A stretch of DNA of 64,000 nt from Dehalococcoidia bacterium (GTDB lineage: Bacteria > Chloroflexota > Dehalococcoidia > Plut-88900): positions 128,001 through 192,000 of the forward strand of contig CBDBLV010000001.1 in the NCBI GenBank assembly GCA_965207225.1, read 5' to 3'. Under the pieces are notes generated by a model. That model was not told the origin of the DNA. It saw only the letters and a list, made by a program, of their open reading frames with translations, and searched no databases. This document shows, one piece after another, positions 1 through 64,000 of the stretch. The position numbers were made by a program, and so were the translations under genes. Each line of letters starts with the position of its first letter. Within the stretch, counting starts at the first letter, position 1.

Positions 1-263
1 GTAGGGCAGCACAATGCTCTGCACTACCGTAACTACGGCCTCTCCGAAATTCATCTACTAGATAGCCTTCCTCGCGCTTCCAATGTCCGGTCAGGTCAAA
101 CGCCGGCTTTTTCCCGACCCGTAATACCCGACATCCCCACTCCCGTCAAGCATCACTCCCCCGCCAATCCATCCCGCCTCTCTCTCCTTTTCCTCCGTAT
201 GGGCAGGTCTCGTTCCAGTTTTTCCAGGCGATAGACACCCTGTCCTGTAATCCTCCTACCCCT

Positions 264-480
264 AGTACTGAACTAGAGTCCCACCGTGCGCCTCAGGCGC
301 ACAGTGGGCTCTGTTCATTCCTTCCACTCCCCTTTCCCTTAGTACTGAATTAGGGGCATACGCATGGGCAATGCCTATGCGTATGCCCCTATTCTTCTCT
401 CCCCCTCTCCCTTAAGGGCCCTAAGAGCCTGCCCCGAGTCCCTCGAGGGGGAGAGGGGGACCAAGGGGGTGAGGGTTCCC
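264..480. repeat. Composite REP-like cluster: two AGTAC-led hairpins plus a CCCTCTCCC/GGGAGAGGG element
   Basis: Hairpins 264-317 and 341-394; 401-480 recurs at 9070, 47316, 47466. Confidence 0.75.
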
Positions 481-586
481 CTGTTAATTCAGGACATATT
501 CATTTCAAAAGAACAAGAGAGGCATGACTCCGATTACCTCCCTGGGATGGGGGAAGGATATCGCCTTCCCGTATAATCACCCCACC

Positions 587-1588
587 ATGACTACCAAGCT
601 CGGCATCGGCCTCAGCGGCCAGGACATGACACCCCTCGAAGTCGTAGAGTGCTGCAAGCTCGCCGACCAACTCGGCTACCACTCCTTCTGGCTCTCCGAG
701 GGCCACGGCGGTGACCAGTTCACCACCCTCACCGCCTGCGCCCTCGCCACCGACAACATAAAGCTCGGCACATCCATCATCAGCGTCTACGTCCGCAGCG
801 CCCCAACCATCGCCATGGCCGCCGCCTGCCTCGACCACTTCTCCAACGGTCGTTTCATCCTGGGTCTCGGGTCCAGCCATAAGGTCCAGGTTGAGGGCGA
901 GCACGGCATACCCTACCACCTCCCCGTCACCCGACTCCGAGAGTACATCGACGTTATCCGCTCCCTCCTCCGCGATGGCAAGGTCTCCTACAAGGGCAAA
1001 GCCCTGGACATAGGCAACTTCGACCTCTGGTTCCCGACTCTCCACCCCCGGGTCCCCATCTACGCCGCCGCCGTCTTCAACAAGATGCTCCGCGTATGTG
1101 GAGAGATCACCGACGGCACGATTCTCACATGGACCACCCTCTCAGGTGCGGCCAACGCAGCCAAGGTCGTCGCCGAAGGTGCCCGAGCCGCGGGCAGAGA
1201 CCCCTCCAAAGTCGAAATCGCAGATCTCATAACCACCGTCGTCTCCGACAATGACACCCCCGACCTTGAAGGCATCCGCAAGGCCACCGCCTTCTACGCC
1301 GGCTTCTTCCCCCGCTACAACCGGGCCCTCGCTCAGAACGGCTTCCCCGACGAGGCCGCCGCCATCCGGGCAGCCTATCTCGAAGGCAAACGAGGCCCAG
1401 CCCTCGAGTCCCTCGTCCCCGACTCCATGCTCCGCTCCATCGCCATCACCGGCGCCCCCGACGAATGCCGGGAACGCATCCAGACCTACCGGGACTCCGG
1501 CGTCACCCTCCCCATCATCGCCCCCCGCACCTCCGCCCCCAACGCCGCCGAAAAAGCCCAGGCCGTAATCCGCGCCCTGGCTCCTTAA
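587..1588 (+). CDS. LLM-class flavin/F420-dependent oxidoreductase (luciferase-like monooxygenase)
   Basis: ADQLGYHSFWLSEGH, IKLGTSI, LDHFSNGRFILGLGSS motifs; ATG 587 follows TATAAT at 572. Confidence 0.9.
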   Translation: MTTKLGIGLSGQDMTPLEVVECCKLADQLGYHSFWLSEGHGGDQFTTLTACALATDNIKLGTSIISVYVRSAPTIAMAAACLDHFSNGRFILGLGSSHKVQVEGEHGIPYHLPVTRLREYIDVIRSLLRDGKVSYKGKALDIGNFDLWFPTLHPRVPIYAAAVFNKMLRVCGEITDGTILTWTTLSGAANAAKVVAEGARAAGRDPSKVEIADLITTVVSDNDTPDLEGIRKATAFYAGFFPRYNRALAQNGFPDEAAAIRAAYLEGKRGPALESLVPDSMLRSIAITGAPDECRERIQTYRDSGVTLPIIAPRTSAPNAAEKAQAVIRALAP

Positions 1589-1610
1589 AGGGGGTGGCGG
1601 AGAACCACTA

Positions 1611-2354
1611 ATGTCACTGCACTTGGTTAACTGGAATGTCGAATGGGCCACGACCCGTTCGCCCCGGTTCCCTGAGATCCGTAGTCGGATAGAAAAGCAT
1701 GACCCGGACATCATCTGCCTCACCGAGGCGTATGACTCCTTGCTTTCCCACGACGGCTACACGATCTGCTCTCAGTCCGACTATGGGTATCCCATCAAGC
1801 AGGGCCGCCGTAAAGTCTTGCTGTGGTCGAAACATCCCTGGTGCCAGACTAGCGACTCGGGCATAGACTCGATGCCGCCGGGAAGGTTCATATCAGGCAT
1901 AACGCAGACGTCACTAGGTGAAGTAACCGTCGTCGGAGTCTGCATCCCGTGGGCCATGTCACGCGTCAGGGGATCATCTATCGAGAAACGCAAGATGTGG
2001 GAAGACCATCAGCAGTATCTGTGTGGCCTCGAAAAGGTGCTTTCGGAGACTTCCACCCACCGTCTGATTCTGATGGGAGACTTCAACCAGAGGCTGGTGG
2101 GACCCGGCACCGCCCCCGCCGACCTCCGATCGGCGCTCAGAGCAGCCATACCTTCGGGCGTGACCATCGCGACTTCTACACTCGGCTACCAGGGCCGCAG
2201 GACAATCGACCACATCGCACTAAGCGACGACCTTGTAGTGGAGTCCCTCGGAACCATCAGCAACCTTCAGGGAAGCCGGAAACTGTCCGACCACTTCGGC
2301 ATCTTTACCTACCTATCCGGACGGGATACGCAAATTTCAGTATCTCAACGTTAG
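1611..2354 (+). CDS. Endonuclease/exonuclease/phosphatase (EEP) family protein
   Basis: NWNV, DIICLTE, GDFN, IDHI, SDH motifs. Confidence 0.88.
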   Translation: MSLHLVNWNVEWATTRSPRFPEIRSRIEKHDPDIICLTEAYDSLLSHDGYTICSQSDYGYPIKQGRRKVLLWSKHPWCQTSDSGIDSMPPGRFISGITQTSLGEVTVVGVCIPWAMSRVRGSSIEKRKMWEDHQQYLCGLEKVLSETSTHRLILMGDFNQRLVGPGTAPADLRSALRAAIPSGVTIATSTLGYQGRRTIDHIALSDDLVVESLGTISNLQGSRKLSDHFGIFTYLSGRDTQISVSQR

Positions 2355-2427
2355 TGTCCTCTCCCCCCTCCCCCCATGTTACCATTCCACTAACCAAACC
2401 CCACCCCCACCCCACCGGAGGTGCCCC

Positions 2428-3849
2428 GTGAACAACACCGACCTCGCATTCGCCCCCGCCTGGCAAGTCCGGGACATGATCGCTTCCAAGGAACTCTCCC
2501 CCCGGGAGCTGACCGACCTCTTCCTCGATCGCATCGACTCCCTTGACCCCAGGCTTAACTCCTACCTCACCGTCACCGCCGACCTCGCCCGCGAGTCCGC
2601 TGCCGCCGCCGAGGAGGCCGTGACCCGCGGCGACGACCTCGGGCCCCTCCACGGCGTCCCCATCTCCATCAAGGACCTGGAGTTTTCGAAAGGCATCCGC
2701 AGCACCATGGGCTGCTACGTCTTCCGAGACCACGTCCCCGACGAAGACTCCGTCGTAGTCGAACGCGTCCGGCAGGCGGGCGCTATCATCCTCGGCAAGA
2801 CCAACACCCCCGAGTTCGGCCAGTCCGGCACCACCGAGAACCTCCTCGGAGACGCCTGCCGAAACCCCTGGAACACCGAGCGCACCAGCGGTGGCTCCAG
2901 CGGCGGCGCGGGCGCGGCCCTCATCGCCGGCCTATGCTCCCTCGCCACCGGCTCCGACGGCGGAGGCTCCATCCGCATCCCCGCCAGCTTCTGCGGCGTC
3001 TACGGCATCAAGCCCACCCAGCTCCGGGTCCCCCGCTACGGCAGCGTCGGCCGGGGCCCGGCCACCGCCAACCTCTTCTCCCAATCGGGGCCCATGTCCC
3101 GCACCGTCAAGGACTCGGCGCTCCTGTTACAGGTGCTCTCGGGCCACGACCCCCGGGACCCCATGTCCCTAAAGGCTCCCGTCCCCGACTTCATGTCCGG
3201 CCTGAACGACGGCGTCAAGGGCCTCAAAATAGGCTGGACTCCCGACTACGGCTACGCCCCCGTCGACCCCGACGTCCTCCGCATCTCCGAGGCCGCCGCC
3301 CGAAACTTCGAGGCGATGGGTGCATCCGTCGAGGAAGTGGATGTTGGTCTTAGCAACCCCTTCCGCGCCTTCTGGACCATGTTCAGTACCGCCGCCTACA
3401 GCAGCTACGGCCACCTCCTAAACCACCAGGCCGCCGACCTCACCACCTACGGCCGCTACAGCCTGGAGCAGGGCAGAGCCGCCACCGGCGCCGCCGTCGC
3501 CCAGGCCCTCCACGTCGTCACCATGGTCAAGCGCCATTTCGACGAGCTTCTCGACGAGTACGACCTGCTGATGAGCCCAACCATGCCCACCGTGGCCTTC
3601 CCCGTCGGCCAGCCGCCCAAGGAGGTTGATGGCAAGGGCCTGCCGCCCCATCTCGGCTACATCCCCTTCACCTTCCCCATCAACATAAGCGGCCAGACCG
3701 CCGCCAGCATCCCCTGCGGCTTCTCCGACGGCATGCCCGTCGGCCTCCACGTCATCGGCAAAGCCGGCGACGAAGCCACCGTCCTCCGGGCCTCCGCCGC
3801 CTACGAACAAGCCCACCCCTGGGGCGACGCCCGACCCCCCGTCTCCTAG
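2428..3849 (+). CDS. Amidase signature family protein (GatA-like)
   Basis: GVPISIKD, GKTNTPEF, GGSSGG, GSDGGGSIRIPAS; RBS GGAGG before GTG. Confidence 0.92.
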   Translation: MNNTDLAFAPAWQVRDMIASKELSPRELTDLFLDRIDSLDPRLNSYLTVTADLARESAAAAEEAVTRGDDLGPLHGVPISIKDLEFSKGIRSTMGCYVFRDHVPDEDSVVVERVRQAGAIILGKTNTPEFGQSGTTENLLGDACRNPWNTERTSGGSSGGAGAALIAGLCSLATGSDGGGSIRIPASFCGVYGIKPTQLRVPRYGSVGRGPATANLFSQSGPMSRTVKDSALLLQVLSGHDPRDPMSLKAPVPDFMSGLNDGVKGLKIGWTPDYGYAPVDPDVLRISEAAARNFEAMGASVEEVDVGLSNPFRAFWTMFSTAAYSSYGHLLNHQAADLTTYGRYSLEQGRAATGAAVAQALHVVTMVKRHFDELLDEYDLLMSPTMPTVAFPVGQPPKEVDGKGLPPHLGYIPFTFPINISGQTAASIPCGFSDGMPVGLHVIGKAGDEATVLRASAAYEQAHPWGDARPPVS

Positions 3850-3919
3850 CCCATTCACCGGGGAGGGGTGCAATCCGCTCATTCTGAGCAGGGTCGAAGA
3901 GCCTGCCCCGAGCTCCTTT

Positions 3920-4021
3920 TGATTAAAGGTTGATTAAACTTGATTGAGGTTGATTGAAGAATGATTGAACTTGATTGAAGGTTGATTGATCTTGATTGAA
4001 CTCATAGCTGTTTTGATTGAA
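3920..4021. repeat. Array of nine TGATT(G/A)A units at about 10.5-bp period
   Basis: TGATT at 3920, 3931, 3941, 3951, 3962, 3972, 3983, 3993, 4014. Confidence 0.85.
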
Positions 4022-4089
4022 TGACGCCTAAAGTGGTCGGGAAAAGTTTTTTGCGGCGTCGAGAGCTGTATTTCTGACTGAATTTTCAT
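3934..4089 (-). CDS. Possible 51-aa peptide with heptad repeats (MKIQSEIQ...SIKINQPSIKFNHSSINLNQV)
   Basis: ATG preceded by AAAAGGA and by the promoter at 4121-4154; below the ORF-track length cutoff. Confidence 0.35.
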   Translation of the reverse strand: MKIQSEIQLSTPQKTFPDHFRRHSIKTAMSSIKINQPSIKFNHSSINLNQV

Positions 4090-4120
4090 GGTCCTTTTCT
4101 CGGGATGGGGGCGGGGCCTG

Positions 4121-4154
4121 GAACAAATATAGCACCTATGTTCAGGGGAATCAA
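4121..4154 (-). promoter_or_regulatory. Sigma-70 promoter with overlapping LexA-like boxes
   Basis: Minus strand reads TTGATT-17nt-TATATT-TGTTC; spacer contains GAAC-ATAG-GTGC (GAAC-N4-GTTC with one mismatch). Confidence 0.55.
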
Positions 4155-4286
4155 TAGTGCGGCGTCACGGGGAACTCCCACCCCTGGATTCCCGACTCCG
4201 ACCGGGGATAACGGGGGTTGGGTGGTGTGGGGTGTCCCAAATCCGACGATGCCTTAGAATCTACTGCGGCCCTGAGATACATCGCC

Positions 4287-7196
4287 ATGCCCCGACAATC
4301 CGAGCCCAACGTAAACAACGCCCTCGCCGATCTCTTCCGCCGCATGTTCTCGCGCACCAACGTCATCTCCGAAAACACCCAGGTCATTACCGACCAACCA
4401 GGCCTGAAACCCGACATCCTCGTCAACTCCATCGGCCGCTCCCCCGTCGTTGTCGAAGCCGAATACCTGCCCGCACACACAGCCGAAGCTGAGGCCAGAT
4501 CCCGGCTCGGCCTGGAAGTCGCCAGTAACGGGCGCATGATCGAAGCCGCCATTGCCCTCCGATATCCGGAGAACCTGAAAGAGACCACCGACCTCCCCGA
4601 GGCCCTCAAGTCTTCCACCCTTTCCTGGTGTGTCTTCACCAAAGAACCCGAGGAAGATAAGCGCTTCCCCGAATCCGGTTGGCTCGACGGCTCCGTGGAA
4701 GACCTGACCGACCTTATACGCCTCGTCTCCGTTCCCCAGTGGGCCGTCGACCAGGCCACCGAGATACTGCGCAACGGCATCGACAACGCCGCCAGTATCC
4801 TCGACGAGGTCGCCTCCCTCCGCCCCGAGACCGTAAAGGACATCGCTGCCCGCCTCGGCATGACCGACGTTACCCAGACCCGCCGCATGGCCTGCGCCAT
4901 CATGGCCAACGCCATGGTCTTCCACGAACGCATCGCCAAGATGCACCCGGGCATCAATACACTCCAGAAGGTCTGCGGAGACCACGTCTCCAACCCCCAG
5001 CAGCAGGTCCTCGCAGCCTGGGACGCCATCCTGAAGATCAACTACTGGCCCATCTTCGCCATCGCCAGGGACATACTCGGCGAGCTTCAGTCCGGCGATG
5101 CGTCACGCATCCTCAAGCGCCTCCGCAACACTGCCCAGGAAATCAATGCCGCCAGGGTCGAAAACGCCCACGACCTCACAGGCCGCATCTTCCAGACCCT
5201 CATCGCCGACCGTAAATACCTCGCCACCTTCTACACCCTCCCCGCCTCCGCCTCCCTCCTCGCCCGGCTCGCCGTCGCCAAGATGCAGGGCGTCGACTGG
5301 TCCGACAAGGAGGCCATCGGCAAGCTCCGCATCGCCGACTTCGCCTGCGGTACCGGCACCCTCCTTTCCGCCGTCTACGAGCAGATCGCCGCCCGGCACG
5401 AACGCTCCGGCGGCAACCCCGCCGACCTCCACAGCGTCATGATGGAGGAAGTCCTCTACGGCTGCGACGTCATGCCCTCCGCCGTCCACATCACCTGCTC
5501 CACCCTCTCCGGCATGGAGCCCGCCGAGAAATTCGGTAAGTCCCGGCTCTACGCCCTCCAGTACGGCCGGCAGGACGACGGTACGGTAAAGATCGGCTCG
5601 CTGGAGTTCCTACAAACATCCGCCCAGTGGACTCTCTTCAACACCAGCGACCCCGCCATCCAGCTAACCAGCACTGGCGAAGAGTCCACCCCCCAGGCCA
5701 TCGCCAACATCCCCGACGAAGGCTTTGATCTCATAATCATGAACCCACCTTTTACCAGCAATTCCACAAATGAACGCATTCATCTCGATACATTTGCCCC
5801 GGCCTTCGCGGCCTTCGGTGCGAGCAAGGAAGACCAGAAACAAATGGTCAAGCGCATGTCTAAGTTGAAGAAAGGCACGTGCTATCACGGCCACGCAGGT
5901 TTGGCTTCAGCATTTGCAGCGCTCGCAGACAGAAAGCTCAAGCCAGGTGGAGTCTTAGCTCTCGTATTGCCACTTACATCATCTACTTCCTCTTCCTGGG
6001 AAGGGTTTAGAGAGATGATTTGTGAAGATTACGAGGAAGTAAGCCTGCTAAGTATCGCTGCCAATGGTTCTGAAATGTCCTTTTCTTCCGACACAGGAAT
6101 GGGGGAATGCTTGATCCTCGCACGGAGGCGCGGTCCTGATGCCGATATGGCACCTCAGCCTTCCGAGGCTTGCTTTATTTCCCTCCCGAGTCGGCCAGAA
6201 GGATTACCTCATGCTGCCAGTATTGCCCTCACCATGAGGGATGCGGAGCAGATTAGAAGATTAGGTGATGGCCCTTACGGAGGCACGTGGCTCTCGATAG
6301 GAAAGCAGAAGATAGGGGAAATTCTTAAGCTCAATCGTTTGGAAGGCGAGTCATGGAATGGGGTGCGAGTTCTGGATTATTCCCTAGGACAAACCGCATA
6401 CGCTTTGAGCAATGGTCAGTTATGGTTACCCGGATGCCGGTTCTATTTCCCATTGGATATAGTCAAACTAGGTGAAATTGCACGTCTGGGTTTGTATAAC
6501 CTAGACATCATAGGAAGGCCACCACAAGGACCTTTCGACAAATTAGGCCCTAGCGCGACAGCAACTTATCCAGCGTTGTGGAACCACAACGCTGAGAAGG
6601 AAGCTCATCTCGTATGCGTGCCAGACTCACAGTTACAGGTTCGCGCTGGAATGGAAGGTAAGGCTGAAAAAGTCTGGAGGCACGCTGGCAGGTCACACAT
6701 TAACCAAGAGTTTACTTTCGGCTCACAAGCTCTTGCCGCTGCATTCACGGATCAGTCAACGATGGGAGGTAGAGTGTGGCCAAATGTCAACTTTGACGAC
6801 AAGGATATGGACTTTCCGTTCATGTTGTGGGGTAACAGCACGTTGGGTTTGTTGTCCCATTGGTGGCATGCTAGTAGACAACAATCCAGTAAAGCTACTA
6901 TCGCAGTCCGTAAGGCTGAATCCCTCCCCACCCTCGACCTCCGCAGCCTCACTGACGCCCAACTCACCAGGGCAGAAGAGATCTTTAACGAGTTCCGTGA
7001 CAAGGAACTCCTTCCCGCCTACCTCGCAGACGCCGACCCCAACCGCGCCCTGCTCGACAAACGCGTCATCTGCGGCCTCCTCGGCTTTGACGACGATATC
7101 TACCAGGGAGTACGACGCCTTGCCGCCAAATGGTGCGCCGAACCCTCCGTCCACGGCGGCAAAAAGCGTCCCGCATCGGCCAAATTCGTCGCCTAG
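4287..7196 (+). CDS. Type IIG-like restriction-modification fusion (nuclease + N6-adenine methyltransferase + target recognition domain)
   Basis: N-terminal PD..E motif (KPDIL...VVVEAE); MTase motif I DFACGTG; motif IV NPPF; start taken at MPRQSE. Confidence 0.8.
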   Translation: MPRQSEPNVNNALADLFRRMFSRTNVISENTQVITDQPGLKPDILVNSIGRSPVVVEAEYLPAHTAEAEARSRLGLEVASNGRMIEAAIALRYPENLKETTDLPEALKSSTLSWCVFTKEPEEDKRFPESGWLDGSVEDLTDLIRLVSVPQWAVDQATEILRNGIDNAASILDEVASLRPETVKDIAARLGMTDVTQTRRMACAIMANAMVFHERIAKMHPGINTLQKVCGDHVSNPQQQVLAAWDAILKINYWPIFAIARDILGELQSGDASRILKRLRNTAQEINAARVENAHDLTGRIFQTLIADRKYLATFYTLPASASLLARLAVAKMQGVDWSDKEAIGKLRIADFACGTGTLLSAVYEQIAARHERSGGNPADLHSVMMEEVLYGCDVMPSAVHITCSTLSGMEPAEKFGKSRLYALQYGRQDDGTVKIGSLEFLQTSAQWTLFNTSDPAIQLTSTGEESTPQAIANIPDEGFDLIIMNPPFTSNSTNERIHLDTFAPAFAAFGASKEDQKQMVKRMSKLKKGTCYHGHAGLASAFAALADRKLKPGGVLALVLPLTSSTSSSWEGFREMICEDYEEVSLLSIAANGSEMSFSSDTGMGECLILARRRGPDADMAPQPSEACFISLPSRPEGLPHAASIALTMRDAEQIRRLGDGPYGGTWLSIGKQKIGEILKLNRLEGESWNGVRVLDYSLGQTAYALSNGQLWLPGCRFYFPLDIVKLGEIARLGLYNLDIIGRPPQGPFDKLGPSATATYPALWNHNAEKEAHLVCVPDSQLQVRAGMEGKAEKVWRHAGRSHINQEFTFGSQALAAAFTDQSTMGGRVWPNVNFDDKDMDFPFMLWGNSTLGLLSHWWHASRQQSSKATIAVRKAESLPTLDLRSLTDAQLTRAEEIFNEFRDKELLPAYLADADPNRALLDKRVICGLLGFDDDIYQGVRRLAAKWCAEPSVHGGKKRPASAKFVA

Positions 7197-7210
7197 CCCC
7201 TGCCCCAATC

Positions 7211-7290
7211 CCCGTAGGGGCAGCCCCTCGTGGTTGCCCTGGGTAGTGGGGCCGCTCATGCTGAGGCCACTCGAAGTATAAGCGGGGGGC
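7211..7290. repeat. REP-like elements (GTAG-led hairpin and GCCGCTCA..CTGAG..TCGAAG element)
   Basis: Second unit recurs near 3876, 44247 and 47560. Confidence 0.55.
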
Positions 7291-7366
7291 GGCGAGCGAT
7301 AAGCCAAGTCGTCAGGTAATATAGGTGTTCACATCCTCGAATACCCTATAGAACCGGAGACCCGAC

Positions 7367-8992
7367 ATGCCCGGCATAGCCTTTCTCGGCGGCAAAATCT
7401 TCACCTCAGACCCCAAAAACTCCGTAGTCACCGGCGTCTACGCCAGCGAGGGCCGCATACGCCGCATCGGCCCCGCCGAGGAGGTCCGCAAGCACCTCCC
7501 CCCCGACACCCGCGTCGTCAACATAGAAGGCCAGACCCTCCTCCCCGGCCTCATGGACGCCCACAACCACCTCGTCTACGCCGGCATGGCCATGGAGCAG
7601 CTAGACGCCCGCTACCCCGTCGTCGGCTCCGTCCAGGAGCTAGCATCCGGCATCGCCAACGCCGCCGAAGAGACCCCCGAGGGCGAGTGGATTCGCGGCT
7701 GGGGCATGGACTACGCCAAGTACCCCGGCGCTCAAATGCCCACCCGCTGGGAGATCGACGACGTCAGCAGCAAGCACCCCGTCGTCATCGTCCACACCTC
7801 CGGCCACTTCGCCCTCGTCAACTCCATCGCCCTGGAGCAGGCGGGCCTCGACGACTACGTCCAGGACCCCAAGGGCGGCCGCTTCGTGCGAGACGAAAAG
7901 GGCCGGCTCACCGGCATGCTCCTCGACTCCGCCCAGCGACTCGTTATGAAAGGCTCCGTCGATGTCGGCAACCACGGCCCCGACCCCGGACAGGACATCC
8001 CCGTCGAGAAGCTCGTCGAGACCATCGACTTCACCTGCAAGGCCTACCACAGGGAGGGCCTCACCTCCATCGTCGACGCCCAGGTCACCGCCCGCGAGAT
8101 GCCCGGCTACGTCGAGGCCCGCAACCGCGGCATCCTCACCGTCAAGACCCACTGCATGTACCTGTCCAACCATTTGAAGGACGTCAAGGGACTCGGGGTC
8201 CTGGGTTTCATGGGCGACAAGCACCTCTCCGGCGGCAGCATCAAGTGCTACTCGGACGGCTCCCTCATCGGCTGCACCGCCGCCTTCAAGAGCCCCTACA
8301 TCAATCCCCCCGACTCCTACGGCTACACCTACTGGGACCGCGACGAGCTGAAAGACCTCCTCGAAGAGGCCCACACCCTCGGCCTCCACACCGGCACCCA
8401 CGGCCAGGGCGACATGGCCATGGACCAGATAGTCGGGGCCTGGGAGCAGATCCTAAAAGAGCACCCGAGGGAAGACCACCGGCACCGCATCGAGCACTGC
8501 GGCTACCCCGTCGAGTACCTGGAGCGGATGTCGACGATCGGCATCCTCGCCATCTCCCAGCCCTCCTACCTCTACTACAACGGCGACGGCTTCCTGGCCA
8601 ACCTCAGCCCCGCCCGCGCCCGCAAGCTCATACCCCTCAAATCGGAGCTCGACCTCGGCATTCCCATAGTCCTCAGCACCGACTCCCCCGTCGTCACATA
8701 CCGGCCCCTCGACAACATCTCTGCCGCCGTGTCTCGGGTCTCCCTGGAGGGCCAGGACATGGGCAAGGACGAGCGCATCAGCGTCGAGGATGCCATCCGG
8801 GGCTACACCATCAACGCCGCCTACAGCGCCTTCCAGGAAAATGAAAAAGGCTCCATAGAGGTCGGCAAAGCCGCCGACTTCACCCTCATCGACGGCGACA
8901 TCCTAAACACCCCCGGCGAAAAAATCCGAGACCTCTCCGTAGCCATGACCATCGTAGACGGCGAAGTCCTCTACGACTCCTCTGCCCCTTAA
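7367..8992 (+). CDS. Amidohydrolase 3 family (YtcJ-like) metal-dependent hydrolase
   Basis: PGLMDAHNH, IKCYSDGS, HRIEH, STDSP, KGSIEVGKAADF. Confidence 0.92.
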   Translation: MPGIAFLGGKIFTSDPKNSVVTGVYASEGRIRRIGPAEEVRKHLPPDTRVVNIEGQTLLPGLMDAHNHLVYAGMAMEQLDARYPVVGSVQELASGIANAAEETPEGEWIRGWGMDYAKYPGAQMPTRWEIDDVSSKHPVVIVHTSGHFALVNSIALEQAGLDDYVQDPKGGRFVRDEKGRLTGMLLDSAQRLVMKGSVDVGNHGPDPGQDIPVEKLVETIDFTCKAYHREGLTSIVDAQVTAREMPGYVEARNRGILTVKTHCMYLSNHLKDVKGLGVLGFMGDKHLSGGSIKCYSDGSLIGCTAAFKSPYINPPDSYGYTYWDRDELKDLLEEAHTLGLHTGTHGQGDMAMDQIVGAWEQILKEHPREDHRHRIEHCGYPVEYLERMSTIGILAISQPSYLYYNGDGFLANLSPARARKLIPLKSELDLGIPIVLSTDSPVVTYRPLDNISAAVSRVSLEGQDMGKDERISVEDAIRGYTINAAYSAFQENEKGSIEVGKAADFTLIDGDILNTPGEKIRDLSVAMTIVDGEVLYDSSAP

Positions 8993-9008
8993 CATTCTTT
9001 CTCCCCCC

Positions 9009-9125
9009 AGTACCAAACTAGAGGCAAGCACCTGCGCCTTGGCGCAGGTGCTTGCCTCTGTTTTATTCTCCCCCTCTCCCTTGAAGGTCCTAAGGGAGAG
9101 GGGGACCAAGGGGGTGAGGGTTCCC
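9009..9125. repeat. Composite REP-like doublet
   Basis: Near-identical to 47254-47370. Confidence 0.8.
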
Positions 9126-9139
9126 TGGCTGGGTGGGGC

Positions 9140-9195
9140 GGCAGGGTGCGCTCTCAACTGCGTTACAACATTCGCAGTACTCAATAGGCACCAAA
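9140..9195. other. attL of ICE-1 (core AA at 9167-9168)
   Basis: Dyad ACTGCG-ttac-AA-catt-CGCAGT; right arm is inversely repeated at 42692-42717. Confidence 0.7.
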
Positions 9196-9493
9196 GGCTC
9201 CGGCACTCTTGGTCTGTGGACTTGCAGCCACCCCCTTCCAAGTGAGTAGGATATACCAGCATGCAGGGCCGGCCGCGCAGAGCAGACAACCATGGGGTCG
9301 TCGGACTGTTCGCCCCGGTGTGCTATTGACGCATATGCCGGTCCAGAGTTCTCCAGAGTTCTTTTCAAGCGTTGGACGGTGTAGTAGAATTGTGACTCGT
9401 GGAAGAATACCTTGTTGGAGGAGCCGAAGAGTGGTTACGCCGGTCCGGCTGGCCGGAGTTGGCGCAGGCTCTGGGCCGACTGTCAGGTGAGAT

Positions 9494-10273
9494 ATGACGA
9501 CGCCAGACACATTTGCCAGGACGCCGCAGGTTCGGGAGACTTTCGTGTTTCCGGACCCGCCGGAAGACCCGGAAGACAAGATGACCAGCTTTGACCATCT
9601 GACGATCACGGGAAGCGCGCACTACCTGGCGATACACTTGGGCAACCGGGAGACGACGCTGGTGGCTGGGGAGCACTACCTGGCCTTGGCACCCACCCGG
9701 AGCCTGGCTGGTGTGAGGTACCCCGACCTGCTGGTGGCCTTCGGGGTGGACCCGGAGGCGTACCGCAGGAGCAACGCCTACGTGATCTCGGAGCAGGGGA
9801 AGGCGCCGGACTTCGTGCTGGAGGTGGCGTCGAGGAGCACGGGCCGGGTGGACGTGGGGGAGAAGCGCGATGACTACGCCCGGTTGGGGATCACTGAGTA
9901 CTGGCGTTTCGACGAGACGGGAGAGTATCACGGGGCGAGGTTGGCCGGTGACCGTCTGGTGGAGGGCCGGTACGAACCCATACCGATAGAGACCGTGTCC
10001 GATGGAGTCCTCCAGGGATACAGCCCTGCGCTGAACCTGTACCTGAGGTGGGAGGGTGGAGCTTTGGTGTTCCACGACCCTGCGACGGGTCGTCCCATCG
10101 CCAGCCTTGAAGACGAGCGTCAGGCGCGAGCGGAGGCGGAAGCTCATGCAGAGGCGCAGCAAGTCCGCGCCGACACAGAGCAAGTCCGCGCCGACACAGA
10201 GCAGGCCCGCGCCGAGGCAGCCGAAGCCCGTGTCCAGGAGTTGGAGGAGCGGCTTCGGGGCCAGGGAGCGTAA
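9494..10273 (+). CDS. Uma2-family PD-(D/E)xK endonuclease with coiled-coil tail
   Basis: YPDLLV, APDFVLEVASRST, YARLGITEYWRFD; 21-bp tandem repeat 10160-10201 in the tail. Confidence 0.88.
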   Translation: MTTPDTFARTPQVRETFVFPDPPEDPEDKMTSFDHLTITGSAHYLAIHLGNRETTLVAGEHYLALAPTRSLAGVRYPDLLVAFGVDPEAYRRSNAYVISEQGKAPDFVLEVASRSTGRVDVGEKRDDYARLGITEYWRFDETGEYHGARLAGDRLVEGRYEPIPIETVSDGVLQGYSPALNLYLRWEGGALVFHDPATGRPIASLEDERQARAEAEAHAEAQQVRADTEQVRADTEQARAEAAEARVQELEERLRGQGA

Positions 10274-10999
10274 ACCTTTGGCGCGCCCGCGCCCGCGTCT
10301 TCCTCTAATAGACCCTGCGACCCAGTCCGGCCGCAGCCCCGAACCCGAGAAAACGATCCTATTGACAACGGCATAGAAGATAGATTATGGTCTTGTCGCG
10401 TAAGGATATTTAGTATCAATACTGTATCAGTAACGAGGATGTCTTGTTGCAGTTTGGAATTCTTGGCAGCGTGGGGAAAATCCTGTAGAATCGGGGCCGC
10501 AGGCAGATTCCGCCTTCGCCTTTTTTGTTGGCCAATAATGAGACTATGTATCAACACAGGCATGGGTATGCAAGTCAATAACGACGTTGCGTTGGCTGAC
10601 GCTAGGTCCTGTCCCGGCAACCACCGGAATCGTGAAACAATCCCTGTGCCAACCGGCGCCGCGCCAGCAGGCGGAGTAAAGTGCCGTCGGGTCCAATTCC
10701 GCCTGGGCTCCAGAATCGGGCAGCAAGCCCCCCCCCCCGACTCTATCCTCGGGCAAACCCGCATCGGGTAGCTTTTCTCTACTGCCCGCCGGCTTTTCGC
10801 GTTTGACAGCCGATGCCTGTCGCGGCGTTCCTTTCCGTCAGGAGGTTCCCCTCCGCTGGTGAAAGCGGCCTGGCAACACGAAACGTTCTCGCCAGAGGGG
10901 AGTACCAATGCAGGAAACCCAGACACGCCCTGAGCGCCAGGCAATGAACAGCGAACCAACCAAATTGAGAATTCGAAAGCAAGGAAGCAAGGAGAATCA

Positions 11000-12634
11000 A
11001 TGAACACCTTTACTAACGCGTCAATGCCCCTAAGACTTTTCGGCGTCGTCTTGGCGCTGGCCCTAGTAGCGGTGGCCGCCCTGTTGGTCACCCCCACCTC
11101 GGCGCAAAGCCCGGACAACACCTACGACGACCCGCAGCCTTGTGGGTTCGGCCAAGGCGCATCCACTGCATTCCAGGCCGAACCGCACGAGAAGACCACC
11201 GGCCACTACGCACTCTTTGACGCCTACTGGGAGGATACGGGGCCGGATCAGGCGCAGACCCCAGGGCTGGACCCTGACCAAACCCCTGACAACACCGGTC
11301 TCCTGCACACCAACGAGTGCCCGCCGCTGTTGACCACCGAAACGCAAGACCTCCAAACCGTAACCACCCTGACCGACTCCGGCGTCGACATCGACGAGCT
11401 CATCATCCACGTGGAGGACTCGCGCAGGGTGACCGTGGTGGAAGGCGACCCGGATGATCGCAGCACTCACCATTTGCGTTTGGACCAGTACGAAGAGGTT
11501 AGGCACTACGTAAATGTCGGCCAACAGGTCTGGTGGCTGCGGCTGGACGACCCGGACCTCAGCGGGAACCAGAAATCCGACCTCACCCTCGGATTCTCGA
11601 CGCACCGATTCGACAAGAAGTACTGGACCAAGGTTAGCTACGAGTTCAGGCTCTTGCGCAACCCCGGCATTGCCCCGAGCGAGCATCCCCACCTCCTCGC
11701 CTACCGGGCGCGCCAGTCGGGTGTGCCCGGCGCGACCAAGGTCTGGGACAGCGCTGAGGCAGGCATCGCATCCATGGAGATGGCGCCCGGCGAACTCATC
11801 AATGACCTACAGTGGGTCTTCACCAAGCCCGGGACCTACGAAATATCTGCTCAACCCGTGGGGTACGTGCGCAACAAAAACCCTCACGCTGAAGGCGATG
11901 AGGAGTACGACGCGAACTGGAAGGCGATCAGTGCAAACGTCACCGAGGCCGGCGAGGTGAAGAAGTACGTCATCCACGTGGGGCCTCTCGTCGAGGTGGA
12001 ACCGCCTCTGTTGGGCGTCAGCCGCAGCGTGCCGGAAAACTCCCCGGCCGGAACCAACGTCGGCGACCCGTTCCTGGTCTACTCGGAAGCGAGTGATCTG
12101 GGGTACAGCCTCTCCGGCGTCGGCCACGAAAACTTCGTAGCAACGGCCACGACCGACGCGGACCCCTACGGCGTCCAAATCAAGGTGGCCGAGGGGGCCA
12201 GCCTGGACTACGAGACCAAGGCCACCTATGACCTCACCTTGGGAGTGACAAACAAGATCGACCACGAGAGCAATCCCGACCCCACCGTAGACGACACCCT
12301 GGTGGTGCGGATCAGTTTGGACGATGTCGCCCCCACCGTGAGCCTTGCAGTCGATAATGCCAGCCCGGCGGTGGGTGACACGGTGACCTTTAGGGCGGTG
12401 TTCCAACACTTCGAAGAAGTAGGAGAGTATCTGTATGATTTCGACAGTCTGTCGAATTCCGATACCCTCACTGGGCGGGTTACCACCAACAACGCCATTG
12501 TGTACACCACCACCCGAAATAGCGCCCTAACGGAAACTTTCACCTTCAGTGCCACTTACGACGTTGATGATGATGGCTCGAACCGACGTGTCATTCACGC
12601 CGAGAATGTCACCGTCACCTGGGGCAACCCGTAG
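11000..12634 (+). CDS. Secreted surface protein with cadherin-like domain
   Basis: Signal peptide (..PTSA/Q); VPENSPAGTNVG and LDYETKATYDL cadherin motifs; WVFTKPGTY motif. Confidence 0.75.
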   Translation: MNTFTNASMPLRLFGVVLALALVAVAALLVTPTSAQSPDNTYDDPQPCGFGQGASTAFQAEPHEKTTGHYALFDAYWEDTGPDQAQTPGLDPDQTPDNTGLLHTNECPPLLTTETQDLQTVTTLTDSGVDIDELIIHVEDSRRVTVVEGDPDDRSTHHLRLDQYEEVRHYVNVGQQVWWLRLDDPDLSGNQKSDLTLGFSTHRFDKKYWTKVSYEFRLLRNPGIAPSEHPHLLAYRARQSGVPGATKVWDSAEAGIASMEMAPGELINDLQWVFTKPGTYEISAQPVGYVRNKNPHAEGDEEYDANWKAISANVTEAGEVKKYVIHVGPLVEVEPPLLGVSRSVPENSPAGTNVGDPFLVYSEASDLGYSLSGVGHENFVATATTDADPYGVQIKVAEGASLDYETKATYDLTLGVTNKIDHESNPDPTVDDTLVVRISLDDVAPTVSLAVDNASPAVGDTVTFRAVFQHFEEVGEYLYDFDSLSNSDTLTGRVTTNNAIVYTTTRNSALTETFTFSATYDVDDDGSNRRVIHAENVTVTWGNP

Positions 12635-12640
12635 TATCGG

Positions 12641-12938
12641 ATGGCGGTTGCTGTGGCCCTTAGGCTTGTAACGCTGTGCCTGTTTGCAGCGCTGGTCGCG
12701 ATGGCGACCAGTGCTGCCGAGCCCGCTTTTGCTGCCCCCTCGCCCCCGGCGAGCCGAATCTCCCTGGACAGTCTGCCGAAGCCAAGAGGAGCCTCAAACG
12801 TCTGGTGGGAGCTCTTCGTGCGCAACGATCCAGTCCCCGGTCACCCACCGGCGGCGGCTTATGATGTAGTCGTTCGCATTACCGCCACGGCCAATGGTCA
12901 GGAGTACAAGCAGCACACAACTGTTAGCAACCCTTCAG
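12641..12938 (+). pseudogene. 5' fragment (signal peptide) of the IS-disrupted Calx-beta adhesin
   Basis: Joins in frame to 14832 once the IS and one TSD copy are removed (..VSNPS-AGYIDRD..). Confidence 0.8.
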
Positions 12939-14826
12939 CCCAAATCCACCGCCTAATTGAATGAGAATACCTCGTTGGAGTCGGCTGCAAAGCTGACTAA
13001 GATGGTAAGTGACAATCCCAAACCATCACCAACGAGGTGCAGTTATTATGCAACATGGAGTCCTACCGTTCCAGTACAGGGCAGAGAACCGCATCGGGGG
13101 CATGACGGCGCTATCGGGGTTGGCAGTCTACCTGGAGATGGCCGAGGCAATCGGCCTTGGCGAGTCGATCAGACGCCACGTGAGGGTCAGAGAGGGAGGC
13201 CAGGGTTGGACGGACCGTCAGATGGTCACCTCACTGACGCTGTTGAACCTGGCGGGCGGCGAAGGGGTGGACGACCTTCGCGTGCTGGAGGCGGACGAGG
13301 GCCTTGGCCGGATGTTGGGAAGGGTGGAGACCCACCGGCAGCGAGCTTCGGAGCGCAGGGCGGTGCGCAACCGGTGGCGGCGTGACCGACACCGCTATGT
13401 GCCGTCTCCATCGGCGGTGTTCCGGTATCTGAGCCAGTTCCACGACGCATCCCAGGAGGAGGCGAGGCAGCCTCATACGGCGTTCATACCCCAGGCCAAC
13501 GACGCGCTGGACGGACTTGGGAAGGTCAACGCCGAGATGGTGGGCTTTGTCCAGGGCCACGTCGGGCATAGGCAGGCGACACTGGATATGGACGCGACGC
13601 TGGTCGAGACTCACAAGCAGGAGGCGCTCTACTGCTACAAGGGATTCAAAGCCTATCAGCCGCTAACGACATACTGGGCCGAGGCGGACCTGGTCGTCCA
13701 CTCGGAGTTCAGAGACGGCAACGTTCCTGCGGGATTTGAGCAGCTACGAGTGTTGCGAGACGCGTTGGAGTGCGTACCCGAGGGAGTGGAGCGGGTGATG
13801 CTGCGGTCCGACACGGCAGGCTACCAGAACGATCTTCTGGAGTACTGCGCCGAGGGGAGAGACGAACGGTTCGGAGTGATCGAGTTCGCGATTGGGGTAC
13901 GCGTCACGGACGAGTTCAAGCATGAGGCGGCGCTGGTGGAAGAGAGCGAGTGGCGTCAGTTGCCCCGGATGATGGGGGAGTTCGAGGTGGAGACGGGGCA
14001 GGAGTGGGCCGAGGTGGGCTTCATGTCCAGTCGATTAGGTCGCTACAAGGAGGGTCCCGCCTACCGTTTCATAGCCGTCAGAGAACCTCTGAGGCGACCG
14101 CCGCTACCGGGCATGGAGAGTGAGTTTGAGCTGTCGGTTCCGGTCATGCAGATGCCGAACCACGGCTGGTACAAGATCAGCGGGATAGTGACGAACCGGG
14201 AGCTTCCGGGAGACGAGGTTGTGCGGTGGTACCGTGAGAGATGCGGGAAAGGCGAGGAGGTCCATAGTGTGCTGAAGGAGGACCTGGCGGGCGGGAGACT
14301 GCCGTCGGGACAGTTCGGAGCCAACGCAGCGTGGTGGGCGATAACGGTGCTGGCGTTCAACCTGAACTCGGCGGTCAAGCAGTTGGCGCTGGGTGATGAG
14401 TGGGTGACCAAGCGGCTCAAGGCGGTGCGCTTCGCTCTGATCGACCTTGCCGGTCGAGTGGTCTACCATGCCAGGAAGCTGCTGATCCGACTGGCGCGAG
14501 GTCATCCATCGTTCCCGCTGCTGGTCGGGGCACACCGGAGAATAGCGGCGCTGGCTCACGGCCCTCCCTGAATCTGAGACGGTCCGCGCCACAGCCTATC
14601 GGTCAAGCGACGTGGATAACCGTCGTAGGGACGCTGCGTCCTCCTACGAGGCCAAACGGCTCAAAATCGACGCAAAACATCGTAAAGCAGCACCCCAAGA
14701 CCCTCATACGTCCACCATCGGCCCCGCCAAACCACTGCTAACCCTGTCAGTAGCCAATCGACGCCCCCACCGGCCCAACCGAAAGGTCAGAAAATCAGAT
14801 TCCTACCTTTAGGCGGTGGATTTGGG
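12939..14826 (+). mobile_element. IS1380-family insertion sequence, 1888 bp
   Basis: Perfect 18-bp TIR CCCAAATCCACCGCCTAA (12939-12956 / 14809-14826); 5-bp TSD TTCAG (12934-38, 14827-31). Confidence 0.92.
13048..14571 (+). CDS. IS1380-family DDE transposase
   Basis: LDMDAT, YQPL, FRDGN, LRSDTAG, YRERCGKGE, FGANAAW motifs; start uncertain (13009 or 13048). Confidence 0.88.
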   Translation: MQHGVLPFQYRAENRIGGMTALSGLAVYLEMAEAIGLGESIRRHVRVREGGQGWTDRQMVTSLTLLNLAGGEGVDDLRVLEADEGLGRMLGRVETHRQRASERRAVRNRWRRDRHRYVPSPSAVFRYLSQFHDASQEEARQPHTAFIPQANDALDGLGKVNAEMVGFVQGHVGHRQATLDMDATLVETHKQEALYCYKGFKAYQPLTTYWAEADLVVHSEFRDGNVPAGFEQLRVLRDALECVPEGVERVMLRSDTAGYQNDLLEYCAEGRDERFGVIEFAIGVRVTDEFKHEAALVEESEWRQLPRMMGEFEVETGQEWAEVGFMSSRLGRYKEGPAYRFIAVREPLRRPPLPGMESEFELSVPVMQMPNHGWYKISGIVTNRELPGDEVVRWYRERCGKGEEVHSVLKEDLAGGRLPSGQFGANAAWWAITVLAFNLNSAVKQLALGDEWVTKRLKAVRFALIDLAGRVVYHARKLLIRLARGHPSFPLLVGAHRRIAALAHGPP

Positions 14827-14831
14827 TTCAG

Positions 14832-17800
14832 CCGGGTACATTGACAGGGACGCTGGAGAGTGGGTCATCCCCTTTATACCGCCGGGGGGCACCGCTGACG
14901 TGATCATTCAGCCCGCAGCATTCTTTCCTCGATTCAATCAGGATACACCAGTCCGCCTGCACGCTGAATTGGTTTCACATCGTTACCTCGCCAGCGAAGC
15001 AGGCAGCCAAGGGAGTATTGAAACCGAGGATTGGTACATTAGGGCTGCGAATGCTTATCTTTTTGCATGGCCAGGTGCAGAAGTAGGCGTAAGAGTTCGC
15101 AGCCTTAACAACAGGGTTCCAGCGTTAGGTACGCAGACGCAGACCACGTTTGATGTTCGTGCGATTAATGTACCCTACAATGACCCAGACCCAAGAGTTC
15201 TAATAGTACCAAGCAAGCAGATTGGCAAAGTATGGGATGTGAAGATCAAGATCGATCTTTCGCCGGGGTTGTCTTTAGCTCCCGGATGGACTGCGCCGAC
15301 CGGCACATCCTTTGACGCCGAAAGCGGTATCTGGAATGTGGGGTTAATTAGTGGCGCAAATACCGGTACGACAATGTCTTTGCCGGTACTCCTCGCCGCG
15401 GATAACGTTCCCTTGGAGCAGCGGTGCCTGACGGCGACGGTGGTGAGCTCCACACCCGACTTCGAGCTGGACCCGGGGGTGCTGGTGAACGACTTCTCCA
15501 CCAAGTGCCTGGGCGAAGATCCGATATTGAACGAGGGCGATATTGCTGTTTTCAAGTACGTTTCCTGCGTTGGCCGCACATCTTACCCCTGCACCAGCGA
15601 TGACACACTGGAATTGGTGGCAAAGCATGAAGCGGCATTCTGGCAGCCTGAAGATGTCATTGTCCAAGTCAGGGACGTCCAGGGAAGGGTTGAGGCGGGA
15701 TGGAGCACCGGCAAGACGGCAAGGCACCTTGCTTCTGTTCCTTCGATCCCTGGTGTTGGTGTCATCTTCGAAGTCATTGATAGCGGGTACAACGCATACA
15801 CTTTTGCAATTAGCGACGTGGTGCCAAAACAACGGCCCGGCAAATTTACAGTTGTGGCCGGCAACGAAGGAAACATTACCATCTTGGACGCCGACACAAT
15901 GCTGTCCGCGGGACCGTACAACCTTAATGAACCAATTCCCGCATTAGTAGTTTTCGGCACTTTGGGCACATATAAGGTAAAGATAACCGTTGGGGCTACC
16001 AAGTCGGGGACGGCGTACACCGACAGCGGCGTCTACACCTTCCACGTGGGGCCGATAGCGGAGCTTGCGGTGCGGGACGGCGGTCGCAGCCCACTGGCGG
16101 CGCCGGACCAGCAAGCCTACACCATCCTCGCGGCCAACAACGGACCAGACGCGGCTGGGGCCGTGCGGGTAACCCTCACAGGCGTACCCCAGGGCGCGGA
16201 GGCCATCGTCAGTGGCAGCACCAAGCGCGTGGACGACGAAGACGTCAGCGGCAGCGATGGAAGGTACGCGCAGGGCGACTGCGTAGACGGATTCTGCGAA
16301 GCCACCTGGACCATCGGAAAGATGTCCGTTTCCTCTGGCAGGACCTCCATCGGCAAGATGCCCTTCCCCACGCTGACCCTGATCGCCCCGGACGGCGCGT
16401 CCACGTCGGGCATTGAGGCCAGCATCGAAAGCACCGAGCCCTACTCGGTTACCATCGACGGCACGGTCCACTCCACCGCCTACTTCGACTACATCGATGA
16501 GAACAACAGCGCTCACATCGCTGCCCGGGCCGGAGCCGGCGGGCCAGTGCCGGGAACGCCACAGGACCTGCAAGCGCAGTTCTACACCGTTCCATTCACG
16601 ACCGCCCTCGTGTGGTGGACCGAGCTTGAGTCGGTGAACGGCTTCCCTGTGTCCCGCTACGAGGTGTTCACGGAGCGGCCGAATGGTGGAGCCTGCCAGG
16701 CGCCGAGTACGGACCAAGCGGGAGAGCGGCTCACGGGAACGACGTACGCGGACCGCCGTGCGAAGGAGGGCGAGCTCACGTGCTACTACGTGCGGGCAGT
16801 GAATACTCATAAAGTTCCCGGCTACTGGGCGGGGCCGGTGATGGCGACCGGCGACAGCCCGGACCAGCCGCGGCTGTCGGTGCAGGGAGGCGATCCAGTC
16901 GACGAGGGCGACGCCGCCCAATTCACGGTCAGCGCCTCCCCGGCCCCCGCCGCCGGAGACAGTCTCACCTTTGGCTACACGGTGATCCAGCGTGGCGACT
17001 ACGTAGCCGACAGAGAGTTGGGCCAGAAGCATGCAACCATAGGCAACAGCGGCCGCGCCACCATAACCGTCCTCACCGTGGGGAACGATACCGACGACGC
17101 CGACGGGGAGATATTCGTCACCCTGAACAACGGCGAGGGCTACACGGCGTCTTCGGCCCGGTCGGCCAGCGTCGTGGTGAGGGACGACGACAATCCCTCG
17201 GTGTCCTTCGCCGACGACCCGGCCACCGTGAGCGAGGGAGATGGCACTTACGACGTGGTGGTCAACCTGGTTCCGGCGCCCCATGCCGCCACCAGCATCA
17301 AATACCAGATCGGGGGCGTCGCCGAGGCCGGCGAGGATTTCACGATCGGCGGCCTGAGCAACGGCTTTGGGTCGGTCTGGGTCGGGCCCGGGCAAAGCAG
17401 CGTTCCCATCCGGGTGCGGCTGAGCGACGACGGCACGAGCGAGGATGATGAGTGGGTGGACATCTACCTGCGCGCGGGAGAGAACTACGACGTGGGAACT
17501 CCGTCCCGCTACACGCTGACCATCACCGACAACGACGGCCCCGGGGCGCAGTTCGCCCGGGCCGATAGCGAGGTTGGCGAGTCCGACGGGAGCGTGGGCG
17601 TCACCGTCAACCTGGTCCCGGCGCCCACCGAGGACGTGACCATCAACTACACCCTTGGCGGCGGCACGGCCACGCGGGGCACTGACTACAGCATCGAAGG
17701 CTTAACCGGCTCTTCCGGGTCGGTGACGGTCTCCGCCGGGATCAACAGCGTCGGCATCCCGGTAACCATCAACCCCGACGGCGACTCCGAGCCCGACGAG

Positions 17801-19348
17801 ACTGTGGTTCTGACGCTGCGGACCAACGCGGACTCGGACTACACCGTCGGGACGACTCGGACGCACACGCTGACCATCCTGGACGACGACCGGCCGAGGG
17901 CGGAGTTTGCCTCCGATGCATCCAGCATCATGGAGGCGGACACCGAGCACATGGTGGAGGTCAACCTCCGCCCTGCCGCGCCCGCGGGAGGGCTGACCTT
18001 GAGCTACGGCTTGGCAGGCGGTACGGCAACGCGCAACCGGGACTACCGCGCCTCCGGCACGGTGCAGGCGGAGGCAGGCGACATCAGCGTTCGTATCCCG
18101 GTGGAGATCATCCGCAACGGCGAAAGCGAGCCGGAGGAGACGGTGGTTCTGACGCTGCGGGTCGGCTCGAGAAACAACGTGGGCGAAGAAAGCGTGCATA
18201 CGCTGACCATCACGGACAACAACCTGCCTATGGTCGCCTTTGAGACGGCGGAGGCCAGCGTGAGTGAGACGGGCCGCACGCACCGGGCGGTCATCACCCT
18301 GGACCCGGCGCCCCACGAGGATCTCACCATCGGCTACACCGTTGGTGGCACGTCCACGGAGGGAGTGCACGGCCAGCACGGCCCGGGCGACGACTTCACC
18401 ATCAGCAACTCCGGGACGGTCACGGTCCCGCGCGGGCGGAACCAGGTCTTCGTGCCGATAACCATCGTCAACGACTCAGACGCCGAGGGCGACGAGACTC
18501 TGACGCTGACGCTGGACGGCGGCGACGGCTACGCCCTCGATACGTCGGCGAACATCTACGAGCTGACCATCCTGGACGACGACGCGCCGGAGGTATCCTT
18601 CACGGCGGCCTCGGGCGAGCCGGACGAGGGCGCCGGCACGCACGTGGTGCGGGTCAGGCTGGACGGGCAGACGGACAATCCGGTGACAGTGGGCGTCAGC
18701 GTCAACTTCCCGCCCAATATCGGCTCTGACAACACCGATTACCACAGCGCCATCCCCGGCAGCGTTACGATTCCGGCGGGGACGCTTGAAACCGAGCTTA
18801 CGGTGACCATCACCGACGACAACCTCAACGAGGCCGACGAGGTGGTGGTCCTGACGCTGGAGCCCGGCACGGGGTACTCCCTGTCGCAGGACAAGCCCAC
18901 GGAGTACACGCTGACCATCGTGGACAACGACGCGGACGAGAACACCCCGGTGGCCAGTCGCGACCATCCCCATGCCCACGGGCAGGGCTCGACACATTTT
19001 GAAGTCTACGAAGGCCATACGCGGATCCCGACGTGGTACGTGACCAGGAACTTCGCGGGGGATGTGATCTTCCAGTACGTCGGCGGAACGGCGACCCTGG
19101 ACGAGGACTTCCGCTTGTTCAACATAGACGATCAGATCGAGAAGGTGGGCGACACCTTCACGGTCCGGTCCCTTGAGTCCCCCCACGACTCCGACAGGGA
19201 AGCGGGCCTCCGTTGGGCCAGGTTCACGTTCGACCCGATACGAGACCAGGAGCGGGAAGGCGGCGAGACGGTTATCCTCCGGGTGCTGAACGGCCCGGAC
19301 TACACCGTCGAGGAGCCCACCGAGCTCACCATCACCATCATTGACTAG
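14832..19348 (+). pseudogene. 3' part of a large Calx-beta repeat / FN3 / DUF11-like adhesin (1604 aa if intact)
   Basis: About seven repeats of V.F....V.E..G...GGTAT.G.DY...E.DETV.LTL...TLTI.DDD; FN3-like PGTPQDL..W..Y.V..YYVRAVN; NNGPDAA. Confidence 0.85.
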
Positions 19349-19480
19349 AAGCAACCGGCCGGCGTCCCCACGGGGGCCATGGGCTGAAGGCGGCAGTTCG
19401 GCTGCCGAGCATTGGACGCCAACGCGCCGGTGCTGATGCGGACTTGGTGAAACGCAAAGAGAGCGGGATACATGCCGGTA

Positions 19481-19517
19481 GAGAGGGAGGCCATCCAATT
19501 CGGATAGCCTCCCTCTC
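19481..19517. terminator. Hairpin between convergent genes
   Basis: GAGAGGGAGGC...GCCTCCCTCTC. Confidence 0.6.
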
Positions 19518-19523
19518 TTGTAC

Positions 19524-20681
19524 CTAAGCGGTCGCCGCCCCCGGCCGCATCAGCAGTGCGGAGTAGCCCGGGGCCACCACGTGGTCCACCGACACCTTCC
19601 CCGTGCCGTCGTATCCGGTGCGGAAGGCGTACTCCACCTCCGCGCCCCAGGGCACGCGCCCGCCGACGCGCACCGCACCGCCCCTGGCCGTGCCGTCTCT
19701 ACCGCGAGCGCCGTGCACCACCATGCCGCTGCGCTCCCCCTTCTTCCAGCCCAGCACCTTCAAGGCCGCGGGCATCACCCGCTCATCGGCCTTCGTCCGC
19801 TGGAACAGCGCCCCGTGGAGCTTCCTCAGAACCACGGCTGACGGGGTGCTTCTGCCGTTCATGATCTGGGAGAGGTGGCCGGAGCTGATGCCCGCCCTAC
19901 GCGCCACCTCGTTCTGGCTCACGTTCAACTCGTCCATCCGCTCCCAGATGAACTGCCGGTCTACGTCGGGGCACTGGGCGGACGCGACCTTCGCACGTCC
20001 CTCAAGCACGGCCTCGACCCTGGCCTGGAGCTTCACCCCCATGCTCCTATGGCCGCGTGACACCTGGCTCAAGTACCCGGCGGACACGCCGACCTTCTCG
20101 GCCAGCTCCCTCATGGTGATGCCGAGTGCGCGTGCGGTCTCCCGGATGAAACTGCTGGCCTCACCCTCGACCACGTCGCACTTTCGGTTGGCGCACCGTG
20201 CGGGGGCGACCCTGGCCGGAGCGTTCAGGACCGACTCGATGCTGGCCTGCACCTTGGGTCCCATGTTCCTGCGGCCACGGGCCACCTGGGTGAGGTAGCC
20301 GTATGAGACTCCAGACCGGTCGGAGAGCTCCAGCATGGTGATTCCTATCTCGCGTGCCCGCTCCCGGATGAAGGAGCTCTCGCTGTTCACGACGCCGCCC
20401 TGTCTGTAGACGACGCCCTGTCCGGGGACCTCGCCGAGGACCGCCATCGCCTTCTCCCTCAGGTTGGGGGTCCAGGGCTTCTTGCCCGTGCCCACCTGGG
20501 AGAGGTGGCTTGCGCTGACGCCCATCAGGGCCGCGAGCTCCTTCATGGTGAGGCCCCGCTTCCTGGCCGCCGCCCTGAGCTCGCTCTCCGGCCTGCCCCT
20601 GCGCTCTTCGGGCGCTGCCGCATCCGTCGTGGTTGCCGTGTCCTTGGTCCGCTTGGTCCTCGTCGTGGTTGCCGTCGTCAT
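19524..20681 (-). CDS. Protein with four tandem XRE-type HTH domains
   Basis: Four repeats such as GLTMKELAALMGVSASHLSQV, GITMRELAEKVGVSAGYLSQV, VSQNEVARRAGISSGHLSQI. Confidence 0.85.
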   Translation of the reverse strand: MTTATTTRTKRTKDTATTTDAAAPEERRGRPESELRAAARKRGLTMKELAALMGVSASHLSQVGTGKKPWTPNLREKAMAVLGEVPGQGVVYRQGGVVNSESSFIRERAREIGITMLELSDRSGVSYGYLTQVARGRRNMGPKVQASIESVLNAPARVAPARCANRKCDVVEGEASSFIRETARALGITMRELAEKVGVSAGYLSQVSRGHRSMGVKLQARVEAVLEGRAKVASAQCPDVDRQFIWERMDELNVSQNEVARRAGISSGHLSQIMNGRSTPSAVVLRKLHGALFQRTKADERVMPAALKVLGWKKGERSGMVVHGARGRDGTARGGAVRVGGRVPWGAEVEYAFRTGYDGTGKVSVDHVVAPGYSALLMRPGAATA

Positions 20682-21144
20682 GTCGCTTCTCCTTTGAATG
20701 AAGAAGCGGGACGGCCGCCACCCCCGTGGGGTGGAGACAGTCCCGCTCTGAATTGGCGTCCCGAATGGCCGGGACTGTCTCCGTGGGTTTTGTGTTGTCG
20801 CTGTGGCCGATGGCCGGCTGCGGCGTCCTCCGTATCGCTGTACTGGGCAGGCTCTACGTGGGGAAGCCGCGCGCGGGCAATGTCAGTGCCCGCCGTGCGT
20901 TGGGCATAGTTCCTCCTGGGTGGGTTAGTGGATGGGTGGTGCGGGACCGGGGTCCCGCAAGCAAGGGGGCGGAGCGGGCAAGCTCCGACGTGTGAAACGG
21001 CGTGGAGAGCCAGGACGAGGGGAGCGCTAGCTAGCGTCGTGCTCGACCCATGCAAGCAGAGTCAAGAGGGCGGCGCGCGCTGCCTGGGGGTGCAAGGTCA
21101 GCCGCGCCGCCCGGCGTCACCTGGGGTGTGCGCCGAGACCGTGG

Positions 21145-21612
21145 TCAGGGGCAGGCTTTCCCCAAGGGTCTCAGCCCCCGGAGGCTGCGCTCGGAGACTA
21201 CCTTGCCGGGCCGCCAGCGCATCCCCAGGACCGCCGCGACCTCCAGCGTCCCGTCGCCGTGGGCTACCAAGGCGGCGGCTCTCCCGACGCCCTGGGTGTA
21301 GACCATCGCTCCCCGGTCACCGAACCGCCGCTTCACCAACGGCCTCCACTCGGAGAACGCCCAGCGAGCCGCGCTCGGCGTCAGTGTCGCTACGTTCACG
21401 CTTCCCAGCGCCGCCAGCGCGCCGTCGATGTCCCCCGACTGCCTGAGCCGCCGGGCCTCGTGGATGGAGCGCGTCACGCTCGCCTCCACCGTCTCCGTCT
21501 CGACCCCGAAGCCCATCGCTTCAAAGAGCCGGTCCACCAGGTCCTCCAGGCTGCGCCTGGGCCGGTCCACCTCCATCGTCCTATTGCCGATTGCTGCCGT
21601 TGCCGTGGTCAT
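21145..21612 (-). CDS. Hypothetical protein (ICE backbone)
   Basis: AGGAGG RBS before ATG; plausible composition. Confidence 0.65.
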   Translation of the reverse strand: MTTATAAIGNRTMEVDRPRRSLEDLVDRLFEAMGFGVETETVEASVTRSIHEARRLRQSGDIDGALAALGSVNVATLTPSAARWAFSEWRPLVKRRFGDRGAMVYTQGVGRAAALVAHGDGTLEVAAVLGMRWRPGKVVSERSLRGLRPLGKACP

Positions 21613-21670
21613 CGTGTACCTCCTGTGCCTTTGTTTCTGATGCCTTGAATCCGTTGCGCCCGGTTTCGGG

Positions 21671-21709
21671 AAAAGAAGAAGGGGTCGGCTCCAAACCGGA
21701 GCCGACCCC
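21671..21709 (-). terminator. Intrinsic terminator
   Basis: GGGGTCGGCTCC/GGAGCCGACCCC stem followed by a U-rich tract on the minus strand. Confidence 0.75.
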
Positions 21710-21744
21710 TCTGATTGGGACGGGCTATGTGTTTTTCATGACTG

Positions 21745-22305
21745 TCAGCGGAGGAACCTCTTCCTCCGATGGCGCATCATGTGTCGTCCCGTCAGCAACG
21801 AACCGACGCTGAGCGCGAGGCAGGCGAGGATCGCCGCTTCCCAGTCGTGTCCCAGCAGCAGCGGCACGGCGAAAGCCAGCGCGACAGCTGCGTACGATTC
21901 GAGTCTCCACCGGGGCCAGTATCTGATCCACCAGAGCCTGTCGATCTTCCCGTCCAGGGGCTCGTAGGCCCACCTGATCGGCCATCCTGCCTGCGCACCC
22001 AGCACGTCCGCCGCCATCTCCGGAGAACAGTCCCCGGTGTGGCAGCGCACGTCGATGCCCTCGCCGTCGGGTCTCTGCCGGAACGCCAGGCCGTCGTCCC
22101 TCAGGCTGTGGCATGTCGCCGTCGTCCAGAACCAGCCGTCGTGGAACCCGACCCGATGCGGCAGCCGCTTGGCTATCCACAGCGCGCTGGGTCCCACGTA
22201 GATCTCCTTCACGTCCATGCCCGTCCTTTCGTCGATGTCCGTCAACGTCGATTCCATGTGCTCATCGCCTCCTTCCTCAATGTCGTGTGTCCGCAGTGCT
22301 TCCAT
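21745..22305 (-). CDS. Hypothetical membrane protein with Cys/His motif
   Basis: GAAGGAGG RBS; CH...CHTGDC; two C-terminal hydrophobic segments; start 22305 or 22257. Confidence 0.6.
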   Translation of the reverse strand: MEALRTHDIEEGGDEHMESTLTDIDERTGMDVKEIYVGPSALWIAKRLPHRVGFHDGWFWTTATCHSLRDDGLAFRQRPDGEGIDVRCHTGDCSPEMAADVLGAQAGWPIRWAYEPLDGKIDRLWWIRYWPRWRLESYAAVALAFAVPLLLGHDWEAAILACLALSVGSLLTGRHMMRHRRKRFLR

Positions 22306-22811
22306 GTCTTCAATGCCTCCTTCGTATGCTTGAACTTCGAATCCGCCGACTTGGTGAACTTTCCAATGCAGGCTCCATCCATCCCGCATCCCGGCTGAGC
22401 GTGATTCGGCCAGCATGGGGGAGGAAGCGGCCGGTCCTGGGGCGTAAGGGCTCCGGGACAGCCACGAATTCGTGAGGGCCTGGCCTGTGCGACGGGCGCA
22501 CCTCGACCTAGGTGTCCGAGGGGCTGAAGCGAAACGCGCCTCTGCCGCTGCGAATGTGTCCCTCCGGGGTTTGCCTTCGGGAGAGCGCAATGCTCAATCC
22601 CTCCGGTCTGACCCCCTGGGTGGCTTTCAGAGAGCGCGGTGCTCGATCCTACGCAGCCTGTCCCGGATTCGGGGGACGGGAACCCTCCAGGTTTCTCGGC
22701 ACGAAATCCTGGCAAAGCCTGAAACTGACTCCATTATTGCCGAACGGTTGAGCTGATGGAAGGGTTTCACGGCGCCCGCACCCAAAGTGTTCTGTCCGGT
22801 TCCACGAAACC

Positions 22812-23687
22812 CTAAGCGCGCCCCGGCCACCAGCGGCTTCGCCACAGGCCGCACGTCAGCGCCTTCCACAGCAGGTATCTCCAGGCCAGCGCCCTGCGGA
22901 CCTCGTGGAGGGTGTCCTTGCGCCAGGTGAGCTGTGTGCTTCGGTAGAGTCCGTGCAGCGGCTCCGTCTCCGGCGGCAGGGTCATCCCGTACTCTTCGAG
23001 CAGGGCCACCTCCAGGCTACGGACCCGCGCCTCGGTCTCCAGCCACGCCAGGCCCTTACCTGTGCCAGTGTGCCCCGCCTTCCAGATTTCGCGCCACTCC
23101 TCGATGAGGGGCCACGCCTCGCCGAAGACCTCCTCGTCGTCGGGAGCTGGCTCCTTCGTCACCAGATCGGGATACAGCCGCTTCGGGTACCTGGCCATCG
23201 GCGACGGCTTGTCCGTCGCCGGGGCCTTCTCCGGCGCGTCTCCGGTTGCGTCCTGGGCCTCTGCCGGTTCCGCCGTGGACTCCCTCGTGGTCTCCAGGCG
23301 AGTCAGCTTACCCTCGACCTTAGCCAACGCGCGGCCCTGCTCCCCACCCAGGGTCTTGACCTCGCCCCTGACGGCATCCAGACCCTCGTGAAGCTCCTTC
23401 GCCAGACTCTCCACGCGACGCTCCAGCGCATCGTTGCGCTTCCGCTGGCGGGCGGCGGCCGAGCCTGCGCCCTCCTGGAGGCCCCGCTCCAGCGCCTCTC
23501 GGACCCGCCACGACATCCCTTCGCCGTCCATGCACGCTCCCACCGTTCGTGGGTCGAGACCCAACTCTTCGGCGGCCCTGATGCGTCCCTTCGTTCGCAC
23601 CATGTCGTGCAGCAGCGCCTTGAGCCGGAGGACGTATTCCTCATCGGCGTCTCCGCCCTCGGTCATGACCTTCTCACTCGACTCCAT
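22812..23687 (-). CDS. Hypothetical protein, N-terminal HTH-like region plus coiled coil
   Basis: GGAGGAGG RBS; RAAEELGLDPRTV HTH-like segment. Confidence 0.7.
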   Translation of the reverse strand: MESSEKVMTEGGDADEEYVLRLKALLHDMVRTKGRIRAAEELGLDPRTVGACMDGEGMSWRVREALERGLQEGAGSAAARQRKRNDALERRVESLAKELHEGLDAVRGEVKTLGGEQGRALAKVEGKLTRLETTRESTAEPAEAQDATGDAPEKAPATDKPSPMARYPKRLYPDLVTKEPAPDDEEVFGEAWPLIEEWREIWKAGHTGTGKGLAWLETEARVRSLEVALLEEYGMTLPPETEPLHGLYRSTQLTWRKDTLHEVRRALAWRYLLWKALTCGLWRSRWWPGRA

Positions 23688-23700
23688 CAGTCCCTCCTCC

Positions 23701-23884
23701 TGCAACTTGCAGAGTTTTGCAGCTTTTCGTCGATTTCGAGCAGTTGCAACTTGCAGATTCCAAACGTGAGCGATGCATATTTCGTCGCAACCGGCCCCTG
23801 CCACAAAGTGTTCGCTGTTCACGTCCTGTAGGGGCTGCTTTCCCCCTGTTCCAGCTTTGAAACACGACCGATCTGCAACTTGCA
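23701..23884. promoter_or_regulatory. Three palindromic TGCAACTTGCA operator-like sites in a divergent intergenic region
   Basis: Exact copies at 23701, 23745, 23874. Confidence 0.6.
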
Positions 23885-23975
23885 ACCAAACCCGTTTCTC
23901 TGTACTACCCCATGACATCACGGCTGCCCCTTGGCGGGTATCCCCTGGAAGGGGCTATCACGAATGAAACGGTTG

Positions 23976-24030
23976 CATGGATGAATACCCCTTCCGAGGG
24001 ATAACGCTCGTCTTTTCGGCCCTCCACACT
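23976..24030 (+). promoter_or_regulatory. Conserved ICE promoter-like motif CATG(G/C)(A/G)TG-N41-CACACT upstream of the transfer operon
   Basis: 27-bp exact match to 38738-38764; same spacing at 63720-63774 (-). Confidence 0.6.
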
Positions 24031-24073
24031 CGATGGCAAATCATCGCGATTCCACCCGTGAGGAGGCGTCAAC

Positions 24074-24691
24074 TTGGAACGGTACTCGACCATCCGGCGG
24101 ACCCTTAGAAGAGCCAGGAGGCTGATGCCCCTGGCCGCCGCACTGCTGCTTGCGGCGCTTATTGCCGTACCCCCGAGCAACCTCGCCCTGGCCCAATCGC
24201 CGCCCGGCAACGAGATCACCCTGGTCAACGAAGACCGGGAATTCGTCGAGCGCAAGAAGGGCGGCGAGTTCGTCGCAAGACCCATCTTCGACCGCAAGGT
24301 GGCCGACCTCTTCTACGCAGTCCGGGACGCCGACACCGGCGACTGGATAAGCGCCATGTACCGGGTCCGGGGCGGCGAGAAGAAGCGATCAGACGGTTGG
24401 GAGTACTCCTGGGAGTATCCCAAGCTGGACGAGCAGCCCGACCTCGACCCCGACCGGGCCTACCTGCTGGTCATGCTGGCGCACGCCGAGGACGGCAAAC
24501 GGGGCGACTTCTACGCCGTCGTCCCCATCCACCAGCCGGGACGCATCTGGGACAAGATTCTGAGTGCCCTCAACCCCTCCCGCTGGGCCAGGGCCGCAGC
24601 CGGGTGGGTGATCGAGGGGGTCCACGGGACGCTGTGCGGCGTGGTGGAGCGGGCCTCGGGCGAGGACGCCGACAACTGTGAGGGGAGCTAG
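24074..24691 (+). CDS. Exported protein, first gene of the conjugation operon
   Basis: Signal peptide (ALA/Q); close homolog at 63059-63673. Confidence 0.75.
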   Translation: MERYSTIRRTLRRARRLMPLAAALLLAALIAVPPSNLALAQSPPGNEITLVNEDREFVERKKGGEFVARPIFDRKVADLFYAVRDADTGDWISAMYRVRGGEKKRSDGWEYSWEYPKLDEQPDLDPDRAYLLVMLAHAEDGKRGDFYAVVPIHQPGRIWDKILSALNPSRWARAAAGWVIEGVHGTLCGVVERASGEDADNCEGS

Positions 24692-24694
24692 CCC

Positions 24695-25675
24695 ATGAGC
24701 GACATCCTCACCGGGACTCCTCCCGACCTCACCTACGCACATGACCTGGTTCAGCAGGCGTGGATGGTCGTCTGGGCCATTACGTCGGGCGCACTGGTGG
24801 TCATCCTCGGCTGGATGGGCCTCTCGCTCATCGTGTCAGAGCACCTCGGAAGGTCTCAGACAGGTTGGCGGGAGATGGTGCCGAGACTGGTGTTGGGCCT
24901 TGTTGCAGCGGCGTCCTCCCTTTGGTGGTGCGCCCTGGTCATCGACGTTGCCGACGCCGTGTCCGGCTTCGTCGCGGTATCTCTGAACGTCACCGCCGGA
25001 GACATGCTCCGCTCAACCCTCAAGACTCTGCTCACCGCCGTGAACGCCGGGAGTGTGGGGATGGCGTTGCTGCTGGCCCTTCTCTACCTGGTCTACGGCT
25101 TCTTCGTCCTCTACGTCATCGTGCAGATGATCCTGCGCCTCGCGCTGATAGACATTCTCTTGGCTTTGGCTCCCATCGCGTTGGGGCTGTGGATTCTGCC
25201 GCACACGGCGGGCTGGGGCCGCCACTGGCTCAGGCTGTTCATGACGACGGTGTTCCAGCAGGCGATCCAGCTCATTGCGTTGGCCCTGGGGTTCGGGTTC
25301 CTGAACGAGGTTGCTCAGATAGCCGCCTTCGAGCCGGTGCAGGACCTGGTGTGGAAGCTCCTCATGTCGCTGGCCTTCGTCTACATGGCGACCCGCGTGC
25401 CGTCTCTTCTTGGGAACGCCGGGACCTTCGACGCCTGGCTGAGCACCCTCTACTTCGGGATGAACCTACCCGCGTCGATGGTGCGGTCGGCCCGGACCAT
25501 CGGGCTTGTGGCGGGCGGAGCCGCCGGAGGTCCCGGCGGAATGGCCGTGGGAGCGGTTGCGGCCAGCGCTGGTCTGTCGGCTGCGGCGAGCGGTCTCAAC
25601 TCTGCGGCGTCGATGGCCACCCCATCGGGTGGTGGGGACATGGGCGGCGAGGCCCCTAGGAGCGCCAACGAGTGA
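24695..25675 (+). CDS. VirB6/TrbL-like polytopic T4SS membrane protein
   Basis: Several TM helices, R...I.ILLALAPIA..LWILP motif, Gly/Ala tail, operon context. Confidence 0.75.
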   Translation: MSDILTGTPPDLTYAHDLVQQAWMVVWAITSGALVVILGWMGLSLIVSEHLGRSQTGWREMVPRLVLGLVAAASSLWWCALVIDVADAVSGFVAVSLNVTAGDMLRSTLKTLLTAVNAGSVGMALLLALLYLVYGFFVLYVIVQMILRLALIDILLALAPIALGLWILPHTAGWGRHWLRLFMTTVFQQAIQLIALALGFGFLNEVAQIAAFEPVQDLVWKLLMSLAFVYMATRVPSLLGNAGTFDAWLSTLYFGMNLPASMVRSARTIGLVAGGAAGGPGGMAVGAVAASAGLSAAASGLNSAASMATPSGGGDMGGEAPRSANE

Positions 25676-25834
25676 TTTTTCAAAGAAGGCGAGAACCCAT
25701 GAGGTGCGGGCTAAGAAGCCCGGCCCAATCGAAAACGAGGAGGTGGGAGCGATGTGCAGGTAAGTGATCTAAGGCAACCCAACCGATAGCAACGAGCAAG
25801 AGACTCCGAAACGGAGATCAAAAGGAGAGACGTA

Positions 25835-26116
25835 ATGGAAGAACTGACACAGACCATATCGAACCTTGTGGGGATCGGGTTGGGAATCGTGGGGGCCGTT
25901 GGCGTGGGCTTCTTCATCTACGGGGCCTACCTGTACCTGACGGCATCGGGAGCGCCCCACCAGATGGAGCGGGGCAAGAGCGCCATGATGACCGCCCTGG
26001 CGGGCGTCGTGCTGGCCATGGTGGTGGAGCTGGTGATGAACGCCGTGGTGGGTTCCCCGGTGGAGATCGACGTGCCCGACCCGGCCACGCCCACGCCTGA
26101 GACCAAGAACAGCTAG
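25835..26116 (+). CDS. Pilin-like (VirB2/TrbC) small membrane protein
   Basis: IYGAYLYLTASG....ERGK..M..AL.G pattern. Confidence 0.7.
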   Translation: MEELTQTISNLVGIGLGIVGAVGVGFFIYGAYLYLTASGAPHQMERGKSAMMTALAGVVLAMVVELVMNAVVGSPVEIDVPDPATPTPETKNS

Positions 26117-26135
26117 GCGAAAGGGGAAGAAAAAA

Positions 26136-27839
26136 ATGAGAGAACACGAGGTACCGACTCACGTGCAGGCCGAGGACAGGGTGCTGCTGTGGTTCACCTT
26201 CCCGCAGGTCGTGGCGGTGGTGGCGGTGTGCGCCCTGTCCTACGGCGCATACCGCTACGCCCCGGTGGGGCCGTCCGAGGTGAGGATGGGACTCGCCGTC
26301 CTCATGGGCCTCATCGGGCTTGCCGCTGTCGTGGGAAAGATAGGGGGTCGGCGGCTGCCGTTGGTGGCCGCCGACCTGCTGAAGTACCGGCTGGGGGCGA
26401 GGCTCTATGCGGGTCCGGTCTCCCAGTTGGTGCTGTCCGAGCCGCCCGCGCCTGCGCAGCCGGTGAGGAGCGGCCCCGGCCCCTTGAGCCTGATGACGAA
26501 GAAGGTCGGCAGAACCCTGCGCCGCCTTCGACGGAGGCGCAAGCTGCGGAACAGGCGTAGGGACCGCCGCAACGGACGGATGCCGTTTCGTCCCCATGGT
26601 TGGTTCGGCAAGCGCCGCCGCAAGGAGAACAGGAACAGCCAGGGCCACGGACCCAAGGGCTGGATGGCGGTGGTGGCCGCCGTCGCTCTGGCGGCGGCCA
26701 CGGTCGTCCCTCAGGCAGCCCTGGCCGACGGCCACGAGCCGTGGCGGGATGAGATCGACTTCGAGGTGACCGAGCCGGTGGAGGGCAGGCGGATATTCGT
26801 CGAGGGCCTCACTGTCTCCGGCGACCGGGCCGCAGTGAAGCTCAGGGCGGCGACGGACCTGGACATCCGGGTACGCGCCTTCGGCGGCAGCCAGGGCACG
26901 TCCCTGCGCTTCTGGGGTTCGGCGTCCCTGGGCGAGGGGGAGACCATCGACTACTCCCTGCCCCTGCACGGCCCACTGCCGTCCTTCACGGTCTCGTGGG
27001 AGGACACCCTGGGGCAGGCGGGGGCGCTCACCATAGAGCACGACCGCATCCCGTACCCGCTCCCTGAATTCGAGGGAGAGCTGTGCGACCTGAGCGTGAC
27101 CTCCCTTGGCTGGACGCCAGGAGCAGTCAGCGGCGTGATCGAATCGGAGTGCGTGTCCGACATCGAGGAGCCGGTCGAGCTTCAGACGGTGGCCGGACAC
27201 GAGAGTGTCACCGAGACGGCGCTCATGGAGGCCGAGGTGCCTTCCATAACCGGGTCGGTAGTTGCCACGACGAGAGCATCGACCGCGAGCGTCGCATTCG
27301 TCCCCGACGGGGAGACGAGCTTCCGGCTCGCCGCGCCCACCGGCGAGGCGATTCACGCTCTGAGCGTGGACGTGAGCCTTGAGGCGAACCTCAGCATCCC
27401 CATCCCGCCGCTGACGACGCTCACCCACCACCCGGAGCGGACGGAGGAGCGCACCGAGACGGTGAGCCTGTGGAGGCCGGGGGCGAGCGACTCTGACAGC
27501 GACAGCGAGACCATCACCGTCACCCACGACGATGGCACGACCACGGACCACACGGTGTCCGCCTATGCCTACGCCCATGTGCCGGGCACGACGATCCAGA
27601 AGCAGGTCACGCTCACCATCGTCCATCCCGAACACGTCAAGGCCGAGACGACCGACCGAGCGCCCCTCACCAGGGCAAGGGAAGAGTCCCTATCCCTGGC
27701 GTCCGCCGTCGGGTCCGACGACGCCTTCGCCGTCCTGATTTTGCCGGAGCCTGAGCCGGAGGACCCGCCCGCTGAGCAGACTTCCGGCGGCGATCTGACC
27801 GACTGGTTCCGAAGACTGGGATGGGAGTGGCCCTGGTGA
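26136..27839 (+). CDS. PrgI (VirB3-like) domain fused to a large exported domain
   Basis: VPTHVQAEDRVLLWFTFPQ PrgI-type N-terminus, 2 TM, internal signal-like segment. Confidence 0.72.
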   Translation: MREHEVPTHVQAEDRVLLWFTFPQVVAVVAVCALSYGAYRYAPVGPSEVRMGLAVLMGLIGLAAVVGKIGGRRLPLVAADLLKYRLGARLYAGPVSQLVLSEPPAPAQPVRSGPGPLSLMTKKVGRTLRRLRRRRKLRNRRRDRRNGRMPFRPHGWFGKRRRKENRNSQGHGPKGWMAVVAAVALAAATVVPQAALADGHEPWRDEIDFEVTEPVEGRRIFVEGLTVSGDRAAVKLRAATDLDIRVRAFGGSQGTSLRFWGSASLGEGETIDYSLPLHGPLPSFTVSWEDTLGQAGALTIEHDRIPYPLPEFEGELCDLSVTSLGWTPGAVSGVIESECVSDIEEPVELQTVAGHESVTETALMEAEVPSITGSVVATTRASTASVAFVPDGETSFRLAAPTGEAIHALSVDVSLEANLSIPIPPLTTLTHHPERTEERTETVSLWRPGASDSDSDSETITVTHDDGTTTDHTVSAYAYAHVPGTTIQKQVTLTIVHPEHVKAETTDRAPLTRAREESLSLASAVGSDDAFAVLILPEPEPEDPPAEQTSGGDLTDWFRRLGWEWPW

Positions 27840-28150
27840 GGCGCATCGCGACCATAACGCTGTTCGCCATATCAGCCCTCGTTTCGATGGGAGCTACGCC
27901 GGAGGAGGAAGCGGTGCTTCACGCCTTCGACGCGGTGTTGACCGCGATGGCCTACGCCGCTGCCGGACTCTGCGTGTTCGCCATCGTCTGGGCGGGGTTC
28001 GTCCTGATGGCCGAGGGCGCGGAGGAGCGGGGCGGCGGCAGGGCCAAGAGCGCGGTGGTGATGGCCGTCGTCGGCCTGGTGCTGGTGCTCCTGGCCAAGG
28101 GCGTCGCCGCGCTGCTGAGAAGCGGCATCGTTCCGATTCCTACTCCCTAG
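27821..28150 (+). CDS. Second pilin-like membrane protein
   Basis: IVWAGFVLM...RAKSAVVMAVVGLVLVLLA; homolog at 59622-59954. Confidence 0.65.
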   Translation: MGVALVRRIATITLFAISALVSMGATPEEEAVLHAFDAVLTAMAYAAAGLCVFAIVWAGFVLMAEGAEERGGGRAKSAVVMAVVGLVLVLLAKGVAALLRSGIVPIPTP

Positions 28151-28169
28151 ACATCACAAGGAGACGACG

Positions 28170-30437
28170 TTGAAGCAGTTGCTCAAGAGAATCACGAGGC
28201 GCGGAGGGGAGAGTCCACTCGAAGTGGCAGCCGCCCCGCAGGACATTTCGGAGGCCGACCCCTCCTTGGCCTCCGAATCCACCGAACCCCGGGTCCCCGC
28301 GCCGAAGCCTATACCGGAGCTACCGCTCTTCTTCATGTTGTCGCACCTGGACGACGACGGCCCCGTCCGCCTGGACGGGGTGAAGCTCGGCGTGTGCGAG
28401 GTGATGGGGCTGGAGCTTGACGAGCCGAAGCTGGGGGCCTTCGCCGGGGCGCTCAACGCCCTCGACTTCCCCGTGCAGCTACTCATACGCCAGCACCCGC
28501 CGCGTCTTGGCGGGCTGAAGGACAAGCTCAGGGATGCACAGCCGGAGAACCTTCCACCGCAGACGAAGGCGGCCGCCGAGTCGCTGAACCGGCTCCTCAC
28601 CGACCTGGAGGCCCGGGACGGCATCCTCGACCGGCGCTTCTACGCCGTCTGCGAGCACGCTCGCATCGACGAGCTGCGCGGCCTGCTGGCGCGTGCAGGA
28701 CTCTCCGTCCATCCACTGAAAGGCCGCCAGCTTCGCATGTTCCTCGTAGCGGCCACCCTGGGAGGCACCCCCACAGACGTGGACGAGAGTGAGGAGGTCG
28801 AGGTGCAGGTCAACCGACGTGACATGCGCGTCGGCGGCCGGCTCGTTCGCTCCCTGCACCTGGGCAAGTGGCCGAGGTCGTTGGCCCCAGGGTTCCTGCA
28901 AGGGTTGATGGCGGCGGGAGCGCCCATGGACCTGTCCATCCACCTGGGGCCGATACCGGCGGAACAAGCCGCCCGCACCCTCGAATGGCAGAAGGTCCGC
29001 TTCGAATCGGCGCAGTCCCTCTCCTTCAAGCGGGGCAGAACCATGTCCCCCGAGGCGGAGATCGCCCTGGAGGACGTGACCCGGCTCAGGGACGAGGTGC
29101 AGCGAGGCCGGGAACGTCTCTTTCACTCGTCGCTGTCCGTCACCCTTCACGCCAAGGATGAAGATTCCCTGAAGGAGATGACCCAGCGAGCCAAGGCGCA
29201 CTTCGCCGCCACGTTGGGCAAGCTGGACAACCTGGCCTTCCGTCAGCGGGAGGGTTTTCTGTCCACGCTGCCCCTGGCGCTGAACGCCGTGGCCGAGTGG
29301 CGCACCCTGGACACGTCGTCCCTGGCGCGGCTGTTCCCCTTCTCGCCGCCGGACCTGGACACCCGCAGCGGCACCCTCTACGGCATCGACATGCGAGCCT
29401 GTTCCCCCGTGGTCTACGACCCCTGGGACGGCACGCACCTCAACGCCAACACCGCCGTCCTCGCAAGATCGGGAAGCGGCAAGTCGTTCGCAACCAAGCT
29501 CGGCGTGCTCAGGGGCCTGACGCGGGGCGTCACCGCCTACGTCATCGACCCGGAGGGCGAGTACGCGGACATGGCGAGGGCCGCCGGAGGCAGGGTCCTG
29601 TCCCCCGGCGTGGAGGGCCAGGGCATGAACCCCTTCGTCATCGACCGGGGAGACGACGAGGAGCTGCTCCAGCGCATCGGCAGCCTGAGAAGGCTCATCG
29701 AGGTGATGGTGGGAGAGAGCCTCGGCGCGGAGCGCAGGGCCTCCCTAGACCACGCCCTGGCGGGCTACTACGCCCAACACAGGGAGCGCACCGGCTTCAG
29801 GGATTTTTACAAGTATCTCGAAGGGCAAGCGCCCGACATCGCCCACCTGCTGCGTCCCTTCGCCACAGGCAGCCTGCGCAACCTCCTCTCCGACGAGGGG
29901 GACGACCTTCTCGGCAACGAGGCGTTGGTGACCGTCTTCGACCTGCGGCTCTTGGAGCCGGAGTTGCGACCAGCCGCCGCGATGGTCTGCACCGAGACGG
30001 TGTGGGCGGCGGCCGCCCAGAATCCCAAGCCCCGCCTGCTGGTGGTGGACGAGGTGTGGAGCATCATGCAGCACCCCGAGGGCGCGGCCTTCATGGTCAG
30101 CATGGCGAAGCGCGCGAGAAAACACCGGCTGGGGTTGCAGTTCATCACCCAGGACGTGCAGGACCTGCTCTCCGAGGACTCTTCGAGGACCATCACCGGC
30201 CATTCGGGAAGGGCATTGCTACAGAACGCCGCCTTCAAGCTGCTGCTTCAGCAGGACGCGGCGGCGATAGCCACCGTGGGTGACGCCTTTGACCTGCCCG
30301 AAGACCTCCAGCGCTGGCTGCTGTCCTGCCCCCGTGGTGACGGGCTGCTTCTGGCCAGGGGGCACCGATTCCCGGTGCGCATAGAGGCGACCCCGGAGGA
30401 GACGGAAGTCATTGAATGGAGGCCGGGAAAGCACTAG
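28170..30437 (+). CDS. virB4: VirB4-like conjugative ATPase
   Basis: Walker A ARSGSGKS, IDPEGEY, Walker B LVVDEVW, KRARK, ITQ. Confidence 0.88.
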   Translation: MKQLLKRITRRGGESPLEVAAAPQDISEADPSLASESTEPRVPAPKPIPELPLFFMLSHLDDDGPVRLDGVKLGVCEVMGLELDEPKLGAFAGALNALDFPVQLLIRQHPPRLGGLKDKLRDAQPENLPPQTKAAAESLNRLLTDLEARDGILDRRFYAVCEHARIDELRGLLARAGLSVHPLKGRQLRMFLVAATLGGTPTDVDESEEVEVQVNRRDMRVGGRLVRSLHLGKWPRSLAPGFLQGLMAAGAPMDLSIHLGPIPAEQAARTLEWQKVRFESAQSLSFKRGRTMSPEAEIALEDVTRLRDEVQRGRERLFHSSLSVTLHAKDEDSLKEMTQRAKAHFAATLGKLDNLAFRQREGFLSTLPLALNAVAEWRTLDTSSLARLFPFSPPDLDTRSGTLYGIDMRACSPVVYDPWDGTHLNANTAVLARSGSGKSFATKLGVLRGLTRGVTAYVIDPEGEYADMARAAGGRVLSPGVEGQGMNPFVIDRGDDEELLQRIGSLRRLIEVMVGESLGAERRASLDHALAGYYAQHRERTGFRDFYKYLEGQAPDIAHLLRPFATGSLRNLLSDEGDDLLGNEALVTVFDLRLLEPELRPAAAMVCTETVWAAAAQNPKPRLLVVDEVWSIMQHPEGAAFMVSMAKRARKHRLGLQFITQDVQDLLSEDSSRTITGHSGRALLQNAAFKLLLQQDAAAIATVGDAFDLPEDLQRWLLSCPRGDGLLLARGHRFPVRIEATPEETEVIEWRPGKH

Positions 30438-30581
30438 CCGGCAGCGTTGAACACGAAACGAGACGGCCCGATAGAGGCCGGGAAAGGGAGGAGACATGAC
30501 GAGCGACGGACACGGAACAGGCGAAGCGAGACATAGCGACTACGGACCGAGTGAAGACCTCAATAGAGAAAGGAAGAGAAC

Positions 30582-33176
30582 ATGAAGATGAACCCGATGA
30601 ACTGGCTGACGAACGATGAAGGAAAGAAAAAGCCGGTGCTGCTGGCGGTGACGCCGCCGAGGAAGGACGAGCGCACCATGCTGGGCGTGGAGAACATGCT
30701 CCAGTCCATCGCGGTGCCCGAACCCTTCTCCCTGGAGCTTGCCGGGGACGCCGACGGCGTGACGCTCCTGACCCGCTGCCTGGACGACCAGGTGGTGCGC
30801 GGCCAGATCGCCGCCCACTACCCCCAGGCCCGCATCGAAAGGGTGCCGATGGATGAAGACCCGCTGCGGCTGGGGGAGGACGAGCGGGCGTGGGGGATGA
30901 CGATCCGGGCCGACGGCCCGGAGTACGTCCCCATCCGCACCTTCCGGGACGACGACCTGCTGGACCCCGGCTCCGACCCCATCATCGCCCTGCTGGGCTC
31001 GCTGTCCAACCTGCGCCGGGACGAGCGCGTCGTGGCGCGGCTGATGCTGAACTCCCTGGGACCGGACTGGTCGCAGCACCACCAGGAGAAGGCCCACAGG
31101 CCCGCCGTGGAGCAGAGGCGCGACCCCTCCTACACCTACCAGACCAGGCCCCTGCGGATGGACGGCGTGACCATGGCCGTTCTGGGCGTGGGAACCGTCG
31201 CCGCCCTCCAGGGCTACCTGTGGGTGCAGGCGGGGCAGACCTGGAAGGCCGTGCTCCTGGGCATCGGCGTGAGCGGCGGACTGGCCGCCGCCGGCTGGCT
31301 CTGGCACCGCATCAAGAAGGCCCGCAACCGCGTCTACGACCCGAACCTCATCAAGGAGAAGGTCTCCCGCGTCGCCTTCGCCGGGGAGATACAGGTGACG
31401 GCGATACTGCCCGCCGACGCCGGACCCAAGCGCGCCAATGAACTGCTGGGGCAGGTCGCCGCGGCCTACCGCCACTACGACCACCCGGCGGGGGCCAGGC
31501 TCAAGGCGAGCAGGGTGAGGCCCGTCGTCCCCGATCCGGAGAACCTTCACCCAGGCCCCGGCCTTTTCGGGCGGCGCAGCGTCTTCGGGATGCGCGAGGC
31601 GGCGGCGCTGTGGCACCCGCCGGGAGCGCGTGACGAGACTCCCCTCGTGGGGAGGTCGGGTTCGAGGGCGCTCATCCCCTCCGCAAGGAACGTGAAGGGC
31701 GGCGCGCTGGTGGGCGACACCACTGCCGGAGCGAAGAGGGATATCCGCTTCCCCGACGACCTGCTGCGCCGCCACCACCTCTACGTCGCCCGCACCCGCA
31801 TGGGCAAGTCCACCCTGATGCACCACGTCGTCAGGCACAAGATGGAGGAGAAGGCGGCGGGCAGGGACTCAGACGCCATCGTCGTCGTCGATCCCCACGC
31901 AGACCTGGTGGAGGGCATCCTCCAACACGTGCCGGAGAAGATAGCCGGCAGCGTGCGGCTCATCGACCTTGCCGACGAGCGGGGATCGCCCGGCGTCAAC
32001 CTGCTGGACACCCGCGTCTTCTCCGACCGCGACCGCACCGCCGACTCGGTGGTGCGCGTCGCCAGGGGCCTCTGGGACCAGTGGGGGCCGAGGATGCAGT
32101 CCATCCTCGAACAGACCGTCAAGACCCTCCACGAGGCCAACGAGCAAACCGACGCCGACGAGCAGTACACCATCCTCGACGGCCTCAAGCTGCTGTCCGC
32201 GGACAGGAAGTCCAGGGGCGAGGCGCCGTCAGAAGACCAGAAGTTCAGGGACAGGGTGCTGGCGAAGGTGAGCGACCCCTACCTCAAGGACTGGTGGGAA
32301 AGGGACTTCAAGAACTGGACCCACCAGTACCGGGCCGAAGCGCTGGCCCCGGTGCAGACCCGCCTCAACTACTACGCATCGTCCAAGCGGGCGCGGGCCA
32401 TCCTGGGACAGCGCCGCTCCACCATCGACCTGCGCAAGACCATCCTCGACGGCGGGATACTGCTGGTGTCCACCGCCCAGGGGACGGCGGGCCGGGACGT
32501 GGCCGCCCTGGTGGGGTCGTCGATCCTCAACCTCGTGGACGCCGTGATCCGGGAGCAGGGAAGCCTGCCGCCCGACAGGCGTCGCGGGGCGCTGGTCGTC
32601 GTGGACGAGATGCAGTCGATGCCCGGCGTGGACTACGAGAGCATGTTGTCGGAACTTGGGAAGTTCGGCGCGTCCTTCGTGCTGGCGACCCAGAGCCTGG
32701 CCAAGCTGGACGACCTCTCCCGCACCATGCGCGACACCATCCTTGCCAACGTCGGCTGCCTCGCCGTCTTCCAGGTGGCGGGGAACGACGCCCGGCAGCT
32801 GGTGTGGGAGCTTGGCAAGGATCGGGTGACAGAGGACGACATCACGTCGCTGCCCGTGCACCAGTGCTACGTCCGCGCCACCGTGGGCACCGAGCGGATG
32901 GACGCCTTCTCCATGGCGGTCAGGAAGCCGGAGCCGGGAGACGTCGAAAGGGCCGAGCGCATCCGCGCCGCCGCGTCCTCCTACGTCACGGCGGCCAGGG
33001 ACATCGCCGCAGGGAACGCGGAGTGCGACGGGAAGCAGGAGCAGCAGGGGGAGACGGAGAACGGTCAGGCCAAGGCCGAGCATAAGAAACCGGGGCAGCC
33101 CCCCAAGAATCACAAGGGGCGTACCCGGAACCCCAAGCCGTCGAAGCCCAAGACCGGCGACGGAGCGTCCTCGTGA
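30582..33176 (+). CDS. virD4: VirD4/TraD-like type IV coupling protein
   Basis: 2 TM; RHHLYVARTRMGKST, VDPH, VVDEMQ, ELGKFG, LATQ, ILANVG. Confidence 0.85.
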   Translation: MKMNPMNWLTNDEGKKKPVLLAVTPPRKDERTMLGVENMLQSIAVPEPFSLELAGDADGVTLLTRCLDDQVVRGQIAAHYPQARIERVPMDEDPLRLGEDERAWGMTIRADGPEYVPIRTFRDDDLLDPGSDPIIALLGSLSNLRRDERVVARLMLNSLGPDWSQHHQEKAHRPAVEQRRDPSYTYQTRPLRMDGVTMAVLGVGTVAALQGYLWVQAGQTWKAVLLGIGVSGGLAAAGWLWHRIKKARNRVYDPNLIKEKVSRVAFAGEIQVTAILPADAGPKRANELLGQVAAAYRHYDHPAGARLKASRVRPVVPDPENLHPGPGLFGRRSVFGMREAAALWHPPGARDETPLVGRSGSRALIPSARNVKGGALVGDTTAGAKRDIRFPDDLLRRHHLYVARTRMGKSTLMHHVVRHKMEEKAAGRDSDAIVVVDPHADLVEGILQHVPEKIAGSVRLIDLADERGSPGVNLLDTRVFSDRDRTADSVVRVARGLWDQWGPRMQSILEQTVKTLHEANEQTDADEQYTILDGLKLLSADRKSRGEAPSEDQKFRDRVLAKVSDPYLKDWWERDFKNWTHQYRAEALAPVQTRLNYYASSKRARAILGQRRSTIDLRKTILDGGILLVSTAQGTAGRDVAALVGSSILNLVDAVIREQGSLPPDRRRGALVVVDEMQSMPGVDYESMLSELGKFGASFVLATQSLAKLDDLSRTMRDTILANVGCLAVFQVAGNDARQLVWELGKDRVTEDDITSLPVHQCYVRATVGTERMDAFSMAVRKPEPGDVERAERIRAAASSYVTAARDIAAGNAECDGKQEQQGETENGQAKAEHKKPGQPPKNHKGRTRNPKPSKPKTGDGASS

Positions 33177-34855
33177 ACCCCGACGAACGCACGCTGCTCT
33201 TGATGCGGCGGCTGGCCTCCATGCCGTTTCTCGACCGGCTGGAACTGGCCGCCGTGTCGGGTACGCCCGACCGCTCCACCTACTATGCCGTGGACGATCT
33301 GGAACGGGAGGGCCTGGCGGTTTCGATCTCGCACGCCACCGACCTGCTGCGCACCACCAGACGCTACTCTCTCACGACCGCCGGGCTGAGTCGGCTCGCC
33401 GCACGGGAAGACGTGGGCCTGAACGAAGTACTCCGCGAACACCCGGTCTCCGCTCAGTGGCGGCGCATCCTGATGGAGCGGCTCGACGCCGTGGGCGTCA
33501 TATACCGGCTGGCGTCGTCCATCGCTGCCGAGACGGGACCCATCCGGCTGCGCTGGTACAGGGCCGCGCCCCTGGACGCCTCCGTCGAGCTCGCCGACGG
33601 CAGGACCCTCGGCGTGGTCAGGCAGGGGCTCACGTCGGACAGGACGGGGTTCGCAAAGCGTCTCTACCGGCTCGGCGAAGGGCCGCTTCCCGGAGCCGTC
33701 CTCATGCTCGTGTCCGACGAGGTGCGGCTGAGGCACGCCCGAAGAACGCTGGCCGACTCTCACCTGCCGGCCGTCCTCGCCCTGGAGCGGGACGCGACGT
33801 GGGCAGGCCCCTCGGAAAGGGTCTGGCGTCTGCCCTCCGTCGCCGCCGCCCTCGACCTGCGCTACGTCCTGTCGTCCTACCTCGAAACGGGAGGACGGCT
33901 GATCACCGAACCGGAGCCGTCGCGGGCGACCCTCCCGGAGGACTTCATACTGGAAAGCCCGGGGATGGGGACGCCCGACTGGCTGCTGCCCGCACTGCTG
34001 AAGCCCGCCGGGAAGCGCGTCCTCGACCTGCTCTTCGACTGGCCGGGCATAGCCCCGGGCGACCTTCGCGGGCTGCTCGGCGTCTCCCGCGGCCGGTTCT
34101 ACGAGATCGTTGCGCCCCTGGCCGAGGCCGGGCTGATCGAACGGATCGTCATAGACGGCCGCCGTCTGGCCCTCAGCGACCGGGGGCTGGCATTGCTAGC
34201 CCGCAGGGACCGCACCTCCGTGGGCGCGGCGAGGAAGCGGTGGAGCGTCTCTCCCACCGACGCAGCAGACGACGCCGTCGAGTGGCGCAACGTCTCCGGC
34301 AGGAGGAGCCGTCAACTGCTCAGGAATCTCGATCACACGGCGGCGGTCCACGGCTTCGTTGCGGCCCTGGCAAAGCAGGCGCGTTCCCTGGGCTGGGAAC
34401 CGGCGCAACTCGACCCGCCCATGCGGGCCGCCAGGCACTTCCGCCATAGGGAAAAGCTGCGCTCCGTCCACCCCGACGCCTTCGGCATCCTGCGCCGGGA
34501 CTCCACGACGTGGCCCTTCTTCCTGGAGTGGGAGCGCCGCGCCGTGCGCCCATCGACCATGGCGGCCCGGCTCGCCCCCTACCTGCGCTACTACTCCTCC
34601 GACAGGCCCGACGACGACCACGGCGCACGGCCCGCCGTCCTCGTCGTCCTCCGCGACGACGTCACCGCCATCAACTTCCTGCGGGTGGCGAGGGAGCGGA
34701 TGACGGAGGCCCGCGTGGAGATGCCCCTGCTGGTCTCCCACGAGGGGCTGCTTGCGCGGGAGGGGCCGCTGGGACGGGCATGGCGCACTCCCGATGGGTG
34801 GGAGGCCGTCCGCGCCCTTCCAAACATTCGAGAAAAGAATACGAGAAAGAGGTAA
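33173..34855 (+). CDS. Replication-relaxation family protein (putative relaxase), tandem double domain
   Basis: wHTH + LDHT..H, HPDAFG, FLEWER, RL..Y..YY; overlaps the T4CP stop codon. Confidence 0.75.
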   Translation: MNPDERTLLLMRRLASMPFLDRLELAAVSGTPDRSTYYAVDDLEREGLAVSISHATDLLRTTRRYSLTTAGLSRLAAREDVGLNEVLREHPVSAQWRRILMERLDAVGVIYRLASSIAAETGPIRLRWYRAAPLDASVELADGRTLGVVRQGLTSDRTGFAKRLYRLGEGPLPGAVLMLVSDEVRLRHARRTLADSHLPAVLALERDATWAGPSERVWRLPSVAAALDLRYVLSSYLETGGRLITEPEPSRATLPEDFILESPGMGTPDWLLPALLKPAGKRVLDLLFDWPGIAPGDLRGLLGVSRGRFYEIVAPLAEAGLIERIVIDGRRLALSDRGLALLARRDRTSVGAARKRWSVSPTDAADDAVEWRNVSGRRSRQLLRNLDHTAAVHGFVAALAKQARSLGWEPAQLDPPMRAARHFRHREKLRSVHPDAFGILRRDSTTWPFFLEWERRAVRPSTMAARLAPYLRYYSSDRPDDDHGARPAVLVVLRDDVTAINFLRVARERMTEARVEMPLLVSHEGLLAREGPLGRAWRTPDGWEAVRALPNIREKNTRKR

Positions 34856-34861
34856 TGAACC

Positions 34862-35617
34862 ATGCGTCTGTACTACATCGACGAGTCCGAGGGACCCACC
34901 TGCTACGTCCGCTCCGCCCTGGGCGTGGACGCCGAACGGTGGAACGACCTGTTCGCCGACATCCAGGAGTGGAGAAGCGAACTGCACGAGGGCTACGGCA
35001 TCCCGACCGACAGGGAGCTCCACGCCTGCGACCTGCTGGCGGGGAGAGGGATGCTGGCCCGAAACGGGGAAATCAACGCGCGACTCACGCCCTCCCAGGG
35101 AGCCGAGGTCTTCAGGGACGGGCTGCGCCGCATTGAGGACGCCGCCCGCACCGGCGGCGTGGAGGTCATCAACGTCTGCCTGAGAAAGTCCGACGTGAAG
35201 GCGCACGAGCAGGTCAGCCTCGACCGGCTGCTCAACCGCATCAACGCCTCGGTCAAGGCGGCGGGGGGACACGCCTTCCTCATCTTCGACGAGGGCAAGG
35301 AGCGGATGATCACACGGGCCTATAGACGGCTCAGGATATTCAACCCCGTGCCCAGCAGGTACGAGCGGTGGGAGGAAGGCGAGAGGACCAGGAACATCCC
35401 CGTGGAGAACGTCATCGGAGACCCCGCCTTCAGAAGCTCCGACTCGGACCACCTGCTCCAGATGGCCGACCTCGTCGCCCACGCCCTGCTCAAGCAGGAG
35501 GAGGAGCCCGTCCCCAGAGTGGAGACCCACGGCATCCGCGAAGCCTTCTCCATACTCGACAAGGCCCTCAACCGGAGAGCGTCAGGGCACGATCCCCAGG
35601 GCATCGTCAGGCGATGA
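34862..35617 (+). CDS. DUF3800-family protein
   Basis: YIDES, ELH, IFDE, LQMADLVA motifs. Confidence 0.8.
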   Translation: MRLYYIDESEGPTCYVRSALGVDAERWNDLFADIQEWRSELHEGYGIPTDRELHACDLLAGRGMLARNGEINARLTPSQGAEVFRDGLRRIEDAARTGGVEVINVCLRKSDVKAHEQVSLDRLLNRINASVKAAGGHAFLIFDEGKERMITRAYRRLRIFNPVPSRYERWEEGERTRNIPVENVIGDPAFRSSDSDHLLQMADLVAHALLKQEEEPVPRVETHGIREAFSILDKALNRRASGHDPQGIVRR

Positions 35618-35663
35618 GTGGAGGCAGGGGCGGGTCGTTGGCCATGTCACAAGGCCCGCGCCC

Positions 35664-35951
35664 CTATTCCTCTACCTTGTCGTCAAGACCTCGCCCATAG
35701 ATCATCAACTCGAAGCCGCCCGGCACGGAGCGAGACAGCTGCACGATACCGTAGTAGCTGCCACCCTTCGGTCTCGCCCCTCCCCTCAGCCACGTCTGAA
35801 CGGTGCCTTCCTTCACGCCCAGGAGCCGGGCTAGGTCCTGCCGCGACAGGCCCGCCATCTCCAACAGGCGTTTCAGCCGTTGCGGAAAGTCCTCCGGCCA
35901 GCCCGGTGAGCGGAAATCCTTGAGGCTCCCTTCATGTCCTTCGACTGTCAT
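35664..35951 (-). CDS. XRE-family HTH protein
   Basis: FPQRLKRL..AGLSRQDLARLLGV...TVQTW; GAGGAGG RBS. Confidence 0.78.
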   Translation of the reverse strand: MTVEGHEGSLKDFRSPGWPEDFPQRLKRLLEMAGLSRQDLARLLGVKEGTVQTWLRGGARPKGGSYYGIVQLSRSVPGGFELMIYGRGLDDKVEE

Positions 35952-36029
35952 TGCGCCACCTCCTCGGTTGATGTTTCCCGATCGGCCTCCTCGTCCAAAT
36001 GGCAGAGGTCGGCCCGTTCCCAAGCCCGG

Positions 36030-36470
36030 CTAAGCGGAATCCCGCAACCCTTTGTCGGCGCTGCCATTCAGGGAGTCAGCCACTGCTGCGACCAGCAGGG
36101 CCATCGCGGTGGGCAGGTAGAACAGCCCGATGGAGAGTATCCCCACAAGGCATAAGGCCAGGAGAGCCAGCGCCGATATCCACAACAACGCCTTTCGCCT
36201 CGCCAGCCCGGCATCGGTGAAACGGATGACCAGCAGCGTTAGGCCAGAGAACAGAATGGGAATGAGCAGCAGCCAGAGCACGTACAGACCATTCACTTCC
36301 ACCAGGGTGGCGGTGTGCCTTGTCACCTCTCCCGCAGGCTCACCCGGCATGGACAGAGTGACCGATACACCCCGATAGACGGGTGCGAAGACGAACCAGA
36401 GCCCGGCGACCCAGGCCAGCGCATGGGCTACCCACGCCGAGATCGCGGCAACTCCGGCTCGCTTCATCAT
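36030..36470 (-). CDS. Hypothetical multi-pass membrane protein
   Basis: Several hydrophobic helices; AAGGA RBS. Confidence 0.7.
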   Translation of the reverse strand: MMKRAGVAAISAWVAHALAWVAGLWFVFAPVYRGVSVTLSMPGEPAGEVTRHTATLVEVNGLYVLWLLLIPILFSGLTLLVIRFTDAGLARRKALLWISALALLALCLVGILSIGLFYLPTAMALLVAAVADSLNGSADKGLRDSA

Positions 36471-36497
36471 TCCATCCTTTGGGCCAAGAAGCGGAGG

Positions 36498-36816
36498 CTA
36501 CGCCCCGTCCAACTCGTATTCAGGGCCAACCCACCGTATCCGCACCCACGTCATCGTCGTGTACATCAGGTGGTTGTAGCAGCGCGAAATGGCCTCCCTG
36601 GTGTATTCCTCTATCTCCTCGTCGCCGACCCCGCCCTCCCTCAGGGAGTTTTGCACCCGCTTCAGTATGCGGGACGCGTCGGGGTTGTCCGGGCTGTAAG
36701 TCTCCGTCCTCCTCGTCGTCTGCGTCATTCCCGTAATAGACGAAGGGGTACGCTTCCCAGATATCGACCTCGATGTTCGGGTATCTCACTCCCAATTCGA
36801 TCATTCTTCCAGCCAT
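36498..36816 (-). pseudogene. Frameshifted small mobile-element protein
   Basis: RYPNIEVDI in one frame and ILKRVQNSLREGGV..EEIEEY..EA....YNHLM.TTM.WV in another, resembling one phage/plasmid family; shift near 36700. Confidence 0.5.
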
Positions 36817-36892
36817 TTGCTCCCCTTCATTCGCTTTCACAATGGGGTCTGGACGCTGCTGGTCAACAGCTACTTCTAGGTGATGCGGGCAT

Positions 36893-37321
36893 TCACTCCA
36901 TCGGGAGGGGCGGCTGTAGCCAAGCCATCTCCTGCGGCACCCCGAAGTGCTCGGCCACCTCCCAGAGCTCGCTGAGGCCCTCGGCCATCGCCTCGTCCAC
37001 GTCCATCAGCAGGGCGCGGGCGAAGTCCTCCGCCTCCCGCTCGAAGAGGCTGCCCAGGCTGGTGTGGTCCCGTATCCACAGGTGGTTGCCGGAGTGCAGC
37101 AGCCTGTGGCCTATGGCATGAGCTATCACCCAGCGTCGCCAACGGGAATCGAGCCGCTCGGCCACGCCGATGTACCGGTCCATCTGCATCTCCTCCTGGA
37201 CATCCAACGGCCAGGTCACCACCTCCAAGCCCAGGATGCTGGCCACGGTCTCGGCGTCCACCCGGCCCGACAGCTTCAGCTTTCGCCGCAGATCTCTGGC
37301 CTTCCGCTGCGCTCGCTTCAT
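36893..37321 (-). CDS. ImmA/IrrE-family metallopeptidase-like protein (HEXXH degenerate: HAIGH)
   Basis: RRWVIAHAIGH..LH, EREAEDFARALLM, VAEHFGV; coupled to the repressor gene. Confidence 0.82.
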   Translation of the reverse strand: MKRAQRKARDLRRKLKLSGRVDAETVASILGLEVVTWPLDVQEEMQMDRYIGVAERLDSRWRRWVIAHAIGHRLLHSGNHLWIRDHTSLGSLFEREAEDFARALLMDVDEAMAEGLSELWEVAEHFGVPQEMAWLQPPLPME

Positions 37322-37716
37322 CTTCCGTTCCTCTCCGTCCTCCGCCGCTGCTCCCGCACGAAGCGGATGAAGTTCATGATGGACTCGATGTCCTCCATGG
37401 GAAGGCCCTCGATGGCGTTGCGGAAGGAGACGTCGGCCTCCTTCAGTATCTCCGCCTCCACCACGTCCCGGCCAAGGAGCCAGTCGGTGCTCGTCTCGCA
37501 CTGGTAGGCAAGCTCCAGTAGATGCTCCGGGGTGGGCTTCATCTTCCCCGACTCCCAGGACCAGACGGCGTGGGAGCTGACCCCGACCAACTCGCTCACT
37601 TGTTTCTGGGTGAGGCCGACCTTCAGCCGCGCCTCCTTGATGCGGGCTCCGATGCTCTTCCAGCGGTAGCCCGGGTCTATGGTCATGGGTTCCGGCCTCT
37701 CTTGGTCAACGCTCAT
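37318..37716 (-). CDS. ImmR-like XRE repressor
   Basis: IGARIKEAR...GLTQKQVSELVGVS..AV..WESG..KP, DWLLG. Confidence 0.88.
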   Translation of the reverse strand: MSVDQERPEPMTIDPGYRWKSIGARIKEARLKVGLTQKQVSELVGVSSHAVWSWESGKMKPTPEHLLELAYQCETSTDWLLGRDVVEAEILKEADVSFRNAIEGLPMEDIESIMNFIRFVREQRRRTERNGR

Positions 37717-37745
37717 AGGCGATCATAATCCACGATTAGGAGTAT

Positions 37746-37788
37746 CGCACACTTGTTCTTGACAAGCTACTTGCGATATGATTACACT
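37746..37788 (+). promoter_or_regulatory. ICE early promoter with adjacent LexA-like box
   Basis: CGCAC-ACTT-GTTCT (37746-59) abutting TTGACA (37759), TACACT 18 nt later. Confidence 0.5.
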
Positions 37789-37831
37789 ATATCATAAGTG
37801 TAGCTTAGAGTACAGGAGACTATCTTTCCCC

Positions 37832-38071
37832 ATGAAACGCACCGTCGTCCTGCTCAAGACGAGAGCCCTCTGGGAGCGGCTGGCCCTGCTCGACCGCTCC
37901 CAGAACTGGCTGGCCCGCGAACTCGGCATCAGCCCCGGCTACCTGTCCTACCTGGTCAACACAGGCCGCGCCCCGTCCGGGCGCATCAGGCGGCGGATGA
38001 GGACGGTCCTGGGAGTGGAGGATTTCGATGAGTTATTCGAACTGGAGCATCCCAATGACGACAGCGCTTAG
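37832..38071 (+). CDS. Cro-like HTH protein
   Basis: SQNWLARELGISPGYLSYLV..GRAPS; divergent from the repressor. Confidence 0.82.
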   Translation: MKRTVVLLKTRALWERLALLDRSQNWLARELGISPGYLSYLVNTGRAPSGRIRRRMRTVLGVEDFDELFELEHPNDDSA

Positions 38072-38378
38072 CTCTCCCCGCCTGCCAGCGTATCCCGGCG
38101 ATCCGGTCATCGACGGCAGACTCGCGCCCTTTCTGAGCGGGGAACTGCCCGACGACTTCGCCCAGCGGCTCATCCGCCTCAAGCTGGCCAGCGACCTCAC
38201 CTGGGAGGAGTTCGCCGACGTCCTGGGCGTGGAGCTCAAGCAGGTGTTGAGGTGGACCCAGGGAACCAAACCATCCGGCGGGGCACACCACTCCCTGGTG
38301 GAACTCGCGCCGTGGATACCCGGCGGCCTGGAAATCCTCATGGGAGAGGGTTTCCTGGACCCCCTCAGGAAGGAGTAA
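38055..38378 (+). CDS. XRE-family HTH protein
   Basis: FAQRLIRLKLASDLTWEEFADVLGV...VLRW. Confidence 0.75.
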   Translation: MTTALSSPRLPAYPGDPVIDGRLAPFLSGELPDDFAQRLIRLKLASDLTWEEFADVLGVELKQVLRWTQGTKPSGGAHHSLVELAPWIPGGLEILMGEGFLDPLRKE

Positions 38379-38381
38379 CGC

Positions 38382-38657
38382 ATGTCTCGCAAGCGAACGA
38401 GGCGACAGAGAACGATCTCCGTCCTGACCGGCGACTTCGGCAAGGGACTGGAGGACTTCAAGGAGGCGTCCGGGCTGCCGTGGGCCGAGATCGCCCGGCT
38501 CCTGGGCACCAGCACCCTCAACCTTTGGCGATGGCGCAATCGGGGAGTCCTACCCAACATGCACCACCTGCTGGCCCTCCAAGAACTGGCCGATAGCAGG
38601 GGTCTCGGCCACCTGCTCCCGACGGCCAAGCTGCTTCGGCCCTCCCAGCACCCGTAA
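38382..38657 (+). CDS. XRE-family HTH protein
   Basis: KEASGLPWAEIARLLGTS...LWRW; AGGAG RBS. Confidence 0.75.
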   Translation: MSRKRTRRQRTISVLTGDFGKGLEDFKEASGLPWAEIARLLGTSTLNLWRWRNRGVLPNMHHLLALQELADSRGLGHLLPTAKLLRPSQHP

Positions 38658-38725
38658 GGCGCTGCACCCCTGGCATAGGGCCACGCCCCGTCCTCCAAGG
38701 CCCTGCGATGCTCCCCGTCGAGTTT

Positions 38726-38780
38726 CATGCGTGAAATCCCCTTCCGAGGGATAACGCTCGTCTTCCCCACCGCCCACACT
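38726..38780 (+). promoter_or_regulatory. Second copy of the ICE promoter-like motif
   Basis: CATGCGTG-N41-CACACT, 27 bp identical to 23988-24014. Confidence 0.6.
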
Positions 38781-38835
38781 GACAAGAGCACGCCTGTTCG
38801 CTATCTGAAGACGAGCCCCGCCTTCGGCGTCGAAC

Positions 38836-39126
38836 ATGCTGAACACGCCACGAGAAGTTGCGATCTTGAGAGACACCAAGCACAGGACGAAGCGGCGAGA
38901 CCGCAAGAGCGACGCCCCGGATATGAGGGTTGTCGGGATCGACTTCAACCCCGGTCCCGACGCCGAGGAGCGATTGCGCCGCCTGTTCACCATCCTGGTG
39001 AGGCTGGCAGACGACGAGATCCCCGCCCTTGGCGCGGAGCATCAGGTGGACGAAGGCGGCGAGGAGCGCACCGAGGTTCTCCCCACCGGCTCAGACGGTC
39101 TCGAAAGTCTGCCGCCGCACAATTGA
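38836..39126 (+). CDS. Small hypothetical protein (possible directionality factor)
   Basis: PGPDAEERLRRLFTIL helix; lies between the motif and the TA/integrase genes. Confidence 0.55.
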   Translation: MLNTPREVAILRDTKHRTKRRDRKSDAPDMRVVGIDFNPGPDAEERLRRLFTILVRLADDEIPALGAEHQVDEGGEERTEVLPTGSDGLESLPPHN

Positions 39127-39160
39127 TGCTGTTTATGCAAATATGTTATGCTGAAGCATC

Positions 39161-39424
39161 ATGAGAACCAGAACCACCATCTCCCTTGACGACCGGCTTG
39201 CCAAGCAGGTGCGCCGCGAGGCCGAAGCCCGCGGCATCAGCATGAGCGCCTTCATAGCCAGGACGCTCGACGACGCGCTCAAGCGCCGCGAGCCGTCGGA
39301 GCCGCCGCCCTTCCGGCTGGTCACCGTAAGCGGCGTCCACGCCCGCCCCGGAGTCGATCTCGACCGGACCAGGGCGCTCGACGCGCAGGAAGACGAGGCC
39401 CGGTTCGGGCGCGGGAGCCGCTAG
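39161..39424 (+). CDS. vapB: RHH/CopG antitoxin (VapB-like)
   Basis: RTTISLDDRL...A...GISMS.FI...L; upstream of PIN toxin. Confidence 0.82.
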   Translation: MRTRTTISLDDRLAKQVRREAEARGISMSAFIARTLDDALKRREPSEPPPFRLVTVSGVHARPGVDLDRTRALDAQEDEARFGRGSR

Positions 39425-39430
39425 TTCGAA

Positions 39431-39874
39431 ATGCTGCTTCCCGACGTGAACGTCCTGATCTATGCGCACGTGGAGGACTCGATCCCCGAACACGCCGAGT
39501 ATGCGGATTGGATCACCCGCCTTGCGACGGGGCCTGAGCCCTTCGCGCTCTCCGTCCTCGTCCTTTCCGGCTTCGTTCGCGTCGTGACCAACCCCAGGGT
39601 CTTCGACCCGCCTTCCACTCTCGACCAGTCCTTCGGGTTCGTCTCCTCCCTCGTGGAGCGTCCGACCGCGCGCATCGTGGGACCGGGACCCGACCATCTG
39701 GACATATTCGAGAGGCTGTGCAGGCAGTCCGGAGCCGCAGGGAAGCTTGTAGCCGACGCCCAACACGCCGCCATCGCGGTCGAGCACGGCTGCACGATGG
39801 TGACCACCGACTCCGACTTCAGCCGGTTCCCCGGACTCAGGTGGCAGCATCCACTGAGTCCCGGCGAGCTTTAG
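39431..39874 (+). CDS. vapC: VapC PIN-domain toxin
   Basis: LPDVNVLIYA, DAQHAAIAVEHG, TTDSDFSRFPGL. Confidence 0.9.
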   Translation: MLLPDVNVLIYAHVEDSIPEHAEYADWITRLATGPEPFALSVLVLSGFVRVVTNPRVFDPPSTLDQSFGFVSSLVERPTARIVGPGPDHLDIFERLCRQSGAAGKLVADAQHAAIAVEHGCTMVTTDSDFSRFPGLRWQHPLSPGEL

Positions 39875-40016
39875 GCGCCCTTCGTTCCTCAACGGGAGCC
39901 TTCGGTCTGCCGGCAGCCTCAGTGCAGGCTTCATTGCGTTGGAGGGAGTCGAACTGGCAAGCCGGGTGTCTGTTTTGAACTTCCGCTAGAAGGATAGGCA
40001 ACAGAGGGAGGCAGTC

Positions 40017-40124
40017 ATGGCGAGAAGCGCCTGTAGCAACACACAGAAGCAGCGGGCGGCCATCTATGCCCGCGTCTCCGACAAGAGCCAGGCCGAGGAG
40101 GACAAGACATCCATCTCCGAGCAG
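40017..40124 (+). pseudogene. Truncated 5' duplicate of the serine integrase gene
   Basis: 40056-40124 is identical to 41184-41252 (AAIYARVSDKSQAEEDKTSISEQ). Confidence 0.85.
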
Positions 40125-40211
40125 GGGAAGGCCAGACATCGCCTCCCGCTAAAGACGAAGAGTGTGAGAACGGCAATGGCGGTTGACTGGAACGGCCCGG
40201 TAGCAGCGTCA

Positions 40212-40856
40212 TCACCAAGCCTGCGGGATGGTGATGACGCCGATGTCATCCCTGAGCGTGTCGGGAAGCACGCTCTGGCGCAGGTGGCTCTTCCACAGGC
40301 GCTTCACGTAGGTCGCGGCGTCGGCCAACTCCTTCGGGCTTCTGTTCCGGGGATCGGGGTTTACCAGCGTGACGCGAATCCCGAGGTCGTCCCGCACGTA
40401 CCGCATCGCACCGGCGAAGTCCGCGTCGTTCGACACCACGACCGCCTGCTCGTAGTCCCGGTTGACCCCGTCCACCAGAAGACGGGTGGCGAGGTTCACG
40501 TCGGACCCCTTCTCCTCCGAGTCCCTCACCAGGACGTGAGTCGGCAGTTCCGCCACCGGCTCCGCCAGCGGGCGGCGCTTGACGCCGGACCGGAAATGTC
40601 CGTAGTAGGCATCGAAGCCCGAAAGCGTCGCCAGAGCCCTGAGGTACGCCTGCTGTCGCTGCCGTTGGGATGGGTTGCCGGGGCGAGCGTCAAGTCTGGC
40701 GGTGAAGTAGCACACTTTGTTGATGTCGTCTTGAGGAAAGAGGGTTTCCGCCAGCCTCCGAAGGTCGAGCCACCGGAACGGCGTGTCCTTCAGGGCGCGG
40801 TAGTAGAGATTGAAGCCGTCGATGTAAACGTTGGTGATCAATCCCGACTCCCTCAC
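40212..40856 (-). CDS. NYN (LabA/DUF88-like PIN) domain protein
   Basis: VYIDGFNLYY, EEKGSDVNLA, VSNDADF; true start may be TTG 40841. Confidence 0.9.
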   Translation of the reverse strand: MRESGLITNVYIDGFNLYYRALKDTPFRWLDLRRLAETLFPQDDINKVCYFTARLDARPGNPSQRQRQQAYLRALATLSGFDAYYGHFRSGVKRRPLAEPVAELPTHVLVRDSEEKGSDVNLATRLLVDGVNRDYEQAVVVSNDADFAGAMRYVRDDLGIRVTLVNPDPRNRSPKELADAATYVKRLWKSHLRQSVLPDTLRDDIGVITIPQAW

Positions 40857-40857
40857 A

Positions 40858-40951
40858 AAGACAGAGACCGCCCGGAAGGACGGTCTCGACCCTACCGCCG
40901 AAGAGATAGGGGTGGTTCAATCAACCTATCACGAGACGGCGGAGATGTCAA
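40858..40951 (-). promoter_or_regulatory. NYN promoter and two-hairpin leader or small RNA
   Basis: TTGACA-17-TAGGTT; hairpins 40890-40911 and 40864-40887 followed by UGUCUUU. Confidence 0.55.
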
Positions 40952-41144
40952 CTGAAACCTCTTTGACGACGCCCCACTCGTCGCGGTATCATGAGAACGA
41001 AGTTGGCCCGGCGATGCTGCAAACACCCCGGGCCGTGGCCCCACCTGCGGCAGCAGGCAGCGCGTCGGTATTGTACTACCAGCAGACCCGCTCCCGACAG
41101 GAGGCGGGTCTGTTTTAGTTTCTGAGAGATTGATGGAGGTTTAC

Positions 41145-42728
41145 ATGGCGAGAAGAACCGATAGAAACGCGCCCAAGAAGCGAGCGGCCATCTATGCCCG
41201 CGTCTCCGACAAGAGCCAGGCCGAGGAGGACAAGACATCCATCTCCGAGCAGATGGGCGACATGGAAGCCTACTGCGAGGAGAGGGGCATGGCCGTCGTG
41301 GCACGCTATCAGGAGGTCGGTCGGGGCTGGTCGAAGAAACGCCCGGAGTTCCAGAGGATGCTCGCCGACGCCAGGATGGGACGCTTCGACACCATCGTAT
41401 GCTGGAAGTCCGACCGGCTCAGCAGGGGCATGTACCCCGCAGCCGCCCTCATGGAGGTCGTCGAGGCGTACCGCATCGGCATCGAGGCTGTCATGGACGC
41501 CATCGACATGAAGACCTTCGGACTCATGGCGGCCATCGGCAAGATCGAACTGGACAACTTCAGGGAGCGTGCCTCTATGGGCAAGCGCGGCAAGGCCAAG
41601 CAGGGCAGGCTGCCCACCGGGTCGCCGCCCTACGGCTATCGCGTCGACGAGCACGGCAACCCCTACGTCTACGAGCCGGAGGCCAAGTTCATCCGCCGCA
41701 TCTTCCGACAGTATGCCGAAGAGGGCATGACCGCTCCCGCCATCGTCCTGGGGTTGGAGCGGGACGGCGCGCCCCTGCCGCCCAGGTGCTCCAAGTGGCG
41801 CAAGGAGCGAGTCCACGCCATTATGAGCAGCGAGACCTACAGGGGCACCTACTGGTACGGCAAGAGCAGTTGGGTGACCACCGAGGACGGAACCAAGGGA
41901 ACGAAGAATCCAAAGGACACCTGGATAGGCATCCCGTTCCCACCCCTCGTGGATGAGAAGACCTGGGAGCGGGTGAAGGCGCGCAAGTTCAAGCGGTTCA
42001 GCCACTCCAAGCGCAACACCAAGACCTTCTACCTCCTCCAGCACATGGTCAGGTGCTCCGAGTGCGGGTTGTATCTCCACGGCAGGGCGCAGAGCAAAAA
42101 GTCCCAGTACTACAACGGGAAGCGCTACGCCTATACCCTCGACCCTCCCCACCGCTACTACCGCTGCGGTGGGATGACATCCCACAAGCTGGAGTGCCGT
42201 AGACCGGGCTTCATCAAGGCCGAACGGCTGGAGGAGTTCGTCTGGAGCGAGGTCAAGAGAATGTTGCAGAATCCCGGCCTCATCGTCGCTGGCATCGAGT
42301 CGCTGGGCTCTCAGGAGGACGACGGCTGGGAGAAGGAGATCGACAGGGTCGAGCGCGAGCTCAACAGGGTCCAGTCCGAGGAGGACAGGGCCATCAGGCT
42401 ATACGTCTCGGCCAAGATCACCGAGGCCCAACTCGACCACCAGCGTAAGTTCATCACCGAACGGCTGGAGACGCTCCGCAGGGACTTGGACGACTACCGG
42501 GCGCAGCAGGCGGCGCTGGCCGAGAAACGCATCCTCATGGAGAATATCCTGGCATGGGCAAGCAAGGTCGGAGACCGTCTCGACGAAGTGCCCGACGAGC
42601 AGCGCAAGGACATCCTGAAACTGCTGCTGGACCAGGTGGTGATCGACGGCGACAATAACATCCGGTTCACCCTCGGCATCCCCGCCGAGGATTTGGTGTC
42701 AGTTAAGTACCCCGAATCAATACCCTAA
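41145..42728 (+). CDS. Large serine recombinase (ICE-1 integrase)
   Basis: AIYARVS, DRLSR, PPYGY, CSECG zinc ribbon, coiled coil. Confidence 0.93.
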   Translation: MARRTDRNAPKKRAAIYARVSDKSQAEEDKTSISEQMGDMEAYCEERGMAVVARYQEVGRGWSKKRPEFQRMLADARMGRFDTIVCWKSDRLSRGMYPAAALMEVVEAYRIGIEAVMDAIDMKTFGLMAAIGKIELDNFRERASMGKRGKAKQGRLPTGSPPYGYRVDEHGNPYVYEPEAKFIRRIFRQYAEEGMTAPAIVLGLERDGAPLPPRCSKWRKERVHAIMSSETYRGTYWYGKSSWVTTEDGTKGTKNPKDTWIGIPFPPLVDEKTWERVKARKFKRFSHSKRNTKTFYLLQHMVRCSECGLYLHGRAQSKKSQYYNGKRYAYTLDPPHRYYRCGGMTSHKLECRRPGFIKAERLEEFVWSEVKRMLQNPGLIVAGIESLGSQEDDGWEKEIDRVERELNRVQSEEDRAIRLYVSAKITEAQLDHQRKFITERLETLRRDLDDYRAQQAALAEKRILMENILAWASKVGDRLDEVPDEQRKDILKLLLDQVVIDGDNNIRFTLGIPAEDLVSVKYPESIP

Positions 42729-42745
42729 CCCTCTTGCACGGAGAC
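42692..42745. other. attR of ICE-1 (core AA at 42719-42720)
   Basis: TTTGGTGTCAGTTAAGTACCCCGAAT is inverse to 9170-9195; C-rich host composition resumes here. Confidence 0.7.
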
Positions 42746-42751
42746 CCCCCG

Positions 42752-43315
42752 ATGCCCGACCAAGAACTAACCCGCTGCTTCGGCTCACCCGACGACCCCC
42801 TCATGATGTCCTACCACGACAACGAATGGGGCATCCCCTTCCACGACGACCGGAAGCAGTTCGAGTTCCTCTGCCTCGAAAGCATGCAGTCCGGCCTCTC
42901 CTGGAAGACCATCCTCGACAAGCGCGAAAACTTCCGCAAGGCCTTCGCCAACTTCGACCCCGAGAAAGTAGCCTCCTACACCGACGCCGACATCCAGCGG
43001 CTCCTGTCCGACGCCGGGATCATCCGCAACCGACGCAAAATCGAGGCCATCATCAACAACGCCCGACGCTTCCTTGAAGTCCAGCGGGAATTCGGCTCCT
43101 TCGACGCCTACATCTGGCAGTTCACCGGCAACAAGGTCCTTCGTCGGGACCACGAGACCATGCCCGCCCAGACCCCCGAGTCGGAAGCCCTATCCAAGGA
43201 CCTCAAGGCCCGTGGCTTCAAATTCATGGGCCCCGTCGTCGTCTACTCCCACATGCAGGCCACGGGCCAGGTCAACGACCACCACCCCACCTGCTTCCGC
43301 GCCCCCAAACCCTGA
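42752..43315 (+). CDS. tag: DNA-3-methyladenine glycosylase I
   Basis: RC, YHDNEWG, FEFLCLESMQSGLSW.TIL.KR, IIRNRRKI, GFKFMGP, NDH...C. Confidence 0.95.
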   Translation: MPDQELTRCFGSPDDPLMMSYHDNEWGIPFHDDRKQFEFLCLESMQSGLSWKTILDKRENFRKAFANFDPEKVASYTDADIQRLLSDAGIIRNRRKIEAIINNARRFLEVQREFGSFDAYIWQFTGNKVLRRDHETMPAQTPESEALSKDLKARGFKFMGPVVVYSHMQATGQVNDHHPTCFRAPKP

Positions 43316-43405
43316 CCTTCTTTCATCCCCCCCGAGCCGGAATCCATCAAGGGGCGGCAGCACGGCTTGTCACCCCTCTATTGCATGTAGTAATCTAATC
43401 ATGTC

Positions 43406-43723
43406 ATGACCGATGCCATCGTCTTCGACAGCCACCAATTCGTCAGGAACCTTATCGCCAGCGGATTCACCGAGCGTCAGGCCGAGGCCCTCGCCAGCGA
43501 GCAGGTCCAGCTGCTCAACGCCAACCTAGCCACCAAAGCCGACCTTGAAGCCGTCCGATCCGACCTTGAGGCGAAAATTACGAACGTCCAGGCCGACCTT
43601 GAAGTGAAGCTGGCTAATCTTGATGTGAAGATCGCAAGCACCAAGTCCGACCTGCTGAAGTGGATGTTCGCCGCCCTCATTGCTCAAGGCGGGGTCATCG
43701 TCACCCTCGTCACCCTGCTCTAA
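43406..43723 (+). CDS. DUF1640/CCDC90-like coiled-coil membrane-anchored protein
   Basis: FDSH.FV..L..SGFTE.QAEAL, LATKADL, DLLKWM + TM. Confidence 0.8.
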   Translation: MTDAIVFDSHQFVRNLIASGFTERQAEALASEQVQLLNANLATKADLEAVRSDLEAKITNVQADLEVKLANLDVKIASTKSDLLKWMFAALIAQGGVIVTLVTLL

Positions 43724-43748
43724 CCCCCCACCCAGACGTAGCTAACAA

Positions 43749-43958
43749 ATGACCACCATTGAGGAACGAGTCAGCTACGTCGAAGGGAAACTTGATTCCC
43801 TTGCCACTAAGGAAGACTTGGCAAACGTCAAATCCGATCTAATGGCTGAAATCAGCAAAATTGAGCCCCGGATCATCAAATGGATGATCGGCATGGTGCT
43901 TAGCTCCGTGACAATTGCCACTACCCTTGCCATCTTCATCCAGCGCCTTATAGACTAG
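43749..43958 (+). CDS. Short DUF1640-like coiled-coil protein
   Basis: LATKEDL..IIKWMIG + TM. Confidence 0.7.
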   Translation: MTTIEERVSYVEGKLDSLATKEDLANVKSDLMAEISKIEPRIIKWMIGMVLSSVTIATTLAIFIQRLID

Positions 43959-44017
43959 AGGACCTCCCCACCCTGTGGTACAATTAAGTCACACTGCCAC
44001 CCCACCGGAGCCAACTA

Positions 44018-44215
44018 ATGACCACTGCGGACGAAAGACTGGCCCGACTGGAAGGCGCCTATGAGCACTTGGCGACCAAGGCCGATGTAGCCGTCCTGAA
44101 GTCAGAAATCGCCAACCTGAAAGCCGACCTCCTAAAATGGATGGTAGGCATGATGATTAGCTCCGTGGCCCTCGCCGTCACCGTCGCCATCTTCATCCAG
44201 CGGCTCATAGACTAG
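44018..44215 (+). CDS. Short DUF1640-like coiled-coil protein
   Basis: LATKADV..LLKWMVG + TM; own TG-N-TACAAT promoter and GGAG RBS. Confidence 0.72.
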   Translation: MTTADERLARLEGAYEHLATKADVAVLKSEIANLKADLLKWMVGMMISSVALAVTVAIFIQRLID

Positions 44216-44466
44216 ACGACCCCCCCACCCCCTCCCCCGAGGCCCGGGGCCGCTCACCCTGAGCGGAGTCGAAGGGTCGAGCGGGGGGAAGAAGGTTGAC
44301 CCCCCAACCCCCGACACCCCACCAGGTACCCAAACCCCCTCTCCCTCGATCACCCCCCCGTCATTTCCGACCCCTATCGGGAATCCATCCCCGGGGCGGC
44401 AGTGACGCGTACTCAATGAATGCAGCTTAGTTATAATTTCCACAATCGGATGCTATAGGAGATTCA

Positions 44467-45420
44467 GTGATGCCCCGTATGCCGAAGCCACTTCTTTGGT
44501 GGTCCGACGGAAACAAAGCAATTAGCTCTGCACTCACCAATAAGGAGGTGTGGCTCTACGGAAGTGGAGTCCGGCAACCTGCACCGTTTCAAATTCGTCG
44601 CCGCAACTTACTGACAAGAATACCTAGACTCGGTCAAGGAAGATTTGGGACTTGGGTCACCGATATACCTACTGAGTATCTAGGTAACGGAGAGATGCGC
44701 AGTCAGTTTCCCTGGCAGGCAACCTACGTTTCTTTCTCGCCCGGTTCAAGTGAATACTTCTTTACAGATAACAATGAAGGGGTTTCTGGTTCACTAACCG
44801 TGTCTAATATGCCAAATGTCAAATGGCGGCAGGCGAAGCATGGTGAAATGGCATTGAATCCAAAACTAGATTTGGGAGGATATATAAGGGCCATATTAGG
44901 AAGATTCAAACGAGATTATGAATTCACAATTGAAGGGGAATTGATTGCTCCTCAAGACCCAGATGTAGAAATAACACTGCTTGAGCCTGGCACATCAGAA
45001 CTGCTTTTGCGTAATACGGCCCAAGACATTCTCTTCAATGAGTTCGGAAGAAGAACCATGAGTGAACCCCGAGCTGCTGAAGAACGAGACCCTCAGTACG
45101 ATGAATTATGGGGACTGGCTACTCACAAAATCCAACCCCTTGTGGAAGACATGCCTCAGTCCTATCGACATACACGCTACCTAGCATCAGCAATGCGCCT
45201 CATCAATTCATATCTGGGACGAAGATATGTAGACTTTGCGATTCGTGGTTCAAACCGCTTTACTGTAAATGAGGATAAACCTTACCCAATCTCGATAACC
45301 CTTAGAGGCGACGGCCCTGTAAAGTTATTGTTTGCTCTTCAAGTTCGTAATACTGATACTGGTACAACGTCTATCTCGGAGTTTATGCCGGTAGTAGTTA
45401 AGGAACCGCCATTCTATTGA
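44467..45420 (+). CDS. Hypothetical protein, low-GC orphan
   Basis: 317-codon ORF in an AT-richer island; AGGAG RBS; no recognisable motif. Confidence 0.6.
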   Translation: MMPRMPKPLLWWSDGNKAISSALTNKEVWLYGSGVRQPAPFQIRRRNLLTRIPRLGQGRFGTWVTDIPTEYLGNGEMRSQFPWQATYVSFSPGSSEYFFTDNNEGVSGSLTVSNMPNVKWRQAKHGEMALNPKLDLGGYIRAILGRFKRDYEFTIEGELIAPQDPDVEITLLEPGTSELLLRNTAQDILFNEFGRRTMSEPRAAEERDPQYDELWGLATHKIQPLVEDMPQSYRHTRYLASAMRLINSYLGRRYVDFAIRGSNRFTVNEDKPYPISITLRGDGPVKLLFALQVRNTDTGTTSISEFMPVVVKEPPFY

Positions 45421-45482
45421 ATGGTTTCCTCATCATCCCACCCCCGACTCCCCATATATAATGCCCTCCGAGGCCCGCCACC

Positions 45483-46307
45483 GTGCAAATCATAACAACC
45501 CCAACCTTCGACTGGCTCGCAGAGCACGCCCGAGCCTGTAGCTCTCGCCTGCTAATCGGCAGCCCCTTCGTCAACGATGGCATCCTGCAGTTGACCGACC
45601 TCGTCCCCAAAGAGGCATCCCGCACCCTCGTCACCCGCACTGACCTCCGTGACTTTGCCTTGGGAGCATCTAGCCTGGATACCCTTTGCTCCCTCAGTAA
45701 AGATGGAGTGACCATCCGCAGCCTTCATCGGCTTCATGCCAAGATATACGTCTTCGACTCTTCGGTTGCATTGGTAACTTCCGCCAATGCCACCCGCGCC
45801 GGCATGTGGAGGAACTTTGAATGTGGCTTGGGCATTACCGACAGTGTGACCGTCAGCACCTTGGCAAAGTCTCTGCTTAGCGGATTTGACACCAGGGAAG
45901 AAGTGGACGAGGTTGGCCTCAAAGAGCTTCAGGGCATGTATCGCCATCTGGAATCAATCAAGGTAATCGTCACCCCTCATCCGAAGCCTGGTGACGACGG
46001 CCCTCCCCCGTCCAAGCCCACCTTCTCGATACCCGACAAGCAGGCACTCCTGAAGGGGTTTACCGGCTGGCGAAGACTCACCCTGGAAGGCGTCTTGGAA
46101 ATGCCGGAAGACGGGTTCATGATGGACCAGTTGATAGAGGTTTGTGGCCCGGAGGCGTCTAGGAAATACCCTAAGAACCGTTTCGTTACCGAGAAGCTGC
46201 GCCAGCAGCTTCAAGTCCTGCGCAACAGGGGACTAGTCGAGTTCGTCAGCCCCGGAGTCTACCGGCGGACGATGGACGCCGCCGACCTAAGCAAAGAGTC
46301 GCCTTGA
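45483..46307 (+). CDS. PLD nuclease fused to a DpnI-type winged helix (putative m6A-dependent restriction endonuclease)
   Basis: HAKIYVFD..SAN (HKD); C-terminal YPKN...EKLRQQLQVLR.RGLVEF...G.Y. Confidence 0.8.
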   Translation: MQIITTPTFDWLAEHARACSSRLLIGSPFVNDGILQLTDLVPKEASRTLVTRTDLRDFALGASSLDTLCSLSKDGVTIRSLHRLHAKIYVFDSSVALVTSANATRAGMWRNFECGLGITDSVTVSTLAKSLLSGFDTREEVDEVGLKELQGMYRHLESIKVIVTPHPKPGDDGPPPSKPTFSIPDKQALLKGFTGWRRLTLEGVLEMPEDGFMMDQLIEVCGPEASRKYPKNRFVTEKLRQQLQVLRNRGLVEFVSPGVYRRTMDAADLSKESP

Positions 46308-47087
46308 ACCGTCCGCCGGTGTGAGCCGTGCATAGGACAGTTCCGCGTACTCCTCCATAGACTCCGCCCCCCAGAACCTCCGACCCAGCCCCAGCGCCGC
46401 CACCCCCGTGCTCCCCGACCCCACAAACGGATCAAACACTATCTCCCCCGGGTGAGTCGACGCCCTCAGGCAACGTCGTATCGATGCCAGCGGCTTCTGC
46501 GTCGGGTGCTTCCCAAACCTCTTTTCGTCCCGGCCCGGCGGAGGCATCGTCCACACTGTCTTCATCTGCCGTCCGCCGTTCTCCTCCCGCATCACGTCGT
46601 AGTTAAACGTGTGCCGGTGCTTGCTCCCCTTCTTCGCCTTCGTCGCCCACAACAGCGTCTCCGTGGAATGCGTGAAGCACCTGCGCCCCAAATTCGGCGG
46701 AGGGTTCGGCTTCTCCCACTGGATATCGTTCAGGATCCGGTACCCCAGCTGCAGCATCGCCATCCCGACACTCAGGTAAACGTGTACCGTCCCCGTCACC
46801 CAGATCGTCCCCGCCGGCTTCAGGATGCCGTGGCACTCCGCCAGCCACTGCCTCGTGAAATCGTGGTCGCTCTCCAGCCCCCTGCTCCGGTCCCACTCCC
46901 CCTTGTTCACCTTCACCATCCTCCCCGCCACGCACGTTATCCCGTCGTTCGAAAGAAAATACGGCGGGTCCGTCCACACGCAGTCGACCGACTCGTCCGG
47001 TATCGACGACATCACGTCGAACGCGTTGCCCAGGTACAGGCGAGACAGGTTGTCGGCGGACTGCCAGAACGGCTCGAGGATTTGCAA
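46287..47087 (-). CDS. Beta-class N4/N6 DNA methyltransferase, DpnA (M2.DpnII)-like
   Basis: DPPYFLSNDG....G....VNKGEWD, WEKPNPPPN, HPTQKP, DPFVGSGSTG. Confidence 0.88.
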   Translation of the reverse strand: MQILEPFWQSADNLSRLYLGNAFDVMSSIPDESVDCVWTDPPYFLSNDGITCVAGRMVKVNKGEWDRSRGLESDHDFTRQWLAECHGILKPAGTIWVTGTVHVYLSVGMAMLQLGYRILNDIQWEKPNPPPNLGRRCFTHSTETLLWATKAKKGSKHRHTFNYDVMREENGGRQMKTVWTMPPPGRDEKRFGKHPTQKPLASIRRCLRASTHPGEIVFDPFVGSGSTGVAALGLGRRFWGAESMEEYAELSYARLTPADGSRRLFA

Positions 47088-47253
47088 TAGCCTAGATCAA
47101 GCGTTCACACAAGCTCGATCCGATCCTACCACAAAAAAGATCGACTGATCTACATAATGTTGTATCCCATTCCCAACACCAATCCCGACACCATATCTAT
47201 GATGATCGCAACCCGCTCCCACCCCACCCCCGGTCCGGAATCCCCTCCCCCCC

Positions 47254-47690
47254 AGTACCAAACTAGAGGCAAGCGCCTGCGCCAAGGCGCAGGCGCTTGC
47301 CTCTGTTTTTTCTCCCCCTCTCCCTCAATGGCCCTGAGGGAGAGGGGGACCAAGGGGGTGAGGGTTCCCCAGTGGGGCCGGGAGGCATTCCCTCCCCCTC
47401 CGCCCAGTACTGAACTAGAGGCCCACGTGCGTGCAGAGCACGCACGTGGGCCTCTATTCATCTTTCCCCCGCTCCCTTAAAGGCCCTAAGAGCCTGCCCC
47501 GAGTCCCTCGAGGGGGAGAGGGGGACCAAGGGGGCGAGGGCTCCCCTCCCCGGGCGGAGGGGCCGCTCATGCTGAGGCGACTCGAAGTATGAGCGGGGAG
47601 AGGCCCGCGCTTGCCAACCCGTCTAGCCCCTTCATCACCAACCGTCCCCTTCTCCCCTGTCATTCCGATGCCCCGCGAGGAATCTGGGGA
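47254..47690. repeat. Cluster of REP-like elements
   Basis: Doublets 47254-47370 and 47406-47545; further units near 47560 and 47659. Confidence 0.75.
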
Positions 47691-47731
47691 GGGGGCCGGC
47701 CCCCTCCCCCCAAAAATTTGACATTGCCCAT

Positions 47732-47765
47732 TGACAAACAAACATTTGAGCTTTATATTTGTTCT
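47732..47765 (+). promoter_or_regulatory. Sigma-70 promoter with degenerate LexA-like boxes
   Basis: TTGACA-17nt-TATATT-TGTTCT, same architecture as 4121-4154. Confidence 0.55.
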
Positions 47766-48010
47766 AAGTCTAGACCCGACACTAACTAAAGGAGGAACCA
47801 AAACCCCAGGAAAGCCCCCGAGACCCGACCCCGAGGACTCAACGCCCTGGCCCATCCCAATACCTCTCCCCTCTCTTATAGGGGCGACCGGCCAATCGCT
47901 CTCCCTTGCGAGGCAAGCAGGTTGCGGCACAAGCGAAAGCGTCATCCCCGAGAAGTCGGGGACGCCATCTCCTCACCCAACGGGTCCCGTGCCCCTTCCC
48001 TGACCATCCA

Positions 48011-48318
48011 GGCGATGGAAGGTCCACAACATTAAACGGCACGCCCCTCATATAGGAGCCCTGCCGAAAAACCTCGGGCCTTATGGCCCTTGGAAAAATC
48101 TCCCCCGTCGTTCCCTTCGGAGATTCCCATTAACCTAGCGACGGCAGCGAGAAAACACCTCCCCACCCCTCCGAGTGGGCTAGGAAAACTGAGAAACTGA
48201 TGGTAGAGACGCCCTCAGGCGAGGTCTCCTCGCTTGTCTGCCATGTGACACAGGAACACGGGGCTGAACCAGGCTGGCCTCCCGCCCCCTGAAACTGAGT
48301 CCCGGACCTTCCATCGCC
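48011..48318. other. 308-bp element closed by a perfect 15-bp inverted repeat (structured ncRNA or MITE)
   Basis: GGCGATGGAAGGTCC / GGACCTTCCATCGCC with several nested stems. Confidence 0.5.
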
Positions 48319-48436
48319 GACCCAAAACCCGACAGAACAATCAAAACCCCATCCCCACAACCGAATAACCCCCTCCCGTGCGGCTCCTTCACCCCTGTGC
48401 TACCATGCCCCCATCCCCGACCCCGCGGAGGCCCCC

Positions 48437-49630
48437 ATGCCCAAGAACCTCTACTTCTCCCAGGACGAATACGAGCGACGCTGGAAGGCCGTCTACGACT
48501 CCATGGACGAAAAGGGCTACGAGACCGCCGTCATCTGGGGTAAGACCGCCGGCAACTACGAACGCCACGGCGACCTCCTCTACCTCACCAACTACTACTC
48601 CAACCTATCCGGCCACTCCCTGGATGTCGAAGGCCACCAGCAGGCCCGCTCCTACGGCGCCGTCATCCTCCACCGCGGCCAGGAGCCCGAGCTCATCATG
48701 GACATGCCCAGCTTCGACATGGACCAGCTCGCCGTCGATAAGGTCGAAGGCCACCGGGACCCCATCTTCGGCGTCACCGAGGCCCTCAAGCGCCTCGGCG
48801 TCGAGGGCCGCGCCGCACTCATCGGCACCGACTTCCTCCCCATGAAATACGCGAAGCAGATGGAGGACCAGACCCCCGCCATCGAGTGGGTCGGCGAAGA
48901 TGAGTTAGTCCGGGAGGTCCGCCAGATCAAGAGCGACCCGGAGATCGAGCTCTATCGGAACGCCGGACAGACCATGACCGAAGCTATATCCGCCCTCATG
49001 GACGCCCTGATTAAGGGCAAGACCGAGGCCGAAGCCGCCGCCGACGCTGCATACATCATCACCAAGGCCGGCGGCCGATTCCACATGATCCCCGTCTCCC
49101 ACGGCGACTCCATCTACTACTTCACCCGCTCCCCCATCTCCGGCTTCAGCCTTGACGGCGCGGAGCCCGGTGACATGGTCCGGGGCTGGGTCTACGGCGC
49201 AGTCTACCAGGGCTACTGGATGGACCCCGGCCGCACCGCCGTCGCCGGCCGCGCCCCCACACCCGACCAGAAGGAGCTGATCGAAAGCTGTTACGGCATC
49301 GTCGATGGCATCATCAAGGCCATCAAGCCCGGAGTCCGAGTCGACGAGGTAGTCAAGGTCGGCGTCGACCTCATGGAGAAGGCCGGCACTGAGGAAAACC
49401 AGCTCGCCGAGATGTTCCCCCTCTTCGGTCACGGCCTCGGCCTCTTCTGGGAGCGGCCCTCTCTCCGCATCGGCCTGGAGACCGACGAAGTCCTCCGCGA
49501 AAACATGACCCTCGGCGTCGAGGCCTTCCTCTCGAAAACGGGCGTCGGCGTCGCCGGCTACGAAGACAACATCCTCATAACCTCCGAAGGCGCCGAAATC
49601 CTGACCCCCGCCCCACCCCTCTGGTGGTAA
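48437..49630 (+). CDS. M24-family (Xaa-Pro peptidase/creatinase-like) protein
   Basis: YERRW..V...M, RQIKSDPEI, GYWMD.GRT, GHGLGL..E.P, E, EDNILIT..GAEILT. Confidence 0.88.
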   Translation: MPKNLYFSQDEYERRWKAVYDSMDEKGYETAVIWGKTAGNYERHGDLLYLTNYYSNLSGHSLDVEGHQQARSYGAVILHRGQEPELIMDMPSFDMDQLAVDKVEGHRDPIFGVTEALKRLGVEGRAALIGTDFLPMKYAKQMEDQTPAIEWVGEDELVREVRQIKSDPEIELYRNAGQTMTEAISALMDALIKGKTEAEAAADAAYIITKAGGRFHMIPVSHGDSIYYFTRSPISGFSLDGAEPGDMVRGWVYGAVYQGYWMDPGRTAVAGRAPTPDQKELIESCYGIVDGIIKAIKPGVRVDEVVKVGVDLMEKAGTEENQLAEMFPLFGHGLGLFWERPSLRIGLETDEVLRENMTLGVEAFLSKTGVGVAGYEDNILITSEGAEILTPAPPLWW

Positions 49631-49681
49631 CCCTCCGTCTATTACCCCCCAACCCCACCCCCTGCTATAATGTCGGTTCCC

Positions 49682-49758
49682 GGGCCATTAGCTCAGGTGG
49701 TTAGAGCGCAGTCCTGATAAGACTGAGGTCCCTGGTTCGAGTCCAGGATGGCCCACCA
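49682..49758 (+). tRNA. tRNA-Ile(GAT)
   Basis: GGGCCAT/ATGGCCC acceptor stem, CT-GAT-AA loop, GGTTCGA T-arm, encoded CCA; TG-N-TATAAT upstream. Confidence 0.97.
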
Positions 49759-51335
49759 TTTTTGACGGTAGACAGAACCGAGCCGTTCAGGGCCATCTCC
49801 TCGGCGTTTCTCCCTCCTACCGGTCCATCCTGAGGCATGGGGATGGTGTACCGGAGGAGGGCGTTGTCGGGCATGACGACGATCTCCTTGACGAAAGACT
49901 CGATGAAGGCCCTGCGCTCGGTCAGTTCGCTCTCCTTCAGGAACTCGCTCATGTCCTGGGCGTAGGCAGCGATGGTCTCCACGTCGTCCAGCACCTCCCT
50001 GCGCTGGGAGAGGATGGTCCTGGCCTCGGCCGCCGAGTCCTCAAGGCGCTGTTGACGCTCCCGGTGCTCCCTGATGCGTTCCGAGGCGTCGGCCATGTCG
50101 AGGTCGGTGTTCTCCACCAGGTGCCAGACGCGGCCCAGCTTGCGCTTGACCTCATCAAGCTCGGCCTCGATGGTCTCCAGCTTCTGCCGCTGCTCGGCGG
50201 CGACCCCATCCATCTCCTCATCCACGATCTTGACCAGTTCGGTGATGTTGGACTCGGTGAGGACGTTCTCCCGTATCCTCTCCACCACCATCTCCTCGAA
50301 GCGTCGTGCGTTGAGCCTGGGGGTTGCGCAGGCATCCTTGCCCCGCTTCATGATGGACTGGCAGACGTAGTAGGCGAACTGGCCGCTCTTGGCGTCCTGG
50401 CCTGAGAGCGCCCTGTTGCAGGACTTGCACCTGACCAGCCCGCTGAGCAGGTAGGAGCTTCCCACCCTACGGGGGTGGTTCCTTTTGGGAGCGCGGGAGC
50501 GCATGAGCCGCTTGACGCGGTTGAATTGGGCCTTGGAGACGACGGCGGGGAACGCCTTCTCTATGCGTACGGGGTCGGACTTGACCTTCCCTGTAGTGCC
50601 CCAGAGCAGCGTGCCCGTGTAGACCTCGTTTCTGAGGATGAAGTGGACGCCGTTCTTGGACCAGAGCTTGCCGGTGGCGCTGGCGATGCCCTCGCCGTTG
50701 AGGGTGCGGGTGATTTCGGTCATCCCGGTGGCCGACTCGGCCATGTCGAAGATGCGCTTGACGACGGGAGCAGTGTCAGGGTCGATCTCCAGTGTGGGCC
50801 GCTTCTTGGCTCCGTCCTGCACCATGACGCGGTTGTAGCCGTAGGGCGTCCGGCTGGCGACCCAGAAGCCTCTGGAAGCGGCCTCCCGCATCCCCCGGCG
50901 AACCTCTTCCGCAAGATTTTCCGAGTAAAACTCATCGACCGACTCGATGATTCCCTCAAGGAGCCTGCCTGTGGCGGTGTCGTCGGCCTGCTCGGTGATG
51001 GAGACGACGCGGACGCCCTTTCGCCTGAGCATGGACTTGAAGGCGACGGCGTGCTCGCGCTTTCTGGTGAATCTACTAAATTTCCAGACAAGGATTTCTC
51101 TAAACGGGGCCTCGGGCTTGGCGGCCTCGTCGATCATCTTGCGGAACTCCGGGCGGTCGGCGACGCGCCCGCTCTCGGCCTCGTCCACGTACTCGCGGAC
51201 GACCACGTAGTCGTTCTTATGGGCGTACTCCCTGAGCGCCCGCAGCTGTGCGGCCACGGACAGGTCCACGTCCTGTCTGTCGCTGGAGACCCTGGCGTAG
51301 AGGGCCACGGGGGTGTAGTCGCTTCTATTGTTCAT
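49701..51335 (-). CDS. Large serine recombinase (ICE-2 integrase)
   Basis: ALYARVSS, KFSRFTR, TPYGY, LLSGLVRCKSC, YYVC; reads into the tRNA antisense strand. Confidence 0.93.
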   Translation of the reverse strand: MNNRSDYTPVALYARVSSDRQDVDLSVAAQLRALREYAHKNDYVVVREYVDEAESGRVADRPEFRKMIDEAAKPEAPFREILVWKFSRFTRKREHAVAFKSMLRRKGVRVVSITEQADDTATGRLLEGIIESVDEFYSENLAEEVRRGMREAASRGFWVASRTPYGYNRVMVQDGAKKRPTLEIDPDTAPVVKRIFDMAESATGMTEITRTLNGEGIASATGKLWSKNGVHFILRNEVYTGTLLWGTTGKVKSDPVRIEKAFPAVVSKAQFNRVKRLMRSRAPKRNHPRRVGSSYLLSGLVRCKSCNRALSGQDAKSGQFAYYVCQSIMKRGKDACATPRLNARRFEEMVVERIRENVLTESNITELVKIVDEEMDGVAAEQRQKLETIEAELDEVKRKLGRVWHLVENTDLDMADASERIREHRERQQRLEDSAAEARTILSQRREVLDDVETIAAYAQDMSEFLKESELTERRAFIESFVKEIVVMPDNALLRYTIPMPQDGPVGGRNAEEMALNGSVLSTVKNGGPSWTRTRDLSLIRTAL

Positions 51336-51379
51336 CTGTGAGTCCTCCTCCTGTTTCCTGTCGTTCCCGTGGGCCACTA

Positions 51380-51739
51380 CTAGCCTGCAACACCCGGCAT
51401 CGTCGTCATCGAACCCGTGTCTTCCCCAAGCGCGCTGACCATTTCACGCGGAAGGATGCCCTCGATCTGTTCAGCCTCGGAACGCTCGGCGTGGTAGAGG
51501 TCCCAACGGAGTTGCAGGTTCATCCAAAAGCCGGGCGAAGTGCCGAAGAACCTAGAGAGCCTCAGGGCGGTGCTTGGCGTGACCCCCCGCTTCCCTCGGA
51601 CGACTTCGTTGACCCTCTGATAGGGCACGTGAATGGCATTGGACAGGTCGCGCTGAGTCATTCCGAGGGGCAGCAGGAACTCCGTCAGAAGCATCTCGCC
51701 CGGATGCGTAGGCTCTCGATCGGTGGGAATGCGTACCAT
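51380..51739 (-). CDS. higA: HigA-family antitoxin
   Basis: PTHPGEML..EFL.P, RVNEVVRGKRGVT..TALRL..FFGTS..FWMNLQ. Confidence 0.92.
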   Translation of the reverse strand: MVRIPTDREPTHPGEMLLTEFLLPLGMTQRDLSNAIHVPYQRVNEVVRGKRGVTPSTALRLSRFFGTSPGFWMNLQLRWDLYHAERSEAEQIEGILPREMVSALGEDTGSMTTMPGVAG

Positions 51740-51753
51740 GCTCATTCTCCTCT

Positions 51754-52047
51754 TCAGTGATAGTCGGTGATTTCGACGTCGGCGGGTCCGGCAGGTGTCC
51801 ACGTGAAGCAGATTCGATACCTGTCGTTGACGCGAATACTGTGTTGCCCGCTTCGATCTCCGGCCAGCCGTTCCAGGCGGTTGCCGGGAGGTATTCTGAG
51901 GTCTCCCAGAACGGAGGCGGAATCGATCTGGTCAAGCTTTCGATGAGCCACTCCCCATATCGGCATGGGACATGCCCGCAGGGCCGCTTGAGTGGATTGC
52001 CCGTTGAAGATGTCCTCTGTACCGCCGTCTCTGAATGAGACAATCAT
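51754..52047 (-). CDS. higB: HigB (RelE/ParE) toxin
   Basis: MI.SF.D..T..IF.G, DLRIPPGNRLE.L.GDR.GQHSIRVND.YRICF.W, VEITDYH. Confidence 0.93.
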   Translation of the reverse strand: MIVSFRDGGTEDIFNGQSTQAALRACPMPIWGVAHRKLDQIDSASVLGDLRIPPGNRLERLAGDRSGQHSIRVNDRYRICFTWTPAGPADVEITDYH

Positions 52048-52143
52048 AAGTACATAATAGCACGGCTTTCGTGCTATGCCAAGATGCTAGCTTCACGCGG
52101 CCATCTCCAACGAGTCTGCCGGGGACAAGGTTGGGCGGGACGT

Positions 52144-52362
52144 TCACCGCCTGCCCTCGCCGTCATCCTCTGAGTGAGCCGCGTTCCTGCGCATGTGGGC
52201 GCGGACGGCGACCTTGGCCAGGATGCGCAGCCCCTTGCGTATCGTCCTCCGCTGCTGAGGAGTATAGGACTCCATCGGCCTGTCGGAGGACGACTCGGGA
52301 GCGTCCCTCCCCGGCCTCTTCTTTTGCCGGTTCCTCGTATCTTCTCTATTGGTGTCTTTCAT
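52144..52362 (-). CDS. Small hypothetical protein (possible directionality factor)
   Basis: YTPQQRRTIRKGLRILAKVAVRAH helix; same slot as 38836-39126. Confidence 0.55.
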   Translation of the reverse strand: MKDTNREDTRNRQKKRPGRDAPESSSDRPMESYTPQQRRTIRKGLRILAKVAVRAHMRRNAAHSEDDGEGRR

Positions 52363-52528
52363 GTTGCCTAATCTCAGCGGCGGTTCGTTGGGCCGCTGGC
52401 CTCTCGTTCCAGGTGTATTGGGTGGCCGCCGGGCACGGACGGATGGGTGCGAGCGCCCGGCGGCGTTGTGGTGTCCTACCCCGCCGCGCCGCCGATGCGC
52501 CGGTTAGGGCGCCGGCGGGGGGTGCCGG

Positions 52529-52819
52529 CTAGCTCCTGAAGTGGGTCATCCGTAGCTCCTCCCCCAGGAGGATCGGAAGGCATCCGATGCGGTTGGCGAA
52601 GATGACCAAGGTGAGCATGGAGCCTCCGCTGGGCGCCCAGCCCTTGAGCCACCTTCGCAGCAGCTTGTAGTCGATGCCGGTGACCCTGCACAGGCCGCGC
52701 CAGGAGAGGCCGCTGGCCTCCTTGAGGCGCACGAGCCGCTGGGGGAAGTCCTCGGGCATGTCGGCGCCCTGAAGGGGCTCCGTCCCGCTCCATCCGTCGA
52801 TGTGATCGATGTTGGTCAT
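52529..52819 (-). CDS. XRE-family HTH protein
   Basis: PEDFPQRLVRLKEASGLSWRGLCRVTGI...LRRW; GGAGG RBS. Confidence 0.78.
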   Translation of the reverse strand: MTNIDHIDGWSGTEPLQGADMPEDFPQRLVRLKEASGLSWRGLCRVTGIDYKLLRRWLKGWAPSGGSMLTLVIFANRIGCLPILLGEELRMTHFRS

Positions 52820-53141
52820 GTCTATCCTCCATGTCGTAAAGCTTTGGGTTGTTGTTCCCAAGGCCATGTGCATCCGGCGGCGGATGCGACCGGAGGGCGG
52901 TCGCTCCCCACGCGCCGACTTCGACATGGGACCGGGTCTGTCTGTAACGACCCCGGCGGGCCGGTTCCGGGAGGTGATCACCGAAGTGAGCCGTCTCCTG
53001 GGGCCGCCGCGTCGAGCCGGACGGCGCTCCGTCCTCCGCTCCTCCGGGGGCCTCTTGCTATATCGTTATCCGGTGAACGCATCGGCTTTCCATCTCCTAT
53101 CGGGTATTGAGCGGGAGTTTTCGCGCCGCTCCCTGCGTCGT

Positions 53142-54803
53142 TCATTTCGCTTCCGTCGGCAGGGACTGGGGCGGCTCCCATGCGGCGTCCGGGGTGCGCC
53201 AGGCGCGTCCCAGCGGTCCCAGGGAGTCGATGGCTTCTTTGTGGGAGACCCACAGGGGGACCGTGACCCGGCTGGCCTGCATCCGCTCCCTCGCCACGCG
53301 CAGGAAGTGGGTGGCGGCGATGTCGTCGTCGAAGACGATGAGAACGGCGGGTCTGGCCCCGTGGTCGTCGATGGGACGGTGGGACGAGTAGTAGCGCAGA
53401 TAGGGGGCGAGGCGCGTCGCCATCGTCGAGGGCCGAACGGCCCTTCGCTCCCACTCCAGGAAGAAGGCCCACGTCTCTTCGGCCCTGCGCAGGACGCCGA
53501 AGGCGTCGGGGTAGACGGCGCGCAACCGTTCGTCGTGGCGGAAGTGGCGGGACGCCCTCCTGGGCGGGTCGAGCTGCGCTATCTCCCAGCCCAGGTGCCG
53601 GGCCTGGGCCGCAAGCGCGGACAGGAAGACGTGGACGGCCTCGGTGTGCTCGATGTTCCTGAGAAGCTGGCGGCTCCTGCTGCCGGTGAGGTTGCGCCAC
53701 TCGAAAGGCCCTTTGGCGTCCTCCGGGGCGACGCTCAACCTCCTCCTCGCCGCCGCCACCGAGGTCCTGTCCCTGCGGGCGAGGAGGGCCAGTCCCCGGT
53801 CGGTGAGGGCCAGCCGTCCCTCCGCTTCGCGGGGCCTGACGACGAGGCTGAAGCCCTCCAGTGGATTGACGATCTGGGAAGCCCGCTGGGGCGATACGCC
53901 CAACAGACCGGCGAGTTCGCCGAGGGCGATCCAGGGCCAGTCGAATACCAGGTCGAGGGCGCGCTTCTCGGCGGGTCTGAGCGTCACGGGCAGCATGTGG
54001 TCGGCCATGTCGGCTACCGTTCCCATGACGGGCAGGTCTGCGGGGACCGACGCCAGTCCGGGCTGCGGCTCCCCCGGAAACGCGCCGCGGGGGTCGGTCC
54101 TGTCCAACGAATAGCGCAGGCCCACGGCTGCGTGGACCTGGGCCGGAGTCCAGATCGGGGCGTCTACGTCGGCCATGACCGTCTCGCGTTCGACGGCCAG
54201 GAGGGACGGAACGTCTGTGGTCGAGAGCATCCTGCGGGCGTGCCTGAGACGCACGGCGTCCGTCGTGAGGACGAGGACGACTCCGGGCATGGGTTCGTCC
54301 TTCAGTCGCCAGAGGCGCTGGGCGAAGACCGAGCGGTCGGCGGTGAGTCCCTGCCTGACGATTCCGACGGTCCTGCCGTCGGGAAGTTCCATACCCGCGT
54401 CCAGCTTGGATGAGCGGTACCAGCGGAAACGCAGGGGGTAGGCAACGTCGGAAGCGAGAGATGCGACGTGGTATATGGAAGCCAGGGCGTCCATGCGCTC
54501 CATCAGGCTTCGCCGCCACTCGGCGGAGACGGGGTGTGTACGCACCAGGTCGTCAAGCGACATCCCGTCCTCATCTGCAAGCCTGCGCAGCCCCGCCCCG
54601 GTGAGGTGGAACCTCCGGGAGGGTGGAAAGGGATCGACGGCGTGGAGCACGGAGCCGCAGAGGCCGTCTGCCTGAAGTCTCTCCACGGCCTCGTGGACCG
54701 CGCCCTTGGACCGGCCCGTGACCGGGACCATCTCCCGGCGATTGAGGTAGGGCATGTCGGCCAGGATGCGGATGATCTGAGCTTCCAGTCCCGCGGGTCT
54801 CAT
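53142..54803 (-). CDS. Replication-relaxation family protein (putative relaxase)
   Basis: Homolog of 33173-34855; YPDAFG, FLEWERR. Confidence 0.75.
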   Translation of the reverse strand: MRPAGLEAQIIRILADMPYLNRREMVPVTGRSKGAVHEAVERLQADGLCGSVLHAVDPFPPSRRFHLTGAGLRRLADEDGMSLDDLVRTHPVSAEWRRSLMERMDALASIYHVASLASDVAYPLRFRWYRSSKLDAGMELPDGRTVGIVRQGLTADRSVFAQRLWRLKDEPMPGVVLVLTTDAVRLRHARRMLSTTDVPSLLAVERETVMADVDAPIWTPAQVHAAVGLRYSLDRTDPRGAFPGEPQPGLASVPADLPVMGTVADMADHMLPVTLRPAEKRALDLVFDWPWIALGELAGLLGVSPQRASQIVNPLEGFSLVVRPREAEGRLALTDRGLALLARRDRTSVAAARRRLSVAPEDAKGPFEWRNLTGSRSRQLLRNIEHTEAVHVFLSALAAQARHLGWEIAQLDPPRRASRHFRHDERLRAVYPDAFGVLRRAEETWAFFLEWERRAVRPSTMATRLAPYLRYYSSHRPIDDHGARPAVLIVFDDDIAATHFLRVARERMQASRVTVPLWVSHKEAIDSLGPLGRAWRTPDAAWEPPQSLPTEAK

Positions 54804-57331
54804 TCTCCGACCTCCTCGTCCTCTTCGTCGGTGTGGTTCTCGGTCGCCTGCTCGTCGTTCTCCTCCCGTTCGGCCTGCTCCAATGCCTCGACGCCCTTGT
54901 GAAATTCGTCCACCTTCCCGTGGCCCTCGGCGTCGGCGTAGTCTCCCTGGCGGGCCGATACGGTGTAGCCTTGCGTAGCTGCACGTATGCGGTCGGCGAC
55001 CGATGGGTCTCCTTCCTCAGGCTTGCGCACCTCCATCGAGAAGGCGGGCATCCGCTCGGTGCCCACGGTGGCGCGGACGTAGCAGTGGTGCACGGGCAGG
55101 GACACGACGTCGTCCTCGGACACCCGGTCCTTGCCAAGCTCCCACACCAGGGTCCTGGCGTCTGAGCCGGCCACCTGGAAGACGGCGAGGCACCCCACGT
55201 TGGCGAGGATGGTGTCCCGCATGGTGCGGGAGAGGTCGTCCAGCTTGGCCAGGCTCTGGGTCGCCAGCACGAAGGACGCTCCGAACTTCCCAAGCTCGCT
55301 GAGCATCGACTCGTAGTCCACGCCGGGCATGGACTGCATCTCGTCCACGACGACCAGCGCGCCGCGACGTTCCCTGAGAGACAGGCTTCCCTGCTCCCGT
55401 ATCACGGCGTCCACCAGGTTCAGGAGCGACGCGCCCACCAGGGCGGCCACGTCCCTGCCCACCGTTCCCTGGGAGGTGGAGACCAGCAGCACGCCGCCGT
55501 CGTGGATGGTCCTTCTCAGGTCGATGGTGGAGCGGCGCTGCCCGAGGATGGCCCTCGCCCGCTTGGAGGACGCGTAGTAGGAGAGACGGGTCTGGACGGG
55601 GGCCAGGGCCTCCGCCTTGTACTGGCGGCCCCACTTGCCGAAGTCCCTGGCCCACCACTCCAGCAGGTAGGGGTCGGAGACCCTCTTGCGCACCTGCTTG
55701 GCGAACTCATCGTCCGAGAGCAGCTTCAGGCCGTCGAGGATGGTGTACTGCTGTTCGGCCTCCATCTGCTCGTTGGCCTCGTGGAGGGTCTTGACGGTCT
55801 GTTCCAGGATCGACTGCATCCTCGGTCCCCACTGGTCCCAGAGGCCCTTGGCCACCCGCACCACCGAGTCGGCGGTGCGGTCGCGGTCTGCGAATATGCG
55901 GGTGTCCAGCAGATTGACGCCGGGGGAACGGCTCGCGTCCGACAGGTCTATCAGCCTCACCCTGTCGGCTATCTCCTCCGGGACGTGTTCGAGGATGCCC
56001 GCCACCAGGTCGGTGTGGGGGTCTATGACGACGATGGCGTCTTCGTCCCTGCCCGCCGCCTTCTCCCGCATCTTGTGGGCGACCACGTGGTGCATCAGCG
56101 TGGACTTGCCCATGCGGGTGCGGGCCACGTAGAGGTGGTGACGGCGCAGCAGGTCGTCGGGGAATCTGATCTCCCTCTTGGTACCCGCCGTGGTGTCGCC
56201 CACCAGCGCACCGCCCCTGACTCCCTTCGCCGACGGGCTGAGCGCCCGTGCGCCGGACCGCTCCACCAACGGCGTCTCGTTCCCCGCTCCCGGCGGGTGC
56301 CAGAGGCAGGCGGCCTCCCGCACCCCCAGGACGCTGCGCCTGCCGAACAGGCCGGGGCCTGTGGGATGCAGGTTCTCCGGGGCGGGAGCGACGGGCCTTA
56401 CCTTGCTCACCTTGAACCTCGCCCCTGCCGGGTTGTCGAAGTGCCGGTAGGCGGCGGCAACCCTCCTCATGAGCTCCTCGGCCCGCTCGCGCCCCGTGTC
56501 GTCCGGCATGATCGCCGTGACCCGTATCTCGGCGTCGAAGGCGATGCGGGAGACCTTCTCCCTGATGAGCAGGGGGTCTTCGACCCGGTTCCTCGCCTTC
56601 TTGAAGCGGTGCCATGCCCAGCCTCCGACTCCAAGCCCCAGGGCCGCGCCGACGCCGATAAGCACGGCCTTCCACGTCTCTCCGTCCTGCACCCACAGGT
56701 AGCCCTGGAGGGCGGCCAGTGCCCCGATGCCGAGGACGGCCATGGTCACCCCGTCCATCTGGAGCGGCTTGGTCTGGTAGGTGTAGGAGGGCTCCCGCTG
56801 CTCCTGGCCGGGCCGCTTGTGGGCCTTCTCCATGTGGTGCTGGGACCAGTCGGGGCCGAGGGAGTTCAGCTTGAGTTGAGCCACCACGCGCTCCCCCTCG
56901 TAGAGGGACGACAGCGCGCCCATGAGGGCAATCAGAGGGTCGGAGCCGGGGTCGAGGAGGTCGTCGTCCCGGAAGGTTCTGAGGGGCACGTACTCGGGGC
57001 CGTCGGCCCGCAGCGTCATCGACCACGCCTGCTCGCCGTCTCCCAGGCGCAAGGGATCGTTGTTTGGGTCCACCTTCTCTATCCTGGCCTGGGGGTAGTG
57101 GGCGGAGATCTGGCCGCGTACCACCCTGTCGTCGATGCACCGGGCCATCAGCGTCACGCCGTCCATGTCTCCGGCCAGCTCCAAAGAGAAGGGCTCAGGC
57201 ACCGCGATGGACTGGAGGAGGTTCTCCACGCCCAGCAACGTCCGCTCACCCGTCCTCGGCGGCGTCACCGCAAGCAGCGCCGGGGTCTTGTCGGGGCTTC
57301 CAAATAGTTTGCGTATCGGGTTCTGTTTCAT
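54800..57331 (-). CDS. virD4: VirD4/TraD-like coupling protein
   Basis: ARTRMGKST, VVDEMQ; homolog of 30582-33176. Confidence 0.85.
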   Translation of the reverse strand: MKQNPIRKLFGSPDKTPALLAVTPPRTGERTLLGVENLLQSIAVPEPFSLELAGDMDGVTLMARCIDDRVVRGQISAHYPQARIEKVDPNNDPLRLGDGEQAWSMTLRADGPEYVPLRTFRDDDLLDPGSDPLIALMGALSSLYEGERVVAQLKLNSLGPDWSQHHMEKAHKRPGQEQREPSYTYQTKPLQMDGVTMAVLGIGALAALQGYLWVQDGETWKAVLIGVGAALGLGVGGWAWHRFKKARNRVEDPLLIREKVSRIAFDAEIRVTAIMPDDTGRERAEELMRRVAAAYRHFDNPAGARFKVSKVRPVAPAPENLHPTGPGLFGRRSVLGVREAACLWHPPGAGNETPLVERSGARALSPSAKGVRGGALVGDTTAGTKREIRFPDDLLRRHHLYVARTRMGKSTLMHHVVAHKMREKAAGRDEDAIVVIDPHTDLVAGILEHVPEEIADRVRLIDLSDASRSPGVNLLDTRIFADRDRTADSVVRVAKGLWDQWGPRMQSILEQTVKTLHEANEQMEAEQQYTILDGLKLLSDDEFAKQVRKRVSDPYLLEWWARDFGKWGRQYKAEALAPVQTRLSYYASSKRARAILGQRRSTIDLRRTIHDGGVLLVSTSQGTVGRDVAALVGASLLNLVDAVIREQGSLSLRERRGALVVVDEMQSMPGVDYESMLSELGKFGASFVLATQSLAKLDDLSRTMRDTILANVGCLAVFQVAGSDARTLVWELGKDRVSEDDVVSLPVHHCYVRATVGTERMPAFSMEVRKPEEGDPSVADRIRAATQGYTVSARQGDYADAEGHGKVDEFHKGVEALEQAEREENDEQATENHTDEEDEEVGE

Positions 57332-57379
57332 TTCTGTTACTCCTCCCTATGTATGGGTCTCTTCTGCGTTTTCGCCGTC

Positions 57380-59602
57380 CTATCGCTGTCCGCCCGGCCT
57401 CCACTCGATCACTGCCGTCTCCTCCGGGGTGGCCTCGATGCGGACGGGGAATCGCTGTCCCCTGGCCAGAAGCAGGCCGTCGCCGCGCGGGCAGGAGAGC
57501 AGCCACCTCTGGAGGTCTTCGGGCAGGTCGAAGGCGTCACCCACGGTGCCTATGGCCGCCGCGTCCTGCTGCAACAGCAGCTTGAAGGCGGCGTTTTGCA
57601 GCAGCGCCCTCCCCGAATGGCCAGTGATGGTCCTGGAAGAGTCCTCGGACAGAAGGTCCTGCACGTCCTGGGTGATGAACTGGAGCCCTAGCCGGTGCTT
57701 CCGCGCCCGCTTCGCCATGCTCACCATGAAGGCGGCTCCTTCGGGGTGCTGCATGATGCTCCACACCTCGTCCACCACCAGCAGCCTCGGCTTGGGGTTC
57801 TGGGCGGCCGCCGCCCACACCGTCTCGGTGCAGACCATCGCCGCAGCGGGCCTAAGCTCCGGTTCGAGGAGACGCAGGTCGAAGACGGTGACGAGTGCTT
57901 CGCTCCCCAGCAGGTCGTCCCCCTCGTCGGAGAGGAGGTTGCGGAGGCTGCCGGTGGCGAAGGGCCTCAGCAGGTGGGCTATGTCGGGGGCTTGCCCTTC
58001 AAGGTATGTGTAGAAATCACGGAAGCCTGTGCGTTCGCGGTGCTGGGCGTAGTAGCCCGCCAGGGCGTGGTCCAGGGAGGCCCTGCGCTCCGCTCCGAGG
58101 CTCTCACCCACCATCACCTCGATGAGCCTTCTCAGGCTCCCGATCCTCTGGAGCAGCTCCTCGTCGTCTCCCCGGTCGATGACGAAAGGGTTCATGCCCT
58201 GGCCTTCCACTCCGGGAGACAGCACCCTGCCTCCGGCGGCGCGAGCCATGTCCGCGTACTCCCCCTCCGGGTCGATGACGTAGGCGGTGACGCCGCGCGT
58301 CAATCCCCTGAGCACGCCCAGCTTGGTTGCGAAAGACTTGCCGCTGCCCGACCGTGCGAGGACTGCCGTGTTGGCGTTGAGATGGGTGCCGTCCCAGGGG
58401 TCGTAGACCACGGGGGAGCAGGCCCGCATGTCGATGCCGTAGAGGGTGCCGCTTCTTGTGTCCAGGTCCGGCGGCGAGAAGGGGAAGAGCCTCGCAAGGC
58501 TGGACGTGTCCAGGGTCCTCCACTCGGCCACGGCGTTCAGGGCAAGGGGCAATGTCGATAGCAGCCCCTCCCGCTGCCTGAACGCCAGGTTGTCCAGCTT
58601 GCCGAGAGTGGCGGCAAAATGGGCCTTGGCCCTCTGGGTCATCTCCTTCAGCGACGCCTCGTCCTTCGCGTGGAGGGTCACGGATAAAGAGGAGTGAAAT
58701 AGGCGCTCCCTGCCCCTCTGCACCTCGTTCCTGAGCCTGGTCACGTCCTCCAGGGCGATCTCGGCCTCGGGCGACATGGTTCGCCCCCGCTTGAAGGAGA
58801 GTGATTGCGCCGACTCGAATCTGACCTTCTGCCATTCGAGGGTGCGGGCCGCCTGCTCGGCGGGGATCGGCCCCAGATGAATGGACAGGTCCATGGGCGC
58901 TCCCGCCGCCATGAGTCCTTGCAGGAACCCCGGGGCCAGCGATCTCGGCCACTTGCCCAGGTGAAGGGAGCGGATGAGATGCGTGCCAATGCGCATGTCG
59001 CGCCGGTTGACCTGCACCTCGATCTCTTCGTTCTCGTCCACGTCAACAGGCGAGCCACCCAGGGCTGCGGCTACAAGGAACATTCGAAGCTGCCTGCCCC
59101 TGAGGGGGTGGACGGAGAGTCCGGCCCTCGCCAGCAGACCCCGCAGCTCGTCGATGCGGGCGTGCCCGCAGACGGCGTAGAAGCGCCGGTCCAGGATGCC
59201 GTCCCGGGCCTCCAGGTCGGTCAGCAGCCGGTTCAGCGAGTCGGCGGCGGCTCTCGTCTGCGGCGGCAGGTCGTCGGGTTGGGCCGCTTGCAGCTTCTCC
59301 CGCAGACCGCCAAGGCGCGGCGGGTGCTGGCGCATGAGCAGCTGCACCGGGAAGTCGAGGGCGTTGAGCGCCCCGGCGAAGGCCCCCAGCTTCGGCTCGT
59401 CGATCTCAAGCCCCATCACCTCGCACACTCCCACCTTCACCCCGTCCAGCCGCACGGGGCCGTCCTCCTCCAGGTGCGACAGCATGAAGAAGAAGGGCAG
59501 ACCGGGCGGCGGCTTCGGAACCGGAGCGGTCCCTTCGGGCGGCGCGGCGTCCGCCGTCCGCTCCGTGTTTCGTCTCTTGATTCGTTCAAGCAGCTCTTTC
59601 AA
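57380..59602 (-). CDS. virB4: VirB4-like conjugative ATPase
   Basis: ARSGSGKS, VVDEVW; TTG start after AAGGAG by analogy with 28170. Confidence 0.88.
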   Translation of the reverse strand: MKELLERIKRRNTERTADAAPPEGTAPVPKPPPGLPFFFMLSHLEEDGPVRLDGVKVGVCEVMGLEIDEPKLGAFAGALNALDFPVQLLMRQHPPRLGGLREKLQAAQPDDLPPQTRAAADSLNRLLTDLEARDGILDRRFYAVCGHARIDELRGLLARAGLSVHPLRGRQLRMFLVAAALGGSPVDVDENEEIEVQVNRRDMRIGTHLIRSLHLGKWPRSLAPGFLQGLMAAGAPMDLSIHLGPIPAEQAARTLEWQKVRFESAQSLSFKRGRTMSPEAEIALEDVTRLRNEVQRGRERLFHSSLSVTLHAKDEASLKEMTQRAKAHFAATLGKLDNLAFRQREGLLSTLPLALNAVAEWRTLDTSSLARLFPFSPPDLDTRSGTLYGIDMRACSPVVYDPWDGTHLNANTAVLARSGSGKSFATKLGVLRGLTRGVTAYVIDPEGEYADMARAAGGRVLSPGVEGQGMNPFVIDRGDDEELLQRIGSLRRLIEVMVGESLGAERRASLDHALAGYYAQHRERTGFRDFYTYLEGQAPDIAHLLRPFATGSLRNLLSDEGDDLLGSEALVTVFDLRLLEPELRPAAAMVCTETVWAAAAQNPKPRLLVVDEVWSIMQHPEGAAFMVSMAKRARKHRLGLQFITQDVQDLLSEDSSRTITGHSGRALLQNAAFKLLLQQDAAAIGTVGDAFDLPEDLQRWLLSCPRGDGLLLARGQRFPVRIEATPEETAVIEWRPGGQR

Positions 59603-59621
59603 CTCGGTTGTCTCCTTCGTG

Positions 59622-59954
59622 CTAGGGGGTGGGGAACGGGCCGATGCCGCTGCGCAGCAGTGCGGCGACGGCCTTGGCCAGCAGCACCAGCACAAGGCCC
59701 ACGGCTGCCATGACCACGGCGGTCCTGGCCCTGCCGCCGCCACGCTCCTCCGCGCCCTCGGCCATCAGGACGAAGCCCGCCCAGACGACGGCGAAGACGG
59801 CGAGTCCGGCGGCGGCGTAGGCCATTGCGGTCAGCACCGCGTCGAAGGCGGCCAGCATCGCTTCCTTCTCCGCCGGGGCCGCGCCGACGGTCGCCAGCGC
59901 AGCCCAGGCAAGGAGGATTGCCGTCCATGCCCGTCTCACCAGGGCCACTCCCAT
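59622..59954 (-). CDS. Pilin-like membrane protein
   Basis: Homolog of 27821-28150. Confidence 0.65.
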   Translation of the reverse strand: MGVALVRRAWTAILLAWAALATVGAAPAEKEAMLAAFDAVLTAMAYAAAGLAVFAVVWAGFVLMAEGAEERGGGRARTAVVMAAVGLVLVLLAKAVAALLRSGIGPFPTP

Positions 59955-61615
59955 CCCAACCGGCGGAACCAGTCGGTCAGGTCGCCGCCGGGCGTCTGCT
60001 CGGCGGGCGGGTCTTCGGGCTCAGGCTGAGGCAGTGCCAGCAGGGCAAAGGCGTCGTCGGAACCGATTTCCGAGGCCAGCGATAGCGACTCTTCCCTTGT
60101 CCTGGTGAGGGGTTCTCGGTCGGTCGTCTCAGCCTTGACGTGCTCGGGATGGACGATGGTGAGGGTCACGTCCCTCTGCACCGTCTCGCCGGGCACCGAC
60201 AGGGTGGCGGAGACGGTGTGCTCCGTGGTAGTTCCGTCATCGTTGGTGACGGTGACCGTTTCGCTGACGGTTTGGGTCGTCCCCGGCCTCCACAGACTCA
60301 CCGTCTCGGTGCGCTTCTCCGTCCGCTCCGGGTGGTGGGTGAGCGTCGTCAGCGGAGGGATGGGGATGCGGAGGGTAGCCTCAAGACTCACGTCCAGGCT
60401 CACGGCGTGAATCGCCTCGCCGGTGGGCGCGGCGAGCCGGAAGCTCGTCTCCCCGTCGGGGACGAATGCGACGCTCGCGGTCGATGCTCCCGTCGTGGCA
60501 ACGACCGTTCCCGTGATGGCAGTCACCCCGGCGTCCATGAGCGCCGTCTCGGTGACGCTCTCGTGTCCGGCCACCGTCTGAAGCTCGACCGGGTGCTCGA
60601 CGGCGTCAACGCAGTCGGACTCGACGACGCCGGTGACGATCCCCGGCGTCCAGCCGAAGGAGATCACGTTCAGGTTGCACAGCTCGCCCTCGACTTCGGG
60701 GAGCGGGTACGGTATCCGGTCATGCTCCCAGGTGAGCGCTCCCGCCTGTCCCAGCGCGTCCTCCCAGGAAACGGCAAAGGAGGGCATTGGTCCGTTGAGG
60801 GGCAGCGAATAGTCGATGCTCTCTCCCTCTGTCAGCGTCGCCGAGCCCCAGAAGCGCAGGGTCGTGCCCTGGCCGCCGCCGAAGGCTCTCACCCGGATGT
60901 CCAGGTCGGTGGCCGCTCTCAGGGTCACTGCGGCCCGGTCGCCGGAGACGGTAAGCGCCTCGACGAATATCCGCCGTCCCTCCACCGGCTCCGTGACCTC
61001 GAAGTCGATCTCGTCCCGCCAGGGCTCGTGGCCGTCGGCAAGGACCGACTGGGGGACGGTCGCGGCCATCGCCACTGCGACGACCGCCATGACCGCTATC
61101 CAGCCCTTCGGTCCGTGGCCCTGGCTGTCGCGGCCCGCCTTGCGGGAACGGCGCTTGCCGAACCAGCAGTGGGGTCGGAATGGCTTTCTTTCACCGTTGC
61201 GCTTCTGCTTCCTGCGGCGGCGCAGCCTCTTGAGGGTCTTTCCGGCCCGCCTCGCCATCAGCCGCAGGGGGCCGGGGCCGCCCTTCACCGGCTGCAACGT
61301 GACCGGCGGCTCAGGACGCACCAGTTGGGACACAGGCCCGGCGTAGACCCTGGCTCCCAGCCGGTACTTGAGCAGGTCGGCGGCCACCAGCGGCAGCCGC
61401 CGACCTCCTATCTTTCCCACCACTACTGCGATGCCCATCAGCCCGAACAGGACGGCGAATCCCATCCGCACCTCGTTCGGCCCAACGGGGGCGTAGCGGT
61501 ATGCGCCGTAGGACAGGGCGCACACCGCCACCACCGCCACGATCTGCGGGAAGGTGAACCACAGCAGCACCCTGTCCTCGGCCTGCACGTGGGTCGGTAC
61601 CTCGTGTTCTCTCAT
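59936..61615 (-). CDS. PrgI-domain fusion protein
   Basis: Homolog of 26136-27839. Confidence 0.72.
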   Translation of the reverse strand: MREHEVPTHVQAEDRVLLWFTFPQIVAVVAVCALSYGAYRYAPVGPNEVRMGFAVLFGLMGIAVVVGKIGGRRLPLVAADLLKYRLGARVYAGPVSQLVRPEPPVTLQPVKGGPGPLRLMARRAGKTLKRLRRRRKQKRNGERKPFRPHCWFGKRRSRKAGRDSQGHGPKGWIAVMAVVAVAMAATVPQSVLADGHEPWRDEIDFEVTEPVEGRRIFVEALTVSGDRAAVTLRAATDLDIRVRAFGGGQGTTLRFWGSATLTEGESIDYSLPLNGPMPSFAVSWEDALGQAGALTWEHDRIPYPLPEVEGELCNLNVISFGWTPGIVTGVVESDCVDAVEHPVELQTVAGHESVTETALMDAGVTAITGTVVATTGASTASVAFVPDGETSFRLAAPTGEAIHAVSLDVSLEATLRIPIPPLTTLTHHPERTEKRTETVSLWRPGTTQTVSETVTVTNDDGTTTEHTVSATLSVPGETVQRDVTLTIVHPEHVKAETTDREPLTRTREESLSLASEIGSDDAFALLALPQPEPEDPPAEQTPGGDLTDWFRRLGWEWPW

Positions 61616-61633
61616 TGCTTTCTCTCCCTTCAC

Positions 61634-61918
61634 CTATTCCTCGGGGGTGGGTGTGGCTGGGTTGGGCACGTCGATCTCCACGGGGTTGCCCACCACCGCG
61701 TTCATCACCAGCTCGACGACCCCGTAGGCCACCATCGCCAGGACGATGCCCGCCAGGGCGGTCATCATGGCGCTCTTGCCCCGCTCCATCTGGTGGGGCG
61801 CTCCCGATGCCGTCAGGTACAGGTAGGCCCCGTAGATGAAGAAGCCCACGCCCACGACTCCCACGATCCCCAGCAAAATGCCCACCAGGTTCGATATGGT
61901 CTGTGTCAGGTCTTCCAT
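61634..61918 (-). CDS. Pilin-like (VirB2/TrbC) protein
   Basis: Homolog of 25835-26116. Confidence 0.7.
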   Translation of the reverse strand: MEDLTQTISNLVGILLGIVGVVGVGFFIYGAYLYLTASGAPHQMERGKSAMMTALAGIVLAMVAYGVVELVMNAVVGNPVEIDVPNPATPTPEE

Positions 61919-62074
61919 CTGTTTTCGCTCCTCTCGTTCTTCGAGCCTTTCGCTCGTCTCTATCGGTCTCGTTCTCGTTGTCCTTCTAGCTGCACATCTC
62001 TCCCCCTCCGTCGTCGCGTTGGTCGGCGCACTCTTTGCCGCGCCTTGGTGATTTCGTTGTCCTTGTTGTTGAGG

Positions 62075-63055
62075 TCACTCGTTGGCGCTCCTAGGAGCCT
62101 CGCCGCCCGCGTCTCCACCGCCCGACGGGGTCGCCATCGAAGCCGCCGAGCTGAGGCCGCCAGCCGCAGCCGACAGCCCCGCGCTGGCCGCAACCGCTCC
62201 GACCGCAACGCCTCCAGGCCCGCCCGCCGCTCCCCCAGCCATCAGCCCGATGGTCCGGGCCGACCGCACCATCGACGCGGGCAGGTTCATGCCGAAATAG
62301 AGCATCGACAGCCAGCTATCGAAGGTGCCGGCGTTGCCAAGCAATGACGGCACCCTGGTCGCCATGTAGACGAAGGCCAGACTCATCAAGAGCTTCCAGA
62401 CCAGGTCCTGCACCGGCTCGAAGGCCGCTATCTGCGCCACCTCGTTCAGGAACCCGAACCCCAACGCCAACGCGATGAGCTGGATCGCCTGCTGGAAGGT
62501 GGTCGTCATGAAGAGCCTGAGCCAGTGCCTTCCCCATCCCGCCGTGTGCGGCAGAATCCACAGACCCAGGGCTATAGGAGCCAGGGCGAGAAGAATGTCG
62601 ATCAACGCAAGGCGTAGGATCATCTGCACGATGACGTAGAGGACGAAGAAGCCGTAGACCAGGTAGAGAAGGGCCAGCAGCAACGCCATGCCCACGCTCC
62701 CCGCCTGAACTGCGGTGAGCAGAGTCTTGAGGGTGGAGCGGAGCATGTCCCCGGCGGTGACGTTCAGAGATACCGCGACGAAGCCGGACACGGCGTCGGC
62801 AACGTCGATGACCAGCGCGCACCACCACAGGGAGGACGCGGCGGCCACAAGCCCCAGCACCAGACGGGGGACCATCTCCCGCCATCCGGCCTGACGGCTG
62901 CCAAGGTGCTCGCTGACGATGAACGTGAGGCCCATCCAGCCCAGGATCACAATGAGCGCGCCCGACGTGACGGCCCAGACGACCATCCACGCCTGCTGGA
63001 CAAGGTCGTGGGCGTAGGTGAGGTCGGGAGGAGTCCCGGTGAGGATGTCGCTCAT
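62075..63055 (-). CDS. VirB6/TrbL-like T4SS membrane protein
   Basis: Homolog of 24695-25675. Confidence 0.75.
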   Translation of the reverse strand: MSDILTGTPPDLTYAHDLVQQAWMVVWAVTSGALIVILGWMGLTFIVSEHLGSRQAGWREMVPRLVLGLVAAASSLWWCALVIDVADAVSGFVAVSLNVTAGDMLRSTLKTLLTAVQAGSVGMALLLALLYLVYGFFVLYVIVQMILRLALIDILLALAPIALGLWILPHTAGWGRHWLRLFMTTTFQQAIQLIALALGFGFLNEVAQIAAFEPVQDLVWKLLMSLAFVYMATRVPSLLGNAGTFDSWLSMLYFGMNLPASMVRSARTIGLMAGGAAGGPGGVAVGAVAASAGLSAAAGGLSSAASMATPSGGGDAGGEAPRSANE

Positions 63056-63058
63056 GAG

Positions 63059-63673
63059 CTAACTCCCCTCACAGTTGTCGGCGTCCTCCCCCGAGGCCCG
63101 CTCAACGACACCGCACAGCGTCCCGTGGACTCCCTCGATCACCCAGCCGGCTGCGGCCCTGGCCCAACGGGAGGGGTTGAGGGCGCTCAGAATCTTGTCC
63201 CAGATGCGTCCCGGCTCGTGGATGGGGACGACGGCATAGAAGTCGCCCCGGTTGCCGTCCTCCGCCACCGCCAGCATGACCAGCAGGTAGGCGCGGTCCG
63301 GGTCGAGGTCGGGCTGCTCGTCCAGCTTGGGATACTCCCAGGAGTACTCCCAGCCGTCGGAGTGCTTCTTCTCGCCGCCCCGGACCCGGTACATGGCGGA
63401 TATCCAGTCGCCGGTGTCGGCGTCTCTGACGGCGTAGAAGAGGTCTTGGAGCTTGCGGTCGAAGAGGGGCCGTGCGACGAACTCGCCGCCCTTCTTGCGC
63501 TCGACGAATTCTCTGTCGGTGTTGACCAGGGTGATGTCGCCAGCGGGCGGCGATTGGGCCAGGGCGAGGTTGCTGGTGGGGACGGCCACAAGCGCCGCCA
63601 GCAGCAGCGCAATCGCCGTCGGAATGAGCCGCCCTGCCGGCCGGAGCTTCGATTTCTGCGCCAAGACGTTCAC
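63059..63673 (-). CDS. Exported protein, first gene of the conjugation operon
   Basis: Homolog of 24074-24691. Confidence 0.75.
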   Translation of the reverse strand: MNVLAQKSKLRPAGRLIPTAIALLLAALVAVPTSNLALAQSPPAGDITLVNTDREFVERKKGGEFVARPLFDRKLQDLFYAVRDADTGDWISAMYRVRGGEKKHSDGWEYSWEYPKLDEQPDLDPDRAYLLVMLAVAEDGNRGDFYAVVPIHEPGRIWDKILSALNPSRWARAAAGWVIEGVHGTLCGVVERASGEDADNCEGS

Positions 63674-64000
63674 CTCTCTGCGGTTTCGTGCGGCCTATCG
63701 GTTTGGGCCGCCGCAGGAGAGTGTGAACAAATCAAACGCCGAAAAAGACCCCACGCATGGTGGCACCATCCATGCCCTCTTATCTGAGGCCCGTTTCGTG
63801 CAGTATTGGGGGTGTACAGGAAATGGACTTTTGTGACTGAGTGGTCAAAGTCGTGATTTCGTAGCTAAATCAGGGGCAAAACCCCCTCTACAGGAGGTGA
63901 ACGGTGAGCAATCTGATGAAAGGGCGGAGTCCGGTCTCCAATGACAAAAAGAGGCTTGAGGTGGGGGTGCATGACGCGGCCAAAATCGACGGCCCGATGA

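Follow-up and report, generated by a model that had tools for sequence, protein, structure and literature searches.

The predicted integrative conjugative element ICE-1 lies directly in front of tag, a gene for DNA-3-methyladenine glycosylase I, in a metagenome-assembled genome of the Dehalococcoidia, and the locus raises the question of whether the element acts there as a switch for alkylation repair or occupies an ordinary integration target. A sequence-only reading of the window (the whole stretch of 64,000 nt analysed here) had placed ICE-1 inside the -10 box of the tag promoter and proposed that its excision restores tag. The answer that we regard as probable is that ICE-1 was inserted by a large serine recombinase (LSR), through crossover at an AA dinucleotide, into the likely -10 hexamer of tag, as an ordinary choice of target with an incidental effect on that gene.

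Gene content, ends and empty site of ICE-1

ICE-1 occupies positions 9169-42720 on the forward strand (33,552 bp, one copy of the AA being counted), with its ends set by comparison with an empty site. Its conjugation genes are open frames and encode, all on the forward strand where a strand was assigned, a VirB6/TrbL-like channel protein (24695..25675, +; TrbL, E 2.5e-06), two T4SS pilin-like proteins (25835..26116, +, and 27821-28150; T4SS_pilin, E 1.1e-11 and 9.3e-07), a VirB4/TraC-type ATPase (28170..30437, +; P-loop_TraG, AAA_10, TraC_F_IV), a type IV coupling protein (30582..33176, +; TrwB_AAD_bind, E 5.6e-09) and a relaxase candidate (33173..34855, +; Replic_Relax, E 4.3e-08). An IS transposase (13009..14571, +; DDE_Tnp_1_4, E 3.2e-31) is also carried, as is a divergent pair of HTH regulator genes (37318-37716, -, and 37778-38071, +; HTH_3, E 7.2e-11 and 6.2e-04), a candidate control region for which we infer a regulatory role in ICE-1. 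Relaxase, coupling protein, VirB4, VirB6-like protein, pilins and LSR being present, as the name given in the sequence-only reading implied, the 33.5-kb insert is, judged by gene content and defined att junctions, an integrative conjugative element.

The LSR gene, int (41130..42728, +; Pfam Resolvase, Recombinase and Zn_ribbon_recom), is situated at the right end of ICE-1. Its product matched PF00239, PF07508 and PF13408, each above cut-off, and contains YARVSDKSQ, which we take to be the serine nucleophile motif. The ORF spans the crossover, with host DNA supplying the last three codons and the stop; because attP lies within the last codons of int, the product differs in length between the integrated form (532 aa) and the computed excised form (555 aa). 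A promoter-like site, TTGACG-18 nt-TATCAT (40963..40992, +; 10/12 consensus matches), precedes int by 138 nt and is, as a consensus match alone, the only two-hexamer site of its kind in 39900-43400. Within the last 60 nt of int, a GC-rich 7-bp hairpin followed by a weak T-run (42671-42690) could limit read-through from int into tag.

The crossover dinucleotide was identified as AA at 9167-68 and 42719-20, forming part of a CAA at both junctions (9166-68 and 42718-20). The attL site (9143..9194, +) consists of the host B arm, the AA and the element P' arm, with the hybrid hexamer TACAAC at 9164-69, while attR (42693..42746, +) consists of the element P arm, the AA and the host B' arm, with the hybrid hexamer ATCAAT at 42716-21. 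Inverted repeats that had been reported at 9170-9195 and 42692-42717, each next to CAA, were found to match at 20/26 positions in that register, a value reached by one of 200,000 random pairs of 26-mers drawn from the window. When centred on the AA, the P and P' arms matched at 17/24, 19/26, 21/30 and 24/35 positions. The B and B' arms agreed at 6/26 positions against 20/26 for P and P', and CAA is the core common to attB and attP; as is characteristic of LSR att sites, attP is an imperfect inverted repeat around AA and resembles attB in little beyond the core. Each of the four arms is single-copy in the 4.03-Mb genome, with up to 5 mismatches allowed. The dyad around AA that had been described for attL exists, as CTGCG (9158-62) and CGCAG (9173-77) lie at the same distance from the AA, but it is a modest one, the inner four bases on each side being unpaired (5/9). 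GC skew is about 0 within ICE-1 versus about -0.2 in the host flanks, and the shift falls in the 1-kb bins containing the two ends of the element. Contigs of related elements from two other samples (runs X5 and X6) cease to match at 42720.

In the closest sister species the site is empty, with the amidohydrolase gene (7367..8992, +, in the window; Amidohydro_3, E 6.7e-86), which borders the empty site on the left, followed by approximately 90 bp and then tag. At the predicted join the sister genome G008 has ACTGCGTTACAATACCCC, and its locus, with flanks 94% identical to the window, has the sequence ...CCACTGCGTTACAATACCCCAACCC.... Homology to this empty site breaks off at 9168 on the left and resumes at 42719 on the right, and the computed excision join equals the sister's sequence over the conserved block. 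The AA crossover and the attB and attP reconstructions put forward in the sequence-only reading were thus borne out; a different junction in empty-site genomes had been named as the finding that would refute that reading, and the junction is as predicted. The amidohydrolase gene adjoins tag in four sister genomes (L002, which is the G008 locus, L004, L005 and L007), while two others (L003 and L006) have another upstream neighbour of tag and keep the hexamer. The anatomy of the locus, comprising the ends of ICE-1, the crossover and the split hexamer, is confirmed as precise and real.

The hexamer upstream of tag

The tag gene (42752..43315, +; Adenine_glyco, E 1.2e-78) encodes a product that matched PF03352 with 263.5 bits over profile positions 4-176 of 177 and is 96% identical to its G008 orthologue. 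Its start is the ATG at 42752 (not 42753), preceded by the RBS GGAGA at 42740-44, and the int stop codon lies 23 nt upstream of this ATG. The gene is immediately 3' of int, with a space too short for a terminator. On the other side of the element, the amidohydrolase gene is followed by a terminator-like hairpin and T-run (9019..9070, +; a 19-pair stem, then TTTTATTCT) with a fold energy of -40.6 kcal/mol for 9011-9075, and a hairpin of such strength argues for tag having a promoter of its own.

Joining the flanks at AA rebuilds TACAAT, which in the integrated state is replaced by TACAAC (attL) and ATCAAT (attR). Several details of the sequence-only reading were reproduced here, namely the ATCAAT of the integrated state, the 30 nt between the end of the hexamer and the tag ATG with its GGAGA, and the similar host hexamers TACAAT at 43979 and TATAAT at 572 and 49666, the last of these lying 11 nt upstream of a tRNA-Ile gene. 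All eight genomes of the genus were found to carry TACAAT or TAAACT at 32-36 nt upstream of the tag ATG. Among family-level relatives (L009-L019) the upstream regions of tag are unalignable, and the hexamer is neither backed nor refuted there.

Genome-wide counts, based on 1,891 gene starts from a crude custom caller, gave 34, 27 and 24 occurrences of TAN[AT]AT per 5-nt bin at -50 to -36 versus approximately 8 at -150 to -66, with the tag hexamer (-36) at the edge and not at the peak of this enriched zone. Of the 135 such hexamers TACAAT ranks third in frequency; -35 signals are generally weak. As a positive control, 17 of 49 tRNA genes had such a hexamer 14-30 nt upstream. From these data, the TAnAnT hexamer hit by ICE-1, the sole conserved block upstream of tag, is in all likelihood the -10 of a promoter belonging to tag itself.

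The conserved block might instead be a regulator site or a 5'-UTR element, with tag transcribed from farther upstream, a reading that we consider rather unlikely. In its favour, the rebuilt site has an unacceptably poor -35 region (GCAGGG at 17-nt spacing), so that a two-hexamer consensus scan of the empty site in the sister detected no promoter; conservation also reaches some 8 nt farther upstream than the hexamer (ACTGCGn), more than a plain -10 would account for, and the TAAACT found in three of the eight species is a weaker match to a -10. However, the strong terminator-like hairpin stands between the amidohydrolase gene and the block, the sequence upstream of the block is unalignable among genus members and the neighbour there is a different one in L003 and L006, while -10 hexamers with a weak -35 are the rule at such a distance in this genome. 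Were tag transcribed from farther upstream, the insertion would still sever it from that promoter, the rebuilding of the hexamer being irrelevant as such.

A new promoter arising at attR was also considered and was found neither by scan nor by eye, TTGGTG-17 nt-ATCAAT having 3 + 3 of 12 consensus matches. In the 90 nt upstream of integrated tag, TACCCT is the only match to TAnnnT.

Target choice and the question of a switch

The second and last positions are the two most important ones of a -10 hexamer. In the hexamer of tag the cut falls between these two positions, leaving attL with TAC..C and attR with ATC..T; with the hexamer taken as a -10, neither would be usable, and integrated tag would be left without a promoter of its own. 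It would then be the distal cistron on any transcript that covers int, 23 nt past the int stop, and the good promoter-like site 138 nt before int would be a possible source of an int-tag transcript. Precise excision would rebuild TACAAT. We infer that the hexamer serves as a promoter, that tag expression is changed and that ICE-1 continues to excise; a regulatory meaning of ICE-1 at tag is speculative.

Related integrases were compared for their targets, since the sequence-only reading had proposed checking whether homologous integrases also sit upstream of tag. Beside none of 111 related LSR loci was tag found (0/80 and 0/31, with the locus itself as positive control for the 31). The flanks covered were 3,000, 2,500 or 1,500 nt, or less if the contig was shorter, so that a more distant tag would be missed. 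The closest relatives of the LSR were 68% identical among genome contigs, 63% (full-length) among metagenome contigs and 62% among 151 genomes of the class, and the host genome of ICE-1 alone gave 36 LSR matches. Two of three LSR paralogues in the same genome sit within coding sequences, one running into an antisense LSR gene (L022) and one into a helicase-like ORF (L024), and the third (L023) sits just outside genes, past where a convergent ORF ends; a family-wide preference of these LSRs for promoters was ruled out by these positions. Furthermore, the sister element ICE-2 has a VirB4 90% identical to that of ICE-1 and an unrelated LSR (25% identical) located beside a tRNA-Ile gene; from this comparison the integration module appears to have been swapped between the two elements. 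The absence of tag at the 111 loci, the paralogues inside genes and the LSR swap in ICE-2 are signs of an incidental target. The insertion is most likely an ordinary LSR target choice, with a short conserved sequence as a reliable landing pad, and its effect on tag is most likely incidental and probably tolerated.

A regulated switch, in which ICE-1 would excise and reintegrate under control (for example upon DNA damage) and tag would be off or driven by int when the element is in and under its own promoter once it is out, is improbable in our judgement. Such a role would fit a cut that is exact and reversible by design, a -10-like hexamer present in attB only, an LSR in which all three domains and the serine motif RVS are present, open conjugation genes and the divergent HTH pair; a precedent is offered by SpyCI of Streptococcus pyogenes, which is reported to silence an operon including tag until excision restores it (PMC3430984, PMC4689407). 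Against it stand the 0/111 count, the swappable integration module and the presence elsewhere in the genome of other alkylation-repair genes, namely one matching PF08713 (208.5 bits) and, as a second match to Adenine_glyco, a short one; a recombination directionality factor was not found. In addition, attB and attP junctions were sought in Logan contigs of public runs and none were seen among the contigs listed; a query for RNA runs covering 41000-43500 gave none. Excision of ICEs is usually limited to a small fraction of cells, which would give a rare subpopulation and not a population-wide switch.

The same contigs included none bridging attR under a 31-letter rule, an exact contig of 1,591 nt from run X1 beginning at 42693, 28 letters left of the join. 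The related-element contig from run X5 is 657 nt long, its match ending at 42720. Contig depth in X1 and X3 was approximately 130-200 around the LSR versus 8-11 on the tag side, although contig depth cannot rank these parts; near-identical LSR ends in other, more abundant genomes of the sample may account for the contrast.

It is likewise very doubtful that host and element share a 6-bp control point, at which tag would have its -10 only with ICE-1 out, the int promoter would drive tag with ICE-1 in, and the integrase would toggle between 532 and 555 aa. If true, the state of ICE-1 would be read out in both alkylation repair and the integrase tail, and a symbiont lineage would possess a promoter switch carried by an ICE and driven by an LSR. 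That the att sites were misassigned, with chance repeats and true ends elsewhere, has just the general caution that short repeats can arise by chance in its favour and is practically negligible beside a sister empty site equal to the predicted join base for base, a repeat statistic of 1 in 200,000, the change of GC skew in the bins of both ends and the related contigs ending their match at 42720.

To our knowledge, gene-interrupting mobile elements with restoration upon excision lie in coding sequences or at operon junctions. If true, a -10 box whose two key positions are parted by the 2-bp crossover of an ICE would amount to a promoter switch of minimal size that leaves no scar, here at a DNA-repair gene. 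With ordinary target choice as the preferred reading, the locus still provides a fully defined attB/attP/LSR triplet from a poorly studied phylum, and the sister ICEs at hand display the exchange of integration modules.

Comparison with known systems

Literature searches with limited terms returned neither reports of ICEs or LSR elements in a tag promoter nor reports of ICEs from sponge-associated Dehalococcoidia. ICE-1 resembles the serine-recombinase ICEs of Firmicutes, such as those of a Streptococcus survey (PMC4701971), in combining a conjugation module with an LSR that has a specific chromosomal target. It differs from them in its host, an uncultured member of Dehalococcoidia, and in its LSR, for which the closest relative found has 68% identity and no relative found has the same target.

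Integration-dependent immunity of mycobacteriophages involves a tyrosine recombinase and an attP within the repressor coding sequence, so that integration alters the C-terminus of the encoded protein; the tail that is lost is an ssrA-like degradation tag (PMC9262239). ICE-1 likewise has its attP in a coding sequence with a C-terminus altered by integration. In ICE-1, however, the last residues of the LSR itself are changed (532 versus 555 aa), with no recognisable degradation tag.

The integrase of SpyCI is of the tyrosine type. SpyCI, inserted at mutL in S. pyogenes, cuts off mutL-lmrP-ruvA-tag from its promoter, with precise excision restoring expression (PMC3430984, PMC4689407), and in strain Manfredo the downstream genes are reported to be rescued by a promoter within int (PMC3430984). 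SpyCI parts DNA-repair genes, tag among them, from their promoter, as ICE-1 would do with tag if the hexamer is a -10, and the int promoter of Manfredo parallels possible read-through from int in ICE-1. SpyCI is a phage-like island that enters an operon where a coding sequence has its 5' end, and its growth-phase excision has been shown experimentally, whereas ICE-1 is conjugative by gene content, carries a serine integrase and is inserted in a -10-like hexamer.

The skin element with SpoIVCA and the Anabaena element with XisF are gene-intervening elements excised by LSRs. SPbeta with SprA in spsM and gin in gerE are further elements of this kind. In all four an LSR removes the element precisely, with rebuilding of a functional host sequence, as is predicted for ICE-1. 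These four elements interrupt coding sequences and excise in terminal differentiation, whereas ICE-1 is a conjugative element at a non-coding, promoter-like target in a non-sporulating lineage.

Gene content of ICE-1 and its neighbouring elements

The window (G000:C1:128001-192000) belongs to a 4.03 Mb genome of five contigs with 64% G+C, and the runs in which the stretch occurs include metagenomes labelled as sponge, coral and marine. A block of approximately 33.5 kb (ICE-1, 9169-42720) was found to separate the host amidohydrolase gene (7367-8992) from tag (42752-43315), which encodes DNA-3-methyladenine glycosylase I. Profile matches identified a conjugation set consisting of a VirB6/TrbL-like protein, two T4SS pilin-like proteins and a VirB4/TraC-type ATPase, together with a coupling protein and a candidate relaxase (Replic_Relax). 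At the right end lies int (41130-42728), whose product is a large serine recombinase (LSR) of 532 aa that matches the Resolvase, Recombinase and Zn_ribbon_recom domains. Judged by its sequence, the block is an integrative conjugative element (ICE). Its other genes encode an IS transposase (DDE_Tnp_1_4, in an IS at 13009-14571), a 1,510-aa Calx-beta protein, a Uma2 nuclease, several HTH regulators, an NYN protein and an RHH and PIN (VapBC-like) pair (39161-39874). A stray 5’ LSR fragment (40008-40124) was also identified 1.1 kb upstream of int, from which it is separated by the NYN-domain gene on the other strand; its residues are the same as those of the int start at 24/24 positions over RAAIYARVS...ISEQ.

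A second ICE (ICE-2), inverted and 7 kb from ICE-1, extends from 49682-51377 on to 64000. On the minus strand, its LSR ORF (49701-51377) overlaps the 3’ part of tRNA-Ile (49682-49758) in antisense, and on this basis its serine recombinase appears to target a tRNA gene. The VirB4 proteins of the two elements are 90% identical but their LSRs only 25%, so sister ICEs exchange integration modules. Of the 36 LSR matches in the genome, seven of the ICE-2 type (contigs C1, C2 and C5) each follow a different tRNA gene (Ile, Ala, Lys, Gln, Val, Met and Val) at a distance of 60-75 nt on its downstream side, and in every case the LSR and the tRNA gene are convergent. GC skew is near 0 within ICE-1 versus approximately -0.2 in the host flanks; this strong plus-strand skew of host DNA (1-9000, 42700-49700) is unusual, is absent from both ICEs and marks element boundaries in this genome.

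Junctions and the empty site

The inverted repeats that the sequence-only reading had placed at 9170-9195 and 42692-42717 were found to be real, with 20/26 positions matched, a score reached by 1 in 200,000 random 26-mer pairs drawn from the window. CAA adjoins each repeat. The amidohydrolase gene and tag are adjacent in four of the seven other genus genomes with a close tag orthologue (loci L002, L004, L005 and L007). The closest empty site is that of the sister species G008 (L002), with flanks 94% identical to the window and intergenic DNA reading ...CCACTGCGTTACAATACCCCAACCC... The left flank of the window matches this site up to 9168 and the right flank from 42719, so the join is exactly the one predicted at AA. 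The junctions share a common core of AA (or the 3-nt CAA), with the symmetry of the element arms P and P’ centred on AA, and each of the four att arms is single-copy in the genome, allowing up to 5 mismatches. Contigs from two public sequencing runs (657 nt from X5 and 169 nt from X6) match the LSR 3’ end at approximately 95-97% and cease to match at 42720, independently pointing to the same boundary. By empty-site comparison and repeat statistics, the repeats, core and join proposed from sequence were thus correct to the base.

The split hexamer upstream of tag

The crossover AA forms positions 4-5 of a -10-like hexamer. The second-position A and last-position T are the two most conserved positions of a -10 element, and integration separates them onto different junctions, leaving ATCAAT at the right junction (attR), as had been read previously, and TACAAC at the left (attL). 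In the integrated state, TACCCT is the only TAnnnT match left in the 90 nt upstream of tag.

The hexamer is probably a tag promoter element. In alignments anchored on the tag ATG, all eight genus sequences carry TACAAT (five, including the computed empty site of the window) or TAAACT (three), starting 32-36 nt before the ATG; no alignment was found upstream of the conserved block, and tag has a different upstream neighbour in two species. A terminator-like 19-pair hairpin with a T-run lies 3’ of the amidohydrolase gene. Across 1,891 gene starts from our own crude caller (long ORF, GC3 bias, RBS), TAN[AT]AT peaked at -50 to -36 (34, 27 and 24 per 5-nt bin) over a background of approximately 8 in each bin between -150 and -66, with TACAAT third among 135 such sites (n=23). 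The -35 signal was weak genome-wide (T at 42% and 34% for positions 1 and 2, 17-nt spacer). As a positive control, a hexamer of this type was found 14-30 nt upstream of 17/49 tRNA genes, including tRNA-Ile of the window. The less probable alternative, that the hexamer is something other than the tag promoter, draws on the poor -35 at the rebuilt site, a consensus promoter scan that found none at the empty site of the sister species, the position of -36 at the margin of the enriched zone and a conserved stretch that includes approximately 8 nt upstream of the hexamer; against it stand the hairpin, the failure of sequence further upstream to align and the genome-wide peak.

Palindromic short repeat units, REP-like in appearance, recur in amidohydrolase-tag spacers across species. 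One type (CCGTCATTCC...GGAATCCATCCCC) occurs upstream of tag in L002, L003 and L005, and another (CTCCCCCTCTCCC...GGGAGAGGGGGA) is common to the window (9075-9135) and L008.

The crossover also lies inside the int ORF, with host DNA providing the last three codons and the TAA stop (42726-28). The gap from this stop to the tag ATG is 23 nt and contains the GGAGA RBS, so tag is physically the next cistron behind int. At 40963-40992, a sequence resembling a promoter (TTGACG, 18 nt, TATCAT) matches the consensus at 10/12 positions. Within the int 3’ end, just before the P arm, a GC-rich 7-bp hairpin with a weak T-run is followed by ATTTGGTGT (42671-42690; -16.6 kcal/mol in a 52-nt context); it might attenuate int-tag read-through, or be incidental. 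Int is 532 aa when integrated versus a computed 555 aa for the circular, excised form (41130-42728 with 9169-9245). Three paralogues of this LSR in the genome (L022, L023 and L024) likewise continue beyond the conserved C-terminus into flanking DNA, which suggests that attP within the last LSR codons is characteristic of the family.

Target choice or regulatory switch

The context argues for ordinary LSR target choice at tag. The sequence-only reading had proposed looking for homologous integrases upstream of tag; none of 111 related LSR loci was found beside it, and the most similar LSR found was 68% identical. Records of related loci are titled as MAGs of Dehalococcoidia or Chloroflexota. 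Two of the three paralogous LSRs interrupt coding sequences: L024 cuts a helicase-like ORF, and L022 (G000:C2:121768-126321; 62% identical) lies inside an ICE-2-type LSR gene, indicating one element nested in another. Loss of tag may be tolerated, since the genome has a further, short Adenine_glyco match as well as a PF08713 gene for alkylation repair; a profile search of the genome gave no PF02245 match. Among the public runs listed for the tag-proximal stretch none was of RNA, and contigs of these runs showed neither an attB nor an attP junction.

Together with the exchange of integration modules, these observations make it quite unlikely that excision and integration of ICE-1 act as a regulatory switch for tag, even though SpyCI is an apt precedent. 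PMC3430984 describes SpyCI as silencing an operon that ends in tag, with a promoter within its int rescuing expression in one strain. The dynamics of SpyCI were demonstrated experimentally. The tag locus is a variation on two known kinds, namely ICEs carrying an LSR and elements whose disruption of host expression signals is reversible.

Follow-up and report, generated by a model that had tools for sequence, protein, structure and literature searches.

Two copies of an eight-gene transfer module

The window, that is, the whole stretch of DNA analysed, comprises 64,000 nt of the Dehalococcoidia bacterium genome GCA_965207225.1 (contig CBDBLV010000001.1, positions 128,001 to 192,000 of the forward strand). 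Comparisons with blastn and tblastn verified that it contains two intact, mutually inverted copies of an eight-gene transfer module, as the initial annotation had proposed. In both copies, which belong to the elements termed ICE-1 and ICE-2, the genes follow the order exported protein, VirB6-like protein, pilin, PrgI-like fusion, pilin, VirB4, VirD4-type coupling protein and replication-relaxation protein. The ICE-1 module spans 24074-34855, with all eight genes on the plus strand and at the positions originally assigned to them:

24074-24691, plus: exported 205-aa protein with an N-terminal TM or signal segment, an Ig/FnIII-like beta-sandwich and C-terminal helices; no family match
24695-25675, plus: VirB6/TrbL-like polytopic membrane protein; PF04610, 27.9 bits (cut-off 25.9), E 2.5e-6
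25835-26116, plus: VirB2-like pilin 1; T4SS_pilin PF18895, 45.0 bits (cut-off 26.6), E 1.1e-11
26136-27839, plus: PrgI/VirB3-like fusion, 567 aa; no family match
27821-28150, plus: VirB2-like pilin 2; PF18895, 29.3 bits (cut-off 26.6), E 9.3e-7; TrbC below cut-off
28170-30437, plus: VirB4-type ATPase; Pfam P-loop_TraG, AAA_10 and TraC_F_IV
30582-33176, plus: VirD4-type coupling protein; TrwB_AAD_bind, E 5.6e-9, over cut-off
33173-34855, plus: MOBC-type (Replic_Relax) relaxase candidate; PF13814, 33.9 bits (cut-off 25.3)

The exported 205-aa protein was modelled by AlphaFold2 with a pLDDT of about 92 over residues 50-150, and its best Foldseek match was the FnIII domain 4wtx (E 8.9e-4). It was detected in 73/73 related loci and is missing from second-tier loci. 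The VirB6-like protein contains six TM-like segments and is kept in 72/73 loci, while pilin 1 contains two such segments and gave a weak match, below cut-off, to the mycoplasma-ICE pilin-like model NF045849. In the fusion protein, a two-helix membrane anchor is followed by a basic linker, one more TM segment (the third) and an ectodomain built entirely of beta structure, with Ig-like domains in tandem; residues 220-526 were modelled as all beta (AlphaFold2 pLDDT about 90), Foldseek returned tandem beta-sandwich proteins only, and conservation in second-tier elements is limited to residues 1-84. Its PrgI-like identity is the weaker assignment, for which the topology and a weak match (E 0.008) to an annotated PrgI-family protein of Embleya are the evidence. 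Among NCBIfam models, VirB4 matched the CD1110 family best (233 bits, cut-off 325), with the mycoplasma Mbov_0397 model in second place. Traits of the monoderm MPF_FATA type are seen in the VirD4-type (not TcpA/FtsK-like) coupling protein and the VirB6-like protein, with TrwB_AAD_bind and TrbL over their cut-offs and the PrgI/VirB3-like part weaker; FATA has been associated with VirD4 and MobC (PMC5357655).

Surroundings of the module in ICE-1

Outside the module, ICE-1 contains surface protein genes, regulators, cargo and an integrase:

11000-12634, plus: exported 544-aa protein in the left part of ICE-1; signal-peptide-like N-terminus, no Pfam family
12641-12964, plus: N-terminal fragment of a giant Calx-beta surface protein (signal peptide and about 100 aa), severed by an insertion sequence
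about 12941-14827, plus: insertion sequence (IS) with terminal inverted repeats; DDE_Tnp_1_4 transposase at 13009-14571 (Pfam)
14816-19348, plus: remainder of the giant surface protein; five Calx-beta stretches (Pfam)
19524-20681, minus: multi-HTH (Xre-type) regulator; three HTH_3 stretches (Pfam); in 20/73 loci
21145-21612, minus: conserved 155-aa protein; 54/73 loci; no Pfam match, no TM-like segment
21745-22590, minus: conserved 281-aa protein; 28/73 loci and walled-host loci; no Pfam match
22812-23921, minus: conserved coiled-coil-like 369-aa protein, divergent from the transfer operon; 69/73 loci, median identity 43%
34862-35617, plus: DUF3800 protein (Pfam), variable cargo; 16/73 loci
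35664-38071: regulatory region with HTH proteins (Pfam) at 35664-36023 (minus), 37318-37716 (minus) and 37778-38071 (plus) and a small membrane protein at 36030-36470 (minus)
39161-39874, plus: cargo, RHH/PIN toxin-antitoxin pair (Pfam)
40212-40856, minus: cargo, NYN-domain protein (Pfam)
41130-42728, plus: large serine integrase at the right end of the element; Resolvase, Recombinase and Zn_ribbon_recom matches

Homology of ICE-1 to other copies starts at 10904, and three further copies of the element in this genome share 95-96% identity with the DNA from 10904 to 12940. This position was rejected as a proven left end, as it is a module boundary common to three mutually identical copies. At the right end, zero-difference contigs of the unique flank start at 42693. 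A comparison of 42650-42850 with 8900-11100 for an att site gave no convincing direct repeat, only 9-mers.

For the 544-aa protein, the Protein Atlas pointed only weakly to cadherin clusters (score 0.78), PDB sequences gave weak and unrelated matches only, and no fold could be assigned to the N-terminal 330 aa. The giant protein downstream of it is probably an adhesin. Its remainder is 88-94% identical at the DNA level to four other element copies, and the intact copy on contig C4 is a single open frame of at least 1602 aa that continues through the junction and whose first residues are those of the ICE-1 fragment. The IS is present in at least nine genome copies at 100% identity. ICE-1 had been taken for a complete element; this holds for the transfer module, but the element as a whole is not fully intact, as the IS splits the surface-protein gene of about 1600 aa and may have impaired ICE-1. 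Nor do the eight genes form an isolated minimum, as had been suggested: conservation extends to at least three divergent genes upstream and to HTH regulators (two HTH genes of the 35664-38071 region are each found in 67/73 loci), and in this genome the element also includes the adhesin-like giants. The gene at 21745-22590 probably starts later than its ORF, and the 369-aa protein has no TM segment and no Pfam, NCBIfam or Protein Atlas match.

ICE-2 and its integrase

ICE-2 continues past the window and includes the following features:

49682-49758, plus: tRNA-Ile (ARAGORN), with ICE-2 inserted at its 3' tip
49701-51377, minus: large serine integrase, 3' end overlapping the tRNA; identified by sequence comparison
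53142-54803, minus: relaxase
54800-57331, minus: coupling protein
57380-59743, minus: VirB4
59625-59954, minus: pilin
59936-61633, minus: PrgI fusion
61634-61918, minus: pilin
62075-63055, minus: VirB6
63059-63673, minus: exported protein

The ICE-2 module (63673-53142, minus strand) is 84% identical to that of ICE-1 over 6.3 kb of DNA (blastn), and 8/8 proteins could be matched without stops at 57-95% identity (tblastn). The shared element sequence starts directly after ...CCACCA in four copies, which places the end of ICE-2 at the tip of tRNA-Ile. The integrases of ICE-1 and ICE-2 are only 25% identical, and integrase matches in 40/73 loci have a median identity of 27%; serine integrases are thus interchangeable in this family, as had been predicted. 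The ICE-2 integrase has many paralogues on all five contigs at roughly 70-82% DNA identity, with three copies at 98.6-98.8%. Assembled contigs of four runs were compared with positions 36000-52000. Unitig breaks were found near the element ends (42693, 49715) and the summed contig depth of element parts far exceeded that of the unique flank, though depth does not equal copy number; no joint informative for excision was seen in this interval.

A divergent relaxase candidate of the MOBC class

The PF13814 match of the relaxase candidate covers profile positions 80-189 of 191 above the curated threshold and is preceded by two N-terminal winged-helix domains. All 25 of 25 homologues match PF13814 (best E 8.1e-25) and also contain MarR/PadR-type domains. 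Across 25 sequences, including those of the second tier, there is no variation at H388, D435 (part of a P-D-A motif), E452, R455 and Y470, and putative catalytic residues are predicted from this conservation; two ORFs on the wrong strand in one alignment were left out of account. PF13814 corresponds to MobC of CONJscan (PMC5357655), and the match would assign the candidate to MOBC, a described non-HUH class that is related to PD-(D/E)XK nucleases (PMC12857230). The initial annotation had seen no HUH-type MOB in the module and held the family to be possibly undescribed; by its own criterion, membership in a described MOB class goes halfway to refuting that view, as the PF13814 family is typed MOBC by CONJscan, and the combination of VirD4, MobC and a serine integrase is already known (PMC5357655). 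The relaxase is nevertheless very divergent: tblastn against 72,556 plasmids yielded no match at E 1e-3 and phmmer no relative in the PDB. A profile search of the PDB returned nothing but MarR-type regulators, apart from a single amidase row (E 0.16) that was treated as noise.

A large and probably mobile ICE family

At least seven module copies are present in the host genome. The VirB4 search accounts for nine matches, namely six full-length genes, one gene split into two matches about 2.2 kb apart and one fragment at a contig end. Contig collections with one genome per species contain at least 405 related stretches, the best 80 of which are all titled Dehalococcoidia or Chloroflexi MAGs. A survey of the kind proposed at the outset detected VirB4 in 55 of 301 Dehalococcoidia genomes from several families at 74-95% identity, with near-identical sequences in different families (e.g., genomes G251 of family f6 and G286 of family f59). 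Each of the eight module genes is kept in 71-73 of 73 related loci, a co-occurrence far beyond chance. Integrase, relaxase, coupling protein and VirB4-based channel occur together in one integrated and bounded element, as defines an ICE. A published description of this family was not found in the literature searched, which did not extend to the supplementary tables of PMC12102498 and PMC4027160. ICE-1 and ICE-2 are likely to be members of a large, very mobile and apparently undescribed ICE family of the Dehalococcoidia (Chloroflexota), which agrees with the initial view of a possibly undescribed family.

Absence of a wall hydrolase, VirB8-10 and an HUH relaxase

The Pfam scan covered 39 window ORFs and gave no match to wall hydrolase, VirB8-10 or HUH relaxase families; eight short ORFs (65-107 aa) and four in ICE-2 (51380-52981) lay outside this set. 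Pfam, NCBIfam and fold searches likewise revealed no peptidoglycan hydrolase, VirB8-like protein or HUH relaxase, and Foldseek found neither an NTF2-like nor a lysozyme-like fold in the two exported module proteins without a family match. The four families NLPC_P60, SLT, Peptidase_M23 and CHAP had no match in the whole host genome. Two traits of MPF_FATA are thereby missing near virB4, a VirB1-like hydrolase of the TrsG/CD419/PrgK type and a VirB8-like protein of the PrgL type. To the limit of these searches, the transfer machine has no peptidoglycan hydrolase and no VirB8-like wall-spanning subunit, as first noted from the sequence, and the first-tier lineage as a whole shares the lack of a hydrolase.

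Occurrence in wall-less and walled hosts

The stripped apparatus had originally been attributed to adaptation to wall-less cells, on the premise that Dehalococcoidia generally do without peptidoglycan synthesis. The premise is correct for the host of the window, whose genome (92.3% complete) contains no FtsW/RodA and no transpeptidase (PBPs); this host is wall-less, and the lack of a hydrolase fits it. It does not extend to the class, as FtsW/RodA was found in 127 of 301 sampled Dehalococcoidia genomes. Among 40 first-tier host genomes with the hydrolase-less module, 14 have FtsW and 26 do not, and PBPs (3-5 matches) were detected in 5/5 FtsW-positive hosts tested and in 0/5 FtsW-negative ones. 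The loci of walled hosts contain the same genes with no room for extras; 20 of their 27 larger non-core ORFs were scanned. Two members of another class, G477 and G421, have FtsW, PBPs and a full module, with 91-96% identity for VirB6, VirB4 and the exported protein. The VirB4 of G477 shares 98% identity with the ICE-2 protein and falls inside a clade of rows from wall-less hosts (SH-aLRT 99). As the same module, with VirB4 up to 98% identical, is found in walled Chloroflexota, elements without a hydrolase are not confined to wall-less hosts, and the machine either needs no hydrolase of its own or borrows that of the host.

Near-identical elements in walled relatives mean that the missing hydrolase is not simply an adaptation to life without a wall. 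A version of the original proposal in which hydrolase and VirB8 were lost in wall-less monoderm cells, with the copies in walled hosts being recent arrivals that are trapped or use host autolysins, appears doubtful on balance. Besides the wall-less host of the window and the 26/40 first-tier hosts without FtsW, it draws on the second-tier Dehalococcoidia loci, which encode an SLT and NlpC/P60 hydrolase in 6/7 cases; these hydrolase-bearing elements occur in 11 FtsW-positive genomes and in 0/174 FtsW-negative ones, and every more distant relative examined from a walled host has a hydrolase beside VirB4. Before the two rows of the other class were included, the first-tier VirB4 tree divided according to wall status, with just one change. 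When copies from walled and wall-less hosts are compared, divergence is greatest in the surface-exposed proteins (37-51% identity for the PrgI fusion versus 75-83% for VirB4), and the same argument has been made in print for mycoplasma ICEs (PMC12857230). However, first-tier elements are similarly frequent in FtsW-positive (14/127) and FtsW-negative (26/174) genomes, and the walled-host lineages f22, f38 and f16 are old, diversified clades with intact modules rather than single recent arrivals. At its base, the first-tier tree collapses into a polytomy, and three of its rows drew long-branch warnings, so that the tree does not fix the type of host in which the loss took place, and host kinship and wall status are confounded.

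It is improbable that the machine only appears to be without a hydrolase and that a non-canonical wall-opening activity is hidden in a conserved protein without an assigned function. The module is intact in walled hosts, where some route through the wall is needed, and no fold could be assigned to three of the conserved proteins or to the first 330 aa of the 544-aa protein. However, neither a signal peptide nor a TM segment is present in the 155-aa and 369-aa proteins, both exported core proteins are predicted to be Ig-like sandwiches with no catalytic fold, and no hydrolase was matched in Pfam or NCBIfam. That the system serves contact-dependent exchange or DNA uptake instead of conjugation, as proposed for relaxase-less Patescibacteria systems with the same reported component set (PMC12102498), is highly improbable given the coupling protein and relaxase candidate in 71-73/73 loci, the integrases alongside, the near-identical copies across families and classes and the several copies per genome. 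The reading that probably accounts for the observations is a mobile ICE family whose hydrolase-less machine is not limited to wall-less hosts.

Relationship to known systems

The nearest VirB4 relatives on plasmids were found in Actinomycetota and Bacillota, on one Chloroflexota plasmid and on one Sulfolobus plasmid. A T4SS operon collinear with the ICE module is present at 274-286 kb on the linear plasmid of Embleya sp. NBC_00896 (NZ_CP108778.1) and in related records from Streptomyces, in the order large membrane protein, PrgI-family protein, small protein, VirB4, coupling protein and replication-relaxation protein. Similarity is clear for VirB4 (34%, E 2e-85) and the coupling protein (28%, E 1e-36), lower for the VirB6-like protein (E 8e-5) and marginal for the relaxase (E 0.002). 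Unlike the ICEs, this system is borne on a plasmid of a walled actinomycete, has no annotated PF18895 pilin genes and encodes an NlpC/P60 hydrolase directly after the relaxase gene. Hydrolases also distinguish the plasmid relatives from Lacticaseibacillus ("CD1110 family", CHAP) and Geobacillus (M23). MOB-suite leaves the Embleya relaxase untyped and calls both the Embleya and the Geobacillus plasmid "non-mobilizable", so that common typing tools miss relatives of this family. Its MPF labels were not used for typing, as it labels the Lacticaseibacillus relative MPF_T.

The ICEs of mycoplasmas (M. agalactiae, M. bovis type) are likewise conjugative elements of wall-less monoderms; they are described as having VirD4, VirB4, VirB6-like and VirB3-like proteins without VirB1/VirB8 and have been read as a minimal, adapted apparatus (PMC12857230). 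The pilins and VirB4 of the present ICEs gave sub-threshold matches to the mycoplasma-ICE models NF045849 and NF045975, and the equivalog models were not reached (Mbov_0395, 28.2 bits, cut-off 40; Mbov_0397, 159.6 bits, cut-off 590). The family differs from them in its large serine recombinases, its MOBC-type relaxase candidate and its inclusion of walled hosts. Patescibacteria, reported as the sister phylum to Chloroflexota, possess a monoderm T4SS that resembles the ICE module by component set, with VirB6, PrgI/VirB3, VirB4, VirB2-like PF18895 pilins, often from several genes, and mostly no VirB1 (PMC12102498). Those systems are described as mostly chromosomal, relaxase-less and presumably co-opted for other functions, whereas relaxase, coupling protein and integrase always stand alongside in the ICE family. 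Streptococcal IME_Class_8 elements and MOBC relaxases such as TraX of pAD1 share the VirD4-type coupling protein, the PF13814/MobC relaxase and the serine integrase (PMC5357655), and TraX-type relaxases are, like MOBC generally, non-HUH and PD-(D/E)XK-related (PMC12857230). These elements are reported to be mobilisable without a mating channel of their own, and the ICE relaxase differs in its length of 540-600 aa and two extra winged-helix domains.

Proposed transfer route and significance

In the proposed route, a large serine integrase would excise the element, with ICE-1 using another integrase and site than ICE-2. Judging from gene content, the non-HUH Replic_Relax (MOBC) relaxase would then bind, with its two winged-helix domains, and nick a putative oriT, and the VirD4-type coupling protein would pass the DNA to a single-membrane channel of VirB4, the VirB6-like protein and the PrgI/VirB3-like anchor. 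Surface structure and cell contact may be provided by the two VirB2-like pilins, the Ig-like ectodomain fused to PrgI, the small exported Ig-like protein and the giant Calx-beta/cadherin-like proteins.

Gram-positive-type T4SSs are portrayed in two reviews as lacking VirB2 pilins, with Patescibacteria the sole exception named there, and the lack of VirB1/VirB8 in mycoplasma ICEs is held to be an adaptation to having no wall (PMC12857230, PMC12102498). In the ICE family, a bona fide conjugative element combines pilins with the absence of VirB1/VirB8. The family also provides a natural comparison for which mycoplasmas have no counterpart: close copies in wall-less and walled hosts together with hydrolase-bearing cousins in the same class make the need of a monoderm T4SS for its own hydrolase directly testable. 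Among uncultured Dehalococcoidia, gene flow and the spread of defence-system cargo appear to depend to a major extent on this family as a vehicle. More speculatively, and unlikely to prove right in every part, it may represent a pilus-bearing monoderm conjugative T4SS without its own hydrolase that moves between wall-less and walled hosts across Chloroflexota classes and is the conjugative counterpart, possibly the ancestor, of the relaxase-less Patescibacteria T4SS. If this were true, VirB2-like pilins in monoderm systems would be no oddity of Patescibacteria and a dedicated wall hydrolase would be dispensable for monoderm conjugation.

Transfer module and its distribution

The window covers positions 128001-192000 of contig C1 in a 4.03 Mb assembly of five contigs (completeness 92.3%, contamination 8.3%) and has a GC content of approximately 65%. 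Eight co-directional, tightly packed open reading frames (ORFs) with a strong third-position GC bias occupy positions 24074-34855 of the forward strand and form the transfer module of the element ICE-1. They were typed by Pfam search.

Transfer module of ICE-1
24074-24691, +, exported 205-aa protein without Pfam match
24695-25675, +, TrbL/VirB6 (Pfam)
25835-26116, +, T4SS_pilin (Pfam)
26136-27839, +, 567-aa protein (PrgI fusion) without Pfam match
27821-28150, +, second T4SS_pilin (Pfam)
28170-30437, +, VirB4-type ATPase (Pfam)
30582-33176, +, TrwB-type coupling protein (Pfam)
33173-34855, +, Replic_Relax protein (Pfam)

The initial annotation had seen this module twice, which was borne out by the Pfam assignments, by 84% DNA identity over 6.3 kb between ICE-1 and the same eight genes of ICE-2 (63673-53142, -) and by stop-free module proteins that are 57-95% identical between the two elements.

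A VirB4 search of the host genome yielded nine matches, which represent six full-length genes, one gene in two matches (split by approximately 2.2 kb) and a fragment at a contig end. A relative is encoded by at least 405 stretches in collections with one genome per species; the best 80 of these all bear Dehalococcoidia or Chloroflexi MAG titles, and several of the MAGs have five or more copies. An even sample of Dehalococcoidia contained a VirB4 match in 55 of 301 genomes, including a first tier of 40 genomes from seven families with full-length matches (E = 0, 76-95% identity) and a second tier of 11 genomes at 36-42% identity. At the level of the phylum, a VirB4 relative at E <= 1e-20 is encoded by 71 of the 301 genomes sampled (two genomes flagged unpublished included). 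Contigs assembled from four sequencing runs (X15-X18) that match element parts in window positions 36000-52000 at 95% identity or more have summed word depths 10-100 times that of the unique chromosomal flank; close copies of the element are therefore present in many more contexts in the sample than the host chromosome.

Channel class and relaxase

The best-scoring model for VirB4 was the CD1110 family, followed by the mycoplasma-ICE VirB4, both with scores below cut-off. Its nearest plasmid-borne relatives are found in Streptomyces and Embleya (34-35% identity), in Bacillota and on a Chlorohelix and a Sulfolobus plasmid. The Embleya operon is collinear with the module and encodes a membrane protein, a PrgI family protein, a small protein, VirB4, a coupling protein and a replication-relaxation protein. 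Together with the VirD4-type coupling protein, this pattern of VirB4 scores, relatives and collinear gene order fits a channel of the monoderm FATA-like kind. The N-terminal extension of VirB4 (residues 44-195, window 28170-28800) shows weak similarity (E 0.002) to the PrgI-family protein of Embleya in the C-terminal part of the latter, and in one second-tier locus the counterpart of this first-tier extension forms an ORF of its own upstream of VirB4, which suggests that a domain has moved across the PrgI/VirB4 gene boundary.

All 25 relaxase homologues from both tiers matched PF13814 (25/25, best E 8.1e-25); they also contain MarR/PadR-type winged-helix domains, and residues H388, D435, E452, R455 and Y470 are invariant. 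Passages of PMC5357655 state that PF13814 proteins are recognised as MobC by CONJscan, that FATA-type systems accompany VirD4 and MobP, MobQ or MobC relaxases, and that VirD4, MobC and a serine integrase occur together in streptococcal IMEs; PMC12857230 and PMC11104534 describe the class MOBC as non-HUH and as related to PD-(D/E)XK nucleases. As PF13814 corresponds to the MobC of CONJscan, the relaxase candidate can be assigned to MOBC as a very divergent member. The initial annotation was correct that an HUH relaxase is lacking, but the protein falls in a described MOB class. A tblastn search of 72,556 plasmids with the relaxase gave no match, and a search for related solved structures found none.

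PMC12857230 interprets the missing VirB1 and VirB8 of mycoplasma ICEs as a minimal apparatus suited to cells without a wall, and states that VirB2 is absent from Gram-positive systems except in Patescibacteria. The Patescibacteria set is given in a part of PMC12102498 as VirB4, VirB6, PrgI/VirB3 and PF18895 pilins, mostly without VirB1 and mostly without a relaxase. The ICE-1/ICE-2 family unites traits of both systems in a complete predicted conjugative element. No description of this family was found in the literature, supplements aside; the VirB4 passage of the one study that mentions both Dehalococcoidia and VirB4 concerns Patescibacteria.

Extent of the element and its integrases

Further features of the window
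4218-7196 (within), Eco57I-like fused methylase/endonuclease (992 aa), restriction-modification, outside the elements
10904-21687 (within), left part of ICE-1: multi-HTH regulator, giant Calx-beta protein and exported 544-aa protein with weak cadherin-like leads
12941-14827, IS with DDE_Tnp_1_4 transposase
41130-42728, large serine integrase at the right end of ICE-1
45483-47087 (within), PLD/DpnI_C-domain protein adjoining an N6_N4 methylase, restriction-modification, outside the elements
49701-51377, ICE-2 integrase

All ICE-1 proteins were compared by tblastn with 73 related loci, each of more than 20 kb, from among the best 80 of at least 405. The eight module genes were found in 71-73 of the 73 loci, together with a divergently transcribed 369-aa protein (69/73), two HTH genes (67/73 each) and a 155-aa protein (54/73); frequent neighbours are genes for Rad52/22-family proteins (43 loci), DnaG-like primases (41) and DUF7007 proteins (27). 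Homology within the host genome extends leftwards, with 14827-21687 being 88-94% identical to four other copies and 10904-12940 being 95-96% identical to three. The element extends beyond eight genes, and its reading as a minimal 8-gene unit was not upheld, given the 369-aa, 155-aa and HTH genes and the left part conserved alongside. Nor is ICE-1 fully intact: the IS interrupts the giant Calx-beta surface-protein gene, an intact copy of which, on contig C4 of the host, reads across the IS junction as a single frame of 1602 aa or more. Since at least nine genomic copies of this IS are 100% identical, very recent transposition bursts are suggested.

The integrases of ICE-1 and ICE-2 are only 25% identical. 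ICE-2 adjoins the 3' tip of tRNA-Ile; in four copies, the sequence that the elements share begins directly after ...CCACCA. Many paralogues of the ICE-2-type serine integrase (approximately 70-82% DNA identity) are distributed over all five contigs and outnumber the VirB4 copies, so that this genome probably contains many decayed elements or islands that have an integrase but no transfer module. One second-tier element encodes a tyrosine integrase (L116:15430-16611) while other second-tier elements have serine integrases, so the integration module can be swapped between recombinase superfamilies. Intergenic repeats of approximately 90-160 bp (window 320-484, 9000-9146 and 47220-48377) occur on each of the five contigs, in well over 100 copies of 70-96% identity, and resemble a REP- or MITE-like family.

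Lack of a hydrolase and wall status of the hosts

No hydrolase or VirB8 family was matched among the 39 window ORFs scanned with Pfam, and NLPC_P60, SLT, Peptidase_M23 and CHAP gave no match in the whole host genome. The model of the 205-aa exported protein, built from a 29-sequence alignment, comprises a membrane/signal segment, an Ig/FnIII-like sandwich (pLDDT ~92; top PDB match an FnIII domain) and C-terminal helices. That of the 567-aa protein starts with two N-terminal helices and continues through a disordered basic linker and a third helix to an all-beta region (220-526), which is confidently modelled and matches tandem beta-sandwich proteins only. Lysozyme-like, papain-like and NTF2-like folds are absent from both models, and the conserved 155-aa and 369-aa proteins lack an export signal. 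As far as these searches and models reach, the proposed absence of a wall hydrolase and of a recognisable VirB8 holds.

The window host is wall-less: FtsW/RodA and transpeptidase are lacking from its genome (92.3% complete), in which Mur_ligase_M has a single match. The initial annotation had described Dehalococcoidia as generally lacking peptidoglycan synthesis, which is true of part of the class only: FtsW/RodA was detected in 127 of 301 sampled genomes (one flagged unpublished included).

An adaptation of the hydrolase-less module to wall-less cells, as had been proposed, agrees with the host and with the more distant relatives examined in walled hosts, all of which have a module hydrolase (NlpC/P60 in Embleya, CHAP in Lacticaseibacillus, M23 in Geobacillus). 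Second-tier host genomes are likewise all FtsW-positive (11/11), and six of seven second-tier Dehalococcoidia loci encode a 311-aa SLT and NlpC/P60 protein. However, the 40 first-tier hosts comprise 26 without and 14 with FtsW, corresponding to 26/174 FtsW-negative versus 14/127 FtsW-positive genomes; 3-5 PBP matches were obtained in 5/5 FtsW-positive first-tier hosts tested and in 0/5 FtsW-negative ones. Fourteen walled-host loci have the same genes, identically ordered, with no space for extra genes and no match to the second-tier hydrolase. In four walled hosts NlpC/P60 and CHAP were not matched at all, and a distance of at least 40 kb separates their SLT and M23 genes from every VirB4 copy. 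The 20 larger non-core ORFs scanned in the walled-host loci, out of 27, encode restriction-modification, defence, helicase, Rad52 and PKD proteins.

In a VirB4 tree of 56 rows, first-tier genes split by host wall status with one change, the base being unresolved and the split confounded by kinship. Two genomes of another Chloroflexota class, G477 and G421, have FtsW and PBPs and hold the full module, with the exported protein, VirB6 and VirB4 at 91-96% identity. In an enlarged tree both are nested in a clade of nine wall-less-host rows (SH-aLRT 99), and the VirB4 proteins of G477 and ICE-2 share 98% identity. Rather than a demonstrated adaptation to wall-less cells, the lack of a hydrolase is a trait of this lineage that is compatible with walled hosts.
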